Below, in pieces: positions 1-64,000 of a DNA stretch of 64,000 nucleotides; position 1 is the stretch's first letter, and each line of letters starts with the position of its first letter. The stretch comes from a virus. The translations under genes were made by a program, and so were the position numbers. The stretch lies in the IMG/VR virus record IMGVR_UViG_3300037264_007739, positions 9,098 through 73,097 of that record. The stretch is one strand, 5' to 3'. The notes below the pieces were generated by a model. The model did not search any database. It was not told the origin of the DNA and saw only the letters and a list, made by a program, of their open reading frames with translations.

Positions 1-1
1 G

Positions 2-1192
2 CGTGAAGCAGCCGAACATGCGCCGGCCGCACTGAGCTTTCTTCGTGGAGTTCAAGGTCTTATGCCGGGACTCGAACCAAGTGAGCAAGGCAATCTCGAA
101 GCACGAACAAATCAACTTATTAGTCAGGCGATAAGCGCCTCGGCTTACGGTTTCGACCCGAACCAGGCGATCGATATCATGTCGCGTGTCCAGCGGACCC
201 GTGGAGGTTGGCAAGACACACAAGGCATGCGCAACGCACAACATCAGGCGCTCGTCTTAAACCGCGCGTTTAATGTTGCGCCTGAGACCGTAGGCCAGAT
301 CGAGTTCGCACGCCGTCGTGGCGGTGTCGCGAACGCGCACCTTGCTGACCCATTCACGCTGACTGAATCAGCTATCGGTCTTGGCTTCCAAGGACAAGAA
401 GAGGTCAGCGGTTTCCTCCAACGTCAAGCTGGGCTCCAGACGCGTGCGCGTGAACAAGGGACATTCTTCCAACGGGCCCCGTTCGAGAATATGCTCGAGA
501 GTTTCTCGCCCGCAGTTGGACAATTCCAGGCCGAGAGCCTCGCGACAGGTTTCACTGGCGCGCTCCAGAACATTGCGACGCGGGGCATTGCTGGTGCGCC
601 AAGTCCTGAGACGGGGCTCATGATGCTTCAGGCGTTTGGCGGGCTTCAACTCCCGCAGCGCGGTGGTGTGAGTGCCCAGGATATCTGGGATGCACAGCAA
701 CGAATCGAGGCTGGAAAGTTCGATCCACAAGCGTCGATGGCGATGCTAGGTCGGTCCATCCGCGGGGCTGCTGGCGGTTCCGCCGGACTTGCGCGTGTCA
801 TGACACAACAATTTCTTGGTGCGTTTGGAATGTCGCAAGGGCCAGGGAATATCGAATCGCTTTTTGCTGGCGGTCCTGCCGGACCGATGGCGATGGACAT
901 CGCTGGGACAATCACAAGTACAGCCGAAGCTCAGCGTGAGCTCGCAGCGCTCCGTGCGGGTGGAGGACTCGAGGGACGTGCAGGTCTGAAAGGCATTACG
1001 CTGCCACAGGTTGGTATGGCAGCAGGCGTTGAAGCTACTACTATCGCGGCAGGACTTTTGGCGATGCCTGGTTGGCAAGAGCTCAATCAGGCGTGGGCGG
1101 ATATGGCGAAGGAAGTTGCTGAGTGGGCCTCGACTATCGATAGGCTAAAGGCGCTGCCTCCAGCAGTCATCAAGCTCATGTTGGGGCATTGA
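2..1192 (+). CDS. Tape-measure-like tail protein, C-terminal part (frame is open to the window start)
   Basis: Ala/Gly/Gln-rich helical ORF directly upstream of baseplate hub and spike genes; no stop in frame from position 2. Confidence 0.55.
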   Translation, partial: REAAEHAPAALSFLRGVQGLMPGLEPSEQGNLEARTNQLISQAISASAYGFDPNQAIDIMSRVQRTRGGWQDTQGMRNAQHQALVLNRAFNVAPETVGQIEFARRRGGVANAHLADPFTLTESAIGLGFQGQEEVSGFLQRQAGLQTRAREQGTFFQRAPFENMLESFSPAVGQFQAESLATGFTGALQNIATRGIAGAPSPETGLMMLQAFGGLQLPQRGGVSAQDIWDAQQRIEAGKFDPQASMAMLGRSIRGAAGGSAGLARVMTQQFLGAFGMSQGPGNIESLFAGGPAGPMAMDIAGTITSTAEAQRELAALRAGGGLEGRAGLKGITLPQVGMAAGVEATTIAAGLLAMPGWQELNQAWADMAKEVAEWASTIDRLKALPPAVIKLMLGH

Positions 1193-1193
1193 T

Positions 1194-2849
1194 ATGGCAG
1201 AGTCTGTCGCCAAACAAGGCTTCCAGGGTTCTGAGACCTCGCGCGTCGAGATCACTGCGTACAGCTTTGGTGATGAATCTGGTCTCTCGCGCAGCCTGAT
1301 TACGCACAGCGTGGCCTTCTCGGATGCGGGCGTGCCGCCTAGTAATGAGAAGATCGACTTTTTCGGGAAGCGACAGCACACCGAGGGTGTGCCGTATATT
1401 TCGCGCGTCACGACATCGAAGCAGTTGGGCGCGCCAGCAGGCATCTTCTCGTTTGACGTCAAGGCTGATGGAATTGGCCGCGCCGCCGTAGCAGCGCTCG
1501 CTGACGATGATTGGGTCGACATCGTTATGACTCGGCACGGCGTCAAAACGCATGTCATGAGGGGCCAGATCGAGGACATTCGGCTGGAGTCCGTCGTGGT
1601 GGGCACCGGAGCCACTTCTGATATCATCCGCGTCTCTGGACGAGACTTTGGCCGCATCTTCGAGCTCACGCCGATCTGGTTCGATATCCTCACCGATGGC
1701 GCGCTAGGCGCAGGCGCGACGGCACGTGTGCTCGAGGCGAACAACGCGTTCTTCGCGGATCCGGCGACAACGGTAGAGTCGATCCTTTCTGGCTTTCTTC
1801 GCGAGCTCTCGAACGTCGGCCGATCGCATTGGGAGATCCCACCGTCGCTTCAGAACATCCAACGCGTCGGCGGGGGCAGTGCAGCGTTCATCGACAACGC
1901 CTGCTTCTTCGACCGGGACTTCATCAACCACCCGGCACGGGCGAACACGCTTGGACCGTCAATCTACTCGATCAACAACCAGAGCGTTTGGAACTTCGCG
2001 CTTCAGTGGGCGGACCTCGGGCTCTGCGAGATCTACACTGATCTGCTCAGTGCGCCGCTCGATATCTTTTTTCGTAGACGGACGCAAGCGAAGTTCGGTG
2101 TGGCATCAGACCGCATCGATTATGCGCCGCCGAACAACGACCTCGAACATCCTGTCGAGCTCACACCGGCGGATTCGATCATGGCAGTGGTCTTCCGGGA
2201 CAGGCCGTTTCCGTCGGACACGTTCGTCGATCGGAGCAATATCGCGCTCGCAATCGAGAAGTGCGCGTGGTTCAATCGGCTCCCGCTGGTCACCGTTCCT
2301 CGTCAACACGTTACGAGCCGATCAGTTGGACGGAGCGGGGCGGAGCGGCGGAACGCCTTCTTCGTCAAACCGCGTCTCTACCATGAGCTCGCAGGCAGCT
2401 ACTTCGATTTCAACCGTCCGCTCTTTCACACAGATGACATGAAACGGCACGGCATGCGCCGTATGGACACAACCTTCGTCTACACCCGCGGCGCCGACGA
2501 CAAGAACCTCGCGCTCGCGGAGACGTACAAGCGGCGCATGCGCGATTATCACTGCATGAATCACCTATTCTACAACGGGACGATCACGCTTGGTTACGGA
2601 CGTCCTGACATAAGAATCGGGACGCGCTTTCGGATCTCGAACGGAGATGAGGAGACGCAGGAGACCTACTACGTCGAGTCGGTCAACCACGAGTGGACAT
2701 TGCGCGCTGGCCTTCGTACATCACTTGGTGTCTCCCGCGGCTGGGTCGGCTCTGACGGCTCGCTCGTTGATCAGTTGCGTGAGACTGTCCAGAGATACTT
2801 CCGCGTCTCCGAGACAGCCGAGGTCGAGACGGACGAGGCTGTAGCCTAG
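1194..2849 (+). CDS. Baseplate hub / tail protein (gpD/gp27-like)
   Basis: 551 aa; 'IIRVSGRDFGRIF' and C-terminal 'GTITLGYGRPDIRIGTRF...YYVESVNHEW...TSLGVSRG' typical of hub proteins; gene position. Confidence 0.7.
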   Translation: MAESVAKQGFQGSETSRVEITAYSFGDESGLSRSLITHSVAFSDAGVPPSNEKIDFFGKRQHTEGVPYISRVTTSKQLGAPAGIFSFDVKADGIGRAAVAALADDDWVDIVMTRHGVKTHVMRGQIEDIRLESVVVGTGATSDIIRVSGRDFGRIFELTPIWFDILTDGALGAGATARVLEANNAFFADPATTVESILSGFLRELSNVGRSHWEIPPSLQNIQRVGGGSAAFIDNACFFDRDFINHPARANTLGPSIYSINNQSVWNFALQWADLGLCEIYTDLLSAPLDIFFRRRTQAKFGVASDRIDYAPPNNDLEHPVELTPADSIMAVVFRDRPFPSDTFVDRSNIALAIEKCAWFNRLPLVTVPRQHVTSRSVGRSGAERRNAFFVKPRLYHELAGSYFDFNRPLFHTDDMKRHGMRRMDTTFVYTRGADDKNLALAETYKRRMRDYHCMNHLFYNGTITLGYGRPDIRIGTRFRISNGDEETQETYYVESVNHEWTLRAGLRTSLGVSRGWVGSDGSLVDQLRETVQRYFRVSETAEVETDEAVA

Positions 2850-2857
2850 GTGATGAC

Positions 2858-4108
2858 ATGAGCATGAAGGAGTACGTCGCGGCGCTCATGGATCATGGGG
2901 CGGTATCGCAGTCATCAATGCCGAAGATCCCAACAGATTCACTACGCGGTACGGCTGGGTATGCCATCCGCGGTGTCGTGCTGGCGACGTATTTCGTCGA
3001 TGACAAAGAGACGATCCCGAAGCCACAAGACAACGTTCCGACAGGGAATCGAAATCTGACCGGCGAAATCTTCTCGATGCCTGCGGACGGCTCTATTCAT
3101 ATGTACTGCGACGTCCTCGCGTACTCTAGCATAGACGGGGGCCTGGTCTGGAGGATCCCGCGTGCGCTCGTCGCGCAACCTGGTGGCGGGATGCACACAG
3201 GCGCTGTCTGGGTTCCGCGGCCGACGTCATTTCGCATCGACGGACAGATCCTCGACACCGATCGCCTCGGGACGATCAACCCCGGTATTCTGGACGGCGA
3301 CCATGTCCTCGTCGCGTTCATGGACGGTGATGAGCGCCTTCCCGTGATCATCGGGAGCGTGCCGCATCCGAGCAGGGACATCGGCAATGAGGAGAAGGAC
3401 CAGACGAGCACGCTCCCCGAGTCCGTGAAGGCGCAGTCGACACGACTCAAGAAGGCCGACGGGTTCCCGCGGCTGATGAAGCATCACGGCGTCGTGTGGG
3501 GCGTCGACAAGGAGGGGAATTATGTCATCGACGCGACCCGTGCGCATGCGGGCAAGCTCGACGACAAGGGCCGGGAGCCGAAGCTGCCGTCCGACCCGCC
3601 GACGAGCTCGAACGTCGACGTCCCAGCGACGAGCGGGAACATCAACATCAAGCTCCGTGCAGGGCTGAAGGCGCGTATCTCGGTCAGCACCGACCCGGTC
3701 AAGCCGACCGATCCTGCGACGGAGGAGGCGTTCTTCGAGCTCGAGGACGGCATCGTCACGATCGCGGTGAAGAACAAGAGCGCGGGCGGGACGCCGACGC
3801 TGGTCAAGATCGAGGACAACAAGGTCACCGTCACGACGCAGGGTGGTGCTGGCATCGAGGTCACCGACAAGGATGGAAGCGCGAAGCTCAAGATCGGCGA
3901 TGGTGCGATGCACGCGGCGATCGTCGAGCATCTCGAAGCGATGTGGAACCGCTTCATGAACGATAAGCTCACGCCGTGGAACGCGCAGGGCGCAACGGGC
4001 ACGACGTTCGTCACGGCGCTGGGTCCGGCGTTCCAGGTCGTGCCGCTCATGCCTGAGCCGTGGGACCCGACGATCAACTCTACGAAGGTCTCCCTCCCTG
4101 ACGGCTAG
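2858..4108 (+). CDS. Baseplate central spike (gpV/gp45-like)
   Basis: 'GDHVLVAFMDGDERLPVIIG' OB-fold signature followed by a beta-strand-rich C-terminus. Confidence 0.7.
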   Translation: MSMKEYVAALMDHGAVSQSSMPKIPTDSLRGTAGYAIRGVVLATYFVDDKETIPKPQDNVPTGNRNLTGEIFSMPADGSIHMYCDVLAYSSIDGGLVWRIPRALVAQPGGGMHTGAVWVPRPTSFRIDGQILDTDRLGTINPGILDGDHVLVAFMDGDERLPVIIGSVPHPSRDIGNEEKDQTSTLPESVKAQSTRLKKADGFPRLMKHHGVVWGVDKEGNYVIDATRAHAGKLDDKGREPKLPSDPPTSSNVDVPATSGNINIKLRAGLKARISVSTDPVKPTDPATEEAFFELEDGIVTIAVKNKSAGGTPTLVKIEDNKVTVTTQGGAGIEVTDKDGSAKLKIGDGAMHAAIVEHLEAMWNRFMNDKLTPWNAQGATGTTFVTALGPAFQVVPLMPEPWDPTINSTKVSLPDG

Positions 4109-4115
4109 ATGACAT

Positions 4116-4667
4116 ATGCCGCTGAACGTTCTCACGTTGACGACCGAGCTCCGGAAGTTCATGGACCCAGACTTCGACGAGTTCGTCACGAACGACCCAG
4201 CGTTGTTCGACCCGGTCGTCTTTCCAACACCAGAAGAACGGCTCGATGAGCATGCGCGGCTTCTCAAGGACGACGCGCAGTACAAGGCGGATCGGTGGAC
4301 GACGGCTTATGACACATATATGGGCGAGATCTCACTGCCGGCGCCGCCGACGAACGCCCCTGCGGCAGAGGTGGCACTCAACGGCGCGCTCGTCGCGTAC
4401 TTCAGCATCCCGAAGACGCCGATCAGCGTCGTCACCGATCTCATCGGTTTCGTCGCGACGTTCCCGATCTACACCAACCTGCTCGTGTTCCCGAACTTTG
4501 CGCCTGGGACGCCGCCGATCCCGCCAACGGGGCCGATCCTCCCCCCGCTTGCCGTGCCAGCACCAGCAGCAGGCATTTGCGCGGCCATGGCAGCCGCCTT
4601 TCACGCCTGGACCATCACGAACAACCGAGTTCCTATTCCACCCGGCCCGCCCGTCCCGTTCGCATGA
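4116..4667 (+). CDS. Pro-rich hypothetical virion protein following the spike
   Basis: 183-aa ORF tightly packed in the structural operon. Confidence 0.55.
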   Translation: MPLNVLTLTTELRKFMDPDFDEFVTNDPALFDPVVFPTPEERLDEHARLLKDDAQYKADRWTTAYDTYMGEISLPAPPTNAPAAEVALNGALVAYFSIPKTPISVVTDLIGFVATFPIYTNLLVFPNFAPGTPPIPPTGPILPPLAVPAPAAGICAAMAAAFHAWTITNNRVPIPPGPPVPFA

Positions 4668-4728
4668 ACGCCGGGCTTTCCAGAGAGCGGCAAGTCGAGC
4701 AAGATGGCGCCACTCGTGAGGTGATGCA

Positions 4729-6612
4729 GTGGCGGTATCGATTATCGACATCGCGAAGGAGAAGGCACGTCAGGAGAGCGGTGACGACAAGAAGTTCTTC
4801 AAGTCGTTCGTCTACTTCTTCGAGCTCGATGTCCCTGCGGAGGCCCTTGAGGGTGTCTTAGGAGCCGCAGGTGGTGTCACATCGATGCTCTTCCCGTTGA
4901 TGTTGAATCCACAGAGCATCTCGGTTTCGGAGCCCTACGCCCTGACCGTGACGCCAACTGTCGACGGTGGTCTCTTCCTCGAAGAGAACGGCGTCCTCGC
5001 GCGGACTATCACCATCGAAGGACACACCGGCTTCAAGCCACGCCCTATGCGTGGATCAGGTGTGGCCCTCTCTGAGTTCTTCAAGACCGACGTCCTTTCA
5101 TTTGACCGGCGTGGGGTATTTTCGCCGCTTGCGCTCTCGGGACAGCGACACTTCCAATTTCTCCAGGATCGCGTCTTTAGGACATATGCAGAGCTCAAGC
5201 GTGACCCGGCGACGTCGCGGCTCACGAGACTTGCTTTTCACAACGTCAAGGACGACGAGCACTGGTTGGTCGCGCCGATTCGTTTCGATATGCGGCGCAA
5301 TGCTGCCGACTCGCGCTTCACGTATCGATACTCGATTGAGCTGCTCGCCTACAACATCGCGAAGAAGCGCGAGGATGAGTTCGTCACCGAGGACAAGAGC
5401 TGGCTCGACAAGATCAAGGATACGATCCAGGACATCAAGAACACCGTCGATTCGATTATCGCGGTTATCGAGGACGTACAACAGTTTGTGCGGGAGCTCG
5501 AACAACTTGTCACCGGGGTCATCTCACTCCTCAACAAGGTCAGCGAAATCCTGAATGCCGCAGTCGACTTCATCAGTGGTGTCGCCGACTTTATCGCCGC
5601 GCCGTTTCAGGCACTCATTGATGTCGTTCGCGGACTCGATGAGACGATCGAGCGCATGATCGCGCTACCCGATCAGTTTCGAGATACGATCACGCATACG
5701 TTCCGGCAATTGGGGGACGCCCTCCTTAATTTCGGCGCCCACAAGGATGTGTTCGCTTCGCCCGCGCAGCAAAGAATTGCCAAGCTCAATTCATTGAGCA
5801 CGATCGGTACGTCAACGAGCGACACGGCGCTCGCCGATGCCGAAGCTAACCCACCCAAGACGCTGCGCGCTACCGGCAAACTTGGAACGAAGCCCATGCC
5901 TGGCGATCGTATCCGCGCCGATGCTTCACGCGGGGCGACGCGTGCGCCCGCGTTCTCGAGCGCTATCGAGTACGTTGTCAGCTCGACGGACACTCTTCAA
6001 AGCCTTGCAGCGCGCTTCCTCGGCGGCGCGAAAAACTGGCGTCTCATTGCCGCGCTCAATGATCTCGCTCCGCCGTACATCTCGGAGAGCCCGTTGCCTC
6101 GGACGGTTCGACCGGGCGGGCATATCTTGATCCCCTCGCGCGCTCGTGCGCCGCTTGCGAGTCCGAACGCCGCCGTTCTTGGTGCGACACGTGAGGTCTC
6201 ACTTGCTGAGCGGGTTCTCGGCGTTGATCTTCGCCTCGATCCCGTTGAGGGCACGCGCGATCAGTATGATCTCGTCCTCGATCCCGCATCGGGTGGGACG
6301 GACGTCAAGCTGATAAAGGGCGTCAACAATCTCAAGCAGGCCATACGCACACGCATGATCACGGAGCAGGGGTCGAATGTGTTATACCGCCGCCTGGGGC
6401 ACAAGCGCCTCATTGGGATTGGGATCCCATCTGTGGAGGATGAAGTGGTCAGACTCAGGCTCAGAGAGGCGATCGCGGCCGACCCGCGGATCGCAAACGT
6501 TGGTGCTGTACGGTTCAATGAGCCAGCTTCGCCTGACACCATCGACGTCGAGATCGACGCGACAGTGCGTGGTCTGAACGAACCGATCACTGTGTCGGCG
6601 GGTATTTCGTAG
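4729..6612 (+). CDS. Multidomain baseplate protein: tube-initiator-like N-terminus, helical linker, LysM domain, gp25/gpW-like C-terminus
   Basis: LysM 'YVVSSTDTLQSLAARFLG...WRLIAALN...PGGHILIP'; gp25-like 'GVNNLKQAIRTRMITEQG...AIAADPRI'. Confidence 0.7.
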   Translation: MAVSIIDIAKEKARQESGDDKKFFKSFVYFFELDVPAEALEGVLGAAGGVTSMLFPLMLNPQSISVSEPYALTVTPTVDGGLFLEENGVLARTITIEGHTGFKPRPMRGSGVALSEFFKTDVLSFDRRGVFSPLALSGQRHFQFLQDRVFRTYAELKRDPATSRLTRLAFHNVKDDEHWLVAPIRFDMRRNAADSRFTYRYSIELLAYNIAKKREDEFVTEDKSWLDKIKDTIQDIKNTVDSIIAVIEDVQQFVRELEQLVTGVISLLNKVSEILNAAVDFISGVADFIAAPFQALIDVVRGLDETIERMIALPDQFRDTITHTFRQLGDALLNFGAHKDVFASPAQQRIAKLNSLSTIGTSTSDTALADAEANPPKTLRATGKLGTKPMPGDRIRADASRGATRAPAFSSAIEYVVSSTDTLQSLAARFLGGAKNWRLIAALNDLAPPYISESPLPRTVRPGGHILIPSRARAPLASPNAAVLGATREVSLAERVLGVDLRLDPVEGTRDQYDLVLDPASGGTDVKLIKGVNNLKQAIRTRMITEQGSNVLYRRLGHKRLIGIGIPSVEDEVVRLRLREAIAADPRIANVGAVRFNEPASPDTIDVEIDATVRGLNEPITVSAGIS

Positions 6613-6624
6613 GGAGAAAAGGCC

Positions 6625-8040
6625 GTGCCGACGCTACAGCTCCTTAGCCAAGAGCAGGTCCTCCAAAGAATGGCGACGCGTGTCATCGCGCGCACTAATC
6701 TCACGGATCTCATTGACTCGTCGGCGATGAAGCAGATCCTCGCGGCGTTCGCGCGCGAGATCGACGACGTTTACTTTCAGCTCACACGACTGAACGACCT
6801 GTATGACCTTCGACGCGCTGCGGGCGACGATCTCGACGCCCGCGCCAAAGAGATTCAGCCAGGGACGCTGCGCCGACTTGGTGCGCTCAAAGCCATTGGG
6901 CAGATCGTCTTCTCGCGGTCCTCGAACACGCTCACGACGATCACGATCCCTGCTGGGACGGTGGTGAAGACCGCTGACGGCGTCTCGTTTACGACGACTG
7001 AGCAGACGCAGATCACGGCGACGTCGCCGCAGCAGATCGCAGGCCACGGAGTGGGGCGGGATTCGTCTGCGGTATCAGCTACGGCGAACACAGCAGGAGT
7101 GGCTGGCAATGTCGGGACGGGCGCGGTTGTTGCGTTCTCGTCGAAGCCACCCGGCATCACCGAAGTCACGAACGTTACGGCCTTTTCACAGGGGCGCGAG
7201 ATCGAGACCGATGACGAATTTCGTGCTCGGATCCTCGATTACGTCGCCTCGCTCTCGCGCTGCACGGTCGAGGCGCTCGAGTTCCTGGTCCTGAACGTCA
7301 CCGATGATGTGAGCGGCAAACGCGTCGTCTTCAGCCACGTCTTCGAGGACCCGATCGACCGCGGCAACGTCATCATCTATATCGATGACGGCGCCGGGAC
7401 CGCGGCGACGTTCGGGACGGCGATCGTAAACGAGATCGTGCTCGCACTGGCCCTCGGCGGTGAAGAGTTCCTGTTCGTCGACTCGAAGCCGATCGCGATG
7501 TCGCAAGGCTTCACGCTGACGCTCAAGCGTGGTGTCACGACGTACGCGCTGATCTCGGGCACCGATTATTACGTGAACCCGGCGAGCGGTCTTCTCTTCG
7601 TCCCCGCTCCCGGACTCGGTGGGATCATTGCCGGTGATGAAATCAGAGCTTCGTACACGCCGTTCACTGGGCTCATCCCCGTGGTGCAGAAGGTCGTCGA
7701 CGGCGACCCAGCAGACCGGCTCAATTTCCCTGGTTTTCGCGCTGCGGGTGTGCTCGTTCGCGTGCTCGCGCCGCAGGTTGTCTCGTTTTCGATTACGGCG
7801 GTGTTCACCATCCTCGATGGCTTCGATCACGATACGGTCGTCGACGCCGCAGAGACAGCAGTGCAGGACTATGTGAACAATCTCGGGATCTCCGGAGATG
7901 TCATCCGGTCGGAGCTCATCGAGCGGATCATGGAAGTCGACGGAGTCTACGACGTGAATCTGACAGCGCCGGCAGGCAATATCACTATCCTCGACGATCA
8001 GATCGCGCGGATCGCCATCGCGAACATCAATATCAGTTAA
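6625..8040 (+). CDS. Baseplate J-like wedge protein
   Basis: 'AAGDDLDARA', 'TIPAGTVV', 'GVAGNV', 'GREIETDDEFRARI', 'VDGVYDV' motifs. Confidence 0.9.
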   Translation: MPTLQLLSQEQVLQRMATRVIARTNLTDLIDSSAMKQILAAFAREIDDVYFQLTRLNDLYDLRRAAGDDLDARAKEIQPGTLRRLGALKAIGQIVFSRSSNTLTTITIPAGTVVKTADGVSFTTTEQTQITATSPQQIAGHGVGRDSSAVSATANTAGVAGNVGTGAVVAFSSKPPGITEVTNVTAFSQGREIETDDEFRARILDYVASLSRCTVEALEFLVLNVTDDVSGKRVVFSHVFEDPIDRGNVIIYIDDGAGTAATFGTAIVNEIVLALALGGEEFLFVDSKPIAMSQGFTLTLKRGVTTYALISGTDYYVNPASGLLFVPAPGLGGIIAGDEIRASYTPFTGLIPVVQKVVDGDPADRLNFPGFRAAGVLVRVLAPQVVSFSITAVFTILDGFDHDTVVDAAETAVQDYVNNLGISGDVIRSELIERIMEVDGVYDVNLTAPAGNITILDDQIARIAIANINIS

Positions 8041-8056
8041 TTGAGGAGTAATTTCG

Positions 8057-9094
8057 ATGATTCCTGTCAAAACTTGGTACGTCGACACGAACGTCATTCC
8101 GTCTGGAGCGAGCGCGATCGACGCCGCGACTTCACTCGCCCAGTACCAGCGAATAGTCTTGAATCGAAAGCTCTTCGTGACAGGCGCGGCCTTCTACGAG
8201 GACGGCGTGCGCGTGCCAGACGGCAGCGGTGCGGCAGGTGCGTGGCCCGTCATTAGCAGCTCTGATGGAGTGACGGCTGGCGCAGGGGACCGCTGGTTGA
8301 CGCCCGCGAACATCATCCAAGCGGCGGGAGCGCGCTCGTGGATCGTGCTGCGTTCGCCTGCCGGTTGGCTCCCAGGCGGCGCGTACGTCGAGATGCTCAT
8401 CGATGTCGTCACGTCGGCCGGGACATCAGAAGGCGTCACTATCTCAGTCGCGCCGAGCTCGAATCCCTTTGCGATCTCCGTGCTGCCTGCAACACCGCCG
8501 GCCTTACCGGCGAATGGCGTCGCGCTCGGTACGCATCAGATCTCCGAGTACACAGCGCCCGCTGACCATAAGGGCCACTTTTGGCGAAACAGTGAAGGCG
8601 ACGTCATCTTGACGTCGTCGCGCAACGGAAGTGGAAACTTCGGCTCGTACATCAAATCATTGCAAGGTGAGAGCGGTGAGAGCATCTCGATCTATCCATG
8701 CACTATAAATATGGGCCATACCTCCTTACTCGGGGCGAGCGCACTAATATACCAAAATCTTCAAGCCCCTGGGTCGACGGCGGGATGGTCCATCGACAAC
8801 ACACCACGTGACGCCATCATCTGTTTTCCGTCTTCCATTACGGCGGGCCTGCCCGCGACAACCGGCTACGGAACTTCGGGCGGCCTTTCGGGACGGAACC
8901 CGAACATGCCCATCGATCTCTTTCAGCTCGACCCGATTCTAGGGCTCTACCACGGCCGCGTGCCGGACGTACGATATGGGTCAAACTTCCAAGCAAACTT
9001 GACGCTCGAGTCCACGGCGGACGCCTTCAAGCGTATGAACGTCGGGCAGCTCGTCTTGTTCAAGCACGATTCAGACGCGTTGCCGTCTTTGTGA
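8057..9094 (+). CDS. Hypothetical tail-associated protein
   Basis: 345-aa ORF with GAGGAG RBS, in the structural operon. Confidence 0.6.
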   Translation: MIPVKTWYVDTNVIPSGASAIDAATSLAQYQRIVLNRKLFVTGAAFYEDGVRVPDGSGAAGAWPVISSSDGVTAGAGDRWLTPANIIQAAGARSWIVLRSPAGWLPGGAYVEMLIDVVTSAGTSEGVTISVAPSSNPFAISVLPATPPALPANGVALGTHQISEYTAPADHKGHFWRNSEGDVILTSSRNGSGNFGSYIKSLQGESGESISIYPCTINMGHTSLLGASALIYQNLQAPGSTAGWSIDNTPRDAIICFPSSITAGLPATTGYGTSGGLSGRNPNMPIDLFQLDPILGLYHGRVPDVRYGSNFQANLTLESTADAFKRMNVGQLVLFKHDSDALPSL

Positions 9095-9102
9095 GGTAAA
9101 CG

Positions 9103-9219
9103 ATGGTCTTCTTTTCAGTCCCCGATGAACCAAGCAGCCCGCTCTTCGTAGAGCGAGGACAGGCCATGGGCGACCTCGAAGAGTGCTTCTTCGTCATCGC
9201 CCTACAGCCAGCGAATTAG
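9103..9219 (+). CDS. Small hypothetical protein (38 aa, MVFFSVPDEP...)
   Basis: GAGGT RBS then ATG; fills the gap between ORFs; not in the ORF track. Confidence 0.45.
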   Translation: MVFFSVPDEPSSPLFVERGQAMGDLEECFFVIALQPAN

Positions 9220-9231
9220 GTCGAGGTTTTT

Positions 9232-9435
9232 ATGGCGTGGAATGGGAATCAGAAGGTGCACTCGAGTGGCGCGGTCGCTGATGTCGAGCAGGCGCCGGCT
9301 GGTCTGTGGTGCTACATCATTCGGAAGACGAACGCGCCCGCGTACAAGGCAGCGGACCGCGACTTCGATACGGATGCAGACGCGAGGGACGCGGTCGATG
9401 CGTTCCTCTTGGAGAGACACGGCGCGGTTGACTGA
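9232..9435 (+). CDS. Small hypothetical protein
   Basis: GAGG RBS; stop overlaps the next start. Confidence 0.55.
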   Translation: MAWNGNQKVHSSGAVADVEQAPAGLWCYIIRKTNAPAYKAADRDFDTDADARDAVDAFLLERHGAVD

Positions 9436-9947
9436 TGCCGAGTCTCGAGTACATCGCAGTACCGGTCGAACCGAGTGAGGCGCTCTTTTTTGAGCGCGCA
9501 CGCGGGACGATTACGTTCTGTGCGCCAGCTCCGCCGCCGCCTCCACCGATAAGCGTGTCTCCATCTATCGTGCAGCGCGACGGCGGCTACAGTGTCACGT
9601 TGGTTGGCGGCGTTTTGATCCCGGACGGCACTTATATCGTGCATGTCGGTCCGCTTGGAACTGAGGAAGACCCAGACTGCTATTCGGGTATTGAAGGCTC
9701 CGGATCGGTTACTCCTTTTGAAGACGGTTCGGCCTCTATTGTGATCCCACCGCTTCCGGTCGGTGGCCCGTATGCGTTCACGTTGCGCCGTCTCACGGGT
9801 TCAGGTGATCCACTCATAATGACCGACCCCATTCTAACGGTGACTCCACAACATTTCCGCAGCGGCACATTTCGGCTAAGACGCTATCTGATGCCGTGGA
9901 TGCGGATTGGTAACCGTTCGCTGGATCAAGTGAGGTTCCCGCAATAG
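9435..9947 (+). CDS. Ig/IPT-TIG-like virion protein
   Basis: 'ISVSPS...GGYSVTLVG...VIPPLPVGGPY' pattern of IPT/TIG domains. Confidence 0.5.
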   Translation: MPSLEYIAVPVEPSEALFFERARGTITFCAPAPPPPPPISVSPSIVQRDGGYSVTLVGGVLIPDGTYIVHVGPLGTEEDPDCYSGIEGSGSVTPFEDGSASIVIPPLPVGGPYAFTLRRLTGSGDPLIMTDPILTVTPQHFRSGTFRLRRYLMPWMRIGNRSLDQVRFPQ

Positions 9948-9957
9948 GGAAGAATAT

Positions 9958-12900
9958 ATGACGGTCGGACTGCTCGAAGGACTGACGTCCTCCATCGGCG
10001 ATGAGCTCACAGCGCTTTCGGGCTTCCGTTCGACGCGCACGACCGCGCTTGTCGACGTTGAAGATCGAATCCAGACCGACGTCAACAACGCCTCGAGTGT
10101 TGATAGCGGCCTCAACATCACGTTCTCGGCGCCGATCCCCAACACCGGCCCGATCGTGATCGGTCTTCGCTTTCGGATGCTCTCTGATCCGGGGACAAAC
10201 ATTCTTCAGTCCGGCGTCGCGACAGTATCGGGTCTCTCGTCGGGGACGCGCGTCGTTCTTTCGGCAGGATCCTTCGCAGCAAGCGTTCAGCCCGGGCGGA
10301 AATTCAAGATCACAACCGGCCCGCTTTCAGGAAAGACTGCGTTCATCAACAAGCGCGTCTCGAGCGTTGAGATCTTACTCGACGGTACTGGTCTCGGTAG
10401 CGACTTCACGAACGAGAGTTGGGACGTGCTCTTCGATCTTGTGAACCGACACGCCAGGATCGCAGGCATCACATTCGCCGGCCCGAACATCACCGGGCTC
10501 GCACTCACGCATCCACTCGGCGCCAACTTCACGACCCAGAGTTGGGAGGTCGTGCAAGACGCACCGACGACGATCCCTGTCGAAAATACACTCGATTGGG
10601 AGGCTGTCAGCGAGGCGTTTGTCGGGCCGACGCGCTACCGCTACGACTCGAAGACGCTCACGACACTCGACAGCCTTCGTGCTTCGCGCCATCTCGGTCG
10701 TGACGGGCGCATCGTCGCGATCGCCGGAATCCTTATTGCTGACGGCGCGAAGCTCTCCGTCGATGACGGTCAGGGTGACGTCAAGACATTCGAGTTCCAA
10801 AAGACTGCGACCGCATTTCCGGACATTCAGAACATCACGCTCAACATCACTAACCTGATGACCGCGACACAGGTTCGCGACGTGATCATCGACGGCATCG
10901 TGAACCTCGCAGACATGAACCTTCGTGCGTTCCCGGGAACGACAACGGATGCCGTCGAGCTTCGCCACGCCATTCCTGGTGGAACAGGACGCATCGATGT
11001 CACGGATACGGTCACGGATGCGGGTTTCCTCACCGAAGGCCCGCGTGGCATCGAAGCCGTTGTTCAGCCGCTCGAAGAGGTTATCGACTTTAGCCTAAAG
11101 CCGAGCGGCATCGACCAATATAGAAACTCGTTCATCGTCGAGCGCGCTGTCGGTGAAGAGCTCTCGACGCTCGGCCGAAACATCGGCGTCAGCCGCCCGT
11201 CGGCGCTTCAAAACGACGAGATCTTCCGGCGACTCATCGCCGCGATGGCATACGCGCCGCGAGGTACGATTCTGGCGATCGAGCTCGTGCTCGATGCGAT
11301 TCTCGGGCCAGGAAACTGGGAACTTTTCGAGGATCTGACGCTCGGAAGCCTCAACCATCCGTGTGAGATCTTCTTTCGCCGGCGCGACGACAACGAGCTC
11401 AAGAGCGTTGGAAAGGCATTCCTCGACGGTGACGAGAACCGCGCGATGGCGACGGCGTCGACGCTCACGCTCGCTGCTGATCCAACACCTGGACGTGTCG
11501 AGGGCCTGCGTCTTGCTCCAGAAGGTGTCGAACGGCTCATCGCCTTCGGCTCGACGGCGACAGTCGTGCCAGGCGCAAATCAGACGGCAGCCGTCACGGG
11601 GCCTGCGGCGAGCTTTCCGACGGCTGTGAAGCCTGGTGACATCTTCTACGTCACCACCGGGCCGTACAAGGGAACGCAGGGCACGATCCAGGCACGCAAC
11701 AGCGATTTCTCTCTCACACTCGGACCTCTTCGCGGATCCGAGAACATCGTCGTCACGCAGTCATTCACCGAGGTCGGATGGAAGATCGTCCGCCGACGGT
11801 CGAACTTTCGTCACTATCGCCCGAGCGAGGAGTTCTACATCGAGCGATCTGGCGGGCCGTCGACGCAGATCTGGACCGCGCAGGGCACGCTCGCAGCAAG
11901 CGAGGCGACATACGTCACCTTCGTGACGGACACGCAGGGGCAATATCTTCAGATCGTGGACTCTGGTGGTGGTGCTGTTGCAGCCGACACGATGTTCTAC
12001 CAGCACCTCGCGCGCATCGATCGCACGTCGCTCGCGTCGTTCGCCGTGCACATGAACATCGGTGCGTCCGCGGTCTTCCCAGTGGCGGGGGACAACAGCA
12101 AGCAAGCCTCCTTTCAGATCGAGGACGGCGTAAAGCTCATCATGGTCGGCATGACCTGGGACGGCGTTGGTGATGATCGAGACATCGGCTTCATCGATTC
12201 GACAGGCGCGTACATCGGCACGCCGGTGAACGTCGACATCGCCCCTGTCTCGAACGCAACGGTGTGGAAGAACATCGAGATCGTGAAGGTTGCCGACAAG
12301 CAGGCGCTCCTACTCATTGGCGGGCACGTCGTCCAAGCTGTGCCGTACGCCTCACTCTCGGCGTCAGCGAATCGAAGGATCGCCTTCGGGGCGCAGTCGA
12401 CGGGGAACTTCGGAGTGATGGTCCTGAAGGAAGTCGACTGGGGCATTATCACGCCGCGCGACTTCTGGAACGAGCGGCCCGCGAATTTCCAAACGACGGC
12501 GGCAGAGCACGTCACCGATGTGGCAGGCACATTCCGGTCGAGTGACGATGATCTACCGGTCAAGAAGCGCGTGCGCCTCTTCGATTGGAGCGCGCTCAAT
12601 TCTGGCGGCGGCAACGTAAAAGGCGAATGGGAGATCGACACGTACGTGAGCGATGGCGACGTCAGCGTCACTGGGCCTAGGCTGAAGCGCGGATTATTCA
12701 CGTTCGAGGACCCGTTCCGGTTCACGGGGCGCGACAACGAGAACGCGTTCACATGGCCGGATGCTCGTGGGCATTCCGTTCAGATTCTCACCGGGCCGAA
12801 TGCCGGTATCTATCCAATCTCGAAGATCATCGACCCAGTAACGGGACGAGATGTCCAGGAGCCGCCGACCAACCTGAATGGGAACCCAAAGTGGCTTCGT

Positions 12901-13794
12901 GCTATTTCAACTGATCCGACCGACGGAACGTACGGCGTTATCGCTGTGCCGTTTCCGATACCGCCAGGATTTTTGCAACCATTGAACCCGGCCATCCGCG
13001 TCTGGGGCAAGGTCGGCGGTGTTTACGTATTCGACAACTTCACTTTGATTCCTGGTTTTGGGTTGCTCTCCATATCGCCCACGTTCGACGCGGCGTCCAT
13101 CGTCGCGATCGAATGCGTCGACGTCGTAAATCTTGGTGCGGGTGATGGCGTTGGCGGCAATAGAATGCCGACCTTCAGAGGCGACGTCATCGTCTTTGAG
13201 GGGCCGGAGAACACGGCGGTCACCGACCCGAACAACCGAACCGAGGTCATCCGCCTCCCCGCGGGTCAGCGGTCCTATGGAGGCCGAGAGCTCACGCGGC
13301 TGCATGCTGCGGGCTGGACGAGCTCGAACGCGCAGCAGCTCATCCAGCGATCGCATATCGTCGTCCTCGACACCGCAGCCGGCGTCCCCGCACGCCCAAA
13401 TGGCTTCGCGTTCACGGACGTTGAGGCGGATTGGCGTATCGTGCCGAACTTCCCCGTCGACCCGTCAGTGAAGGGCGAGATCGTTGACGCCGGGACCGTT
13501 GCGGGTGCAACGCTCACGCTCAGGAACAATTTGCCAATCACGCCAGTGGGCGAGTATCCGATCATGGCTGCGGCGCGAAGCCTGGTATTGTCGGCGCAGC
13601 TCCTCGACGAGAAAGAATCGAACACGTTGTTGTCTCTGCCGTCTAACTATTCGCACTATCCGTTCTACTTGGCGGACAACTTCGGTTTTGTGCGGACTGT
13701 TGTTGATCTCGTGACAGCAGCTGGTGTCATCCCCGATTTCGATCGACTATTCCGCGATGCGTCAGGCCCTCACCTGATCGGCAGAAATACGTAG
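9958..13794 (+). CDS. Large baseplate wedge / tail protein with internal repeats
   Basis: 1278 aa; gpI/DUF2612-like 'AVGEELSTLGRNIGVSRP...DEIFRRLI...GTILAIE'; beta-rich modules. Confidence 0.65.
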   Translation: MTVGLLEGLTSSIGDELTALSGFRSTRTTALVDVEDRIQTDVNNASSVDSGLNITFSAPIPNTGPIVIGLRFRMLSDPGTNILQSGVATVSGLSSGTRVVLSAGSFAASVQPGRKFKITTGPLSGKTAFINKRVSSVEILLDGTGLGSDFTNESWDVLFDLVNRHARIAGITFAGPNITGLALTHPLGANFTTQSWEVVQDAPTTIPVENTLDWEAVSEAFVGPTRYRYDSKTLTTLDSLRASRHLGRDGRIVAIAGILIADGAKLSVDDGQGDVKTFEFQKTATAFPDIQNITLNITNLMTATQVRDVIIDGIVNLADMNLRAFPGTTTDAVELRHAIPGGTGRIDVTDTVTDAGFLTEGPRGIEAVVQPLEEVIDFSLKPSGIDQYRNSFIVERAVGEELSTLGRNIGVSRPSALQNDEIFRRLIAAMAYAPRGTILAIELVLDAILGPGNWELFEDLTLGSLNHPCEIFFRRRDDNELKSVGKAFLDGDENRAMATASTLTLAADPTPGRVEGLRLAPEGVERLIAFGSTATVVPGANQTAAVTGPAASFPTAVKPGDIFYVTTGPYKGTQGTIQARNSDFSLTLGPLRGSENIVVTQSFTEVGWKIVRRRSNFRHYRPSEEFYIERSGGPSTQIWTAQGTLAASEATYVTFVTDTQGQYLQIVDSGGGAVAADTMFYQHLARIDRTSLASFAVHMNIGASAVFPVAGDNSKQASFQIEDGVKLIMVGMTWDGVGDDRDIGFIDSTGAYIGTPVNVDIAPVSNATVWKNIEIVKVADKQALLLIGGHVVQAVPYASLSASANRRIAFGAQSTGNFGVMVLKEVDWGIITPRDFWNERPANFQTTAAEHVTDVAGTFRSSDDDLPVKKRVRLFDWSALNSGGGNVKGEWEIDTYVSDGDVSVTGPRLKRGLFTFEDPFRFTGRDNENAFTWPDARGHSVQILTGPNAGIYPISKIIDPVTGRDVQEPPTNLNGNPKWLRAISTDPTDGTYGVIAVPFPIPPGFLQPLNPAIRVWGKVGGVYVFDNFTLIPGFGLLSISPTFDAASIVAIECVDVVNLGAGDGVGGNRMPTFRGDVIVFEGPENTAVTDPNNRTEVIRLPAGQRSYGGRELTRLHAAGWTSSNAQQLIQRSHIVVLDTAAGVPARPNGFAFTDVEADWRIVPNFPVDPSVKGEIVDAGTVAGATLTLRNNLPITPVGEYPIMAAARSLVLSAQLLDEKESNTLLSLPSNYSHYPFYLADNFGFVRTVVDLVTAAGVIPDFDRLFRDASGPHLIGRNT

Positions 13795-13804
13795 GAGAGC
13801 AATC

Positions 13805-15682
13805 ATGTCAGGCAAGCAGCTACTCAGAACGGAAGTTGGCGAACGCGTCGATCACCCTGACTTTGAGTTCCTCTCCGAGATCAGTCACCGAGACGCCGTC
13901 AATCAGATTATGGAGGCGCTCGTCGTCGGCACCGACGACGTCCTCGACACCGCAGCGAATACGCATCCGAAGTTCTTCGTGCTCGGTGGCTTTCGCATGT
14001 CCGTGCCGAGCGGCGCCAATGTTCTTGTCGAAAAGGACGTGCCGAGCGGAACGTCGATTCAGCCTGGTGCTGCGATCATGGCCTTCCGTGATCGTGGCGC
14101 AGCCAAGTTCGGCGTCATCCTCTCTGGTGGTGACGCCTCTCGATTAATCGACATCACGACCTTCCCCAATGGGCTGTACGGAATCTTCGTCCGATTCGCG
14201 TTCAAGGACGATGTCGTGCAGAGCCGCCTCGTCTGGAACCCAATCACGCCGACGCCTGTCGAGACGCCACGTAGCATGCCGACGCGCAAGAGCGAGAACT
14301 GGGAGATCGCGATCGAGCTCGTGCAGCCTGGTCCAGAGTGGATGCGCATCGGCTCCGTTGACCGCGCGACGATGGTCATCACCGATGAGCGGAATTTTCT
14401 CTTCGAGGGGCGCGCGGCGAACAGCTACGCCGCAGTCGATGAGGAATGGGGCACAGCAGTCGATCGCAACAGTGACCGCGCCCTCCACGGCGCGTCCTCG
14501 ATTTACAAAGCCATCCGCGGGCTCCAGCGCCAGGTGCAAGACATCATCGGCGAGACCAGCCCGAATGGGTGGTGGCGGTCGATCGAGAGAAGCCTGAAGG
14601 TCGCTCTTGTGCGGGATGGTTCGCGCACGATGCAAGGTAACTTACATCCAGACGCGACGAACACGCGAAATCTCGGTGGCGCGCTCGCGGCTTGGGCGCA
14701 GATCTTCGTTGGCAAAATTTCACTTGGTTCGTTTTTGCTTGGTTCGGACGCCGATGCCGATCAACCGCGTGTCAGTGCCGCTTATTCTGGTGCGGCCGGG
14801 CGCGAAAAAACGCTCATGCTTTACTCAGATCGAGACGCGTCTTCAGCGTGGCCGCTCGCGATTTATCGCGCCCAAGTCGGTCTCTTCGGAGGGGCTGACG
14901 CGATTCAATTCGTTTGGAACGCGCTCTACGCCAACGCGACCAATCTTTGGACACAGACGAACGCCGGCAATAGTCCATTGCTCATTGAGTTCGGCCGTCA
15001 CGGATTCGCAGTTTTCCGCAAGGACCCAGAGGTCGGCGCCGGTGGAACATTCACCGATATAGTTGGTCCTGCTGGATGGTCTGAGCGCGGAGCCCGATTT
15101 TTGTTCAACGGCACAACGGCGTTTTTCCACGAGCTCATAGCACCTGTACTGCGCGCCAGGGCCGGTGTCATCCACGTCGACGATGACGAGGACGACGCGC
15201 CGGCAGATCGATCTACGATAAATCTAAACGGACTTGCAGCATCGACGGCGAAGCGACACGCAATTCTCTCGAACTATGTTGCCAACACGCTCGAGCTACG
15301 CGGCGGGCTCAACGGTGATCAGGCGATCAAGATGTCCGGCCTAGGCGTCCAGCTCGCGCGAAATTGCATCGGCCAGAATGGCTTGTACGAAGAGTTCGGC
15401 CTCATCTCCGGAACGGTGACAGCGGGGTCTATCCCCGCTGGTGGCTTCACGACTATCACGCTGACGACGGCGACCTCGCCGGCGATCAACATCGGTGATC
15501 ACCTAGTTTACATTCTGCCGGATACTCAGACGGCCTTCGACAGCCTCTTCAATGTGCAAGCCAGCGTGAGTGGGGTGAACACGATCACGGTGTATCTTGG
15601 GAACTTCTCAAGCGTGGCCAAGCCCGCCGCCAATCGAATATACAATTTTGACGTTCTCGTTCTTCGACGGGTGACAGGGTGA
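13805..15682 (+). CDS. Tail fiber / receptor-binding protein
   Basis: Last gene of the tail operon; 'RDGSRTMQGNLHPDATNTRNLG...WAQIF' fiber-type repeat. Confidence 0.6.
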   Translation: MSGKQLLRTEVGERVDHPDFEFLSEISHRDAVNQIMEALVVGTDDVLDTAANTHPKFFVLGGFRMSVPSGANVLVEKDVPSGTSIQPGAAIMAFRDRGAAKFGVILSGGDASRLIDITTFPNGLYGIFVRFAFKDDVVQSRLVWNPITPTPVETPRSMPTRKSENWEIAIELVQPGPEWMRIGSVDRATMVITDERNFLFEGRAANSYAAVDEEWGTAVDRNSDRALHGASSIYKAIRGLQRQVQDIIGETSPNGWWRSIERSLKVALVRDGSRTMQGNLHPDATNTRNLGGALAAWAQIFVGKISLGSFLLGSDADADQPRVSAAYSGAAGREKTLMLYSDRDASSAWPLAIYRAQVGLFGGADAIQFVWNALYANATNLWTQTNAGNSPLLIEFGRHGFAVFRKDPEVGAGGTFTDIVGPAGWSERGARFLFNGTTAFFHELIAPVLRARAGVIHVDDDEDDAPADRSTINLNGLAASTAKRHAILSNYVANTLELRGGLNGDQAIKMSGLGVQLARNCIGQNGLYEEFGLISGTVTAGSIPAGGFTTITLTTATSPAINIGDHLVYILPDTQTAFDSLFNVQASVSGVNTITVYLGNFSSVAKPAANRIYNFDVLVLRRVTG

Positions 15683-15724
15683 CCATGTAACATGATGAGA
15701 TGGATGACATAAAGGATATAATTT

Positions 15725-16087
15725 ATGGAAGGCTTCGATTTCGGTCCATTGGTAGAGCAGCTCGTCACATGGCAGAACGGGCTCATCGTCGTCGCGTGCG
15801 GCGCGGCGATGGAGGCGTTCAAGCGCGGTCCTGGGACGCGCAAGATCGCCGAGAGCCGATGGGGCCAGGTGCTCGCGTACTACGCGCCTGTCGCGTGGGC
15901 GTGGCTCGCGCTCTTTCTACCGATCGGGCTCGCGCGTGACGGCGCCGGCGTCGGCGAAAGACTCTTGCTCGGCGTCGTGCTCGGGACAGTCACCGACTCG
16001 GCCTACGATTGGACGGTGAAGGCGCTCAGGAAGTTCCTCGGCGCGGGCGTGGCTGAGAAGTCGTCGTCGCTGTCGCTGCCGAAGTGA
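15725..16087 (+). CDS. Holin-like membrane protein
   Basis: 120 aa with about 3 hydrophobic segments, directly after the tail fiber. Confidence 0.55.
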   Translation: MEGFDFGPLVEQLVTWQNGLIVVACGAAMEAFKRGPGTRKIAESRWGQVLAYYAPVAWAWLALFLPIGLARDGAGVGERLLLGVVLGTVTDSAYDWTVKALRKFLGAGVAEKSSSLSLPK

Positions 16088-16090
16088 GCC

Positions 16091-16444
16091 ATGGTCGTCC
16101 TATCGTTTCTGAAAAGGTACACATGGCTCGTCCTCTTTGCGATTGCAGTCGTGCTCGCAACGATCATCGCTGTCCTGTCGCGACGGAAACCAACTGACGG
16201 CCTCACAAGAGGGGCGGTGATCAAGGCCGAGCTCGCCGGCATTCGCGCCGAGGGCGAGCTCGAACGCCGGCTCGCCGCGAAGGGGGCGGAGGCCGCGAAG
16301 GCAGAGGTGGAGCGCGCCTATGAATCCGAGAAGCACGCGATGGCCGAGAGCGAGCGGAAGGAAGCCGAGGAGCTCAAGGCCGACCCGGTCAAACTCGCTG
16401 GTTTTCTTGCTAGGGCTGGCGCTCGCCGTCGCCATCGCTCCTGA
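16091..16444 (+). CDS. i-spanin (Rz)-like protein
   Basis: N-terminal TM followed by a charged coiled coil. Confidence 0.45.
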   Translation: MVVLSFLKRYTWLVLFAIAVVLATIIAVLSRRKPTDGLTRGAVIKAELAGIRAEGELERRLAAKGAEAAKAEVERAYESEKHAMAESERKEAEELKADPVKLAGFLARAGARRRHRS

Positions 16445-16874
16445 GCTCGCGCTCGCGGAATGCGACCCCAACGACCCGACGGCGTGCTCGACGCCGATCA
16501 ACAAGGGCCAGGCGGCGCCGTACAGCGGCCAGCTCCTCACACCTGTCCTTGCGATCAGGCTCGGTCAGGACGCCGAGCACTGCGACGACCGCCTCGATCT
16601 CGAGCTCGCTCATACGAGCTCGCTGGCGCGCATCAGGCTCGACTACGAGAAAGCGCTCCGGGTGGTCGACGTTCGGCAGCTCACCCGCGAGCGTGACGCC
16701 TACGAACGCGACAGGGACTTCTGGAAGGGCGAGGCGGGCCGCAAGGTCGAGCCACCTCATTGGACAGCTAGCCCGTACTTCGTCGTCCCTGTGGCCGTGC
16801 TCGCGACGCTGGGCGCGGTGTGGCTCGGCATCGAGGTCGTGAAGGCACGAGAGAAAGTTACGACCGTGCCTTGA
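16320..16874 (+). CDS. Overlapping exported protein, possible spanin partner
   Basis: Overlaps the previous gene in another frame; signal-like hydrophobic stretch, Cys residues, coiled coil, C-terminal TM. Confidence 0.45.
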   Translation: MNPRSTRWPRASGRKPRSSRPTRSNSLVFLLGLALAVAIAPELALAECDPNDPTACSTPINKGQAAPYSGQLLTPVLAIRLGQDAEHCDDRLDLELAHTSSLARIRLDYEKALRVVDVRQLTRERDAYERDRDFWKGEAGRKVEPPHWTASPYFVVPVAVLATLGAVWLGIEVVKAREKVTTVP

Positions 16875-16899
16875 CACCGTGCTCGAGCAGCGTTATGAC
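16871..16899 (+). promoter_or_regulatory. Sigma70-type promoter driving the non-coding region
   Basis: TTGACA (16871) - 17 nt - TATGAC (16894). Confidence 0.7.
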
Positions 16900-16903
16900 C
16901 CCG

Positions 16904-17197
16904 CCCGCACGTAGGAACACCCAACGTGATTCCGTAGTGGCCGAAAGGCCCTCGCAGCCTGGCTGATCACTGGGCGAAGCGGTAAGCGGCGTCTGAACTG
17001 AGGAAGCGGCGCACGGCGCACGAACTCGGAAGGTGTTGGGCGCGGGACGGCGCTCGGGGCAACGTGGCTCGTCGCAGCGCAAGCTGCCAAACGAGCAGGC
17101 GAGCTCCAAGACAAGGATGTGCCGCGCGGCGACCTTGCCTCGACCCAACCTTTGAAAGCCTCGGCCCCGAAAGGGTGTCCGGGGCTTTTGATTTTTT
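16904..17197 (+). ncRNA. Putative structured non-coding RNA (about 290 nt)
   Basis: Own promoter and terminator, nested long-range helices, GAAA/GCAA tetraloop hairpins, no credible ORF. Confidence 0.65.
17155..17197. terminator. Intrinsic terminator, probably bidirectional
   Basis: AAAGCCTCGG..CCC-GAAA-GGG..CCGGGGCTTT followed by TGATTTTTT, between convergent units. Confidence 0.8.
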
Positions 17198-17210
17198 GGG
17201 ACTCTCAGTT

Positions 17211-17849
17211 CTACCCAGCCCTCGCGGCAGCGAGAATCCGGTCCCACGCGAACGCTGGCCCGGGGTCGGTCTTGCGCGTCGGGTCCACGTTCTCGTGGCC
17301 GGTGAATCGGCCGTCGGGCGGGCCGGACACTACACCGGCGTCTCGGAGCTGCGGGAACACGGCGACGAGCGTCTTCGTGAGCGCCTCGAGCGTCACGAGC
17401 TGTTCCTCGGCGTACGCGTCCCATTGATCGCCGTTCGGCATGACGATCGCGTTCCCCTTGTGCTCGACGCCCTTGTACGTGATGAGCTTGTCGCCCTTGA
17501 GCGCGAGCTTGCCCCAGTTCTCGATCTCGATGCCGATCGATCGGTTGTTCACCTGGCCCTTCGTGCGCCACTTCGAGGTCTGCCCGCCCGCGTGCCACGT
17601 GCGATCGGTGAGCGGCGCGAGCTGCCACGGCTCGCCGTTCTTCTTGATGATGAAGTGCGCCGACGCCGAGGAATCCTTCGAGGTGAGCCATCGGAGCGAG
17701 CCATCGAAGCCGCCTGCGGTGTAGTGGTAGACGACGAGCTCGATGGGCTGAATGCGGCTGGCCTGAAACGCCTTCGAGTAACGGTTCGGTGTCAGGCGTC
17801 GAAACGCCTCGGGCACCACCCATCCATCATTTGTCGGCGCGATGATCAC
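17211..17849 (-). CDS. N-acetylmuramoyl-L-alanine amidase (Amidase_2, probable endolysin)
   Basis: 'VVYHYTA', 'SAHF', 'WHAG', 'NNRSIGIE', 'GHENV...RKTDPGPAF.W'. Confidence 0.92.
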   Translation of the reverse strand: MIIAPTNDGWVVPEAFRRLTPNRYSKAFQASRIQPIELVVYHYTAGGFDGSLRWLTSKDSSASAHFIIKKNGEPWQLAPLTDRTWHAGGQTSKWRTKGQVNNRSIGIEIENWGKLALKGDKLITYKGVEHKGNAIVMPNGDQWDAYAEEQLVTLEALTKTLVAVFPQLRDAGVVSGPPDGRFTGHENVDPTRKTDPGPAFAWDRILAAARAG

Positions 17850-18682
17850 GACGTCTCTTCGTCCTCGTCGTCCTCGAAGACCGCTCTGTCATCTTCGATG
17901 GGCTCCTCGCCGTCAATGGGCTCCGCACCCGTCCCGATAGAAAGGACGCGCTCCGAGGCTGGTGCTGGCGGGGTGACATATCGCCCTTCGATTATGACTG
18001 GTGCCGGCCCTGGTGTGCCTGGCGGTGTGACCGGCGCCGGCGCGCCCAGGGTCGGGACCGTCGAGTCGAGCTGTGAGCCTTCGATGGGCATACGCAGTGC
18101 GCCGGCGATCGTCAGACGCATGCTGTCGCGCCGGTGGCGAAGGATCTCCTTGGCAGCAAGCTGGAGCTCCTCGGATGAGGCACCGACATCCTCGGGGCGG
18201 AGCTGCTTTTGCTCGCCCTGGCCGGGCATGAGCTCAGCACCGACCGCCGTGGCGATACGGTCCCTGTGCTCTGTGGCCTCGAGCAGGATCTTGGCAACGC
18301 CCTCCCAGCTCTTGGGCATCACCATCTCGTCGGTGAGCTTCTCGAGCGCGAGCGACCGAATCGTCTCGAGATCGGCGAGGTCGCGCTGGCGAAGGCGACA
18401 GAGCTCGGTCCCGAGGCGCTCCTTGGCCCGGCTCTTCCACGCCGAGAAGAAGGCCGATCGCCGCTCGACCCATTGATCCTCTTTGGACCAGCGCTCGAGC
18501 GTCTTCTGGGTGACCTTCGCGAAGCGCGGGTCCTTCGACATCTCCTCGAGCGTCGGCGTCTCGTGGGTCATGTAGTAGATGCCGGCCTCGGCCCGCAGGC
18601 GTGGGTCGCCGCGAGCAGGTCCCTCGAGCTTAGTCGTCGGGGCCAGCGGCAAGGAGGTCTCGGTAGCGTTCGGCGCGCTCAT
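17846..18682 (-). CDS. HTH protein, possible terminase small subunit
   Basis: 'TLEEMS...VTQKTLERWSKEDQWVERR' HTH followed by helical region, as in TerS-like proteins. Confidence 0.45.
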   Translation of the reverse strand: MSAPNATETSLPLAPTTKLEGPARGDPRLRAEAGIYYMTHETPTLEEMSKDPRFAKVTQKTLERWSKEDQWVERRSAFFSAWKSRAKERLGTELCRLRQRDLADLETIRSLALEKLTDEMVMPKSWEGVAKILLEATEHRDRIATAVGAELMPGQGEQKQLRPEDVGASSEELQLAAKEILRHRRDSMRLTIAGALRMPIEGSQLDSTVPTLGAPAPVTPPGTPGPAPVIIEGRYVTPPAPASERVLSIGTGAEPIDGEEPIEDDRAVFEDDEDEETS

Positions 18683-18875
18683 CCTCAGTCAACGATAGCA
18701 AAGTACGAGCTGCCTGGACATCCACTTTGCGGGCGTAGAAAACCAGGCGCCCTTTGCACGGTACGAGCTGCTTGGGCGCCCCGATCTCGGAGAGCGCCCG
18801 AAGCATGTTCATGTCATCTACAATGTCGCACTCGCTCGGGTCGAGCTCGTGCGGCCCGATCCGGATGCGCCGCAT
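18630..18875 (-). CDS. Hypothetical protein
   Basis: AAGGGAG RBS then ATG (MRRIRIG...). Confidence 0.45.
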   Translation of the reverse strand: MRRIRIGPHELDPSECDIVDDMNMLRALSEIGAPKQLVPCKGRLVFYARKVDVQAARTLLSLTEDERAERYRDLLAAGPDD

Positions 18876-18888
18876 GACATCTCCCTTC

Positions 18889-19128
18889 TTACATGAAGCC
18901 TCGGTGCTTCCTCGTTCGCCCAAGGACTGCACCGTCAACCTTCTGGCCATTCCCCATGATCGCGCCGACCTTCCATTGCGCGTCGGCGCGCAAGACCTGA
19001 CCGGAGGGAATTTCGACCCGGGCGTGCTCGACGCCGCACGCGCACGTCTGCTGGTCGCGCTCGGCCATCGAGACGAGGCGGTTCTCCTCGAGCCCGCAGT
19101 TCGGGCACCTGTACTCGTACATGGGCAT
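18889..19128 (-). CDS. FmdB-family zinc-ribbon protein
   Basis: 'MPMYEYRCPNCG...TCACG'. Confidence 0.8.
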   Translation of the reverse strand: MPMYEYRCPNCGLEENRLVSMAERDQQTCACGVEHARVEIPSGQVLRADAQWKVGAIMGNGQKVDGAVLGRTRKHRGFM

Positions 19129-19550
19129 CAGGTTCCTCCAACGTTCTTGAACACGACGTTCCTCTTCGGTGTGTAAAGCACGGGCGCGCCGTAGAGCAAC
19201 TGCGCCCAGCGAAGGCTCGGGTCGACGATCCCTTCCTCTTCGAGGACCAGGATCCCCATCGTCATCGCCGCTTTCTGTTGCTCCTTCGTCATCACGGTGT
19301 CGTAGCCGAGCGCCTTGATCCCGCGGTCGAGCGCCTTCATCCGGTACTCGAGGTTCTCGCGAGCGCGCTGCTCAGCGACGCGCTTCTCGATGTCGATTAC
19401 CTCGCAGTCGGCGCAGCGTGCGCACCGATTGTTGTACTCGTCCGGGGTGATCGCCCAGACTCGCTTGCACGAGCCGCACCTGAACGATGCGCCCTTGCCG
19501 GGCGTCCATTCGTAGAGGCCGTTCGCCGCTCGTTCGCTTGAATGGCTCAT
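19128..19550 (-). CDS. Zn-finger hypothetical protein
   Basis: CGSC...CARCADC; start MSHSS with overlap junction. Confidence 0.55.
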   Translation of the reverse strand: MSHSSERAANGLYEWTPGKGASFRCGSCKRVWAITPDEYNNRCARCADCEVIDIEKRVAEQRARENLEYRMKALDRGIKALGYDTVMTKEQQKAAMTMGILVLEEEGIVDPSLRWAQLLYGAPVLYTPKRNVVFKNVGGT

Positions 19551-19828
19551 CGACACCTCTTGATGTCCTCGAGCTCCTGCGCGTTCAAAAGGAGCGGCGG
19601 GTCCATTCGGATCTTGTGGTTCAAGATCTGCTGCTTCATGGCTTCGAGCTGTTCGAGCTTGCGATCGTCGCGCGTGCATTCGACGAGCGTGCGCGCCGCC
19701 TTTTTGTCTTCCGCGCTCATCTTGGCGAGCGGCTCTTCGATGCCGAGCTCTTCGCCGGCCCACGCCAGCGCAGCGGTGTCGCCGAGCTCGAAGAGCCGAG
19801 AACGAAGGTCGATGTTCATGTCGCTCAC
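19547..19828 (-). CDS. Hypothetical protein
   Basis: GTGA overlap start; coupled to neighbours. Confidence 0.5.
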   Translation of the reverse strand: MSDMNIDLRSRLFELGDTAALAWAGEELGIEEPLAKMSAEDKKAARTLVECTRDDRKLEQLEAMKQQILNHKIRMDPPLLLNAQELEDIKRCR

Positions 19829-20235
19829 TTGAACGGATTCCAGCTCTTGTCCTTCTCGAGGATCTGGTTGATGAGCCATACGCATGCCTCCTTCATCTCG
19901 TCGACCTCGAGCAGGTCGCTCTTGCTGCGCACGATCACTTCGCCGGCGTTCGAGCAGAGCTCGCAGACGCGGCCCTTCTGGTGAACCTTCAGTTTTGGAC
20001 ACGGTGCGTAGTCGACGGGGACGCCGACGCGGTGCTGCCTGTACGCCTCGATTACCTGCATCAGGATGTCGACACCGTCGGGCCACGGCAGCGCGTCGAC
20101 GAGGTCTTCGGACTTCAGCATGACCCATTGGCGCTTGCTCTCGATGAGCCAGCGTTTCAGGTGGCCTGGATCCTTGATCGCGGTCGCCAGGTGGTAGGGC
20201 GTAGGTTGCGCGAGTGGTGCGTTCACCTCTGTCAC
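19825..20235 (-). CDS. Hypothetical protein with Cys motif
   Basis: 136 aa, 'CPK...CELC'. Confidence 0.55.
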   Translation of the reverse strand: MTEVNAPLAQPTPYHLATAIKDPGHLKRWLIESKRQWVMLKSEDLVDALPWPDGVDILMQVIEAYRQHRVGVPVDYAPCPKLKVHQKGRVCELCSNAGEVIVRSKSDLLEVDEMKEACVWLINQILEKDKSWNPFK

Positions 20236-20236
20236 G

Positions 20237-20563
20237 TCAGCCTCCGATCGACGCGACTGTCGAGCCGACGAGCGTCTTTTGCACGCGTGTCACGAACGCG
20301 TTGTACGCTGCGATCTCGATCAGGCCCACGCGCATAAGCGTGGAGACGACGCCGAGCGCATTGCCGTGGTGGATGAGATACTTCGTCTCGCGGCGGCGCA
20401 GCTCGCGGACGGTGTTCTTCGCCATCGCGTCGAGTGGTGCGTCGCAGGCACGACGCGCGTTTTCGCACGCAGCGACCATCTCTTCAGCCCACCGGAGCGC
20501 CTGCTCGGGCGTCTCGATGGGCGGTGGAATCTTGAGAAGTTTTTCGGGCGTCATCCAAGGCAA
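20237..20563 (-). CDS. Hypothetical protein
   Basis: 108-aa ORF packed with neighbours. Confidence 0.5.
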   Translation of the reverse strand: MPWMTPEKLLKIPPPIETPEQALRWAEEMVAACENARRACDAPLDAMAKNTVRELRRRETKYLIHHGNALGVVSTLMRVGLIEIAAYNAFVTRVQKTLVGSTVASIGG

Positions 20564-20625
20564 GTCTTGCCTGACGGCGTCACACGACGCAACCCGATCG
20601 ATGTTGTTAGGCCGTAGCAGTGAGA

Positions 20626-21027
20626 TCAGGAACCGTAGGTCTCGACCATGTCGGCGTACGCGCCGAGGTCGACGGGCGTGGTGCCGACGGCTGACGAGAC
20701 GAGCTCGATGGTGTCGCCTGACCCGACGGACACCGGCGGATTCACACCGCCCGACTTCACCACGCCGTTCGCGTCCGTGCCGAACACGAATGAGACCGAC
20801 GCCTGCGAAACGCCGTTCTTATGTACCTGCACGGTGGTCGTGCCGGCCGCTTGCGATCCGAGCTTGGCGGTCAGGCCACGCAGGAGCCCAGGGCGACGGA
20901 TGAGGCGCCCAGCGAGCGTCGCGGCTGCGGCTGGGACCGCGGCGAAGCCATTGAGCTCGATCGGAACTTCGGCGCTGCCCTCACGAGCGGCGCGGTCGGA
21001 CGGGGATGGATTGGTCGTGGCTGCCAT
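20626..21027 (-). CDS. Beta-rich virion-decoration-like protein
   Basis: Strong GAGGAGG RBS; 'TTTVQVHKNG...VSVGSGDTIELV' small beta-sandwich pattern. Confidence 0.5.
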   Translation of the reverse strand: MAATTNPSPSDRAAREGSAEVPIELNGFAAVPAAAATLAGRLIRRPGLLRGLTAKLGSQAAGTTTVQVHKNGVSQASVSFVFGTDANGVVKSGGVNPPVSVGSGDTIELVSSAVGTTPVDLGAYADMVETYGS

Positions 21028-21064
21028 TGCGATTCCTCCTCGCGGGTGAAGACGCTCTTTCCTA

Positions 21065-21256
21065 CTAGAAGTCTTCCTCGGCGTCGAGCCCTGATGTGAC
21101 AGGGACGTGCGCGAGCGGAGGTGGCCGGCGTTCGTCGCGGATCCAGAAGCGCCAGAAGACGCGGCGGTAGTTCGTGATGTAGTCGTAGTTGAACGGCGAC
21201 CAATGGAGTGGACCGAGCTTGAAGGTGAAGACGGAACGAGGCGGACGACGAGACAT
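21065..21256 (-). CDS. Small hypothetical protein
   Basis: ATG just downstream of a TTGACA-17-TATCAG promoter. Confidence 0.45.
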   Translation of the reverse strand: MSRRPPRSVFTFKLGPLHWSPFNYDYITNYRRVFWRFWIRDERRPPPLAHVPVTSGLDAEEDF

Positions 21257-21265
21257 GGGGGCCGC

Positions 21266-21294
21266 CTGATAGAGCACGTCTCGATCGCTGTCAA
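21266..21294 (-). promoter_or_regulatory. Sigma70-type promoter
   Basis: TTGACA-17-TATCAG on the minus strand; TGACATA site abuts the -35. Confidence 0.55.
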
Positions 21295-21317
21295 TGTGAC
21301 ATATCAAGACCGTCGCC

Positions 21318-21348
21318 TGGCGGCCTGGAGGGGGTCTCCAGGCCGCCA
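21318..21348. terminator. 13-bp perfect hairpin (terminator or sRNA 3' stem)
   Basis: TGGCGGCCTGGAG-GGGGT-CTCCAGGCCGCCA. Confidence 0.55.
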
Positions 21349-21455
21349 AGCGGCAGAAGGAATGACCGTGGCGATCGGGGAGGTGTCTCCGTGCCGTGTG
21401 GCCGTCTCCATGGTGCCATTTGCGGCCTCGGAGTCAAGTGGCACGCACGCCTGCG

Positions 21456-21662
21456 CTATTCTTCGCCGTCGACGGTGAACGCATCACTGAGCGCTTCAAC
21501 ATCTGGCTCGATATTGGCGACGTCTGCGTCGGGGATAAAGATGTGGACTTTGATTGTATCGCCGAGCTTCGCGATAAGCTCGGCGAAGTCATCGTCAGTG
21601 AGCAGCTCGCCAGATTCTTCTTCGATCCACATCGAGCCTGAGCGCCTGAACGTCGTCAGCAT
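21456..21662 (-). CDS. Small acidic hypothetical protein
   Basis: AGGAGG RBS then MLTTFRR. Confidence 0.55.
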   Translation of the reverse strand: MLTTFRRSGSMWIEEESGELLTDDDFAELIAKLGDTIKVHIFIPDADVANIEPDVEALSDAFTVDGEE

Positions 21663-21670
21663 GTTCCCTC

Positions 21671-22438
21671 CTACGCCGTGGCCGCCGCTCGTGTCGAGGA
21701 CTCGGCGCGCTGAGCGGCGACGAGGTGAAAGACCGCTGGCAGGTGCCATCGACCCGGCACGCCGACGCCCTGCGGGGCGCCCTTCCGGTTCTTCGGGCGT
21801 GCAGGCACGCCCTCGGCGTTCAGCCGATCAACGATCGCGCGGAAGCTGAGCCCGCTGCCACGCAGCTCGATGATGTAGCGGATGACCACCTGCTCGCGCT
21901 CGAGCTCGATCAAGCGTACGCCGTCGGCCGCGAGCACGAAGCCGTAGGGGACTTGTCCTGGGTTCTCGCCTCGGCGTCGCTTGGCGCGGAGCGCGGCACT
22001 GGTGCGCGCCTTGATGAGCGCCCGCTCGTAGGCGGCGAACTGGTTCATGATGCCCTTGATGAGCTCGCCTTCGGCGCCCTCGGCCTGGCCCACACCGTCG
22101 GCCGAAACGAGCTTCGCCCCGAGGCGCCGGATCTCGGCGTCGAGGAGCCCGGCGAGGGTCGCGTCGCGCGCGAGGCGGTCGAGCTTTGCCACGACGAGCG
22201 CTGACGCCTTCGTTCGGCGGACGGCCTCGAGCGCCGCCCCGAGGCCGGGACGCTTGTCGAGCGGCGCGGCGCCGGAGACGCCCTGATCGGCGTGGACCTC
22301 GGCAACGGTCTTTCCAGACCGCGCCGCCCATTCCTCGATTGCGGCGCGCTGGGCTTCAGGGCCGAGATGTTGCTCTTCGGTCGAGACACGGAGGTAAGCG
22401 ATGACGGTGGCGTTCGTGCGGAGCTTGGTTCGACGCAT
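21671..22438 (-). CDS. Serine recombinase (resolvase catalytic domain plus C-terminal DNA-binding domain)
   Basis: 'YLRVSTEEQ', 'DQGVSG...RPGL', 'VAKLDRLARD', 'ER..IK.RT', 'PYGF'. Confidence 0.92.
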   Translation of the reverse strand: MRRTKLRTNATVIAYLRVSTEEQHLGPEAQRAAIEEWAARSGKTVAEVHADQGVSGAAPLDKRPGLGAALEAVRRTKASALVVAKLDRLARDATLAGLLDAEIRRLGAKLVSADGVGQAEGAEGELIKGIMNQFAAYERALIKARTSAALRAKRRRGENPGQVPYGFVLAADGVRLIELEREQVVIRYIIELRGSGLSFRAIVDRLNAEGVPARPKNRKGAPQGVGVPGRWHLPAVFHLVAAQRAESSTRAAATA

Positions 22439-22440
22439 GC

Positions 22441-22473
22441 TTATGTCATAACAACTTATGACATAAACGTCAA
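22441..22473 (-). promoter_or_regulatory. Leaderless recombinase promoter overlapped by a double-palindrome operator
   Basis: TTGACG-17-TATGAC (minus strand); TTATGTCATAA-CAAC-TTATGACATAA at 22441-22466. Confidence 0.75.
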
Positions 22474-22491
22474 GCGGTGGCCGAACGCCGG

Positions 22492-22692
22492 CTAAGATGA
22501 CATAAATAGATGCTCTTCGTGCCTGATAAATGGTGTGATAACGGTCGGCGCCGTCGAGGCGAGGTACTCCTGCATGCGCGTGAACGCGATCGTCGCCTCG
22601 ATGTCCTCGACGATGAACTCGCTCTCGACGACCTCGGTGGTGCCGTCGGGTCGGAGGTGCTCGACCCAGCCTGTGATGACCCGCCGCTTCAT
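22492..22692 (-). CDS. Small hypothetical protein
   Basis: ATGA overlap with the upstream gene. Confidence 0.5.
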   Translation of the reverse strand: MKRRVITGWVEHLRPDGTTEVVESEFIVEDIEATIAFTRMQEYLASTAPTVITPFIRHEEHLFMSS

Positions 22693-23354
22693 CGATATGC
22701 AGAGCTCAAGAGCTTCTTGTCCTCTTCGGTGATCGTGTCCAGGCCCCAGCCCATCGCGCGCCCGCCGAAATACATGATCGAGTCCTCGAAGTCATCATGA
22801 TCGAGCCCGAGCGCATGACCGAGCTCGTGCGTCGTGATCTTCTCCCACTTCGACTTGTCAGCGAGGCCGGGGAGCCCGATCTCGACGCAGCGGATGCGGC
22901 ACGCCGAGTCGTAGTAGAGATGCGCGTGGCCCGGCGCTTCGACGACGCCGAGCTTCTCATCTGCCGCGCTCGCCGCGCCGTCGCTGTTGAGCCGCGTGAT
23001 CAGGATGACCGGATCGCCGGGCTTCCCAGGCTCGCTGCACTTCGAGCGGTCATGTGCGTCACCGCTTCTCGGCTCACCGAGAAGTGCCTTGCCGGCGGCG
23101 TCGTTCCATTTCTTTGCGGCGGTCGCTGTGACACTGAGCCATTCAGCAGCGAGAGCGTCGAGCACGACGGGCACGGGGAGATCGCTGTAGCCCCACTTGG
23201 TGAAGCCCTTCGACGATTGGCCCTTTACACACTCGCGGATCATGAAGCCGCGATCCTCGCGCTTCACCAAGATGATCGTCACGAGAACCACCATCGCGAC
23301 CGCGCCGGCGCCGAGTAGCGCGAGTGGTTTCCGGTTGCGTCTAAGCCACTGCAT
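22689..23354 (-). CDS. Membrane-anchored matrixin/metzincin metalloprotease
   Basis: 'HELGHALGLDH' Zn motif and 'SIM' Met-turn; N-terminal TM. Confidence 0.85.
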   Translation of the reverse strand: MQWLRRNRKPLALLGAGAVAMVVLVTIILVKREDRGFMIRECVKGQSSKGFTKWGYSDLPVPVVLDALAAEWLSVTATAAKKWNDAAGKALLGEPRSGDAHDRSKCSEPGKPGDPVILITRLNSDGAASAADEKLGVVEAPGHAHLYYDSACRIRCVEIGLPGLADKSKWEKITTHELGHALGLDHDDFEDSIMYFGGRAMGWGLDTITEEDKKLLSSAYR

Positions 23355-23496
23355 TTTTCTTCTCCCTGTACTTCCGCGTTTCCATCCGTTGGCAGTTTTT
23401 GCACGCGCGTCCACCGTCTGGACGGCGGTACAAATTGCTTCCGCTCAATGAATGTGCATGAAAGCGTTTGGCTGGATCTTCTCTCGGGCGCGCCAT
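23341..23496 (-). CDS. HNH-endonuclease remnant lacking the nuclease core (51 aa)
   Basis: GAGGAG RBS; MARPREDPAKRFHAHSLSGSNLYRRPDGGRACKNCQR resembles the C-terminus of the HNH at 60213-60704. Confidence 0.55.
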   Translation of the reverse strand: MARPREDPAKRFHAHSLSGSNLYRRPDGGRACKNCQRMETRKYREKKNAVA

Positions 23497-23507
23497 GTCG
23501 TCTCCTC

Positions 23508-23837
23508 TCAAAACTCCCACTGAGCTTCGAGCGCCCGCACCAGGAGCGCAAGAGGTGATGGCTCTGCGAGGTGCCCGAATCTGAAGCGCGCTGCTTCCTC
23601 GTCGAATTGCTCAACGACGAAACGCGCCCTCTCGGGCATGCCTTCATCTCGAAGCCGAAGTGTCTTCGCGTGCACTTCGCAAACCGCGAAGCCGTGCGCG
23701 TTCATCACAACTGCGCCGTGCCTGCATCGATGCACGTAGTTGTACGAGACGACGACTTCACATCGACCGTCGAAGTACGATGCTTCAGGGTTCAATGTTC
23801 TCCAACGCTCTTCTGGCGTTCGTCCCTTGATTCCCAT
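23508..23837 (-). CDS. Hypothetical protein
   Basis: ORF with Cys/His pattern. Confidence 0.45.
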   Translation of the reverse strand: MGIKGRTPEERWRTLNPEASYFDGRCEVVVSYNYVHRCRHGAVVMNAHGFAVCEVHAKTLRLRDEGMPERARFVVEQFDEEAARFRFGHLAEPSPLALLVRALEAQWEF

Positions 23838-23841
23838 ATCG

Positions 23842-24480
23842 CTAGGTCGCTTCGAGTCGTTTGACGATCCGATCGGCAAGAACGGCCGGGTCTTGAAAAT
23901 CGACGTTCCACGGAACGCGCATGACCGAAATTCCCTTCGACCAGGCGTGGTTGCCGTGCTCGATCTCCTCGAGAAGATCGTAATAGCCGGCGCGGAGGTC
24001 CCGCAGGTACTCGATCGGCACGCCGACCTCGGCGCCGCGGGCGCGTCTCTTCATGCGCTCGTACGCGGTCTCGGGCTCGACGTCGAGGAAGACAAGCAAG
24101 CTCGGCGGCCGAAGATCGGACATCATCAGATCGAAGTGCTCTTCGTAGACCTTCCAGGAGCGCTCGTCGATGTTGCCGGTTCGGGTGTGCAGCCGCGCGA
24201 AGACGCGGTCTCCAGGCAGGCCACGATCGAGGATAGCACTCCGACCGTTCAGCGACTCGGCCACCGCGAGCTTCTGCATCCGGTATCGACGTGACATCAA
24301 GAAGAACTGCATCACGAAGGCCCAAGCCTTCGGGTCCTTGTAGAAGTCCGCGAGGAATGGATTGTCGTCGACCGGCTCGTGGTGCACGTGAGCTTTGAGG
24401 AGATCGCCGAGCTGGTCCGAGACGGTCGTTTTGCCGGAGCCGATCAAGCCCTCGACCCAAACAACATGGCCGGTCTTCAT
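23842..24480 (-). CDS. Deoxynucleoside kinase
   Basis: 'VEGLIGSGKTT', 'EPVDDNPFLADFY', 'DR', 'RAR..E' dNK motifs. Confidence 0.9.
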   Translation of the reverse strand: MKTGHVVWVEGLIGSGKTTVSDQLGDLLKAHVHHEPVDDNPFLADFYKDPKAWAFVMQFFLMSRRYRMQKLAVAESLNGRSAILDRGLPGDRVFARLHTRTGNIDERSWKVYEEHFDLMMSDLRPPSLLVFLDVEPETAYERMKRRARGAEVGVPIEYLRDLRAGYYDLLEEIEHGNHAWSKGISVMRVPWNVDFQDPAVLADRIVKRLEAT

Positions 24481-24824
24481 GAGAGCGGCTTTCCGTTCGG
24501 ATCGACGAGGACTGTTTCGTTCATCATGTGCGTGCCTTCGCAAGTCGGCGACCTGCACGTCGTGCACACGACGGCCTTGAAGCACTTCTCGAGCGCCTTG
24601 TAGAGCGCGAAGGCCATCGGCTCGGGCATCTTCTCGATCGCTTGATCCGTGCGAAGGACGAGCAGCGTGCCGGTCCACTCCGGGTTCTCGGAGCGCATCT
24701 TCGCATCGAGCGCGACCATCGCCTTTTGGCTATATTCGTCATCGGACCGGATGATGAGGATCTCGCGTCCCTTTAGTTCCGATAGGACGTACGTCTCGCT
24801 GTACTTCTTGCCTGGGTTGACCAT
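24477..24824 (-). CDS. Hypothetical protein
   Basis: AGGAG RBS; C-terminal CTTC..C. Confidence 0.5.
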   Translation of the reverse strand: MVNPGKKYSETYVLSELKGREILIIRSDDEYSQKAMVALDAKMRSENPEWTGTLLVLRTDQAIEKMPEPMAFALYKALEKCFKAVVCTTCRSPTCEGTHMMNETVLVDPNGKPLS

Positions 24825-24843
24825 TGTGCGTCTCCTTCTTGCT

Positions 24844-25155
24844 TCACCAGCGGTGAAGCTCGTTGTCGTCTTCCGCGAACCCGAGTATTCCTTTGTGCGA
24901 TTTCCGTTGTTTGTCGAGCTCATTGTCCGATGGCTCGTCACCTTGTTCGAGCGCGATCAACACCGAGATCGCCCTGTCCTCTTCCTCGTTCCTCGATGCT
25001 TGATAGAACGCGAGCGCCGTGAGTTTGAGCTTCTTCTCGGCCTCTTCGAGCGTCGGCCCCGTGCTCGTGAGGACAACGCTGCCATAGTGGAGCGCGGCGG
25101 CCTTGAGCATCTGCGCGATCTCGTCGAGCTTACGGTGTCTTGGTTTTGCTTCCAT
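24844..25155 (-). CDS. Hypothetical protein
   Basis: ORF in a coupled operon. Confidence 0.45.
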   Translation of the reverse strand: MEAKPRHRKLDEIAQMLKAAALHYGSVVLTSTGPTLEEAEKKLKLTALAFYQASRNEEEDRAISVLIALEQGDEPSDNELDKQRKSHKGILGFAEDDNELHRW

Positions 25156-25564
25156 GGTCGCCCCCGTTCCCGTTTGTTGGCTTGCCGAACTTCGAGAGCA
25201 GATATCGAAAGATGTAATCGAGCAGGCTTGATGCCTCGGGGATCGGCTTGTAACCGGTGAAGCCGAACGGCTCGAAGCGCGTGCCGATGAACTTGTCGGC
25301 GAAGACCTCGAGCGGAACGCCGTACTGGAGCGCGACCGAGAGCGTCGTCGCGAAGCCGTCCATCATGCCCGAGAGCGTCGAGCCCGCCTTCGACATCTTG
25401 ATGAAGACCTCGCCGAGCGTGCCGTCTTCGTAGAGCCCGCAGCGGATGTAGCCCTCGAAGCTGCCGACCGCGAACTTGTGGACGATCCCGGCGCGCTCCG
25501 GCGGGAGCCGTTTTCGAGCTGGCGCGTGGTGCTTGTGCGCGAAGAGCGGCTGATCAATGACCAT
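25130..25564 (-). CDS. Stand-alone TSCPD domain (class II ribonucleotide-reductase C-terminal-like)
   Basis: 'RKRLP.ER', 'GLYEDGTLGEVFI.MSK.GST..G', 'S.ALQYGVPL', 'RFEP.G', 'S..DYIFR'. Confidence 0.85.
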   Translation of the reverse strand: MVIDQPLFAHKHHAPARKRLPPERAGIVHKFAVGSFEGYIRCGLYEDGTLGEVFIKMSKAGSTLSGMMDGFATTLSVALQYGVPLEVFADKFIGTRFEPFGFTGYKPIPEASSLLDYIFRYLLSKFGKPTNGNGGDHGSKTKTP

Positions 25565-25611
25565 GAGGGTCTTCCTTCCTAATCCTGCTCGAGTCTCGAG
25601 TCATCCGCCGG

Positions 25612-26745
25612 TCAGCCTCGAAGATGAGCGAACTTTGCCGCCGTCCGTAGGCCCATGGCGGTGAGCGTGCCCTCAGCCTTCAGGATCTCGTATGCGTCGG
25701 CGAGCGACGCTTGACCGAGCTCCGGATACCGAGCGCAGAGCTCGACGAAGACCGCCCATACGACCTTCGCGTCGTTGAGCGCGTCGTGGGTGACCGATAG
25801 ACGATCGCCGAGTCCCCAGCGGCGGACGGCGTCCTCGAGCCCGTGGCGCTGCTTCTCGTTCACCGCGAAGCTCTCCTGCGCATATTTGCGCTCGAAGAGG
25901 AGGACATCGAGGAAGTCGACGTCGTCGACGGGCCCGAGCGTCTCGCCGAGCTGCCGTGTCAAGATCGGAACGTCGAACTTGCCGATGTTGTAGCCGACGA
26001 GGACGCGCTTGCCGATGAACTCGATGAGCTCGAGTGCGATCTCGCTGAAGCTCGACGCGAAGTGGAGCTTCTCGGCGGTGAGCCCGTGGATGGACGACGC
26101 CTTCTCAGGGATCGGGATGGACGGCTTCACGTTCACCGAGACGCGCCAGCGAGCGCGCCCTTTGTCGACCTGGCAGAGGCCGATCTGGACGATCTGATCC
26201 TTCTCGGTCGAGAGCCCCGTCGTCGCGCACTTGATGATGCAGAAGTCGTTCTCGGAGATCAGCCGCGGGACCGAGCCGGTCGTGATGGTCGCTTGGCTTT
26301 GCGTCGGCGCGTTTGCGGGCGCTCGGCCTCCGTGAACGGGGCCGGGCTTTGGTCCCGACCGCGACCCAGGAGCGGAGAACTTGCGCGGAGAAGACGGAGC
26401 GCTGTGTCCGCCGCCTCCAGGTGGAGTGAGACCAGCCGGTTGAGGAGAACCGAAAAGTCCAGGGGCGACAGCCTGACCCGAGAGGCCGGTGGGCGCGGCG
26501 AGGCCGCCGTTTGCTTGATCCCAGCTCCCCGTCGTGTTCGTGACGTTCCCTTCGTCGTAGAAGTTCCGTTCGCCATTCGGGCACTCCTCCTTGAGGAGGA
26601 TCATACAGCGTTTGATGCTGCCTTCGTGCTGGCCGAACGATTCAGTCTGATGCCCGCAGCGCCCGCACGTCACCTTGACGCACGGGACCTCACGCCCCTG
26701 CTCATTCTCGATCTCGCAGTAGTCGACTTCACACAGAACCTTCAT
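25612..26745 (-). CDS. Cys-rich N-terminal domain plus DnaQ/DEDDh exonuclease domain with degenerate ExoI motif
   Basis: 'KCATTGL' in place of DxETTGL, 'GYN..FD', 'HDALNDA'. Confidence 0.8.
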   Translation of the reverse strand: MKVLCEVDYCEIENEQGREVPCVKVTCGRCGHQTESFGQHEGSIKRCMILLKEECPNGERNFYDEGNVTNTTGSWDQANGGLAAPTGLSGQAVAPGLFGSPQPAGLTPPGGGGHSAPSSPRKFSAPGSRSGPKPGPVHGGRAPANAPTQSQATITTGSVPRLISENDFCIIKCATTGLSTEKDQIVQIGLCQVDKGRARWRVSVNVKPSIPIPEKASSIHGLTAEKLHFASSFSEIALELIEFIGKRVLVGYNIGKFDVPILTRQLGETLGPVDDVDFLDVLLFERKYAQESFAVNEKQRHGLEDAVRRWGLGDRLSVTHDALNDAKVVWAVFVELCARYPELGQASLADAYEILKAEGTLTAMGLRTAAKFAHLRG

Positions 26746-26966
26746 GACCCCTCCACGACGAAACGCGGCACGCCGTCTTCGTTGTTGCCCATGAACTCGA
26801 CGAGAGGCCGAATCCATACAACGCTGTCGGCGAGGTTCCGGTACACGACGTGCTCAATGAGCGTCGCCTCGAGCTTACCAATCGTCACGATCTCGTAGCG
26901 CGTGCCGCGCTTCTGATGCCGGACGACCGTCCCAGGCCGGATGACCTCGACGTCAAGCAATTTCAT
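26742..26966 (-). CDS. DUF1653-like protein
   Basis: 'VRHQKRG..YE......E......VVYR......WIRPL.EF.......RF'. Confidence 0.8.
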   Translation of the reverse strand: MKLLDVEVIRPGTVVRHQKRGTRYEIVTIGKLEATLIEHVVYRNLADSVVWIRPLVEFMGNNEDGVPRFVVEGS

Positions 26967-27157
26967 TTCCTCTTCTCCAACCGAACATCGAGGCCGGCGA
27001 GCTCGAGCTCTTCGTTCGCGATGTCGACGGCCGATTGCGGTACGCCGAAGACGCCGTTCTTCACGCGGCGGAGCTCGAACGCGAGCTTTGCAGCGGCTTC
27101 TTCGACGCGTGTCGCATCGTGCTCAGCTTCACGAGCAGCAGACTTCCCGTCGCTCAT
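26963..27157 (-). CDS. Hypothetical protein
   Basis: ATGA-coupled ORF. Confidence 0.5.
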   Translation of the reverse strand: MSDGKSAAREAEHDATRVEEAAAKLAFELRRVKNGVFGVPQSAVDIANEELELAGLDVRLEKRK

Positions 27158-27408
27158 CGCCGGTCCTCCTCTACGAGCACGGCGATCACCTCTGGCTCGC
27201 CCACGAGCTTGAACGTGTGATGCCGCTGCGCGACCTCGGCATCGGATGCCGGCGCCTTCCGCTCGATCAGATTGCGCAGCGCTCCGAGCGCAGAGTCCTT
27301 CCCCTGCTTCATGACCTGTTCGAGCCCGCAGTCGCTACCCCAGTGATCGCCGGTCGCGATCTCCAGCATGACGCGAACGCGAGCGGTCGCCTTCACCTGC
27401 TTGCTCAC
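27154..27408 (-). CDS. Hypothetical protein
   Basis: GTGA-coupled ORF with GAGG RBS. Confidence 0.5.
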   Translation of the reverse strand: MSKQVKATARVRVMLEIATGDHWGSDCGLEQVMKQGKDSALGALRNLIERKAPASDAEVAQRHHTFKLVGEPEVIAVLVEEDRR

Positions 27409-27929
27409 GGCTGCACCTCGCCGCCGGTGACGGAGTTTTTCTTGAAGTCGCGGAGCTTCACCTTCGCCCAGACCGGTTCGGTGATCTCCATGAGCGTCCA
27501 GCCGAAGTGCTTGGCGATCGATTCGAGATCGGTGAGCACGCACAGCAAGTCCTGTTGTGCCTTTTCGGCGTGCTGCTCGGCCGATCCGCGGATCCCTTGT
27601 TCGGTCTTGAGTTGATGGTGGGCGACCGCGCCCATCGCGATGAAGATGTCCCCGAGCCAGTCTATTGGCTTGTCTGCGGGTACGGCGGCCACTTTCGGGA
27701 AGATCGATTCGTAGTCCCAGCCGCGTTTCGTGCAGTAGTCGGCGCAGAACACGACGAAGTCGGCCAGGCTGTCACGGATGTCCTCGGTGTCCTCTCGGTC
27801 GATGGCCCTTCCTAGCTCGCCGAGCTCCTCGATCATGCCGAGGAGCGGTTGATGCGGCTGCCCTGGGCCAAAATTCCATTCAACCCACGGGCGTTGTTCT
27901 TCTTGGAGCTGTCCAGGTGTGAGCGTCAT
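27405..27929 (-). CDS. MazG-like NTP pyrophosphohydrolase
   Basis: 'EELGEL...IRDSLAD' all-alpha NTP-PPase motif plus a second degenerate copy. Confidence 0.7.
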   Translation of the reverse strand: MTLTPGQLQEEQRPWVEWNFGPGQPHQPLLGMIEELGELGRAIDREDTEDIRDSLADFVVFCADYCTKRGWDYESIFPKVAAVPADKPIDWLGDIFIAMGAVAHHQLKTEQGIRGSAEQHAEKAQQDLLCVLTDLESIAKHFGWTLMEITEPVWAKVKLRDFKKNSVTGGEVQP

Positions 27930-27988
27930 GTTTTCTTCTCCATGAATAGTTCGACGTAGCCATGATCCAGAACATCGATCCTTGTCAT
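27926..27988 (-). pseudogene. thyX: thyX 5' remnant (MTRIDVLDHGYVELFMEKKT*)
   Basis: GAGGG RBS; IDVLDHGYVEL resembles the conserved N-terminus of flavin-dependent thymidylate synthase; rest of gene absent. Confidence 0.55.
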
Positions 27989-27997
27989 GTCATCCCT

Positions 27998-28273
27998 CTA
28001 TTCAAAATCACCGCAACTCAGAAAAAAGCCGCAGCCTTCAGTTTTGCAAGTCAGCTTGCATTTGTGTTTGGTGAGCACCTCTCCGCAGTTGGGACACCGA
28101 GCTTGCTCTCCGAAGATCTGCTCGCGCCAGGCAAGGAGCTTTTTCGCGAACTCGGCGCGCTCGCCTTCAAGGCGAAGATGCTTCGGGGTCTTCGGGTCGA
28201 GCGCGACCCGAATGAGCATTGTCGGCGTCGAAGCAAGCCGCGTCTCGAAGTCGTCTGTGGGAACGGGCTTCAC
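27998..28273 (-). CDS. Zn-finger hypothetical protein
   Basis: 'CPNCG...KCKLTC...CGFFLSC'. Confidence 0.55.
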   Translation of the reverse strand: MKPVPTDDFETRLASTPTMLIRVALDPKTPKHLRLEGERAEFAKKLLAWREQIFGEQARCPNCGEVLTKHKCKLTCKTEGCGFFLSCGDFE

Positions 28274-29208
28274 GATCGAGCTTCCTCCTTCGAGAGCTGG
28301 CGCGAGAGCTTCCGCTTCACCGAGGTGATCGCTAGCTTCAGGACGTCGAAGTCGGCGAGCGCCTTCGTGTCGCCGTTCATGATGAAGTCTATGAGCCCGA
28401 TCGCGACCTGCACTTCCTTCCCACGCTTGTCGTAGAACTCGAGCTCTTCCTTGAGGAGCTTGAGCTCGCGGCGCCCCCAGGTCTTCTTGCGCTCCGGCGG
28501 GGTGTAGTCGTGCCCGTTCTGCTGGGCCTTCACGACGTCTTTCACCTCGTGGTTCTTGGTCGCGCTGTTCTCTTTGAGCTTGACGAGAACGGCCTCTTGC
28601 TCTTCGCGCGGGACTTCGGCGAGTGCGTCGATCGAACCGATGGGCACTTCACCGGAATCGATCGCCTTCTGCGCCGCCGCCGACAGGTTGAGGAAGCGCA
28701 GGAGACTTGCGATGCGCTTCGGGCTCATGCCGCACGCCTTGGCGATCTCCTCGTTCGAGCGCCCGAGCTTGTTCACGGCGCGCACCTTCCACGCGAGCGA
28801 CTTCACCGACTCGTTCTTTCGGTGCGCGTTCTCGGCGATCGCGATGAGGAGCATGTCGGCGTCGTCGCCGTGGACGAACGTCACCGGGATCTTCGCCGCC
28901 TCGGTGCCCTTGCCACGACGCGTGTTCGCCTCGATCAGGTGTCGCGTGCGCCGGCGTCCAGCGATGACCTGAACGATGAGCTTGCCACCCGAGACGCCGT
29001 TGTCGCGGCAGACGATCGGCTGGAGCACGCCGCGCTCCATGATGTCGAGGACGAGCGCTTCGTCGAGCGGGTCCTCGGCGCGAGGATCGTAGAGCACGTG
29101 CGTCTTGTCCGTAATGATCGTGAGCGCCTCCGGGTCGACGTACGTGATCGTCCCTCGGCTTGCGTCCACCCCTGCATCCTTCAACTTGTCGGCTATCGAC
29201 TTGGCCAA
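28270..29208 (-). CDS. ParB/Srx-domain protein
   Basis: 'GVLQPIV', 'IAGRRR', 'AIAENAHR', HTH 'NEEIAKACGMS'. Confidence 0.85.
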   Translation of the reverse strand: MAKSIADKLKDAGVDASRGTITYVDPEALTIITDKTHVLYDPRAEDPLDEALVLDIMERGVLQPIVCRDNGVSGGKLIVQVIAGRRRTRHLIEANTRRGKGTEAAKIPVTFVHGDDADMLLIAIAENAHRKNESVKSLAWKVRAVNKLGRSNEEIAKACGMSPKRIASLLRFLNLSAAAQKAIDSGEVPIGSIDALAEVPREEQEAVLVKLKENSATKNHEVKDVVKAQQNGHDYTPPERKKTWGRRELKLLKEELEFYDKRGKEVQVAIGLIDFIMNGDTKALADFDVLKLAITSVKRKLSRQLSKEEARS

Positions 29209-29221
29209 GATGTCATCCCTC

Positions 29222-29395
29222 CTATTGGATCACCGCGAGCCGACTGCGCTTCGACTCTATGATCTGTTTTTCATCCTTCGAGTACGCGGTCTCTTGAAGC
29301 TGCTCGACTTTGGATTTCGCCTTTTCGATTTCGGCTCCGGGCTTTCGCTTCGGTTCCTTCTTTGCCTTTCGTTCATTCCACGTGGTTTCGCTCAT
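29222..29395 (-). CDS. Small basic protein
   Basis: GAGG RBS, ATGA overlap. Confidence 0.45.
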   Translation of the reverse strand: MSETTWNERKAKKEPKRKPGAEIEKAKSKVEQLQETAYSKDEKQIIESKRSRLAVIQ

Positions 29396-29925
29396 CCCTC
29401 GTCCTCGCCGATTGCGCGGATCGTCTCGATGAGGCTCCCGTCCTTGTCGAGCACGACCTGGTTCTCGTGCAGAAGCTCGAGCCGCTGTTCTTTCGTCAGA
29501 TGGTGCACGGTCATCTTGCTGTTCACGACGAGGTACTGGATCTTGGCCCCGGTCTCTTTGAAGTGATCCTGCGAGAGCGCGTAGAGACTTCGACGGAAGA
29601 GACGGAGCTGCCGCTCGGGCACGGCGTCCTCGATCGCCAGGATCACCACGTCGCCATGCTGTGGCTGCACGTGGTGGATGATGGTTTGGATCATGACGCT
29701 CTGGCCTCTCGGCAATGACTTGTCTGGTTGAACCAAGTCGCAATCCTTGCTGTGCTTCCCCTGCGCGGCGTCGCAGTTACAGACCTTGTTGCGGACGACG
29801 AGGTCGATCGCTGTGTTTCGTGCCGTCGCCTTTCGACGCGTCACCGTTGGGTCATCCCCGAGCGATGATGATTTCACAGTCCGGCTCGTGCTCACCGCCG
29901 GGACATTCTTTCTTGCCTTCGGCAC
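29392..29925 (-). CDS. Hypothetical protein
   Basis: 177-aa ORF with GAGG RBS. Confidence 0.55.
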   Translation of the reverse strand: MPKARKNVPAVSTSRTVKSSSLGDDPTVTRRKATARNTAIDLVVRNKVCNCDAAQGKHSKDCDLVQPDKSLPRGQSVMIQTIIHHVQPQHGDVVILAIEDAVPERQLRLFRRSLYALSQDHFKETGAKIQYLVVNSKMTVHHLTKEQRLELLHENQVVLDKDGSLIETIRAIGEDEG

Positions 29926-29927
29926 GT

Positions 29928-30137
29928 TTACCTCGTCCCAAACGGTGCTGGGAGCTCCAGCTCGATCGGCTCAGCGATGATCGCTTTGAGCTCGTCGCCG
30001 TCGATCCAGGTTTTCTTGATCCCCGCGAGCGGCTTTTTCTCGAAGCGTTTCTGCGCCGATTCGATCGCCTCCTGCGTGATGAAGTCGCCCGTGTAGCCTC
30101 GGTGACCAACTTTCATGAGCGTGACCTCGTACTCCAC
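29928..30137 (-). CDS. Hypothetical protein
   Basis: GAGG RBS, packed ORF. Confidence 0.5.
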   Translation of the reverse strand: MEYEVTLMKVGHRGYTGDFITQEAIESAQKRFEKKPLAGIKKTWIDGDELKAIIAEPIELELPAPFGTR

Positions 30138-30139
30138 AG

Positions 30140-32800
30140 CTACCTCTCGATCACGAGCCAGCCGGCTGGGACTTCGTCCTTGCGCACGCCGCAGACCATC
30201 GCCTGCGTGAGCGCGCCGGTGTCGACGGCCTCCTTGATCTTCGCGAGGAGCGTCTGGAGGTTCTCAGGACTCGAGTGAAACGGCCCCAAGTCCTCGTCGT
30301 CGAGGGTGAGGAATCGCGCCGGGGCGCCCTCAGTCCACGCGAGCGCGAGCGCGACGAGAAGGCTTGCTTTCTCAGCGCCGCACATCGTGTGCCGGTTGTG
30401 GGGCCGGTTGTCGGCGCCGATCGATCGCCACTCGCAACCGCCGCCCGAGAGATCGAGCTTCGCCGTGAAGCCGACCGGCATATACTTGTTGACCGCCGTC
30501 TCGGCGCCGACCGCGACCTGCTGGAGCAAGTTTTGGAGGAGCGTCTCGGCCTCCTTCTCGAGCACCTTGGCGATTGCTTGCTCGTTCCGCTTCTCGCGGA
30601 TCGTGGTCTCGAGCTGCGCCGTCATCGTGCGCATGTTCTCGGTCTCGCGGAGCGTGTCGATCTTCGCCTTGATGCTCGCGCTCGACTCCGAGATCGCCGC
30701 TGGCGCCGATGCGAGCACCTGCTGGAGCGCTTGGATTCGAGCCTGTGTCGTGGCCGCCGATCCTTTCAGGATGCCGCGCTTCGTGTCGTGACTCCCCTTC
30801 GCGCGGTCGTAGGACGACTTCTCCTGCGTGAGGCGGTCCTTCGTCTGCGCAATGTTCTGGTCGATCGTCCGAATACGCGCCTGGAGCTGCTCATGTGCCG
30901 GTCCGCGTTCTTGGATGATGGCGGCGAGCTTGTTTCGACACGCGACGGGGTCGATCTCGACGTCGAGGATCGGGAACGTCGTCGCGCTCGCTTGGATCAT
31001 CGCCGCAAAGATGTCGTCGAGCGCTTGGATCCGCTTCAGTCTTGGTGCGAGAAGCGCGGCCTCGTCGACGAACTTCTGGCGCTCGACGTTCGCGTCGGCG
31101 ATCGCGCCGTTCATGACCTGATCGAGCTGGGTGAATTTCTCGCCCCACTGCACGATCTCGCTATCCTGGCGGAGAAACTCGTTCGCCTGCGTCTCGAGGC
31201 CGGCGTACTCCTGCTCGGAAAGCTGGAGCTGCCGGCGTGTGCTCTCGAGGTTCTCGTACGCAACCGCCGCCTTGAATTGCTCCTCGAGCTGCGGGATGAG
31301 CTCGGCACCGGCAGCGGCCTCGGCGAGCTTCGTCTGCGCTTCCTTGAGCTGCTTGTCCGCCGCGTTTGCTTCCTTCCCGAGCGCGAGCTTCTTGGACGCC
31401 ATCACGCGGTTCATCTCGGAGAGGATCTCGGAGGCGTCGCTCGTCTTCGCCGCGACTTCTTCGATCGTCGTGCGCCAGAAGATCGTCTGATCGGAGTTGA
31501 GCCCCTTCGGCATCGGCACGCCTGCTTGATGCGCGGTGACACCGTGGCCGAAGCGCTGAAAGATCGCGCGCCGTGCCTTCACGTCGCCGACGAGGAAGTT
31601 CTTCATCGTCGTCGCAGGAAGCGCTCGGTCTCGGGCTTCCTGCCCGTCGAGCACCTTGAGTGCGCCAAAGTATTCGGGCTTCTCGGGCGGCTTCTTGCCG
31701 TCCTTCACCTCGTAGTGCGCCGACCCTGTCGTCGAGATCAGCATCGAGGAGATCTCATCGGCGCCCTCGGGCGCGTACTCCATGTAGTCCTGCGCGTGAA
31801 CGCAGCCGGGCGCCTTGCCGGTGATTCCCATCTCGAAGGCGACGCGCGTCGCTGTCTTGCCGCGACGATTCCCACCGCAGACCGCCATGAGCGGCGCCAG
31901 GGCTACATCACCGTGGAGCCCCTTCAGGTTCGCCTTCATCGAATTGAAAGGCTCGATCTTCGCGGGCGCAGCCGATGTTTGAATCCCGCCGACGCTCGGC
32001 GTGAAGCCAACGCCGAGACCGAGCGGTGTCCCCATGAGGTTCGTGCCGACGTTGCCGACGTGCGCGGGCGGCGCGTGACCGTTGCCGGCCCCGTTGCTCG
32101 CAGGCGCAGCCGTCACTGGTGCGCCGAAGCCGAACGGGTCGTCCGCCGTCGCGATGGCTTCACGGTCCTGTTCGATATCGGTCTCGTCGGTCAGAACAAC
32201 GCCTTCGCCTTCGTTGATCGACACGGGATCGGTCTTCGACTTCTTGGTGCTCACGGTCTTTCGTTTCGCCATGGTCATCCCTCTCTTTTCTGCTTCTGCT
32301 TTTGCGTCCCACGGTCGCATTCGCGGACCGTCGGGCGGTGGGTTCGGTGTGTAGATTACGACTGCGCTCGGGAACGTCGCCCCGCTCTCGGCGCCCTCGA
32401 ATTGAATGCGGCCCTTGATGAGCCGGACCTCGGTGGCGCCGTCGACGACATGTGAAAACCACCATTGAGTGTCGGGCCGCGCCGGCACGAGCATGATGAC
32501 GACGCCCGGATGCGCGCGAACTTCGGCTTTGGCTTTTGCCATCCACGCGCCGATGCCACGTCCATATGGAGGATTCACAAATACACTGAGTATATCGCCA
32601 GCGCTCAGGTTCGATGGACCGAGCCACGGCTGCACGAGCGCGTCGTCTTTCTCGGTCCAAAAGAGCGAGCACTTCGCGTTTTCGGGCGACGCCGCCGCGT
32701 CGAGATCGAAGGAAAACTCGAGATGGAGAAGACTGAAGAGCCACGACGGCGTCGCCCAGTCCATTTTCTCGCTCGAAGTGAGCACGGCGTGACCCTTCAT
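30140..32800 (-). CDS. Phage N6-adenine DNA methyltransferase fused in frame to an SMC/Rad50/SbcC-like ATPase (internal start likely at 32272)
   Basis: MTase 'W.TP', 'FDLDAAA', 'NPPY'; ATPase Walker A 'GGNRRGKT', long coiled coil, signature 'CGAEK', Walker B 'LTLDDE'. Confidence 0.8.
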   Translation of the reverse strand: MKGHAVLTSSEKMDWATPSWLFSLLHLEFSFDLDAAASPENAKCSLFWTEKDDALVQPWLGPSNLSAGDILSVFVNPPYGRGIGAWMAKAKAEVRAHPGVVIMLVPARPDTQWWFSHVVDGATEVRLIKGRIQFEGAESGATFPSAVVIYTPNPPPDGPRMRPWDAKAEAEKRGMTMAKRKTVSTKKSKTDPVSINEGEGVVLTDETDIEQDREAIATADDPFGFGAPVTAAPASNGAGNGHAPPAHVGNVGTNLMGTPLGLGVGFTPSVGGIQTSAAPAKIEPFNSMKANLKGLHGDVALAPLMAVCGGNRRGKTATRVAFEMGITGKAPGCVHAQDYMEYAPEGADEISSMLISTTGSAHYEVKDGKKPPEKPEYFGALKVLDGQEARDRALPATTMKNFLVGDVKARRAIFQRFGHGVTAHQAGVPMPKGLNSDQTIFWRTTIEEVAAKTSDASEILSEMNRVMASKKLALGKEANAADKQLKEAQTKLAEAAAGAELIPQLEEQFKAAVAYENLESTRRQLQLSEQEYAGLETQANEFLRQDSEIVQWGEKFTQLDQVMNGAIADANVERQKFVDEAALLAPRLKRIQALDDIFAAMIQASATTFPILDVEIDPVACRNKLAAIIQERGPAHEQLQARIRTIDQNIAQTKDRLTQEKSSYDRAKGSHDTKRGILKGSAATTQARIQALQQVLASAPAAISESSASIKAKIDTLRETENMRTMTAQLETTIREKRNEQAIAKVLEKEAETLLQNLLQQVAVGAETAVNKYMPVGFTAKLDLSGGGCEWRSIGADNRPHNRHTMCGAEKASLLVALALAWTEGAPARFLTLDDEDLGPFHSSPENLQTLLAKIKEAVDTGALTQAMVCGVRKDEVPAGWLVIER

Positions 32801-32810
32801 CGAAGTCTCC

Positions 32811-33107
32811 CTATTTCGCCTGTCTCAAGATCGTTCGCAGATCTCCGACGTTCTCTGCGTTCTGCATGACTACGATGTCCATCCATGACGCCAAGCCGAG
32901 CCAGCCCGCAATCGCGTTGCTCGCGCGGTAAATCATCTCGCGGTCCCGAATGTTCTTCGGATCGTTTCCGTAGTGCGACCGCACCACAGCGAGCACCATT
33001 CAGAGACTTCCGTCGCGGCGGACGGCCCCTTTTCGGCTATCGAGAATCGCAGCCTTCGCAGCCTTCTTGTCTTTTGCCGTGAGCTTGAGTGTTGCCTCGC
33101 GGTTCAT
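32811..33107 (-). CDS. Two short in-frame ORFs (or one gene) split by a TGA at 33000-33002
   Basis: MNREAT...RRDGSL*MVLAVVRSHY... in one frame. Confidence 0.4.
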
Positions 33108-33403
33108 CAGTAGCCTCTCAGTCCCTTCGAGCCGCCGTAGAGGCTCTCAGCGATCCCGTGGACCATCGTCCGAATCAGCTCGATCTTGTGGTCGGCAATG
33201 CTTGCGGCTTGCACTGCCGCGTTGACCGCGCTCTTGATCTTTTCGTACTTCTCATCGGGGAGCACGAGCGGTACGAGGATCTCTTCGTCGAGAACCTTTG
33301 CGAGCTCGGAGACCGCGAGCGAGAACTCGCTATGGTACGACTGCGTGATCTCGTGGATGTACGAAGGATTGAACTCCTTCGGTTGCTCGAGAACAAATTG
33401 CAT
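33107..33403 (-). CDS. Hypothetical protein
   Basis: GGAGG RBS then MQFVLEQ. Confidence 0.5.
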   Translation of the reverse strand: MQFVLEQPKEFNPSYIHEITQSYHSEFSLAVSELAKVLDEEILVPLVLPDEKYEKIKSAVNAAVQAASIADHKIELIRTMVHGIAESLYGGSKGLRGY

Positions 33404-33735
33404 CAGCCCTCCGCCTCGACATTGCCGGAGACGATCTGCCCGACCGCCATCCCGATCTCGAGGAGCTCCTCGGCGGTGTACTTCGAGCGCTCTTCGGGCG
33501 TGCCGAAGAACGGGTGCTCGGCGCCCCAGAACTCGTAGATGCGCTTGGCGACCTCGAGCGAGTAGTACCCGCTCGCGTAGCCGAGATGCTCCTTGATCAC
33601 CGCTTCGGCGTGATCGCGTTCGACGCCGGTCGCTGCCATCACGAGGCCGATCTCGTGCTCGAACCACTTGGTGGCGTCTTCCTTCGATGTGCAGCGCAGC
33701 GCACCGCGCTCGAACCATGACTTGAGATTCATCAT
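33403..33735 (-). CDS. Hypothetical protein
   Basis: 110 aa, 'LGYASGYY...AEHPFFG'. Confidence 0.6.
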   Translation of the reverse strand: MMNLKSWFERGALRCTSKEDATKWFEHEIGLVMAATGVERDHAEAVIKEHLGYASGYYSLEVAKRIYEFWGAEHPFFGTPEERSKYTAEELLEIGMAVGQIVSGNVEAEG

Positions 33736-34313
33736 CGATTGCTCTCCTCTTTGACGTGATTCCGAATCGACGGCCAGCTCATGAGCCGAAGCAACTTCGT
33801 GGCGCTGCCGTTCGGTGTTTGGTTGTACGAAGCGTCGAACAGAAAGGCGCGCTCGTATGCGTTCGCCGCGCTCGTCCAGCGGTGCGCCCAGGCTTCGACC
33901 GTCTCGAGCTTGTCGTCGATGAGTAGGTCGCCGTGGACACGCGCCTTCTTATTGCCGGGCACGGACATCATGTGGTCGTGCGAGATGTCGAAGTGCTTCT
34001 TGAGCCACGCACGACGGACGCCCTCCCAGTCCTTGCAGGAGTGGAATGGTGCGGTGATTGCGACGACCTCGTAGCCGATCTCGCGCAGGTGCTCGACGCC
34101 CTCACGCGCGCCATCGAGAACGGGGATCGCGAGCCACCAGTCCGGGTCGTGCCAGAGCTTCTTGAGCTCGGCTTTTTCCTTTTCATCGAGATAGTCGCGG
34201 ATCTCCCAGGTGACGATCTCGCTCGGCTTCACCCGTCCGCCGACGCAAGTGAGCGTGTGCGGCGTGAAGGCGGCGAGTACGCCGTCGACGTCGATGAGTG
34301 CGGTGCGGTTCAT
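33732..34313 (-). CDS. 5'(3')-deoxyribonucleotidase (HAD, NT5C-like)
   Basis: 'IDVDGVL', 'ITAP', 'K...GDLLIDD', 'YN'. Confidence 0.88.
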   Translation of the reverse strand: MNRTALIDVDGVLAAFTPHTLTCVGGRVKPSEIVTWEIRDYLDEKEKAELKKLWHDPDWWLAIPVLDGAREGVEHLREIGYEVVAITAPFHSCKDWEGVRRAWLKKHFDISHDHMMSVPGNKKARVHGDLLIDDKLETVEAWAHRWTSAANAYERAFLFDASYNQTPNGSATKLLRLMSWPSIRNHVKEESNR

Positions 34314-34507
34314 TCTGAGTCCTCTTCTCCCCGATTCGGCAGCCCGTGGTTTGCGTATCCAGTTTCGACAAGCGACTTGAGCTGATCGAATACGCGCTCT
34401 GCGTCTTCATCGAGGCTCACATTGAACGTGAATGCGCCGTCGTTGGGGTCCAAGTAGTCGATGCCGATGCATGAGCCCTTACGCCAAAGCGACTTGAAAT
34501 TATCCAT
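34310..34507 (-). CDS. Hypothetical protein
   Basis: GAGGAG RBS, coupled ORF. Confidence 0.5.
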   Translation of the reverse strand: MDNFKSLWRKGSCIGIDYLDPNDGAFTFNVSLDEDAERVFDQLKSLVETGYANHGLPNRGEEDSE

Positions 34508-34736
34508 CCGTCTCCTCCTCTTGATGGGTGAAGATGCTCGGCGGCGTAATCGTGCACCGTGCGTCGTTGAGTCCGTCGGCGATGAGTTGCGCGAGATCGA
34601 CGGACTTCAGATCAGGCCGCACGTAGCGTCCGACGACGAAGTACCCGTCACCGCAGAAGGCGAGGATCCTCTCGTCGTTCCTGAGATCAGGAATCCGACG
34701 AGCGGTCTCGTCCATCTTCACGACCCGGGCACTCAT
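34500..34736 (-). CDS. Hypothetical protein
   Basis: ATGA overlap with the polymerase stop. Confidence 0.45.
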   Translation of the reverse strand: MSARVVKMDETARRIPDLRNDERILAFCGDGYFVVGRYVRPDLKSVDLAQLIADGLNDARCTITPPSIFTHQEEETDG

Positions 34737-37700
34737 GCGTTGTCCGCCAAGTTTCTCGAGGCTTTGGCTTCAGCAAAGATCGGCATCTTCCACCCGTCGG
34801 CGCACGTCATCTCGGTGCGCATGCACTTGTTGAAGATCTTGATCGTCTCGTCGGCACGCTCTTCGGGCACGAACGCCGCGAGGTAGTCGTGGATGTCCAT
34901 GCAGAGCCCCGTGTAGCGCGACCACTTGCCGAACGGGATCTCCTCGTGGAGCCGCAGGATCGCTTCGTTCTTGATCTCGCCGGCCGCGCCTTGGATCTCG
35001 TGGTTGGGCGGCGCGTTCTTCTTGTTGGGCCCGCCAACGAAGAAGCGCTTGCGCTGCGACATGATCGGCGTCATCGCGTAGCCGTTGCGCCGAACGAAGT
35101 CGTGCACGCGACGGTGCCACCGCTTCGTCTCGGGGTGGCGCTTCTCCCAGCGCTCCTCCCACTCGGCGACGCGGGATGGCTGAAGGTTCGGGAAGACGCG
35201 CTTGCCGGTCGCCTTGTCGCGCTCGGAGCTCATCGCGGAGAAGAGCTTGTCTTCCTCGCCGCCGTAATTCTTCAAGTAACACACGCGTTTTGCGACCGTG
35301 CGGATGTACTTCATCTCGGACTTCTCGTCCTTGGTGCCGTAGAAGTGCTTCCGCATGAACTCGCCGTAGAGCGGCATGATGTCGCTCTCGTGCTCGGCCA
35401 TGATCGTCGCCGCGTTGAGGCAGTGCGGGTCGGAGTGATCCTTCCCGTTCACGACGAGCGTCTCCTTGAAGGACCGCAGGACGTACTGATCGTCGGCGAC
35501 GACGCCGTAGATTCGGAGCTCGATCTGCTCGTAGTCGGCGCCGACGATCACGTGCCCTGGGGGCGCGATGATCATCTTGCGCATGTTCGTAGGCTTGCCG
35601 TCGACGGTCCATCCACGCGATGGCCAGTTCTGGATCGTGGGTTCGCAGACCCAGCGGCCTCCTGGAATTACATGAATTTTCCACGTCACCGGCATCCACG
35701 AGATCTCGGGACGCGCCGGTAGGATCTCGGCGTTGTCGATGATGACGGGGTCGAGCTGCCCGAGGCACGCGAGGAAAGCGCGCATCGCCTTCACGTCACC
35801 CTTCCAGGTGATCGTCTCGTCGTGCATCACGGTCCAGTCGTAGTGGACCTTGAGGTTGTCGATGTACGACCCTCGTAGCTTGTCGCACGCTCTGAACTCG
35901 AGCTCGGCGTTGATGAACTGCTCGGCCTGGTCGTCGACGCCGAAGTCGAGGAGCTTCATCAGTGACGGCGTCGATGACGAAGCATCGTCGCCGGGCTCCC
36001 ATTCGTAGCCTTCGGTGTTGAGCGGCGGCGCATAGCCCTTCTGCCCGTAGAGGAAGTCTTTCACCTGCGGCGGCGAGCGCGGGTTGAAGTCGTTGCGCGC
36101 GACGATCGTGCGGATCTTGTCTGTGAGCCCTCGGGTGATCTTGTTGAACTTGAGGGAGAGGTCGCCGCGCTCCTTCTCGTCGATGAAGAGGCCGAGGCGC
36201 CCCATGTCGCGCGCGATCGGCGCGAGGTTCGAGTCGAGGCGGAACTGCGGCACGTTGCCGCACTCGACGATGCGGTTCTCGATGATTGGCTGGATCCGCA
36301 TTGTGATCAGCACGTCTTTTGAGTTGTAGAGGTGTAGATCGCTGTCCTTCTCGGTGTTCTCGTCAGCTTTGTGGTCAACGTCGTGCTTCCAGAGAGGCGC
36401 CTCGGTGAATTGTCGGGCGCAGAATCCAAGGTCGTGTGGAAGGTCGTTGGAGTCGGTGTTCTTTTGCCCGACCATCGTGTCGAACCAGATCTTCGACACG
36501 TCGGTCATGAGGCCGAGACGGAGAAGAACGCCGGTGTCGAAGAGCCCGTTGTGGAATGTCAGGTGGCACGTGTCGATCGCGCGCCGAATGGCGTCCTCGA
36601 CGCGCGTTCGATGCGACCGGTTCCGCCAGAACTCGCGGCCGGAGCGCCACAGGAGCGGGGCAGAGATGACGCGCTCTTGTTGTCCAATCAGAGACGAAAC
36701 GGTCATGCCCATGCCGACGACGCGGATGAGGCACCGAACGCCGATCGAATCGGTCTCGATGTCGACGGTGAGCCGCGCGACGCCGGCGTTCGCTACGAAC
36801 CACGCCGAGTGCTCTTCGATAATCCGTACGCGGGTCTCGTCGTCCTCGGGCCATTTCTCGAAGTAGGCGAAGTTCGGCTCGTGCCAGTCGATCTTGTTTC
36901 CGCGCTTGGCGATATGCGCTGCCCGAGCGATGTTGTCGCGGACGACCTGCGTGTACTGCCGATTGTTCCGCATCGCGAACGCAGGATGCAGTGATGAGGC
37001 GAGGATCGTTCCGTCTGGCATGACAGCCGGTGAGCCGTGCTGCCCCTTGATCGTGGAGAGCACGGTGTTGCCCCTGGTGCTCCTGACGTTCAGCCCGTAG
37101 GAGACGCCATAGTGATGCGCCATCGCGCGCAGAGCCTTGCCGCCGACGGCGAGCACGGTCTTCGACGCCGAGACGTTCATCTCGTAGAGCAGACGCGGCG
37201 CGCAGGCTTCGAGCGGCGAGATCTTTCGTTCAGGTGGTGGAAGACCGCGTTTCTCGGCGTCCTCGCACGCCTTCTTGTGAGCACGTGTCAGCTTCTCGAG
37301 GTAGTCGTCGAAGTCCTCTGGTGGTTGGCAGAGAATTGTGTTCGTGATCGTGCAGTCGTTCCGCGCGAGACCGCCCTGCGCGAGTGATTGATCGAGCTCG
37401 ACTCCGCTTGCTCCACAGTTATGCACCACGAAGCCGTTTGCGATAAATGTTCCGGCCGTAGTCTGAATATCGACGACCTCTCTGGCGCCGTGTGTATCCT
37501 TCGACAGGACTTCCGATTCGCTGAGTCGCGCCTCTGGTGGGCGTGATCCGAGCATTCGGACGAGATCGTTCAAGAGCCGCGTCGGCCGTGTGACGCCAAG
37601 GAACCTCAGAGAGGCATTGAACCCACCAGCAATGTGCCGGCGTGCGCAGACGACGCCGTTCTTCCTAGACTCCTCCTTCGCGCGAAGGGAGAAACCGAGA

Positions 37701-38425
37701 CTGGAGACCGCACGCTCAGCACGCGCCAGCACCGGGCCGACATTCTGCGAGAATCCGGCAATGAGCTTCGCCCTATTGGTTTTGTTCCGCTTCGAGCCTG
37801 TGAGATGGCCTTCGCCGTCGATGAAGCCAGATAGCCAGCCGGCTTCGTAACTCATGTCCTGCTGCCATGGTCGTCCGATCCAGACAATTCGTGAGGCGTG
37901 ACCACCAGGTCGCCTGGCGCGTATGAGCTGTTGAATCGTGCTCCAGCCCGCTGTGTTACTCCGCCTTCGGCAGAGCACACCATGATCGTCCGTTCCAATC
38001 AGCTCGCCATCCGCAAGCATGACCCGGGTGGTCGGACGCACGGATTTGTGGACGCCTGTAATGCGCGCAATTCTCCAGCGGCGTCCCTTCCGCTTCGTAA
38101 CGCCGTAAGTTGCAGAGGTTGCATGCTCATCAATCGTGAGGATCTCATCCCCGATCTTGGCATCGCCGAGGAGGCGCCAAGTGAGATCTGCGTAAAGAAC
38201 GAGTGTCTCCGGTACGAGGCAGAATGGTCTTCCTTGCTCGACTTCGTTTCGCCCCGGCGCCTCACCGATGACGGTCAGTCGCGCGTTCGGTGTGAGCTCT
38301 CCGATGACGGGGCCGCGCCCGCAGCCAAAGAGCGGACACTCCTTGCATCTCGCACCCAGAGCGATCGCGGGTGCGTGAGCTTCATCGGCGGTCTTGGGGC
38401 GCGTAGTGAAGTTGAGCAGATCCAT
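34733..38425 (-). CDS. polA: Family A DNA polymerase with N-terminal family-4 uracil-DNA glycosylase domain and 3'-5' exonuclease; contains an intein
   Basis: UDG 'CKECPL', 'GEAPG..E...G.PF', 'HPAF'; exo 'DIET', 'HN..FD', 'YNSKD'; pol motifs 'DYEQIELR', 'R..AK...Y...YG', 'IHD'. Confidence 0.92.
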   Translation of the reverse strand: MDLLNFTTRPKTADEAHAPAIALGARCKECPLFGCGRGPVIGELTPNARLTVIGEAPGRNEVEQGRPFCLVPETLVLYADLTWRLLGDAKIGDEILTIDEHATSATYGVTKRKGRRWRIARITGVHKSVRPTTRVMLADGELIGTDDHGVLCRRRSNTAGWSTIQQLIRARRPGGHASRIVWIGRPWQQDMSYEAGWLSGFIDGEGHLTGSKRNKTNRAKLIAGFSQNVGPVLARAERAVSSLGFSLRAKEESRKNGVVCARRHIAGGFNASLRFLGVTRPTRLLNDLVRMLGSRPPEARLSESEVLSKDTHGAREVVDIQTTAGTFIANGFVVHNCGASGVELDQSLAQGGLARNDCTITNTILCQPPEDFDDYLEKLTRAHKKACEDAEKRGLPPPERKISPLEACAPRLLYEMNVSASKTVLAVGGKALRAMAHHYGVSYGLNVRSTRGNTVLSTIKGQHGSPAVMPDGTILASSLHPAFAMRNNRQYTQVVRDNIARAAHIAKRGNKIDWHEPNFAYFEKWPEDDETRVRIIEEHSAWFVANAGVARLTVDIETDSIGVRCLIRVVGMGMTVSSLIGQQERVISAPLLWRSGREFWRNRSHRTRVEDAIRRAIDTCHLTFHNGLFDTGVLLRLGLMTDVSKIWFDTMVGQKNTDSNDLPHDLGFCARQFTEAPLWKHDVDHKADENTEKDSDLHLYNSKDVLITMRIQPIIENRIVECGNVPQFRLDSNLAPIARDMGRLGLFIDEKERGDLSLKFNKITRGLTDKIRTIVARNDFNPRSPPQVKDFLYGQKGYAPPLNTEGYEWEPGDDASSSTPSLMKLLDFGVDDQAEQFINAELEFRACDKLRGSYIDNLKVHYDWTVMHDETITWKGDVKAMRAFLACLGQLDPVIIDNAEILPARPEISWMPVTWKIHVIPGGRWVCEPTIQNWPSRGWTVDGKPTNMRKMIIAPPGHVIVGADYEQIELRIYGVVADDQYVLRSFKETLVVNGKDHSDPHCLNAATIMAEHESDIMPLYGEFMRKHFYGTKDEKSEMKYIRTVAKRVCYLKNYGGEEDKLFSAMSSERDKATGKRVFPNLQPSRVAEWEERWEKRHPETKRWHRRVHDFVRRNGYAMTPIMSQRKRFFVGGPNKKNAPPNHEIQGAAGEIKNEAILRLHEEIPFGKWSRYTGLCMDIHDYLAAFVPEERADETIKIFNKCMRTEMTCADGWKMPIFAEAKASRNLADNA
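37418..38221 (-). mobile_element. Intein (268 aa) with LAGLIDADG homing endonuclease, inserted in the UDG domain
   Basis: Begins 'CLVPETLV', 'T..H' block, 'WLSGFIDGEG', ends 'FIANGFVVHN' followed by C. Confidence 0.92.
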
Positions 38426-38448
38426 GCGATACTCGAGGCGCTGATCGT

Positions 38449-38494
38449 GAAAAGACGGGACCGGGTCGTGAGTGCGCCTCCCACGACCCGGTCC
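38449..38494 (-). terminator. Intrinsic terminator between the SSB-like gene and the polymerase
   Basis: 13-bp stem GGACCGGGTCGTG/CACGACCCGGTCC followed by TCTTTTC on the minus strand. Confidence 0.75.
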
Positions 38495-38513
38495 TGAGCC
38501 ATCCGAATCCGGA

Positions 38514-39191
38514 CTACAGGATCCCGAGCGCGCCGGTCTTCGGCGCCGACTGCTGGGGCTGCTGCGTGTTCTGCGCGCCGTTCGCGTTCGTGTTCGCCGG
38601 CTGTCCACCACCGAGGTTCAGACCGCCCGACTGGCCGCCGCTGGCTGCCGGAGCGCCGCCCGCGACCTGCGGCGGGAGGTTCCGGTGATGCTGGTTGAGC
38701 CCCTTCGACTCGGTGTACTTGCCCTTGTACGTGAAGTTCGCGATCTCGGAGTTCCACGCAGTGGAGCCGTCATCGCGCTGGAACGAGCGCGCCCGAACCT
38801 CGTAGTACACCGTCTTGCCCGTGAGCTGCGACTGGATGACGGCCGAGTCGAGGTTCTGTCCCTCGAGCGAGCGCGCCTTCGCGATCGAGTCCTCATCGGA
38901 CATCGTCTCCGAGTACACGGAGCCGACGACGTCGAGCAGACCGAGCACGTTCGGCTTCCCATCCGAGCGCAGGCCGGTGACCGGCACCCACTTCTTCGCC
39001 TTCATGCCCTTCGCCTCGGGCTCTTCGCACCCGATCGTGAAGACGAGCATGTTGTTCTTCGACTCCTTCGCGACCGCCTCTTCGATCTTGAGGATCTTGC
39101 CGAACGTCTTGCCCTCGAACGGGTAGAGATCGCCTCCGCCCTCGTACGGCGTGTAGTCCTTGGCTCCTGTGAAACTGATCGTAAAGCCCAC
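38514..39191 (-). CDS. Single-stranded DNA-binding protein (DUF669-like)
   Basis: OB-like pattern 'SKNNMLVFTI', low-complexity G/Q tail; lies between AAA ATPase and polymerase. Confidence 0.55.
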   Translation of the reverse strand: MGFTISFTGAKDYTPYEGGGDLYPFEGKTFGKILKIEEAVAKESKNNMLVFTIGCEEPEAKGMKAKKWVPVTGLRSDGKPNVLGLLDVVGSVYSETMSDEDSIAKARSLEGQNLDSAVIQSQLTGKTVYYEVRARSFQRDDGSTAWNSEIANFTYKGKYTESKGLNQHHRNLPPQVAGGAPAASGGQSGGLNLGGGQPANTNANGAQNTQQPQQSAPKTGALGIL

Positions 39192-39289
39192 TTTGCTATC
39201 CTGCCTTTCCTTTTGTGTGTGCACACACGCCCGATACCGTTTCACGCCACCACCGCTCGGAGCCGACAGCGAGAGCGCGTTGAGATTGC

Positions 39290-40153
39290 TTACGTCGAGT
39301 AGCCGCACTCCTTGATGACGACCTCGAGTGGCTCGTATCTGAGCTCGTGGAGACGATCGATCGTGATGCCGCGGATCTTCGCGTGCTGATCGACCGGCAC
39401 CTTCCATACGTGTCTTGGGCCCTTTGGCCCTGACGCTGCGCTAAGGTCGAGCGAGCCACCTCCATCCTCGAGCTGCGAGAGGAGCGAGAGGTGCGCTGCC
39501 GCGCCGATGATCTTCGACGTTCGCTGGTTCGGCATCGTCGGTCCGCCCATCTTGCCGTCGCCGCCCTCGGTGTCGTGGCAGACCATGACGAGGTTGGCGC
39601 CCATCGAGAGGATGGTGCGGAAGCGGTCGATCACCTCGCGCGTCCATACTTGGAGAGCGCCGTGGTGCGCAGGCCCGTGTCGATTCTTCTCGACGGCGTT
39701 GCCGGCGAGGTCGCGGCCCGTGGTCATCTCGCGGATGATCTCGACGAGGAAGCGATCCCAGAACACGGAGCCCTCGTCGACGATGACGTTCCGGAAACGT
39801 GGTGGCCGCCCGGCCTCCTTGTCCTGCGAGAGCGCTCGCGTCACGTCGATGACGACCTGCTCGAACGTCTCGCGCTGCGGGACTTTGACGGGCTCGCCGT
39901 CTTTGTCGAAGCGGACGGGCGCACCGTTGACGCTGTATTGATCGACGACGACGGTCTTGAGCGGCGGCTTCTTGCCGAGCGTCTTTGCTTCGGGCTCTTT
40001 GAGCCGCGTGTTCGTGTAGAACTGATCGAGGTTCTCTTCGGACGCGACGTAGAGCGCGTCTTGAAACGCCCACAACGCCTCGGACGTCTTCCATCGGCCT
40101 GGTGGGCCGTAGACAACGAAGAAGCCTTTTCGCCCGCCGTTATTGCTTGCCAT
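39290..40153 (-). CDS. AAA_24 / Sak4-like P-loop ATPase
   Basis: 'VYGPPGRWKT', 'VIVDEGS', 'LVMVCH'. Confidence 0.75.
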   Translation of the reverse strand: MASNNGGRKGFFVVYGPPGRWKTSEALWAFQDALYVASEENLDQFYTNTRLKEPEAKTLGKKPPLKTVVVDQYSVNGAPVRFDKDGEPVKVPQRETFEQVVIDVTRALSQDKEAGRPPRFRNVIVDEGSVFWDRFLVEIIREMTTGRDLAGNAVEKNRHGPAHHGALQVWTREVIDRFRTILSMGANLVMVCHDTEGGDGKMGGPTMPNQRTSKIIGAAAHLSLLSQLEDGGGSLDLSAASGPKGPRHVWKVPVDQHAKIRGITIDRLHELRYEPLEVVIKECGYST

Positions 40154-40403
40154 CCCTCACCTCGATCTCGATCTCGACGTCCTTCTTGAAGGACGCCGCG
40201 ACGACAACTTTCGCGAGCGCGAGCACGACTGATTGATCCGTGGCCGCCACCCAACCACGGGCCAAGCAACGATGCACGGTTCTGTTCTCGAGCATCCAAA
40301 AAAGACCGCGACGCCCTCGCTCGATGAGGAGGAAGATCGGTCTTTGCTTCGTCTTCGGTGCTTGCGCTAGCCCGTCATCATCAGACTCCCTTCCCTCCGC
40401 CAC
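40140..40403 (-). CDS. Hypothetical protein
   Basis: Packed ORF. Confidence 0.4.
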   Translation of the reverse strand: MAEGRESDDDGLAQAPKTKQRPIFLLIERGRRGLFWMLENRTVHRCLARGWVAATDQSVVLALAKVVVAASFKKDVEIEIEVRDGKQ

Positions 40404-41406
40404 TTCTCATTCCTCCAATGGTCACGATCGTCGATGGTGCTCCTGCGATCGGCTTGTGCATATCGTGCGTGCTCCGGAAGGAGCTGTTCATGATCGCCTG
40501 CTGCTCCTGCTTCGTGCCGGATGCGCAGAGATCGTGGTAGTCGCACTTGCCGTACCGCCCCCAGCACGAGGAGAAGTTCGGCGTCGGCGTCTCGCCGCGC
40601 GCGATCTTCCCCATGATCGATCGTTCCTTTGCAACATATTCGCGCGCCGCGCGTGGCACCGCCTGATAGGCGAGCGCCGGGACCGAGATCAAGTTTCGAT
40701 CGAAGTCGTACGGCGGGCGCTGCTTCACACGTTGAATGACGAACCCGCGGATCATTCGTCCGCCGAGCTTCTTCACATTGGACGGCGCACGAAGGATGTG
40801 CAGGTTCATGAGCACCTGCCAGTTCATCTTCCACTCTCCGTCGTCCTTCCACGGATCGAGCCGGTCCTTGCCCCCGTAGCCCCCGCCCGTCGACTTGTGA
40901 TCGACGATCCAGAGATCGCCATTCGACTCGATCACGAGATCCGTTCTGCACGTCACGATCTCGGAGTCGAGCGTCGAGTCCGGGCCGCCCGGATCGAGCT
41001 CGCCGATCGTCGCCTCGAACTCCTCCTCGACGAAGACCGGCTTCCACGTATCGCCCGCGAAGCGATGCTTGAACGCCTCGTAGACTTCCTTCGCAACGCG
41101 GACGAGCTCCGGATGTCCCTCGCCGTCGTCCTCGAGCGCGTCCGAGAGCGACTTCTTGTGGAACCAGTCCGGCGGCTTCGCCATCAGCGACGCGTAGTGA
41201 TACGCGAGGCAGGTGTGGATCAGCGTGCCCTGAAGTCGGTTCGGCGGGTCGTACTTCGTGATCAGCCCGTAGACCGTGCGCAACGTCCAGAGACGCTCGC
41301 ACGCCGTCGACGCAAGACGGTGCGGACCCCGCTTGCTCGAGCCGCCGTGCTGCGGCGAGGTCGACATCCGGTCCGGCGAGAGCGTAAGTGGAGTCGCGAG
41401 TGCCAT
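40381..41406 (-). CDS. Cas4/RecB-like PD-(D/E)XK exonuclease
   Basis: N-terminal C, 'GTLIH', 'EEEF', 'DLV...IVDHKS', 'Q', C-terminal C..C.Y...C. Confidence 0.85.
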   Translation of the reverse strand: MALATPLTLSPDRMSTSPQHGGSSKRGPHRLASTACERLWTLRTVYGLITKYDPPNRLQGTLIHTCLAYHYASLMAKPPDWFHKKSLSDALEDDGEGHPELVRVAKEVYEAFKHRFAGDTWKPVFVEEEFEATIGELDPGGPDSTLDSEIVTCRTDLVIESNGDLWIVDHKSTGGGYGGKDRLDPWKDDGEWKMNWQVLMNLHILRAPSNVKKLGGRMIRGFVIQRVKQRPPYDFDRNLISVPALAYQAVPRAAREYVAKERSIMGKIARGETPTPNFSSCWGRYGKCDYHDLCASGTKQEQQAIMNSSFRSTHDMHKPIAGAPSTIVTIGGMRSGGGKGV

Positions 41407-41411
41407 AAGCG

Positions 41412-42029
41412 CTATCTGTGACCATGATCCTCTATCCCGGTCAAGGCAGCTTGCTTGTAGGTCAGCCCAAGCCGAATGAACCGAATCGTCTTGGGCGCAA
41501 GTCCGAAATGACGTGCGATTTCTCGCGTGGGTAGATCCGATTGCCGGATTTCCTCCGCTTGCCGGTCCGTCAGTTTCCTCTTCTCACTTCGCTTACCGCT
41601 TGTGTTCCTGCCCTTTTGGATCATGTCGTGCACGTTGTCAGTACGCGTTCCGAGGAATAGATGATCCGGATTCACACACGCCCGAACGTCGCAACGGTGC
41701 AGTACACAGAGCCCTGATGGGACGGGTCCTTGCTGTAGCATCCAACTCACAACATGGGCTCGCCCTTTTTGCTCTGTTCGTTTTCCGATAGCGAGCACGC
41801 CGTAGCCGCTGCGGGTGATATATCCGATCCAGAGAAGGCATCCGCGCTCTGTAGGGATGTGACAGATCTTCGCTTTGATGACGAGCTCGATCGACTTCTC
41901 GATGCGCGCGATCGCCGCACGGTTCTCTTCGAGCTGCTCTTCGACTGCCGCGCAGATCGACCCGAGGTTTCCGTTCGGGTCGACTGGGCCCAGACGCGCT
42001 TCGAGCGATTCGCGCACGCGCCCCATCAT
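41412..42029 (-). CDS. HNH homing endonuclease with C-terminal HTH
   Basis: 'GYG...AH..SW...VLHRCDVRACVNPDHLFLGT..DN..DM..KGR'. Confidence 0.9.
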   Translation of the reverse strand: MMGRVRESLEARLGPVDPNGNLGSICAAVEEQLEENRAAIARIEKSIELVIKAKICHIPTERGCLLWIGYITRSGYGVLAIGKRTEQKGRAHVVSWMLQQGPVPSGLCVLHRCDVRACVNPDHLFLGTRTDNVHDMIQKGRNTSGKRSEKRKLTDRQAEEIRQSDLPTREIARHFGLAPKTIRFIRLGLTYKQAALTGIEDHGHR

Positions 42030-44071
42030 TCGACCTCGTCGTCGTAGGCACCGAGATCGGTGTCCACGCCTTTCATCATGGCCTTGATGATCTGCGCCAA
42101 GTTCTCCTTGCCGACGCCGTGGGCGAGCGCGTTGCGCAGCTCATCGGCGCCTTTCTCGTTCACGACCTCGGCGAGCGTTCGGACCTTGGGGAGCACGATC
42201 GATTCGATGTGCTCGTCCACGCTGCCGCGCACGATGTAATAGAGGATCGAGAGCCCGGTGATGCCGACTTCGTACGGTCGGTCTTCGGCTTGGAGGAGCG
42301 CCGCCGGCTGCCAGTGCAGATCGGCGAAGTGAACGCTCGACGCTCCTTTTAGGCTGATCGCCACCTGAACGGAGTCGATGGTCGCGACGAAGACGCCGGC
42401 CTTCGGGTGCTCGCGGAACGCACGCGCCATCTCGAAGCGCCCCTGCGGTGATGTATCGCCGTGCACAGTCCAGATCTTCGTGTCGACCTCGCGCATCCGC
42501 GACTTGACGTCGTGCTTCTTGCACGCGGCCTCGATGGCCTTGCCCATCTTCTCGGCGGATGCACGGAGGTACACGAAGACGACGCACTTGTTTCCCTCGC
42601 CGAGCTCGCTGATGACGTTCTCGGTGACGAAGTCGACCTTCGCATCGAAGGTCTTCTTGAGAAGGGAGGCGAGCCGCGCTTCGTCATTAGACCCGCGGGG
42701 CTTCTTCGAGCCGACGTCTCCTGCGTCGACGCGCACGACCTGGCGCACCTTCGGGGGCATCTGCGACAGGATGAGATTCCTCGGGCGTTGGATCTTGAAC
42801 ATTGGGAGCCGCACCTTGAGCTCCGTGTCCACGTGGATGCTTCGACCGTCAGCCTTCCAGCCGTACTCGTCCTTCATGCCTTCGCAGTATCGGGCGTGGA
42901 ACGCGAACGGCAGGCGATCGGTCTGCGACGTGCCGGTGAGCGCGCCTTTGCTGATCGCGTCGAGCGGGCCCCACAAGTCGCGCGTGAATCCAAAGATCGG
43001 TGTGCCAGTGAGCGCCCAGACAATGTCGAAGTTCTCGGTGACCTCGACGACGCGATCGCGCCGCGTCTGCCCCTTGCGCGACGAGTCCGTCGAGAAGCCG
43101 CGGATCATATGCGCCTCGTCGAGGATGCCGAGGTCGAATCGGTGCGACGCGAGCACCGGCGCCCAGCCTTGCAAGTTCTCTTGCACGTGCAGCTTGCCGG
43201 CTGCATCGCTGTTCTTCTGAGCAACGAGAATGTCGTAGTTGCAGACGACGTACTTCGCGTTCTCGATCGCAGCGTGAAGCTCATCGAGGCAGAGGACACA
43301 CGGCTCAATGAGCCCGCGCGTGTTCCATGATGGCGGCGCGTCATTATGCTTCGGGCACTCGGCGATCAGCGCGCCACTCACGTCCCATTCCCAGACGTAC
43401 GTGTCGAAGACCTTGTAGCCGTTGGCCTGCCCGTTTCGCATCTTGCACACGGCGCAGTAGGCGTCGTCGACGCGACCGCGTGCATCGCACGTTCGGCAAT
43501 AGCGCTTGGCGAAGTCGCCGGCGCGGCCTTCAAGGATCAGCGCCTCCTCCTTGAGCCACTTCGCGATCTCTTCGGCCCAGACGTACTTCGCGAGCGCCGG
43601 ACAGACAACGAGCGTGCGTTTCGCGTCGACAAGGACGCTTGCTGCGAGTGCCATGGCGCTTTTTCCTGACCGCATCGGGTCGCACTGCATGGCGTAGGCG
43701 CGGCGCGCGAGGAAGAGCGCGCCCTCCTTTTGATACGGTCGAAGTTTTGCGGGGAGCTCGAGCCGGCGGTAGCGTTCGAGGCCGGGGAGTGCGGCGGCTT
43801 CGGCTTTGAGCGCCTCGTCCGACAGGTTCTCTTCGGTCGGGGGTGGCGGGCAGGGAAGGCCGAGATGCTCGGCCAGCATCGGTGCGATGTCCCAGGTGCA
43901 GGCAACGCCGCCCGGCGCCCGCGCGATACCTGGAATCGATGTCAGCTCCCGAAGGCGCGGCCAGGGGAGCTGCACGGCGAAGAACGCCGGGCGCTCTCCC
44001 CGAGCGCCGAGGGGCGGAACATAGGGCATGCCGGGGACCCTCGCATGGGGCCAGGATGTGGTCAAGGTCAT
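42026..44071 (-). CDS. SNF2-family helicase with Cys-rich insertion
   Basis: 'LRPYQ', 'MRSGKS', 'DEAH', 'LTGTP', 'QAEDR'; GAGGAG RBS. Confidence 0.88.
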   Translation of the reverse strand: MTLTTSWPHARVPGMPYVPPLGARGERPAFFAVQLPWPRLRELTSIPGIARAPGGVACTWDIAPMLAEHLGLPCPPPPTEENLSDEALKAEAAALPGLERYRRLELPAKLRPYQKEGALFLARRAYAMQCDPMRSGKSAMALAASVLVDAKRTLVVCPALAKYVWAEEIAKWLKEEALILEGRAGDFAKRYCRTCDARGRVDDAYCAVCKMRNGQANGYKVFDTYVWEWDVSGALIAECPKHNDAPPSWNTRGLIEPCVLCLDELHAAIENAKYVVCNYDILVAQKNSDAAGKLHVQENLQGWAPVLASHRFDLGILDEAHMIRGFSTDSSRKGQTRRDRVVEVTENFDIVWALTGTPIFGFTRDLWGPLDAISKGALTGTSQTDRLPFAFHARYCEGMKDEYGWKADGRSIHVDTELKVRLPMFKIQRPRNLILSQMPPKVRQVVRVDAGDVGSKKPRGSNDEARLASLLKKTFDAKVDFVTENVISELGEGNKCVVFVYLRASAEKMGKAIEAACKKHDVKSRMREVDTKIWTVHGDTSPQGRFEMARAFREHPKAGVFVATIDSVQVAISLKGASSVHFADLHWQPAALLQAEDRPYEVGITGLSILYYIVRGSVDEHIESIVLPKVRTLAEVVNEKGADELRNALAHGVGKENLAQIIKAMMKGVDTDLGAYDDEVE

Positions 44072-44175
44072 TTCGTCGCTCCTCGTGCGAAAGTTTTCAT
44101 GTGTAGGTTTGACGCGCCGGGCGCGAAGGATTTTGACCGATACGGTGTCGTTCCCGTTGCGATAGGTCGTGCCAT

Positions 44176-46035
44176 ATGGCAACGTCGCCCCCCATGACGC
44201 GAAAGAAGCCCGAGCTGACAGTCGTCGACGGCGAGAGAGACGCTGCCGACGACGCGCAGCCGAGGCCGGTCAAACGGCCGGGCCAAAAGATCGGCGACTT
44301 CACCGTCCCATACGGGTACGAGATCTGGAGCGACGGCCTGTACACCATCTCGACGCCGACGCCCGACGACCCATCCGAGCCAAGTCTGAAGGACTGCCCA
44401 AGTCCGGCGCAGCGGACGAATCTTCGCCGGATATGTCATGAGCCAGTGTGGATCCGTCGCTTCGGACGCGTGCTCGACTCGGACGAGCAACTTCTCGAGC
44501 TCGCCTACAAGGATGCGCTCACCGGCGAGATCGTTGCCACCTGGGTCGACCGCCTCCAGATCGCCTCGAAGCAGGCGATCACAGCCCTCTCCAGGAACGG
44601 TGTCCCCGTCACCGAGGGGACCTCGATCTCCCTCATGCACTTTCTTGACGCAGCGCTCCATCTGAACGGCGGCAAGCTCGAGATCCACCAGATCGTCCGG
44701 CGAACGGGCGCCCACGAGATCAAAGAGGGCATAGGCTGGATGATCGGCGACCGCTGGATCGGACCGATCAACACCCGTGTCGTTCCCGACCCGCGGAGCC
44801 GGGCCGACTTCTCGGACGGCTTCACTGTCTCGGGCGACGAGGATCAGTGGTTCGCGACCTTCAAGCGCGTCGCCGAGATCGGCCCGGTCGCCCGTTGGCT
44901 CATCTACTCGGCCTTCGCCGCGCCGCTCCTGCGCTTCGTCGACGAGCGGACCTTCGTCATTCACCACTGGGGCGACTCCGGCACCGGCAAGACCGCCCTC
45001 GCGAAGTTCGCGATGAGCGCCTGGGGCGACCCGAATCGCCTGATGATGACATTCAACCGGACCAAGCTCTCCTTCACCGAGACGTTCAACTACCTCGACG
45101 ACGTCCCAGTCCTCTTCGATGAGCTTCAGGTCGCGAACCGAGATGACATATTGGCGGCGATCTACTCCCTCGTGCTCGAGCAGCACCGGATGCGCGCCGG
45201 CCAGTCTGGCGGTCTCCAGGCCCGAGGCGGTGGCTGGCACACGGTCGTGCGGACCACCGGCGAGGAGGAGATCGCCGGCCGTGACGGCAAGGTCGCCGAC
45301 CTTGGTGGCGCCGCCAACCGCACGATCCAGATTGGCGTGCCGGTGCTCGTGCCCGAGCAGGCCCGCGAGGTCCACAAGTGGCTCGCGAAGAGGCACTACG
45401 GCTGGGGCGCGATGCGCTTCCTCTCTCAGCTCTCGACCATCGCCGGCCTCCCAGACGGGCAAGGGAAGGCGCTCCTGACCGAGCGCTTCACCCAGATCCG
45501 TGACGAGGTCACGGCGCGCTCGGTCTCGACGCCGACGCTCCACGCCCGCGTTGGGCAGCTCGCCGTCGTCGCCCTCGCGCAGTACCTCGCCGATCGCTGG
45601 TTCTTCTCAGCGAGCCCAGACGTCGCGCTCGAGTGCGCCATCGCCGACGCGGTCGTAGTCGCCGCCGCCCTCTCCACGGGCGAGAACCGCACGCCGCTCG
45701 CCGACGAGGCTCTTCAGCTTCTCCACGACCACTTCGTCGGGCACAGGCACCTCTGGTTCGACCTCGCCAACGAGGCCGAGGAGAAAACCGTCAGTGAGGG
45801 GCGCCAGAAGCAGATGTTCGGCGTCCTCGCCCCAGGCGAGATCTGGCTCATCCAGCGTGAAGCCAACAACCTGCTGAAAAAGCACAGCTTTCCTCCGCGC
45901 CGTGTCTGGGCCGACCTTCGGGACCGCGGCCGGCTGCTCCTGCCGCCGAGCGCCAAAGGCACATTCGGTAGCCCGCGCAGACATGGTAGCCTCTACGCGA
46001 AGGTCTATGTCATTGATCGCGCTGGCCTTTTCTAA
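44176..46035 (+). CDS. DUF927 / Cch-like replicative helicase
   Basis: 'HHWGDSGTGKT', 'SAWG.P', 'FDE', 'TTGE', 'HYG.G...F'. Confidence 0.85.
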   Translation: MATSPPMTRKKPELTVVDGERDAADDAQPRPVKRPGQKIGDFTVPYGYEIWSDGLYTISTPTPDDPSEPSLKDCPSPAQRTNLRRICHEPVWIRRFGRVLDSDEQLLELAYKDALTGEIVATWVDRLQIASKQAITALSRNGVPVTEGTSISLMHFLDAALHLNGGKLEIHQIVRRTGAHEIKEGIGWMIGDRWIGPINTRVVPDPRSRADFSDGFTVSGDEDQWFATFKRVAEIGPVARWLIYSAFAAPLLRFVDERTFVIHHWGDSGTGKTALAKFAMSAWGDPNRLMMTFNRTKLSFTETFNYLDDVPVLFDELQVANRDDILAAIYSLVLEQHRMRAGQSGGLQARGGGWHTVVRTTGEEEIAGRDGKVADLGGAANRTIQIGVPVLVPEQAREVHKWLAKRHYGWGAMRFLSQLSTIAGLPDGQGKALLTERFTQIRDEVTARSVSTPTLHARVGQLAVVALAQYLADRWFFSASPDVALECAIADAVVVAAALSTGENRTPLADEALQLLHDHFVGHRHLWFDLANEAEEKTVSEGRQKQMFGVLAPGEIWLIQREANNLLKKHSFPPRRVWADLRDRGRLLLPPSAKGTFGSPRRHGSLYAKVYVIDRAGLF

Positions 46036-46039
46036 AGGC

Positions 46040-46300
46040 GCTACCACAAGCCCCCCAGTTCACCACTTTTTTGAAGATAGACTCTAAAACTTGACAGGTA
46101 AAGGGCGATTTACTTGGGGGGTCGATCTATATATATCCTTTACGTGTGCGGTCTATACTAGTCTTTTATCTAAAAGATCTAGTAGTAGTAGTAGTAGTAG
46201 CGCGTATGTACCTGATCTACCTTTCCTTTTTCTATTACCAGAAAGGGGAAACCCCTATGGTAGCGTTTCAGTAGCCGAGGTAGCAAACCGACTGATATCT
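46040..46300. other. AT-rich putative replication origin
   Basis: Marked AT enrichment, short palindromes and (TAG)7 directly downstream of the DUF927 gene. Confidence 0.55.
46180..46200 (+). repeat. (TAG)7 trinucleotide repeat
   Basis: TAGTAGTAGTAGTAGTAGTAG. Confidence 0.95.
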
Positions 46301-46301
46301 A

Positions 46302-46330
46302 TTGACGATGTCGTCGACGTTATGTATTAC
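46302..46330 (+). promoter_or_regulatory. Leaderless sigma70-type promoter
   Basis: TTGACG-17-TATTAC, ATG at 46336. Confidence 0.65.
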
Positions 46331-46335
46331 GTGTC

Positions 46336-47025
46336 ATGCCCGCAAGCGTAGAATCAATGTTCAACTTCGTCGAGATATGGAACGCTGCAACGTCCATAAT
46401 GGATGTTGCAAAGAACTACGGTATCAAGCCGCTCTCTGCGCTCGCTCGAGCGAGGCGTCTTCGCGCTACGGGATTGCCGCTCAAACAGCTCTCGGACGAG
46501 AGCCAGGCGTACGCCCTCACACATCCATCCCGCAAGCCCCCGAAGCCGGACGGTGCGGCAACCGAACCGCGCCCGCGGGGCCGCCCGCCAAACGAGTCGA
46601 AGCCCAGGACGACGTTCAACTGCCACGTGCAGACGATGGTCACCTACGAGACGTTCGGCCGACTCCTCGCCGGCGAGCGGGCGCTCTCCTCCGGGCGGGT
46701 CCGCGAGATCATCGAGCTCGGGCTCGAGGCCGAGCTTCAGCTGACTGCCGAGAGCGTCGAGGTCGAGGTCGAGGTCCCTGTCGTCGCGGCCCAAGCCGAG
46801 CACGGTGAGTGCCTCGATTGCGACGCGCTCATTTTGACGCATCGCGCCGGGCGCACGCACTGCTGGTGCGGCGAGGACTGGCCCTGCCCGGTGCTCGGAG
46901 CCGCGCCGCTGACGCCATCGCCCGACCCCCAGGAGGGGCGCCAGGAGGCACCCGCGCTGCCTGCGCCCGCTCCGCCCGCCTTTGACCTCTTTGGGCCTAC
47001 TCCGGGCCTTGGCGGTGCCTCGTGA
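46336..47025 (+). CDS. DNA-binding protein (HTH-like N-terminus, AT-hook-like PRGRP, Cys/His C-terminus)
   Basis: 'SIMDVAKNYGI...ARARRLRATG', 'RPRGRPP'. Confidence 0.55.
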   Translation: MPASVESMFNFVEIWNAATSIMDVAKNYGIKPLSALARARRLRATGLPLKQLSDESQAYALTHPSRKPPKPDGAATEPRPRGRPPNESKPRTTFNCHVQTMVTYETFGRLLAGERALSSGRVREIIELGLEAELQLTAESVEVEVEVPVVAAQAEHGECLDCDALILTHRAGRTHCWCGEDWPCPVLGAAPLTPSPDPQEGRQEAPALPAPAPPAFDLFGPTPGLGGAS

Positions 47026-48527
47026 GCGGCAACGGCATCATTTGGGACCGTTATCAACGAGCCGTCTTCGACGACCTCGCCCAGGGCCAGGGGCACACCG
47101 TGGTCCTGGCCCGCGCGGGGTCGGGGAAAACGACGACCATCATCGCCGGCCTCGACCATCTCCCCTCCTGGGGCACGGTGCTTCTCACCGCGTTCAACAA
47201 GGGCGTCGAGCGCGAGCTCAAGGCTCGGGCTCCGAGCCATGTTCGTGTGCGAACGCTTCACGGCCTCGGGTACAGCGCTCTTCGCCAGCATCACGGCAGT
47301 GTCGAGATCGACGAGCACAAGGGGCGGAACATCGCGTACCAGGTGCTCAACGACTACGCGAACCAGTACCGTGTGCGGATCGACATCGGCGAGCTCGCCC
47401 CGAAGCTCCGGCAGCTCTCCTCCCTGGCGAAGAACTGCCTCGCTCGTGATCTCGCCGACGTCGAGCGCATCGCCTACGCCTTCGGGCTCGATAGCTACGA
47501 CTTCCCCGCGCCGTTTGCTGCACAGCTCGTGGCTGAATGTCTCAAGCGCGCCACGGCTGTCACAAAGCGCATCGACTTCGATGACATGATTTATCTCCCC
47601 GCGAAGCTCGGCGCGAATCCAAGCCCCTTCGACTTCGTGCTCGTCGACGAGCTTCAGGATGTCAATGCGGCGCAGCTCAATCTTGCTGCAAGTGCGTGCA
47701 AGGGCAGGTTTATTGGTGTTGGTGACATAAATCAGGCGATTTATTTATTCCGTGGGGCAGATGCGAACGCGATCCCTCGCACTATCCAAGAGCTCAATGC
47801 CAAGGTGCTTCCGCTCAGTGTGACATATCGGTGCCCGCTCGCCGTCATCGCGTACGTCCAGTCTAGGGTCTCAGGCATCGAAGACCTTGAGCCACGTCCA
47901 GGCGCGCCCCAGGGCGTCGTCGCCGAGCGCCGTCTCGAGGAGCTCCTCGGGCCGTTCGGTGCAAGACCTGGAGACTTCATTCTTTCCAGGCTAAACGCGC
48001 CGCTCATGCCGATCTGCATGCACTTCCTTCGACATGGCATACCGGCCGTTGTCGCTGGACGTGACATGGGGCGAAACCTCGCCGACCTCGTGAAGAAGGC
48101 AGGTGCGTACACCACACGGGATCTTCTTGGGTGGCTCGACGACCACCAACGGAAGGAGTACGAGCGCCTTCTCCAGGCCGACAAGCTCGAGCGATATGTC
48201 CAGGTCCAGGACCAGATCGACGCCGTCCGCGCCCTCACCGATGGCACGAAGCTCGCCGCCGAGGTCACCGCCGTGATCGAGACCATCTTCTCGGACGACC
48301 GACCAACCGGAGCGGTGGTCTGCTCGACGGTGCACAAGGCAAAGGGGCTCGAGCGGGACCGGGTCTGGCTCCTCGACAACACCTTCTTCCTTTGGGACGG
48401 GATCGAGGAGGAGAACCTTTATTATGTCGCTTGCACAAGATCTAGATCTGACCTGTATCTCGTGCCAGATGGCGTTCCGACCGCCAGTAGCATCCGCGGC
48501 CTGATGGCGAATCACGACGTCTCTTGA
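47022..48527 (+). CDS. UvrD/Rep-family SF1 helicase
   Basis: 'ARAGSGKTT', 'VDELQD', 'VGD..QAIY.FRGA', 'STVHKAKGLE', 'YVACTRS'. Confidence 0.93.
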   Translation: MSGNGIIWDRYQRAVFDDLAQGQGHTVVLARAGSGKTTTIIAGLDHLPSWGTVLLTAFNKGVERELKARAPSHVRVRTLHGLGYSALRQHHGSVEIDEHKGRNIAYQVLNDYANQYRVRIDIGELAPKLRQLSSLAKNCLARDLADVERIAYAFGLDSYDFPAPFAAQLVAECLKRATAVTKRIDFDDMIYLPAKLGANPSPFDFVLVDELQDVNAAQLNLAASACKGRFIGVGDINQAIYLFRGADANAIPRTIQELNAKVLPLSVTYRCPLAVIAYVQSRVSGIEDLEPRPGAPQGVVAERRLEELLGPFGARPGDFILSRLNAPLMPICMHFLRHGIPAVVAGRDMGRNLADLVKKAGAYTTRDLLGWLDDHQRKEYERLLQADKLERYVQVQDQIDAVRALTDGTKLAAEVTAVIETIFSDDRPTGAVVCSTVHKAKGLERDRVWLLDNTFFLWDGIEEENLYYVACTRSRSDLYLVPDGVPTASSIRGLMANHDVS

Positions 48528-48581
48528 CCAGATTGTTTCCAGAATCGCCAGACATGCGAGGTTAGGACACGACATATTGTC

Positions 48582-48610
48582 TTGCGTCCACTTCCAGAAA
48601 CCGGTACAAC
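48582..48610 (+). promoter_or_regulatory. Leaderless sigma70-type promoter of the XRE regulator
   Basis: TTGCGT-17-TACAAC, ATG at 48617; repeated TTCCAGAA nearby. Confidence 0.5.
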
Positions 48611-48616
48611 TGACAC

Positions 48617-48949
48617 ATGGCAAGTAACGGCGACGCCACTGTGGTCGCGATCGATGCGGGCGGTGATGTAGAGAACGGCGAGCTCCCGGCGTCGGTCGCG
48701 CGACTTGCAACGGCGATCCGTAAAGCGCGAGAGAAGCGTGGATGGTCACAGGCGGTGCTCGCCGAGACCGCGCACGTTTCGCACGACATCGTGCACCGGC
48801 TCGAGACCGGAAAGAGCGATGTGCTCTTCGGCGTTGCAGTCGACATCGCGCGCGTGCTGAACGTGTCGCTCGATGATGTCGCGTACACGCCGCGCGTGTC
48901 GAAGCGTGTTCGAGAAGCGGCGGAAGCCGCAGGGCAGGAGGAAGCATGA
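48617..48949 (+). CDS. XRE-family HTH transcriptional regulator
   Basis: 'IRKAREKRGWSQAVLAE...VHRLETG...IARVLNVSLD'. Confidence 0.9.
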   Translation: MASNGDATVVAIDAGGDVENGELPASVARLATAIRKAREKRGWSQAVLAETAHVSHDIVHRLETGKSDVLFGVAVDIARVLNVSLDDVAYTPRVSKRVREAAEAAGQEEA

Positions 48950-49371
48950 AGATCCGTGATGCAGTTCAGGTCGCTGCGGAAGCCGTGCTGTCCGAGCTCC
49001 TTGTGCCGAACGCGGCCAAGGAGCTCGCGTGTCAGATCGGCGAGCGCGCCGAGACGCATGTCATCGCCGCGATCACCGGCGACGCTTCGTCCGTCACGCC
49101 TAGGGCGAAGACGGCGGCGCATGCCATCGCCAAGAAGGCGAAGGCGAAGAGGGCGGTCAAGACCAAGCCCGAAGCCAAGCCCGAAGCCAAGCGTCGCAAA
49201 CCGCGCCAGCGCACGAACGGGGTGCACGCCCAACCAGCGGAGCAGGCAATGCCGCCCGTGACCGAGGGCAATGTCGTACCGATCAACGGTACGGCCTCGG
49301 TGGCAGCTCCGGTGGCAGCCCCTACGGACGAATCTGTCCAGACAGAGGGCAAGCCTGGTCTCGGCTTGTAA
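48946..49371 (+). CDS. Lys/Ala-rich hypothetical protein
   Basis: GGAGG RBS, ATGA overlap. Confidence 0.55.
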   Translation: MKIRDAVQVAAEAVLSELLVPNAAKELACQIGERAETHVIAAITGDASSVTPRAKTAAHAIAKKAKAKRAVKTKPEAKPEAKRRKPRQRTNGVHAQPAEQAMPPVTEGNVVPINGTASVAAPVAAPTDESVQTEGKPGLGL

Positions 49372-49386
49372 GGGGAGGAAACGGCG

Positions 49387-49653
49387 GTGCTTCTTCAACA
49401 ACTCATCGGAAAGTCAGTCAATTCAGGAAATGGACACGCACCGCGCGTCCAGAAAGCGTCCAGGAAGAAGACGCAGAGTCCCAAGGTCAAGAAGTCGGAA
49501 GATACCGACTCCCGCTGCGTCCAGGTCAAGTCGGCTGTCCGCCGAACCGAGAAGCGGGCTTTCGAGGAGCTGGCGATCAAGCGCGAGACGACCTTGTCAG
49601 ACCTCATCAGGGACTTCTTGTTGGAGGAGGCGAAGAGCGAAGGGCTGTTGTGA
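49387..49653 (+). CDS. Ribbon-helix-helix DNA-binding protein
   Basis: 'VQVKS...EKRAFEELA...TTLSDLIRD'. Confidence 0.6.
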   Translation: MLLQQLIGKSVNSGNGHAPRVQKASRKKTQSPKVKKSEDTDSRCVQVKSAVRRTEKRAFEELAIKRETTLSDLIRDFLLEEAKSEGLL

Positions 49654-49698
49654 AGGTGGAGGGCCTGTGTCCTCGACCCTCACAGAAGGAGGGCAACG

Positions 49699-50007
49699 AT
49701 GGATCGCAGAAATGGGCTTCCGCTCGCGCTCGTCAAGAGCGTTCCGGATTATGACATGAACCCGACGGGCCTTCCGTCCGTCGCGAGCACGAAGTGTGGC
49801 CACTGCGGTGGCACGTTGACCGAGCGCAAGGTCGGCACCGACTACTGCTGCAAGGACGCCGAGCTCGAGACCCTCCGCTCGGTTGTCGTCGAGCTCGATC
49901 AGCGCCTCGCCGTCGAGCTCGAGGACCCCCCGCAGGATCGACACGGAGCACTATTTCTTTCGTGGGCGAAGGCGCGCGTCCGTCGTGCTCTTCGTCTTCC
50001 GTCGTGA
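49699..50007 (+). CDS. Zn-finger hypothetical protein
   Basis: AGGAGG RBS; CGHC...CC. Confidence 0.5.
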   Translation: MDRRNGLPLALVKSVPDYDMNPTGLPSVASTKCGHCGGTLTERKVGTDYCCKDAELETLRSVVVELDQRLAVELEDPPQDRHGALFLSWAKARVRRALRLPS

Positions 50008-50010
50008 GGT

Positions 50011-50787
50011 TCACACGAGTCCGGCACAGCGGGCACGTAGGTCGTCGAGCGTCCCGTCGTTCACGAGGACGTGGTCGAACAGCACCTCGTCGATCCCGTC
50101 CTGCTCGGTCTCCGAGAGGTGCGCCCCGGCCATGCCGGTTAGCCCCGCCTCTGGGCGCTTGATCTTCCAGACCTCGCCGCCGGCCTCCCTGATCGCCAGC
50201 ACCTCGTTGCGAAAGCGGACGTCTGAAAAGATGACGAGCTCTGTCCGCTCGATGACATAAGATGACGCGAAGTGCTCGACGTCGGCAGGACGCCGAATCC
50301 GATGCCCGTTCGTGAGCCCCTGCGCACGACGCACACCGAGGTCGATCCACGTGTTCGCGTACCGCTCGCGCGCCCATTCTGTGCCGAGCGTTTGGAGCGC
50401 CTCTCGCGGTGTCAGGTGCGAGCAGACCTCGATGCTGAGTGGTCTCCCGCAGCGCCGGCACCGAGGATCGTCATCAGGCATCGGACCGGGCACGTGCCGC
50501 CTCGGGTAGCGCTCGTCCGGCTTGTTGCGCTCGGCTGATGGTCCCCAGAGTTGCATGTACGAGAAGTCGTAGACCTCGCGGCAGATGACCTTGAGCGGAT
50601 CGGCGAGCGCCATCTGCACCGCCCGTGCCTTGAGCGCGGTCTTCTTGCGCTCCTTCGCGGCGGTCTCGTGGACGAGCACCTCGATATCGACCCACTGCCC
50701 GTCCATCCACACGGGGTGGACCGGCGCGATCATCGCCGCAACAGAATCCTTCCCGGAGCCCGCTTTTCCCAAAAGGCCGATGATCAT
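50011..50787 (-). CDS. Deoxynucleoside monophosphate kinase (T4 gp1-like)
   Basis: 'IIGLLGKAGSGKD', 'ADPLK', 'TPREALQTLGTEW.R', 'DVRF.NE', 'H.SE', 'NDGTL'. Confidence 0.9.
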   Translation of the reverse strand: MIIGLLGKAGSGKDSVAAMIAPVHPVWMDGQWVDIEVLVHETAAKERKKTALKARAVQMALADPLKVICREVYDFSYMQLWGPSAERNKPDERYPRRHVPGPMPDDDPRCRRCGRPLSIEVCSHLTPREALQTLGTEWARERYANTWIDLGVRRAQGLTNGHRIRRPADVEHFASSYVIERTELVIFSDVRFRNEVLAIREAGGEVWKIKRPEAGLTGMAGAHLSETEQDGIDEVLFDHVLVNDGTLDDLRARCAGLV

Positions 50788-50800
50788 CGTCCCTCCTACC

Positions 50801-50983
50801 TTAGAACTCTGGTCGCGAGGCGATCTCGAGAATCGTCGCGTGCCCAACGATGCGACTACCCTCTTGCATCGGGACCACAGAGCCGATCGTTACGTGCCCC
50901 CAGAACTCCACCGTGAGCGGCTCAATGTGTATTTCTCCTTCATCACCCGGACGAAGCTCGGCTACTCCATCAAGCAGAACGGG
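50801..50983 (-). pseudogene. Start-less fragment resembling EF-Tu domain III-like proteins
   Basis: Frame reads VLLDGVAELRPGDEG...VPMQEGSRIVGHATILEI*; upstream stop, no start before this segment. Confidence 0.4.
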
Positions 50984-51345
50984 CGCGGGTTCACGAAGCC
51001 GTTCCCGAAGTCATCGCTCCAGCCGTGCAGGCCATTCTGGCCGTAGCGATACCGGTCAGACCTGTCCTCCAATAACAAGTCGAAGCGATTGCACATCTCG
51101 AGGAGTAGAGGCTCGCCACCGCGCGGCACCCGAAACCAGTCGATACTCTTTTCGTTCGAGTGTGTGTGCGCAATAATTCGTCGGCCGTCCCTCTTTCGCT
51201 CGACGTAGAGACGCTTGACCTTCCCGCCGTCATCCAACGTCCACTCCTCGGCACGCTCGAGCGCGAGACGTGAATCTTGCTCGAGTGTCGATTCGAGCTC
51301 GTCGATCGTGACTTTCCCACGGATGATACTTACGTCTTGACCCAT
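50962..51345 (-). CDS. Hypothetical protein with atypical codon usage
   Basis: 127 aa, AGGAAG RBS. Confidence 0.5.
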   Translation of the reverse strand: MGQDVSIIRGKVTIDELESTLEQDSRLALERAEEWTLDDGGKVKRLYVERKRDGRRIIAHTHSNEKSIDWFRVPRGGEPLLLEMCNRFDLLLEDRSDRYRYGQNGLHGWSDDFGNGFVNPRPFCLME

Positions 51346-51372
51346 CGTATTTTTCTTCCTTTGACTCTCTAC

Positions 51373-51549
51373 TCACTCCAGCCGCTTCCACGAGCGGCGC
51401 TTCACGATGTCCCGGATCGTGACCGGCTTGACTCGGTAGTCGACCGCGATCTTCGCGTAGCTCTCCCCCGTGGTCTCGCGTCTCGCGCGGATCGCCCGGA
51501 CGTTCGCCTCGGTCAGGATCGCCGCTCCGTGTCTCGAGCCGAGTGACAT
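51373..51549 (-). CDS. Stand-alone HNH-associated HTH domain (58 aa)
   Basis: MSLGSRHGAAILTEANVRAIR...YAKIAVDYRVKPVTIRDIVKRRSWK; not in the ORF track. Confidence 0.6.
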   Translation of the reverse strand: MSLGSRHGAAILTEANVRAIRARRETTGESYAKIAVDYRVKPVTIRDIVKRRSWKRLE

Positions 51550-51579
51550 CGCCGACGGTCTCGTCTGAATCCCAGTCTG

Positions 51580-51963
51580 TCATAGCAAGAACTCCTCCAC
51601 GCAGCGTCGACGGTCCGCCGCGGTCTCGCCGCACAACCTGAACATCATCACGAAGCGCCGGCGCGCCGCCTCGTCATCGCGTGCTCGCTTGAGCGCACGG
51701 ATCGCCCTTCGTTCCATCTCATCGCTTCGATGCGTACGCAGGTCTTCGATACGAAATGACCGCACGATCATCGACGCCCACTGCGGCACGAAGAGCCCAC
51801 GCCAGAGCTTGCGGTCTGAATCCCACGCCAAGTCTTCGGGCTCGAGCCCCTTTGCTGGCGGGTCGTCGTGCTTCTCGAGCACGCCGGCTGCCTCGTAGAT
51901 CGAGGCGTGCTTATCCGAGACTTGGACCGTGTCCTCAGCTCGGTCGATCTCGGTCACCTGCAT
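51580..51963 (-). CDS. PxWA-family paralog 1
   Basis: 'EAAGV...FVPQWA...ALKRARDD...FRL'. Confidence 0.55.
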   Translation of the reverse strand: MQVTEIDRAEDTVQVSDKHASIYEAAGVLEKHDDPPAKGLEPEDLAWDSDRKLWRGLFVPQWASMIVRSFRIEDLRTHRSDEMERRAIRALKRARDDEAARRRFVMMFRLCGETAADRRRCVEEFLL

Positions 51964-52136
51964 CTCCCGCACTCGAGCGCGGCTCCGTCCGCGATCAACT
52001 TCAAAGCGATGCGGCGCCGCTCGACGTGCTCGTCCTCGGTTTCCTCCAGGTCTCGAACGAGGAGCGACGAAAGACCGACAGCGCCGCCGCAGTAGCAGCA
52101 CCACACCTTTGGCAACGCCACCTCTTCGACGTTCAT
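51954..52136 (-). CDS. Small Zn-finger protein
   Basis: CCYCG...CGRC. Confidence 0.45.
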   Translation of the reverse strand: MNVEEVALPKVWCCYCGGAVGLSSLLVRDLEETEDEHVERRRIALKLIADGAALECGRCR

Positions 52137-52681
52137 CAGAGTCCTACGCGTTCGGCCCATTCTGCCACCGATAGCCTTTCTCCATTGAAAGTCACACGAC
52201 GTGTCCACCGCTTGTTTCGCGATTGATCTCTCATCGTGGCCCAACAACAATTTCGCGGTGAATAGCCTCCGTTGTTGTTCTTCCGTTCGATTGTTGCGCC
52301 AAGCCCGGGGCGCGGCCCCATGTCAGCAAAGAAATTCTCGAACTTCGCCCATCGTTTGCAGACCTTGATTCCTCGTCCACGGTAGTCATTCTTCTCTCGG
52401 CATCGACGATGCATCTGCACCCAGGTTTTGTACTCCAGGGAGGACTGTCCCTTTGTGGTGTGGCCGTGCGTGGTTCGGCGACGTGATGCCTCCTCTTTCA
52501 TGAGGCAGCCGCATGATCGTGAAGCTCGATCGTCGCTCCGGAGCAGCGCCTCTGCGGCGACTTCCTGTATGGCGCCGCATAGACAGCGACAAGTCCAATA
52601 TGTTCGTCCGTTCCGACTTGGTGCACGTTCCTTCACACACCAACGGCCGATTTGCTGCCCACGCAGATCTTTCAATCGCAC
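52136..52681 (-). CDS. HNH homing endonuclease
   Basis: 'WTCRCLCG...SCGC...THG...YRGRGIKVC.RW..FENF.ADMG.RP...TIER.NNNG.Y.P.NC.WAT...Q..N'. Confidence 0.88.
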   Translation of the reverse strand: MRLKDLRGQQIGRWCVKERAPSRNGRTYWTCRCLCGAIQEVAAEALLRSDDRASRSCGCLMKEEASRRRTTHGHTTKGQSSLEYKTWVQMHRRCREKNDYRGRGIKVCKRWAKFENFFADMGPRPGLGATIERKNNNGGYSPRNCCWATMRDQSRNKRWTRRVTFNGERLSVAEWAERVGL

Positions 52682-53115
52682 TAGAGCTTATCTATAGCCT
52701 TATTGCGTGCTTTGCAACTGAACTCCACGTGGTCGCGCCACATCGATGCGTCATCGAACTTTTTTCCGCATGAGCACACCAACGTCTGCGCGAACTCTTG
52801 ACCGAGCTGCTCGACGAGATCTTTGCGGTCCGCTGGGTCGATGCAGCACACGAGCGTGGTCACGATCTGCGCGACGCCTGGGTCACGCGCCGCCTTCTTG
52901 AGCGCGCACATCTTGAGCCGCTGCGAGACCTCCTCGACGGAGCAGATCGCCTCCGCCCACGCCGGTGCGAACGCTGGGGCCGAGTAGTCGTTCGACGGCA
53001 CATTCTCGACGGCGACGCCGTCCAGTCCTGCGGCCCTGATATACGACGCCGTCTGTCGACCGACCTCGATCCACCCCGGATGGGGCGGCTTCACTTCTGG
53101 TTTGCTCATCGTCAT
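52681..53115 (-). CDS. PxWA-family paralog 2 with C-terminal Zn-finger-like motif
   Basis: 'RAAGL...FAPAWA...ALKKAARD'; 'CSCGKKF....W.DH...C'. Confidence 0.55.
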   Translation of the reverse strand: MTMSKPEVKPPHPGWIEVGRQTASYIRAAGLDGVAVENVPSNDYSAPAFAPAWAEAICSVEEVSQRLKMCALKKAARDPGVAQIVTTLVCCIDPADRKDLVEQLGQEFAQTLVCSCGKKFDDASMWRDHVEFSCKARNKAIDKL

Positions 53116-53435
53116 CCCTCTTTCTTCTCGCCGTCGATCGTGAACGTCATCGTCACGAAGTTGACTGGCACCTTGAGCTGGATCTCGGCGTGGATCTCGT
53201 GCGCGTCCGCGCCTGGCAGCTCGACCTCGCACGCGACCAACGTCCGTGCGACCTTCGCGTCTTCTGGGTCAGCGAAGAAGTGCTGGAACCGAACGCCGTC
53301 CCAAATGCCCGCGTTGTAGCGCGAGTCCGACACCGACGACTTCGGCGCGTCGATCCACTCCGAGTGCACAGGGCGCCCAAGCTCTTCGAGCGCCTTCTTC
53401 TCGAGCTGTGAGATCTCGACCCAGCCTTCGATCAT
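53112..53435 (-). CDS. Hypothetical protein
   Basis: ATGA-coupled ORF. Confidence 0.5.
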   Translation of the reverse strand: MIEGWVEISQLEKKALEELGRPVHSEWIDAPKSSVSDSRYNAGIWDGVRFQHFFADPEDAKVARTLVACEVELPGADAHEIHAEIQLKVPVNFVTMTFTIDGEKKEG

Positions 53436-53911
53436 TTTTGCTGCGCCTTTCTGACTTCGTCGAGCATCGCGCGCTTCTCGTTCTCGAGCCGCTCGAGGTC
53501 GATGCCTGCATACCGCGCGAGGAGCTTCATGATCGGCTCGTGAATGCAGTTCATGATGCCGTCGTTCTCGTAGCCGCAGTCCTTCTCTTTGTGCTTGTAC
53601 CAGCGGCCGTTCTCGCTCTGGTGACGGAACGGGCTTGGGCAGTGGGGGTACTCGTCATTGTTGTAGGAGACGCCGTCGCCGATCGATTCGCAGTTCACCT
53701 CGTGCTTCCAGAAGCGCGCGAGCTGAATGCCGTCCTGTTGGAGCCACTCGAGGAATCGACCGAGCTCCTCGGTCTTGAGCTCCTCCTTCGCTGCGTGCAG
53801 CTTCTCGTGCTCCGGATACCGTGGCTCGGCGCAGTCCGCGCAGAACGTCGGCGCGTTCGCCCGCCACTGCGCGCCGCACTTCGTGCACTTCCAGAATCCC
53901 TCGCCGGTCAT
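53432..53911 (-). CDS. Hypothetical protein with Zn ribbon
   Basis: CTKC...CADC; 'YPEHEKL...LGRFLEWL...LLARY.GID...LE.EKR..L'. Confidence 0.6.
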   Translation of the reverse strand: MTGEGFWKCTKCGAQWRANAPTFCADCAEPRYPEHEKLHAAKEELKTEELGRFLEWLQQDGIQLARFWKHEVNCESIGDGVSYNNDEYPHCPSPFRHQSENGRWYKHKEKDCGYENDGIMNCIHEPIMKLLARYAGIDLERLENEKRAMLDEVRKAQQK

Positions 53912-54135
53912 CGAACCCTCATGATCTCGGCCTTCGTGAACGTCGCCGTCTTCTCGAACTTCTCTTGGAAGTCACCGAGGTCCGCGATCTCGACGCGGAA
54001 GTAGAGCATCCCCTCCTGATAGTTCGCGCTTTCGCTACCCTGGATCTTAGCGCCCGACGAACGAAGGTCAGAACGCGCTGCCTCGAGATCGCCGGTGTGC
54101 TGCGCGCCCGACACGTGAACGTAATACTCAGTCAT
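53908..54135 (-). CDS. Hypothetical protein
   Basis: GAGGAGG RBS. Confidence 0.5.
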   Translation of the reverse strand: MTEYYVHVSGAQHTGDLEAARSDLRSSGAKIQGSESANYQEGMLYFRVEIADLGDFQEKFEKTATFTKAEIMRVR

Positions 54136-54916
54136 CGCGCGCCTCCTCTTCGAGCGCGCCCGACGCCATCGGCGGCTTGGCGCTCGGCGCGACGAGATCG
54201 ATCTCCTTTGCGAGCGAGCGTGCGAGGTCGAGGATGCCGCGTCCCTTGTCGGAGGATTCGAGGATCTTCTTCATGAGCGACTGCTTGGCGTGCTGCGATC
54301 GCTTCTCGAAGGCGGTGACCTCTTCGCGCAGGTAGTCGAGCCGATCGCACGCCGCTTCGAGCTCGACGACCACGGCCTCGAGCATGCCCACAGCCTCGAT
54401 CTCGCCGAGCTCGGCCGCGCTCACGTACGCCACGAACTGAGCGCCGTGCCGCCGGTCGAGATTGCCGAGCTCGAGCTTCGCGTATTCGACTCGCGAGCGC
54501 CGGGCGCGGAATCCGTTCATGAATGACGGCCGCTTCTCCTGCATCGGCTTCCGTGACGAGACCGACGAAAACGAGACGATGTGCGACGCCGTCGCGTACG
54601 AGACTTCGACCCTCGGCACCGGCTTATCGTCGCCATCGGAGAAGGCTCGGATCATCTTCGCGAACCGCTTCTTCATGATGTCGGCGACTTCGGTCTCAAT
54701 GCTTTTCGTGATCCCCAGGACTTCATCCCGAAGATTGATGCACCGCTGGCGCTCGATCTCGAACGCCTTCTCGAGCCCGGCCTTCGCCTCGTGCAGGCAC
54801 AGATCAAAGATGTCGCCCCGCGACAGCCTGATCTTGATGTCCTTCGCGTCCTGAACGACGAGCGCGCTCGTTGCTTCGCTGAGCTTCTCGGTCTTCTTCG
54901 TCATCGCTGTCTTCAC
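54128..54916 (-). CDS. Coiled-coil hypothetical protein
   Basis: 262 aa, GAGGG RBS. Confidence 0.6.
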   Translation of the reverse strand: MKTAMTKKTEKLSEATSALVVQDAKDIKIRLSRGDIFDLCLHEAKAGLEKAFEIERQRCINLRDEVLGITKSIETEVADIMKKRFAKMIRAFSDGDDKPVPRVEVSYATASHIVSFSSVSSRKPMQEKRPSFMNGFRARRSRVEYAKLELGNLDRRHGAQFVAYVSAAELGEIEAVGMLEAVVVELEAACDRLDYLREEVTAFEKRSQHAKQSLMKKILESSDKGRGILDLARSLAKEIDLVAPSAKPPMASGALEEEARDD

Positions 54917-54928
54917 GTCATCCCTCTT

Positions 54929-54970
54929 CTTTCATCGTCCAAAGTTGTGCTTTCTATCGTCCAAAGTTGT
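54929..54970 (+). repeat. Tandem duplication with a period of about 22 nt
   Basis: ATCGTCCAAAGTTGT at 54934 and 54956. Confidence 0.85.
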
Positions 54971-55109
54971 CGAGTGCGAACACCGCGCCGAGGCCGAAGC
55001 ACAAGCCGCCCCAGAACAGCATCCATGCGATGAACGGCGCTGCGAGCTTCACGCCCTTCCACGAATCGTGCGCCACGCCCCACAAGATCGTCCTCAAGTC
55101 GAAGATCAC
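54954..55109 (-). CDS. Small membrane protein
   Basis: Hydrophobic 'APFIAWMLFWGGLCFGLGAVF'. Confidence 0.5.
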   Translation of the reverse strand: MIFDLRTILWGVAHDSWKGVKLAAPFIAWMLFWGGLCFGLGAVFALDNFGR

Positions 55110-55477
55110 GTCTTCACCTCGCCCGGATCGAGGTCGACCTCGTTCATCATCCACGTCGTCATGGAGTCCGTGATCCAGTGCTTATGAGGAGGAGACGGGC
55201 GCTTCCCGCCCAACTCAGTCTCGACGCGCTTGGGCAGGCCACGAATGAACGCCTCGAGCTGCCAGATCCGGTCTCGGAGCTCGATGAAGCGCGCACCGTT
55301 CTCGTCACGGGCGATCGTCAGCGCACGATGCGACGAGTGAAGCTCAGCGAACGCTAGGTTCGCGCGGTCGCGTTCCATGCGAACGTGCGCGATCTCTTGC
55401 TCGAGCACGGCGCACCGATCCACGAGGCGGCGGAACCTCTCGAGCTCGTCATCGTCAATGAGCGTCTGCTTCGTCAT
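55106..55477 (-). CDS. Coiled-coil hypothetical protein
   Basis: 123-aa ORF. Confidence 0.5.
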   Translation of the reverse strand: MTKQTLIDDDELERFRRLVDRCAVLEQEIAHVRMERDRANLAFAELHSSHRALTIARDENGARFIELRDRIWQLEAFIRGLPKRVETELGGKRPSPPHKHWITDSMTTWMMNEVDLDPGEVKT

Positions 55478-55859
55478 CCCTCTCCCTCTTCTTCGTGCGC
55501 TTCTTCAGCTCGGCGTACGACTTTGCGAAGTACGCCGTGACCTTGTCGAGGTTGCCGACTTCGCGCCCGCCCTCAGCGCTAAAGTCGCCCCACACGCCGG
55601 GCTTGAAGAGGACATGCCGTCCGTCGTACGCGAGCGAGCACGTCAGCACGACGAGGTCGCGGGCCTCTTCCAAAGTATCCACCGAGAACACCGGCAGGCC
55701 GCGACCGTAGTTCGCGCCCTTGCCCCTCATCCTCTCGCGCGCCTTCGCGCTTCGCGGTTGCTTCTCGCCCTTCTTCCAGAAGGACACCGTTCCGTCGCGT
55801 CAAAGCGCCAGCATCACAGGCCGAGCAAGTGTGTCGGCCATCGTTTCGGTCTTAGGCAT
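55455..55859 (-). CDS. Hypothetical protein, possibly interrupted by an in-frame TGA at 55800-55802
   Basis: MPKTET...VMLAL*RDGTVSFW...GLPVFSVDTLEEA. Confidence 0.45.
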
Positions 55860-56496
55860 TGGCTCTCTTCTCCTGCATCGCTGCGTAGAGCTTCTCGGTG
55901 TCAGCACCGTAGTTCATCAGGAACGTCGCCTCCTTCGCGTCGGCGCGCATGCGCTTCGCGAGGCGGTTCTCCTCGCGCCATAGGCGACCAAGCGTGGCGA
56001 GCGCGTCCCGCTCCGTTGTCGACCGACGCGCCTTCTTGAACTGCTCGATCGTCGTGTCCGGCGGCGCGAACACCGCCCACGTCGGGCCGTACCATCGGCC
56101 GCGGTTCCGCGTCGTGGTGTCGTCCTCTGGCTTGTTCGTCGGCGCGATGTGCTTGAGCCGGATGCCGGCCTTGAGGAGCTGCCCGAAGCGAACGGTGTTC
56201 GGCTGGATCTCGGAGAAGTTCGCCGGAATGCCCTTCGATTGCTTTCGTCTCTTCGCCGATTCCTTCTTCTCGACTGGGTACTCCGCGTCGAGCGCCGACC
56301 GCACGCTGCGCAGCGCCTCGAGCACGTTACGTCGCGCGTTTCTTCGAGCGACCCTTCCCTGCTCGTCCTTTAGCTTTTTGGTCTCGCGTTCGAGATGACT
56401 GATCGACTTCTTCAGCTTCCCCGTAGGCGACCGTCGACGCCGTGCTGTCTCCGTTTCGTTCTTGCTTCCACTTTCGTCCGTCGTCATCCTTCTCAA
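55852..56496 (-). CDS. PxWA-family paralog 3 with basic N-terminus
   Basis: 'LKAGI...YGPTWA...FKKARRS...LATLGRL'. Confidence 0.55.
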   Translation of the reverse strand: MRRMTTDESGSKNETETARRRRSPTGKLKKSISHLERETKKLKDEQGRVARRNARRNVLEALRSVRSALDAEYPVEKKESAKRRKQSKGIPANFSEIQPNTVRFGQLLKAGIRLKHIAPTNKPEDDTTTRNRGRWYGPTWAVFAPPDTTIEQFKKARRSTTERDALATLGRLWREENRLAKRMRADAKEATFLMNYGADTEKLYAAMQEKRANA

Positions 56497-56559
56497 CCCC
56501 CATTTTTAGTGGGTGGATGTCTGGCTCTCCAAACATCCGCCCACTAACTACGATTTAAT

Positions 56560-57045
56560 TTAGCAAGGGTAGCAGCCGTTAGGATCCCAAGGATCGCAGG
56601 GGCACTCTTCGCCCGGGTCGCAGATGCCGTCGCCGCAGATGTAGCACGGCGCGCAGTCTGGGCTGCATGTGTCGCAGCTTTCGTTGATCGCGGTATCGCA
56701 GATCGTGTCCCCGCACATGCTCCAGCAGTCGGCCGGGCAGTTCACGAAATTCTCGGCGATCTGACACAAGCCGTTTCCGCAGACCGGTGCGGGGCACGCT
56801 CCGCAGTCCGCCGAGCACGACGAGCAAGACTCAGAGCCGTTACAGCTCCCGTCTCCGCAGTACGGGCACGCCCCGCAATCCTTCGAGCACGTGGCACAGC
56901 TCTCCGTGCCGTTACAGATACGATCTCCACAACGGGTTTTCAGTTCAGAGTCCGAGACCGAGACCGGATCACGGGTCTCGTATTCCGTGTTCGTGCATGC
57001 GAGCGTTGACAGAATGACGGTTAAAGCTACGAAAGTTAGGCGCAT
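56560..57045 (-). CDS. Lipoprotein with myxobacterial-type Cys-rich repeats
   Basis: Signal ending 'LAC'; about five CG(D/N)xxC...E.C..C..DC repeats; GGGAGG RBS. Confidence 0.8.
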   Translation of the reverse strand: MRLTFVALTVILSTLACTNTEYETRDPVSVSDSELKTRCGDRICNGTESCATCSKDCGACPYCGDGSCNGSESCSSCSADCGACPAPVCGNGLCQIAENFVNCPADCWSMCGDTICDTAINESCDTCSPDCAPCYICGDGICDPGEECPCDPWDPNGCYPC

Positions 57046-57102
57046 TGGTCCTCCCTTTGGTGTTGATCTTCTTCGATCGCGTTTGATGTTTCTTCCCTCT
57101 CT

Positions 57103-57567
57103 TCATGCAGGCTTGCTCACTTCCAAGCCGGTGAACTCGGTGATCGCCGACTCGTAGTTGTGGTCCGGAGCCAGGCGCAGGAGCGTGACGAGGGCCTTCA
57201 CCGCCTCGTCGCCGCCCTTCACACAAAGTTTCATCGCACGCACCGCCACGTGATCGTTCTTGGAGTACGCCACGACCGCAGCGGCCCACGTCGGCGCGTG
57301 CTTCGCGAACGTTACATCTACGCCGTCGCCTCTGAGCCGGGCCAATGACGGCAACTCGAATACAGGCACACCGGCCTTCGCAAAGAGCCCGACTCGATCC
57401 AAGACTGGGTGCTTGAGCACGGCGAGATCTGGATAACGAACTTCAACAGGCTTCTTCTCGGCCTCGAGCACCTTCCGCATGGCCGGGCATGTTTGCAGAT
57501 GCGCCGCCCACGCCGACTGCGCAAGCAGCGTGCCGCAATTGCAAAACTGCCTGAACCCGATGTTCAT
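57103..57567 (-). CDS. PxWA-family paralog 4 with N-terminal Zn-finger-like motif
   Basis: 'CNCG......W..H...C'; 'AKAGV...HAPTWA...AMK...LVTLLRL'. Confidence 0.55.
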   Translation of the reverse strand: MNIGFRQFCNCGTLLAQSAWAAHLQTCPAMRKVLEAEKKPVEVRYPDLAVLKHPVLDRVGLFAKAGVPVFELPSLARLRGDGVDVTFAKHAPTWAAAVVAYSKNDHVAVRAMKLCVKGGDEAVKALVTLLRLAPDHNYESAITEFTGLEVSKPA

Positions 57568-57597
57568 CGCTTCTCCTCTTCGACCACCTCCCGAGCA

Positions 57598-57861
57598 TCA
57601 GGCACGCAGCCGGCGCCCGGTGCGGAGCTTGCTCTTCGTGTCGGGCGCCTCGCCGTACTTCTTCTCGAGCTCGCGCATTACGAGCTCGACGCCGCGCACG
57701 ACAACACCTGTCAGCGTGATGCTGGGGTCTTGCCGCTGCGCGTGGATGACGGCGCACTTCAGCCGGTGAAGCACGTCCGTCGGCAGCCGCAGCGCCGTCT
57801 TCATCGTCTTCACGCCGCCGTTTGTTTCTTCATTATTCGTCATGTCTTCCATAGCTATCAT
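57598..57861 (-). CDS. RHH-like small DNA-binding protein
   Basis: 'TALRLPTDVLHRLK...TLTGVV'. Confidence 0.45.
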   Translation of the reverse strand: MIAMEDMTNNEETNGGVKTMKTALRLPTDVLHRLKCAVIHAQRQDPSITLTGVVVRGVELVMRELEKKYGEAPDTKSKLRTGRRLRA

Positions 57862-58175
57862 GTCTCCCTTCGTCCGTCGATAATCAACCCGATGAGCGTC
57901 GCCGCCTCCGGTGAGAGTCCCTTCAAATACCGAAGCCCGCGCGCCCTCATGTCGGGGTGAAACGTCAGACCATCGGGCTTCTGCAAGACGGTGATGACGT
58001 TCAAGAGCCCGAGCACGAGATCCCACATCCACCTCGCATCACCAATGAACTCACCGTCCCGGAACTCGATCGTGATCGTGTGCTTCATCGGCTCGGTATG
58101 GGCGTACTCCTTGATGCCCCCGCCGAGCTCGAATACCGGATCGACCCTTTGCTCTGTCGTGTGCTCAGTTTTCAT
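57858..58175 (-). CDS. Hypothetical protein
   Basis: ATGA-coupled ORF. Confidence 0.45.
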   Translation of the reverse strand: MKTEHTTEQRVDPVFELGGGIKEYAHTEPMKHTITIEFRDGEFIGDARWMWDLVLGLLNVITVLQKPDGLTFHPDMRARGLRYLKGLSPEAATLIGLIIDGRRET

Positions 58176-58759
58176 GGCAAGAACTCCGTCACGATGACCT
58201 CGGCGCGCATGTCCGCACGAGCTTCGTGTATGTCCGCGCGTGCCTCGAGCGCTGCTTCTGCGCGCAACGGATCGATGTCGAGCGTGCACCCTGGATCGAT
58301 GACGAGGTAATGCGTCGATGGCCAAACCGGTGAGGATACGAAGACGCGCCCTGGCCCTTCGTTCAGGATCATGAGCCCGCGCCGACCTGGCGACGTGCGC
58401 GCGATTGGTGTGTCTACCGGGCCAACCGTGATGCGCCGCATCCGTCCGCTTCCCGGAACGTCACCGAGCGGATCGCTCTCGCCGATGCACCCGACTAGGC
58501 CGAGCACCATCTTCAGCTTCTCGGCATCGCCGACGATCGCACGCAGGAACTCGTCCCCTGCGTAGCCGGGCATCTTCGAGCCCCAGATCAAGAGCGCGAG
58601 TCCCAGTCTTGTCGCGAGCTCCGACGCGCTCTTCCCGGGCTGGTCGCTGACGACGAGCTCGATCTTCCACCTCGAGCGGCCGTGCTCCTGCGCCGACCGC
58701 TCGTTGGTGACGCTGACCATGCCTGCGCCCATCTTCCCGTCTCCCATTCCGTTCCCCAT
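58172..58759 (-). CDS. Hypothetical protein
   Basis: Coupled ORF with beta-rich C-terminus. Confidence 0.5.
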   Translation of the reverse strand: MGNGMGDGKMGAGMVSVTNERSAQEHGRSRWKIELVVSDQPGKSASELATRLGLALLIWGSKMPGYAGDEFLRAIVGDAEKLKMVLGLVGCIGESDPLGDVPGSGRMRRITVGPVDTPIARTSPGRRGLMILNEGPGRVFVSSPVWPSTHYLVIDPGCTLDIDPLRAEAALEARADIHEARADMRAEVIVTEFLP

Positions 58760-60216
58760 CAGGCGTCGTCGGTGATGTTGATCGCCTCGCCCCACGAGGC
58801 GGGCGGACGATCACCGCTCCCAGTAAGGATCCAGATCCACGAGATGCCCGGAGGCGGCTCCGAGGGCACACCGCCTGCGTCGCCGTCGGTCACGAAGAGC
58901 ACGACGTTCGGCGCACGCTTCTTCGACGCGAGCCGCTCGAAGTACGGCGTGAACACCGTCCCGCCGCCACCGCGCAGGTTCTCGCGGATTTCGTTCCAGT
59001 GCTTCACCTTCTTGTCGACGTGAATGTCCGCGTCGATCGCCACGTACGAGACCTCAGCTCCGACGGCGCGCATCACGCCGGCGAGCTCTGGCATCGCGTT
59101 GTCGAAGTCCTCTTCGCCCATGGACCCCGACGTATCGATGACGATCTCGACCTCGGGCACCGGCGCCTTGAACTTCGGCATGATCGGACGGCCAGGTCCG
59201 TAGCCGACGCCGGCCTGTCGGCGTGAGACGTCGTTGTACTTCAGGTCGCACGCGCCCATTCGGTAGCGCACGGCCTGGCGCGCCATCCGAGCGAGCTTCT
59301 GCTGCCACGGAATGCGCGGCGCCTCGAGCACCTCGCCCGCCCAACGCTGCCAGCCACCCGGCACGTTGCCGCGCCCCGCAGCCGCCGCCTTGATGATCGC
59401 TTCGGCTACGTGCCGACGAGCGCGGTCGATCTCGGACGTCGTGCGACCCGGGTAGCCTTGGTTGCCGTTGTTCACCTGCGACGGGTCGCGCCCCGCCGCG
59501 TCGTCCTGCGACGGCTCGTTCGGGACGGCGTGACCGCCCCCGCTGCCACACCAGCCTCGACCACAGGATGGCGCGTCGTCATCGCCGTCCCCTTGGCCCT
59601 GGCCCTGGCCTTGTCCCTGGCCCTTCGCTCCCTTGCCCTGTCCCTTCGTCGGCATGCCGCCACAGCGGAACTTGAGCTTGCCGCCGCTCTTCTCGGCCAT
59701 CTTGATGAGCGCGAAGTAATACTCCTCGTGCATCAAACCGTCGGGCAGACCGAATTGCTTGGCGTGTGCACCAGGAACGGGCGCCGTGATGATCGGAAGG
59801 CCAGCCGCTTCGATGTCCGGATTGATCGCGATGTCCGACGCGATGTTCGAGATCTTGAACTGCTCGTCGGTGCAGCATCCAAGTCGAACCGTCCGGCCGT
59901 GGGTGTCCCGCAGAATATGCGAGATCTCGTGCGCCAAGTCCGCAGCCATCGCCTCGACCGACTGCTGAACGACGTACTCGAGGTCCACGAGCAGGATCAT
60001 CGTCTCGGTCACCGCGACCGTTCCGAGACCGCGTGCCTCCACTGGAGCGAGCATGAGCACCGCCGAATCGAGATACGGCATGTGCTCCCGAAGGTGACGA
60101 CGCGCCGCAGCGATGATCTGCCATCCGCTGAGACCGTTTATATTGCGTGGTTCTTCGCGTGGTTCTTCCAATGGAGTGTTTGCACCCGTGATTGCTAGCC
60201 CTAGTCCAATGTTCAT
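58759..60216 (-). CDS. DUF2201-type metallopeptidase-like plus VWA-domain protein
   Basis: 'HEISH', 'N.A.D.AIN', 'IPWQ', MIDAS 'DTSGSM', 'GGGGT', 'TDG'. Confidence 0.88.
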   Translation of the reverse strand: MNIGLGLAITGANTPLEEPREEPRNINGLSGWQIIAAARRHLREHMPYLDSAVLMLAPVEARGLGTVAVTETMILLVDLEYVVQQSVEAMAADLAHEISHILRDTHGRTVRLGCCTDEQFKISNIASDIAINPDIEAAGLPIITAPVPGAHAKQFGLPDGLMHEEYYFALIKMAEKSGGKLKFRCGGMPTKGQGKGAKGQGQGQGQGQGDGDDDAPSCGRGWCGSGGGHAVPNEPSQDDAAGRDPSQVNNGNQGYPGRTTSEIDRARRHVAEAIIKAAAAGRGNVPGGWQRWAGEVLEAPRIPWQQKLARMARQAVRYRMGACDLKYNDVSRRQAGVGYGPGRPIMPKFKAPVPEVEIVIDTSGSMGEEDFDNAMPELAGVMRAVGAEVSYVAIDADIHVDKKVKHWNEIRENLRGGGGTVFTPYFERLASKKRAPNVVLFVTDGDAGGVPSEPPPGISWIWILTGSGDRPPASWGEAINITDDA

Positions 60217-60704
60217 CTTCGTGCCTCCTGTCTCTTCTTCTCGGCTTTCTCATCGTTTCGGATTTTGTTGCACGCGCGGCAGTATCTCTTGTTCGGCGCT
60301 GCTTTACACCGCATCAGATTGTCACCTGAGAGCGCATGACCTCTGCGACAGTGCGTCTGTCGGAACTGTCGCGCTGCTCTGTTTTCTCCTCGGAGTATGT
60401 TTTCGCGGATTGAGACCTCTTCGAGATGCGCTGGATTTACGCACGCTCTGTTCCGGCAGAGGTGATCGATCGAGAGGACAATCCGGCGCTGATGCGTGAC
60501 CTCAAAGGCGGCCCTATGTGCGTGGATGACATTGCCGAAAGGGCCCATGATGCGGCCGTAGCCATCGGCTGTCTTCGCGCCCATCCATTGCCAACAATCT
60601 GCAACACCATCAACAACTGCGTGACTAAAGAGGCGCTGCTCGAATCCTTCGACTGACCAGACACCGGCAGCGCGCTCTGCTTCCGTTCTTGGACGCATCG
60701 CCAT
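60213..60704 (-). CDS. HNH homing endonuclease
   Basis: 'CWQW.G...GYG...AHR...IDHLCRNRACVNPAHLE.V...EN', 'THC..GH'. Confidence 0.92.
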   Translation of the reverse strand: MAMRPRTEAERAAGVWSVEGFEQRLFSHAVVDGVADCWQWMGAKTADGYGRIMGPFGNVIHAHRAAFEVTHQRRIVLSIDHLCRNRACVNPAHLEEVSIRENILRGENRAARQFRQTHCRRGHALSGDNLMRCKAAPNKRYCRACNKIRNDEKAEKKRQEARR

Positions 60705-60707
60705 GGT

Positions 60708-61589
60708 TCATCCCTCCTTCTTCTTGTCGTACGTGAACCACGGTCCAACACGGAGCGCGGCTTCCTCTTCAGCGGTCAAGAACCGCGCTGCGCCACCAGC
60801 TCGATACACCGCTCTGTTCTGCATCGAGACCTGGAATCCAACCCCAGGAACGGCGCACGCGACGATGAGGCATTCGCCACCATCACGTGCAGGACCGAAT
60901 CCTATGACGTCGACGATGAAGCAGTCATCGACGATCGCGATGCCGCGTTTGTAGACGCGCCCGTACCATGACGGCCGAATCTGCGCCTCGACCCGGACCT
61001 GAACGTTGATCTGTCCGGTGGAGTAGTCCATGCCCTCGGGCCTTGCTTCGAGTCGAACCACAGGAACTACTGAAGACGGCGATGCTGGCTGCCATTGATT
61101 CGCGAGTGGCTTCACCGCCGACCAGACCGTCTTGCCACCAGCACGCACCAGGCGCTCCTCGAAGCCCCACCGCTCGAGTGTGGCCTCGGCTCGGCGCTTC
61201 ACGCCCTCCCATCGCGTTTTCTTCCTGGCCTCGGCGCGGTCCTCACGCTTTGCGCGCTCCACTCGCGTCCCGACTTTCTCAACCCATTCGGCGCCCCACT
61301 TCTCGAGCTTCTCGCCCACGCCGGGCGGCAGACGCTCGATGTCGAGATGATCGCGCACGCGCTCGCGGAGCTCCTTGGCCCCCTCGAGCCGCGCTCCTCG
61401 ACGACCGCGACGACGCGCGATCGGCTCGAACTCGTACGAATGCTTGCGCAAGCACGCCGCGACGGCGCGCATCCACGCCCACGCTGGCAGCTTGCCGGCG
61501 TCCACGCACTTGAGCGCGAGCAACGTCTCGATCGCTCTGCGTTCGTCCTTCGTCGATGAAGCCGTTCTCTCCTCCATCGCGATACTCAC
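60708..61589 (-). CDS. Hypothetical protein
   Basis: 293-aa ORF. Confidence 0.55.
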   Translation of the reverse strand: MSIAMEERTASSTKDERRAIETLLALKCVDAGKLPAWAWMRAVAACLRKHSYEFEPIARRRGRRGARLEGAKELRERVRDHLDIERLPPGVGEKLEKWGAEWVEKVGTRVERAKREDRAEARKKTRWEGVKRRAEATLERWGFEERLVRAGGKTVWSAVKPLANQWQPASPSSVVPVVRLEARPEGMDYSTGQINVQVRVEAQIRPSWYGRVYKRGIAIVDDCFIVDVIGFGPARDGGECLIVACAVPGVGFQVSMQNRAVYRAGGAARFLTAEEEAALRVGPWFTYDKKKEG

Positions 61590-62020
61590 CGCGCCACGAA
61601 CTCCCGCATCGACTGCGCGTACGCCGCGTCGTCGAGCGCGGTACGCAGCTCCACGGGCATGACCCCAACCGTCAACATCGCCGTGATCGCGTCTCCAATC
61701 ACGCGCTCGAACGTGAACGTGTAGTAGAGCTCCTTGAGCATCGGCAACACGTGCAGCCCCGACGCCGTTCGGTAGCTCTTGTCGTCACGCGCGGCGCGAA
61801 CGGCATAGTTCACGCAGATCTTCTTCGTCGACGAGATGTAGACCTCCGCGTTCCCCATCGGCACCAGCCACAGGATCCCGTCGTCCGTTCCCTCGGGCCA
61901 GCTCCCGCTCCAGTCCGCGATCGAATACTTCGTGGCCGCCGACGACGCGTTCATGTTCTCGAACACGCGATGATCGCCCTTCACCTTCGCGATTAGCTTC
62001 CACTTCGCCTTTCCGGTCAT
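61586..62020 (-). CDS. Hypothetical protein
   Basis: AGGAGG RBS then MTGKAKW. Confidence 0.55.
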   Translation of the reverse strand: MTGKAKWKLIAKVKGDHRVFENMNASSAATKYSIADWSGSWPEGTDDGILWLVPMGNAEVYISSTKKICVNYAVRAARDDKSYRTASGLHVLPMLKELYYTFTFERVIGDAITAMLTVGVMPVELRTALDDAAYAQSMREFVAR

Positions 62021-62028
62021 GTTTCCTC

Positions 62029-62481
62029 CTAGTAGGACTCGTGCCCGTCCACGCACGTGCACGTGTCGTTCTCGATCTTGGCGAGCGGCTTCCTGCAACG
62101 CCCGGTCGAGAGCGCCGCCGGACAATTCCAATCTGCTCCCGTACCCTGTCCCGACACGGCGTCACGTATGTACGCGCTGTCGCCCTCGATGCGCGATGAG
62201 GGCGACGCGCGTTCCTGCGCACGCGCCTCGTTCTCGATCTGCGCCACGCGCTGCGGCGAGAGCTCGCCGTACACGTGGACGTGCATCCCGTTGTAGGTGT
62301 CGTCGCAGCGCTCGATGAGCGCCGACACCAAGAACTGGAGCACGGCGCGGCTGTTGTCGCCGAGCGTGCGCCCCGGCAGCCCGTTCACCTCATCCAGGAA
62401 CGTCTGCATCTGATGCGCGCCGAACGCGAGCTTTTGCAGCCGCTCGACGCGCTCATGATCACGCTTCGTCGGTTTCTTCAT
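62029..62481 (-). CDS. Hypothetical protein with C-terminal Cys cluster
   Basis: ATGA-coupled ORF. Confidence 0.5.
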   Translation of the reverse strand: MKKPTKRDHERVERLQKLAFGAHQMQTFLDEVNGLPGRTLGDNSRAVLQFLVSALIERCDDTYNGMHVHVYGELSPQRVAQIENEARAQERASPSSRIEGDSAYIRDAVSGQGTGADWNCPAALSTGRCRKPLAKIENDTCTCVDGHESY

Positions 62482-62750
62482 GGCGCTTCATCTTTCTTCA
62501 GCGCCCGAGCGCGCGACGCCGAGAAATGCTCGAACCCGATCTTGACCGCCACCGTGCCCATCGGACCGAGCGCGGCGTTCACGATCTTGTGCCGGCGCAC
62601 GGTCTCCTCCTTCTCGTTTGGCGTGTTCGAGCCGTCTTCGTGCGCCGTGATCCAGGTGATCGCCTCCCAGACCAGCGGCGCGGCCTCTTCGATCAGCTCT
62701 CGCGCCCGAGCTGCATGGGCGACCGCTTCACTCTCGCTCTTCGCTGCCAT
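62478..62750 (-). CDS. Hypothetical protein
   Basis: AAGGAG RBS. Confidence 0.5.
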   Translation of the reverse strand: MAAKSESEAVAHAARARELIEEAAPLVWEAITWITAHEDGSNTPNEKEETVRRHKIVNAALGPMGTVAVKIGFEHFSASRARALKKDEAP

Positions 62751-62752
62751 AG

Positions 62753-63730
62753 CTACTCCTTGCCGCCGTCCTCGACAGCGAGCGACGCCACCGTGAGCCC
62801 TGCGCGCACGCGCTCGAGGCGCTCACGGATCGTGTCCAAGCGACAATCCAAGAGCTCCTCGTACGTCGAGAGCTTGCCTCCAAGTTTCGTGAGCGAGCGC
62901 AGCTTCGAGCCGATGGCGCGCTTGCCCATCGCTGGCGGCAGCGGTGATGTAGCGGTCGCGGTCCCTTCCTCGATCGCCGCTTGCTGAGCCAGCGCGTCGG
63001 CGTGGTCGTTCAGTGCTTCCTCCATGCCCTCGGCCGCGGACTCGGCCTCGCGGGTGATCGCATCGAGGATGGCCTCGATGGCCTCGTCCGACTTCATGGC
63101 GGGGATGAAGAACACGCGCGACCCGCTCGCGGCGTGCACCGCCCGCGACCACTTGCGGAACGACTCGAGCGTCTGCCGAGGCACGAAGTAGAAGCCGCCA
63201 CGGTCGCGCGGCGACACCGCGTCGTGCTGCTCGGCCAGCCGAACCAACCACGCCGAGATGTCAGTCGCTGCATACGACGCCTTGTGCCTCGTGTACGCGG
63301 CCCCGATCTCGGCCTCGAGCGGGTGCTCCGCAGGCTCGAACATGAGCCGGTTGTCCGCGTCTCGACGCACGACGATCTGAAGTGCGTACGACGCCGGCTT
63401 GCCGGAATCGTCGAGGTGCTCGTCGACGATCGCCCAGCCACCGCCTTCGACGGGCCGCACGAGCCGACGCTTCGCCCGCTGCTCGTCCACGGCGCGGTGC
63501 AGCGCCACCTCCGCCGAGGGCAGGTCGGGCAGCTTCCCGGCGTCGAGACCCGTTTGCGTCACGTGATGCTCGAGCGGCGCGGCCTCGGTCGACGCGCACC
63601 GAAAGTGACAGATCGCTCCGGCCTCGCGCGCCGCATCCGCATCGACCGCGATGAAGTCCGAGTCCTTGAGTGGATCCTTGATGCTCTGCATGGCCTGTCC
63701 GTTGTTGCTGTTCTGCACGATCGAAAGCAT
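62753..63730 (-). CDS. Conserved-looking phage protein (DUF6744-like)
   Basis: 'A.S.R..GGFYFVP' motif, C-terminal coiled coil. Confidence 0.5.
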   Translation of the reverse strand: MLSIVQNSNNGQAMQSIKDPLKDSDFIAVDADAAREAGAICHFRCASTEAAPLEHHVTQTGLDAGKLPDLPSAEVALHRAVDEQRAKRRLVRPVEGGGWAIVDEHLDDSGKPASYALQIVVRRDADNRLMFEPAEHPLEAEIGAAYTRHKASYAATDISAWLVRLAEQHDAVSPRDRGGFYFVPRQTLESFRKWSRAVHAASGSRVFFIPAMKSDEAIEAILDAITREAESAAEGMEEALNDHADALAQQAAIEEGTATATSPLPPAMGKRAIGSKLRSLTKLGGKLSTYEELLDCRLDTIRERLERVRAGLTVASLAVEDGGKE

Positions 63731-63784
63731 GGATGTCCCTTCTGCCATATGCTGGCATTTATGTCAAGTCAGTTTTGTCTTGTG

Positions 63785-64000
63785 TTACCCGTCGATAGAG
63801 CAGATCAGCTCATCACGACGGCGTTCAAGCGCGGCGATCTCAGCCATCACCTTGGCGAGCTCGGCGCCGAGCCCGTGGCGCGTCGGCCTGGTCGGCCTCG
63901 GCTTCGGTCCGATCGGCGTCGCGATCACCTGCGGGGGTCGCGAGCGCCCAGCCTTGACGACCTTCTTGGCCGCCGAGGCCACGCGTTTCTCGCCCGCAGG
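63785..64000 (-). CDS. Hypothetical protein, 3' part (may start outside the window)
   Basis: Basic segment ending in a short coiled coil. Confidence 0.4.
   Translation of the reverse strand, partial: PAGEKRVASAAKKVVKAGRSRPPQVIATPIGPKPRPTRPTRHGLGAELAKVMAEIAALERRRDELICSIDG

Follow-up and report, generated by a model that had tools for sequence, protein, structure and literature searches.

According to the available part of PMC7157771, the resolvase of Tn3 acts as a repressor when it occupies res. Cluster A mycobacteriophage stoperators of the L5 gp71 type are presented in the available part of PMC9283540 as asymmetric single sites with many dispersed copies, and the KorB operators (OB) of plasmid RK2 are presented in the available part of PMC11790492 as a short word that recurs at distant places, of which some are far from promoters.

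The window, which is the whole 64,000-nt stretch of phage DNA analysed, lies within a 73-kb record and has a G+C content of 61.9%, not the roughly 64% given in the earlier note. It contained a dispersed asymmetric word at the DNA level, ATGACATA(A/T), and upstream of a serine recombinase gene a dyad composed of two inverted ATGACATAA copies (Table 1). The dyad would be comparable to the hix and gix sites of the Hin and Gin invertases; as in these sites and in Tn3/gamma-delta res, arms of about 12 bp flanked a short asymmetric centre immediately ahead of the recombinase gene, where they overlapped promoter-like elements. A serine-recombinase core site has arms of about 11–13 bp around a short, usually asymmetric centre and lies beside the gene of its enzyme; the dyad, with perfect 11-nt arms, a CAAC centre and a place beside the recombinase gene, agrees with this. 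However, Tn3-type res has three dimer-binding subsites, whereas one dyad and one half-site 39 bp away were found here, and the enzyme was a mini form of the large-serine-integrase type that has just the catalytic and recombinase domains, in contrast to the HTH_7 type of resolvases and invertases. The genome-wide scatter of the arm word is undescribed for res/hix systems and was unseen in 8 related viral loci.

The dispersal of stoperators, which occupy promoters and gene boundaries across the genome, was in part paralleled by the present asymmetric word. Stoperators are 13-mers with more than 20 copies and an orientation that follows transcription, whereas the word had about 9 informative bases and, over 73 kb, between 11 copies (as ATGACATA) and 17 (as TGACATA), half of them within genes. 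By rough gene calls, 5 of the 11 ATGACATA copies were sense and 6 antisense, and the 17 TGACATA copies were divided into 9 sense and 8 antisense. The stoperator analogy drawn previously fails on this orientation rule, and a stoperator system was rejected. No immunity repressor of the Cluster A type, which is monomeric and has two domains, was identified, and only a generic XRE protein of 110 aa (48617..48949) was recognised.

Table 1. Positions of the dyad, the copies of the word and associated features in the window.
Feature	Coordinates	Strand	Context
Mini serine recombinase, 255 aa	21671..22438	-	Pfam Resolvase 1e-31
Perfect 26-bp dyad, TTATGTCATAA-CAAC-TTATGACATAA	22441..22466	.	11-nt arms, non-palindromic centre
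TTGACG, -35-like hexamer	22468..22473	-	read by eye
Third copy, ATGACATAA	22497..22505	+	39 bp from dyad right arm
TGACATA	21297..21303	+	two bases from minus-strand TTGACA hexamer
Solitary ATGACATAA	15704..15712	+	42-bp gap before gene 15725..16087
Solitary ATGACATA	4109..4116	+	between stop of 2858..4108 and ATG of 4116..4667
Solitary ATGACATAA	3521..3528	-	within baseplate-hub-like gene 2858..4108
TGACATAA	2606..2612	+	within gene 1194..2849; CCT GAC ATA AGA
TGACATA	17974..17980	+	within minus-strand gene 17846..18682
ATGACATA	44432..44439	-	within DUF927 primase/helicase-like gene; ATA TGT CAT, three minor codons
ATGACATA	45143..45150	+	within DUF927 gene; GAT GAC ATA TTG
ATGACATA	46006..46013	-	30 nt ahead of DUF927 gene stop
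TGACATAA	47723..47730	+	within UvrD-like helicase gene; GGT GAC ATA AAT
TGACATA	47821..47827	+	within UvrD-like helicase gene
ATGACATAA	50252..50260	+	antisense within minus-strand dNMP-kinase-like gene 50011..50847
TTGACATAAAT	63760..63766	-	gap between two minus-strand genes
ATGACAT core only	29210..29216	-	spacer between GGAGGG and TTG start of ParB-like gene
GAGGGATGACATGAC	27987..27993	-	translation-context class

In the window, ATGACATA/TATGTCAT occurred 10 times against 0.2–1.1 expected, and the ATGWCAT core occurred 23 times against 4.27 expected. The earlier note had listed exactly these 10 and 23 positions, and its six TGACATA-only sites were likewise exact. Neither count was attained in dinucleotide shuffles of the window (0/100 for each), in which ATGACATA had a mean of 0.22 and a maximum of 3. 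Under Markov backgrounds of order 3 and order 4, the expected values were 0.51 and 1.08 for ATGACATA (10 observed), and 0.33 and 0.74 for TGACATAA (9 observed), respectively, and both words were still leading outliers among all k-mers under higher-order backgrounds. ATGACATA ranked with the strongest 8-mer outliers in the window, and ATGACATA (n = 11) and TGACATAA (n = 9) were the two most frequent 8-mers of equal A+T content in the 73-kb record. Synonymous-codon shuffles were run 500 times over 78 genes called by GC3; these gene calls were rough, and codons were mixed across whole genes, which left local composition uncontrolled. The in-gene counts were 6 for ATGACATA, 10 for TGACATA and 16 for ATGWCAT, compared with 0.69, 2.32 and 6.43 in the shuffles, respectively, and 0/500 runs attained the observed value in each case. 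In one test specified beforehand, the dyad was masked, and the arm words TTATGTCA/TGACATAA and TATGTCAT/ATGACATA occurred 7 and 9 times in the 73-kb record against 0.36 and 0.54 expected. The excess persisted under dinucleotide, order 1–4 Markov, composition-matched-word and synonymous-codon nulls, and the enrichment asserted previously survived both codon-preserving shuffles and a Markov background. The earlier reading of the word as a real, selected DNA-level signal was supported, and the word is probably a protein-binding signal.

A substitution scan of ATGACATAA showed that positions 2, 3, 5, and 6 (T, G, C, and A) were invariant, and position 7 (T) tolerated just one C-variant copy. The copies, 12 on the plus strand and 5 on the minus strand, were intermingled and had no polarity along the genome. 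The earlier picture of a dispersed odd palindrome was not borne out, as the copies were solitary and asymmetric, without a partner arm, and the mirror form ATGTCATAA was not enriched outside the dyad. The ATGWCAT pool did contain the real DNA-level word, but two classes had been pooled in it: about one third of the cores, namely the ATGACATGA class and those in GAGGGATGAC ribosome-site contexts, were translation or coding contexts and are not operators. The 7 copies of ATGACATGA were all sense and arose from start-codon and Asp-Met coding contexts, and 7–8 of 27 cores separated a ribosome site from a start codon. The core at 29210..29216 belonged to this translation-context class and not to the dispersed word, and that at 27987..27993 was part of a ribosome-site/start cassette identical in kind to the one at record position 7069 (window -2028).

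Within genes, 16 of 19 cores shared the reading frame xAT GWC ATx, which indicates that coding constraints shape the possible site positions. The in-gene sites used the rarest codons (ATA 3.7%, AGA 4.6%, and TTG 9%), in agreement with the rare-codon spelling noticed previously; ATA, with 3.7% of Ile codons, was found in 4 sites, and CCT, ATA, and AGA in the copy at 2606..2612 were all rare. As noted previously, several gene boundaries and the recombinase promoter carried copies, and the enrichment at boundaries was only modest (9/17 copies versus 31% after A+T matching, p = 0.05). No copy of the word lay in 46036–46335, where the window is richest in A+T. The copy at 15704..15712 lay within the spacer of the sole sigma-70-like match in 15000–23500, the copy at 21297..21303 lay just downstream of a hairpin with 17-nt arms (21314–21352), and the copy at 63760..63766 preceded the first ATG of 62753..63748 by 11 nt.

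The dyad was located 3–28 nt upstream of the recombinase ATG and scored 22/22 matches at spacing 4, with the TAA ends of its ATGACATAA copies directed outward and 8 bp between the inverted ATGACATA copies. The two fullest copies previously placed over the recombinase promoter were in fact the two arms of this one dyad. Each arm was an 11-bp odd palindrome, a property that the arms found in relatives lacked. On the gene strand, TTGACG-17-TATGAC-6-ATG was read by eye, in which the dyad overlies the spacer and the -10-like hexamer; a consensus promoter scan did not return this pair, as its second hexamer does not end in T. The third copy (22497..22505) ran over the final codons and the stop of a minus-strand ORF of 66 aa (..F M S S stop), in which the TCA and TCT codons are rare. 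In the 73-kb record, which is about 45% complete by estimate, no second place with at least 17/22 matches was found at spacings of 0–8, either as a second full dyad and recombining partner site or as partner arms for the solitary copies. If the site served multimer resolution, the identical site on a second genome copy would be its partner.

The recombinase matched the phrog_95 integrase profile (5e-46) at positions 84–295 of 651. Its catalytic domain was joined through a long helix E to the ‘recombinase’ domain, the first of the DNA-binding domains of large serine integrases, and it had no zinc-ribbon or coiled-coil part. The closest fold matches to its AlphaFold model (pLDDT 87.8) were large serine integrases, and the model and fold search show a DNA-binding recombinase domain like theirs. 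Its homologues form a family of mini serine recombinases of about 220–250 aa. Upstream dyads, defined by 11-nt arms with no more than 1 mismatch, separated by 0–8 nt and lying within 200 nt upstream, were found at 21 of 69 homologous metagenome loci having at least 150 nt of upstream sequence, compared with 56 of 1156 control windows. Many of these dyads were 12-2-12, for example GTACACACACCG-TC-CGGTGTGTGTAC. The arm sequence differed from homologue to homologue, and the recombinase and dyad sites co-varied across the family. Eight other viral loci had a distinct dyad upstream, and there the arm words occurred outside the dyad 18 times versus 20.4 expected, and arm-word dispersal is therefore no habit of the recombinase family.

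A distant syntenic relative, L025, encoded a recombinase with 50% identity and two further homologous neighbour genes, giving three proteins in common overall. A C-terminal insertion of the present recombinase was shared in part by that of L025 and was seen in 0/75 other metagenome homologues compared. L025 kept ATGACATAA at the same place and carried ..TCATGTCATGACATAAT.. between a TTGACA hexamer and the ribosome site, so that the word was conserved in one distant relative. However, the half-sites of L025 overlapped head to head (ATGTCA/TGACAT), whereas those of the present phage were 8 bp apart, and no single fixed recombinase-dimer geometry fits both.

On the basis of the family-wide upstream dyads and the ATGACATAA kept in L025, the dyad is predicted to be, most likely, the recombinase's own site. 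We tentatively favour, at somewhat below even probability, a reading in which ATGACATA(A/T) would be a protein-recognition half-site, the dyad would be the binding site of the recombinase and serve as its crossover site, and the solitary copies would share its specificity. Occupation of the dyad would shut off the recombinase gene owing to its location, like Tn3 resolvase at res. About 9 further exact copies (15 with TGACATA), at boundaries and in genes, would be solitary half-sites under selection, at which the same DNA-binding specificity is reused. The binder may be the C-terminal domain of the recombinase or a second protein sharing the site, and the solitary copies may function in weak repression or anchoring; we infer both the identity of the binder and that these copies are bound at all. 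Against the recombinase stand the solitary half-sites, the L025 geometry, the non-dispersal in the 8 loci and the lack of a second full site, and the odd-palindromic arms would suit a small dimeric repressor. We know of no serine recombinase that uses solitary half-sites. It is rather unlikely that a mini serine recombinase with about 15 solitary half-sites operates a genome-wide repressor/anchor network, or uses them as secondary targets for programmed rearrangement or module exchange at gene boundaries; in that case a site-specific recombinase would also be a global DNA-binding regulator of its virus.

The word may instead be the operator of a separate phage regulator, with the recombinase gene as the tightest target and the other copies as a small regulon, which we consider possible but doubtful. 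The XRE protein and a weak RHH protein (49387..49653) encoded in the window are candidates, together with an FmdB-type zinc-ribbon protein (18889..19128), one of only three proteins common to L025, or an unrecognised small protein. An arm that is itself an odd palindrome suits a small dimer, and a dyad over a -10-like hexamer and spacer occupies a repressor's position; a copy in the spacer of the sole promoter-like match near gene 15725, the TTGACA adjoining the 21297 copy and the compact L025 palindrome, which resembles an operator more than a crossover site, point in the same direction. However, no copy was found upstream of the XRE or RHH gene, the solitary copies are asymmetric without a partner, and upstream dyads are a trait of the recombinase family whatever the neighbour genes. 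The XRE gene had a different palindrome in its upstream region, which was imperfect and lay around GACATATTGTC. It is improbable that the copies serve the ParB-like protein (28270..29208; HTH_ParB 1.9e-08; ParB_N 1.1e-05, just under the Pfam cut-off) for loading or as operators, in the style of KorB operators or the scattered centromere sites of phage-plasmids. A mobile element with a ParB-family protein and a repeated word is shared with KorB/ParB systems, the start of the ParB gene has an ATGACAT core, and KorB uses dispersed palindromic operators with a range of up to 1.5 kb (available part of PMC11790492). However, OB is a dimer-bound palindrome, whereas the dispersed word is an asymmetric 9-mer; the HTH-bearing ParB-family protein is present and the 13–16-bp palindromic site is absent. 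The copy at its own gene is just a 7-bp core within the spacer of a ribosome site, and other genes have this spacer too; the strongest site lies 6 kb off at the recombinase gene rather than the ParB gene, and no ParA-type gene was recognised among the scanned neighbour genes.

An account without a dedicated binding function, in which the excess is the sum of ribosome-site and start contexts, strings of favoured codons (GAT GAC ATx and xAT GTC ATx), local A+T-rich patches and one recombinase dyad, is unlikely. The cores between ribosome site and start codon, the all-sense ATGACATGA copies explained by start and coding contexts, the common frame of in-gene cores, the rough gene calls and the mixing of codons across whole genes agree with it, whereas the in-gene excess of ATGACATA that no shuffle attained, the spelling with the rarest codons, the absence of the word from the most A+T-rich stretch and the sharp base specificity in the substitution scan do not. 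A target of DNA modification or DNA-end protection, through a Dam-like methyltransferase fusion or as a Chi-like signal, is very improbable. The word is short and strand-independent, and a Dam domain (PF05869, 7e-27) was found in an 886-aa methyltransferase fusion (30140..32800), but the word is non-palindromic and lacks polarity, and its clustering at one promoter would be left unexplained. To our knowledge, methylation targets are not normally enriched 10–20-fold.

A close relative of the phage was found neither among 50,697 phage records nor in IMG/VR. Should the solitary copies be bound, an orphan uncultured myovirus-like phage would possess a compact cis-regulatory code readable from sequence, and a widespread, undescribed family of ‘mini’ serine recombinases of about 235 aa, with its own upstream dyads, would be linked to gene control. 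If they are not bound, the case would serve as a caution that what looks like a regulon can be one recombinase site added to coding and start-codon contexts. The family with 12-2-12 dyads is a useful by-product and may provide a natural set of small orthogonal recombinase/site pairs.

The dispersed word was over-represented in the phage DNA, and every position assigned to its copies in the earlier note was correct on recount. The window contained 10 copies of ATGACATA, compared with a mean of 0.22 in dinucleotide shuffles, none of 100 of which reached 10, and 23 copies of the pooled core ATGWCAT, compared with 4.27 expected from such shuffles. Order-3 and order-4 Markov models gave expected numbers of 0.51 and 1.08 for ATGACATA (10 observed), 0.33 and 0.74 for TGACATAA (9 observed), and 1.8 and 3.2 for TATGTCA (16 observed), and each of these took one of the top two ranks at its word length. 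ATGACATA and TGACATAA were also the two commonest 8-mers with six A/T letters in the record. Matches to TTATGWCATAA at 9 or more of 11 positions numbered 14, compared with 2.0 ± 1.3 (maximum 6) in 100 order-3 simulations. Within the 78 called genes, first three codons excluded, synonymous-codon shuffles gave 0.69 copies of ATGACATA (6 observed), 2.32 of TGACATA (10 observed), and 6.43 of ATGWCAT (16 observed), and none of 500 shuffles reached the observed count for any of the three. The excess persisted against both the Markov background and codon-preserving shuffles, and the enrichment of the word is real and specific. A literature search found no bacterial or phage binding site of this sequence in the share of word-bearing papers surveyed.

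The earlier note had pooled these copies into an odd-palindromic site, (T)ATG(A/T)CAT(A), of a genome-wide operator or stoperator system. The pooled site was separated into a translation or coding class, ATGACATGA, and an asymmetric DNA-level word, ATGACATA(A/T). With the central base setting the orientation, the record's 27 cores had asymmetric flanks: 20 were preceded by G, 21 were followed by A or G, and the next base was A in 14. Scanning single substitutions of ATGACATAA gave 6 copies of the word itself (0.10 expected), 4 of ATGACATAT (0.16 expected), and 7 of ATGACATGA (0.61 expected); no alternative base was found at positions 2, 3, 5, and 6, and one C-variant copy at position 7. All seven ATGACATGA copies were in the sense orientation. 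The second ATG was a start codon, 5 nt past a ribosome site (GAGGGATGAC-ATG), in three of them, and an in-frame Asp-Met or similar in the other four; GAGGGATGAC was found at five gene starts. This class is a translation or coding context. Relative to transcription, the 11 copies of ATGACATA were oriented five sense and six antisense, and the 17 copies of TGACATA nine sense and eight antisense. No second conserved element at a fixed distance from the 17 sites was found by alignment. Therefore, ATGACATA(A/T) was assigned as a word of the DNA level. Inside genes, 16 of 19 cores were read as xAT-GWC-ATx, the frame in which they are cheapest to encode. The full word required rare codons, as the earlier note had observed: ATA, 3.7% of Ile codons, was used four times, and the site at 2606 was written CCT GAC ATA AGA, with three of four codons rare.

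The 26-bp dyad upstream of the minus-strand gene for the 255-aa serine recombinase ended 3 nt from its ATG. In terms of the dispersed word, the dyad consisted of two outward-pointing ATGACATAA copies with 8 bp between them. Both sites that had been proposed to lie over the recombinase promoter were present, and they formed this one dyad, not two separate sites. A third copy was located 39 bp beyond the dyad, over the final codons of a 66-aa ORF. No second place with paired arms at a spacing of 0–8 was found in the record (next best score, 16/22), and therefore all remaining copies were solitary. The recombinase strand read TTGACG, 17 nt, TATGAC, 6 nt, and ATG, where the consensus scan called no promoter; the dyad would span both the -10-like hexamer and the spacer of a candidate promoter whose transcript would be leaderless or nearly so. 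The phage DNA was found in only one sequencing run, probably that of the source sample, and only as contigs, and the junctions listed had sides of 21 nt or less, none at the sites. Since contigs cannot reveal rare rearrangements, these data were neither for nor against recombination.

With the dyad masked, the record contained 7 copies of the arm word TTATGTCA (0.36 expected) and 9 of TATGTCAT (0.54 expected), and 1 copy of the mirror word ATGTCATA (0.53 expected) and 2 of TGTCATAA (0.35 expected). In eight viral loci of 5–21 kb, in each of which a strong, distinct dyad preceded the homologous recombinase gene, arm words outside the dyad numbered 18, compared with 20.4 expected. Such scattering of arm words is particular to this phage. 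Nine of the 17 TGACATA copies lay between genes or no more than 30 nt from a called gene end, a zone covering 21% of the record and 31% of A+T-matched 7-mer occurrences (p = 0.05). For the placement at gene starts claimed earlier, the excess at gene boundaries was modest, and the rest of the copies were in genes; the TTGACA box reported at 21297 was present. Seven cores were in the DUF927 and UvrD-like genes, none in the 15-kb block 29210–44433, and only two, 60526 and 63760, in the ~13.7 kb after 50252.

The recombinase matched the Pfam Resolvase domain (1e-31) and the start of the Recombinase domain, and was aligned with positions 84–295 of a 651-position PHROGs integrase profile. Among 8000 candidates scored, 1534 proteins were homologous at E ≤1e-10; the best 120 of the 1534 were 217–336 aa long, all but one 217–269 aa, with 42–62% identity. 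The short length is native, since these homologues were equally short. In the AlphaFold model (pLDDT 87.8), the catalytic domain was accompanied by a long helix and a small domain made up of a hairpin plus helices. The top fold matches of the model were large serine integrases (~250 aligned columns), and the closest solved structure by sequence was the catalytic domain of Gin invertase. Based on the domain matches, homologue lengths, model, and fold matches, the protein is classed as a 'mini' version of the large-serine-recombinase type that lacks the zinc-ribbon and coiled-coil part. The family in the fetched loci (metagenome, L024–L103; viral, L104–L183) consisted of ~220–250-aa serine recombinases with the catalytic and first DNA-binding domains of large serine integrases, and is large and apparently undescribed.

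For the survey of upstream dyads, 80 metagenome loci were fetched with the family alignment, and the 69 with at least 150 nt upstream were counted. A dyad (11-nt arms, at most one mismatch, gap 0–8, within 200 nt) was present in 21 of 69 loci, and random windows drawn from these loci had one in 56 of 1156 cases. Many were 12-2-12 dyads located 30–200 nt upstream of the gene. The type GTACACACACCG-NN-CGGTGTGTGTAC was common to several different homologues, and others carried their own arms. Upstream dyads are a trait of the family, and in the simplest reading each recombinase would have its own site beside its gene, the phage dyad being one such site. The GTACACAC-type (GTACAC-type) family site was absent from the phage, with 38 matches to GTACACACACCG at up to 3 mismatches compared with 37.6 expected. 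Upstream of 143 homologous genes, TGACATA occurred 7 times (1.7 expected), 4 of these being TTGACATA -35 boxes. The double 11-mer pattern had no match in viral contigs. Its 18 matches in 185,579 genomes, mostly in A+T-rich Clostridia and several of them plain hairpins, were taken as chance; no recombinase was present around the three loci whose surroundings were checked, and the other 15 were judged by site sequence alone. A Clostridia MAG contig (L008, 4420–4570) contained five TTATGWCATAA-like repeats in the A+T-rich gap that precedes its aromatic-amino-acid biosynthesis-like genes. The repeats are unrelated to the phage and may be a regulatory array of their own.

The C-terminal insertion of the phage recombinase was also borne by its closest database homologues, P0002–P0004 (54–62% identity). 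Part of it was shared with the recombinase of a distant relative, the 4.8-kb metagenome contig L025 (49% G+C; recombinase identity, 50%), and with none of 75 other metagenome homologues compared. L025 also encoded homologues of two proteins whose genes are downstream of the recombinase gene in the phage, the zinc-ribbon protein and the 278-aa protein. Between a TTGACA hexamer and the ribosome site, L025 contained TAATCATGTCATGACATAATAAC, in which ATGACATAA and an inverted ATGACATGA overlapped head to head. The word is constrained at this position, because unconstrained intergenic DNA at such divergence would lose a 9-mer.

The IMG/VR virus record was linear, 73,097 bp, with a completeness of ~45% (CheckV); the window spanned its bases 9098–73097 and had a G+C content of 61.9%. 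The window encoded myovirus-type baseplate and tail proteins, an endolysin, nucleotide-metabolism enzymes, a ParB-like protein, an XRE protein, the small serine recombinase, and a replication block (UDG-domain-fused family A DNA polymerase, SNF2-type helicase, PD-(D/E)XK nuclease, DUF927 primase/helicase-like protein, and UvrD-like helicase). No close relative was found among 50,697 phage records or in IMG/VR, and in a search of viral contigs, the baseplate, recombinase, DUF927, and ParB proteins either had no match or matched at 33% identity or less. An Rfam search of the window gave no match. The ~740 remaining residues of the Dam-type protein had no Pfam family match. The HNH_3 gene is probably a recent insertion. 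The A+T-rich stretch is a candidate replication origin or strong promoter region; it contained (TAG)7 at 46180–46200, three GATCTA words, and one TATATATA run, and no motif copies. Both long hairpins are likely terminators, and in the direction of transcription the one at 21314–21352 immediately preceded the TGACATA at 21297. The palindrome before the XRE gene, a possible operator for the XRE protein itself, included GACATAT, one base off the dispersed word. Other over-represented words were AGGGCCAGG (7 copies, 0.27 expected, 7 reached in 0 of 100 shuffles; window positions 838, 16504, 17552, 47083, 58350, 59598, and 59616), CCTGGCCC (12 copies, 1.9 expected), and TCTCCGAGA (8 copies, 0.8 expected).

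Features of the phage DNA (window positions; gene coordinates are approximate, from our own GC3-based ORF choice)
Feature	Position	Strand or size	Description
Dyad	22441-22466		TTATGTCATAA-CAAC-TTATGACATAA; 11-nt perfect arms
Boundary copy	gap before gene 15725		in spacer of promoter-like match
Boundary copy	7-nt gap preceding gene 4116		
Boundary copy	21297		beside TTGACA hexamer, past hairpin
Boundary copy	gap before gene 62753..63748		
UDG-polymerase fusion	34733-38611	-	1292 aa; uracil-DNA-glycosylase-superfamily domain, residues 400-552; family A DNA polymerase domain, 988-1287
Dam-type methyltransferase protein	30140-32800	-	886 aa; phage N6-adenine methyltransferase domain in first 140 residues
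HNH_3 homing-endonuclease-like gene	41412-42029	-	GC3 0.65 vs 0.82-0.83 in neighbours; between nuclease and helicase genes
A+T-rich non-coding stretch	46036-46335	300 bp	38-47% G+C vs 62% overall; directly after DUF927 gene
Long hairpin	56506-56547		19-nt arms, 89% paired; gap between minus-strand genes
Long hairpin	21314-21352		17-nt arms, 94% paired; gap between minus-strand genes
Imperfect palindrome	48565-48589		GGACACGACATATTGTCTTGCGTCC; 28 nt upstream of XRE gene start

Several explanations of the dispersed word were rejected. As a promoter element, it lacked the fixed-distance partner and sense bias, and the base before TGACA was A in 11 of 17 copies, not T. As a Met-Thr-stop mini-ORF (ATG-ACA-TAA/TGA), which is reminiscent of the lambda bar minigenes, it was in the sense orientation in only 5 of 11 copies of ATGACATA. 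Replication iterons were considered for the seven cores in 44433–47821, but these were 100–900 bp apart and the candidate origin contained no core. Stoperators are asymmetric 13-mers, more than 20 in number, that occupy promoters and short gaps, are oriented with transcription, and are bound by a monomeric two-domain repressor (PMC9283540). The phage word was likewise asymmetric and dispersed; however, it broke the orientation rule and was shorter and rarer, and the stoperator analogy of the earlier note was abandoned. The dispersed word was also not palindromic, unlike the KorB operators (OB sequence, PMC11790492). The nearest working analogy for the dyad was Tn3 res, which carries the promoters and is bound by the resolvase with repression of both genes (PMC7157771); unlike the phage site, res is made up of three subsites, and its sequence is not scattered in further copies.

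Use of the recombinase specificity at all solitary copies is a tentative reading that falls somewhat short of probable. The half-site spacing in L025 differed by 10 bp from that of the phage dyad, which is evidence against a single fixed geometry of the recombinase dimer and leaves room for a separate small regulator; binding of the word by such a regulator is rather unlikely. The remaining weight is shared jointly by ParB, modification, and no function. All binding is predicted, and the readings of the dyad and the solitary copies come from sequence analysis. The likeliest reading of the dyad is a site of the recombinase itself, with a putative autoregulatory role, and the solitary copies are a selected, unexplained set of half-sites.
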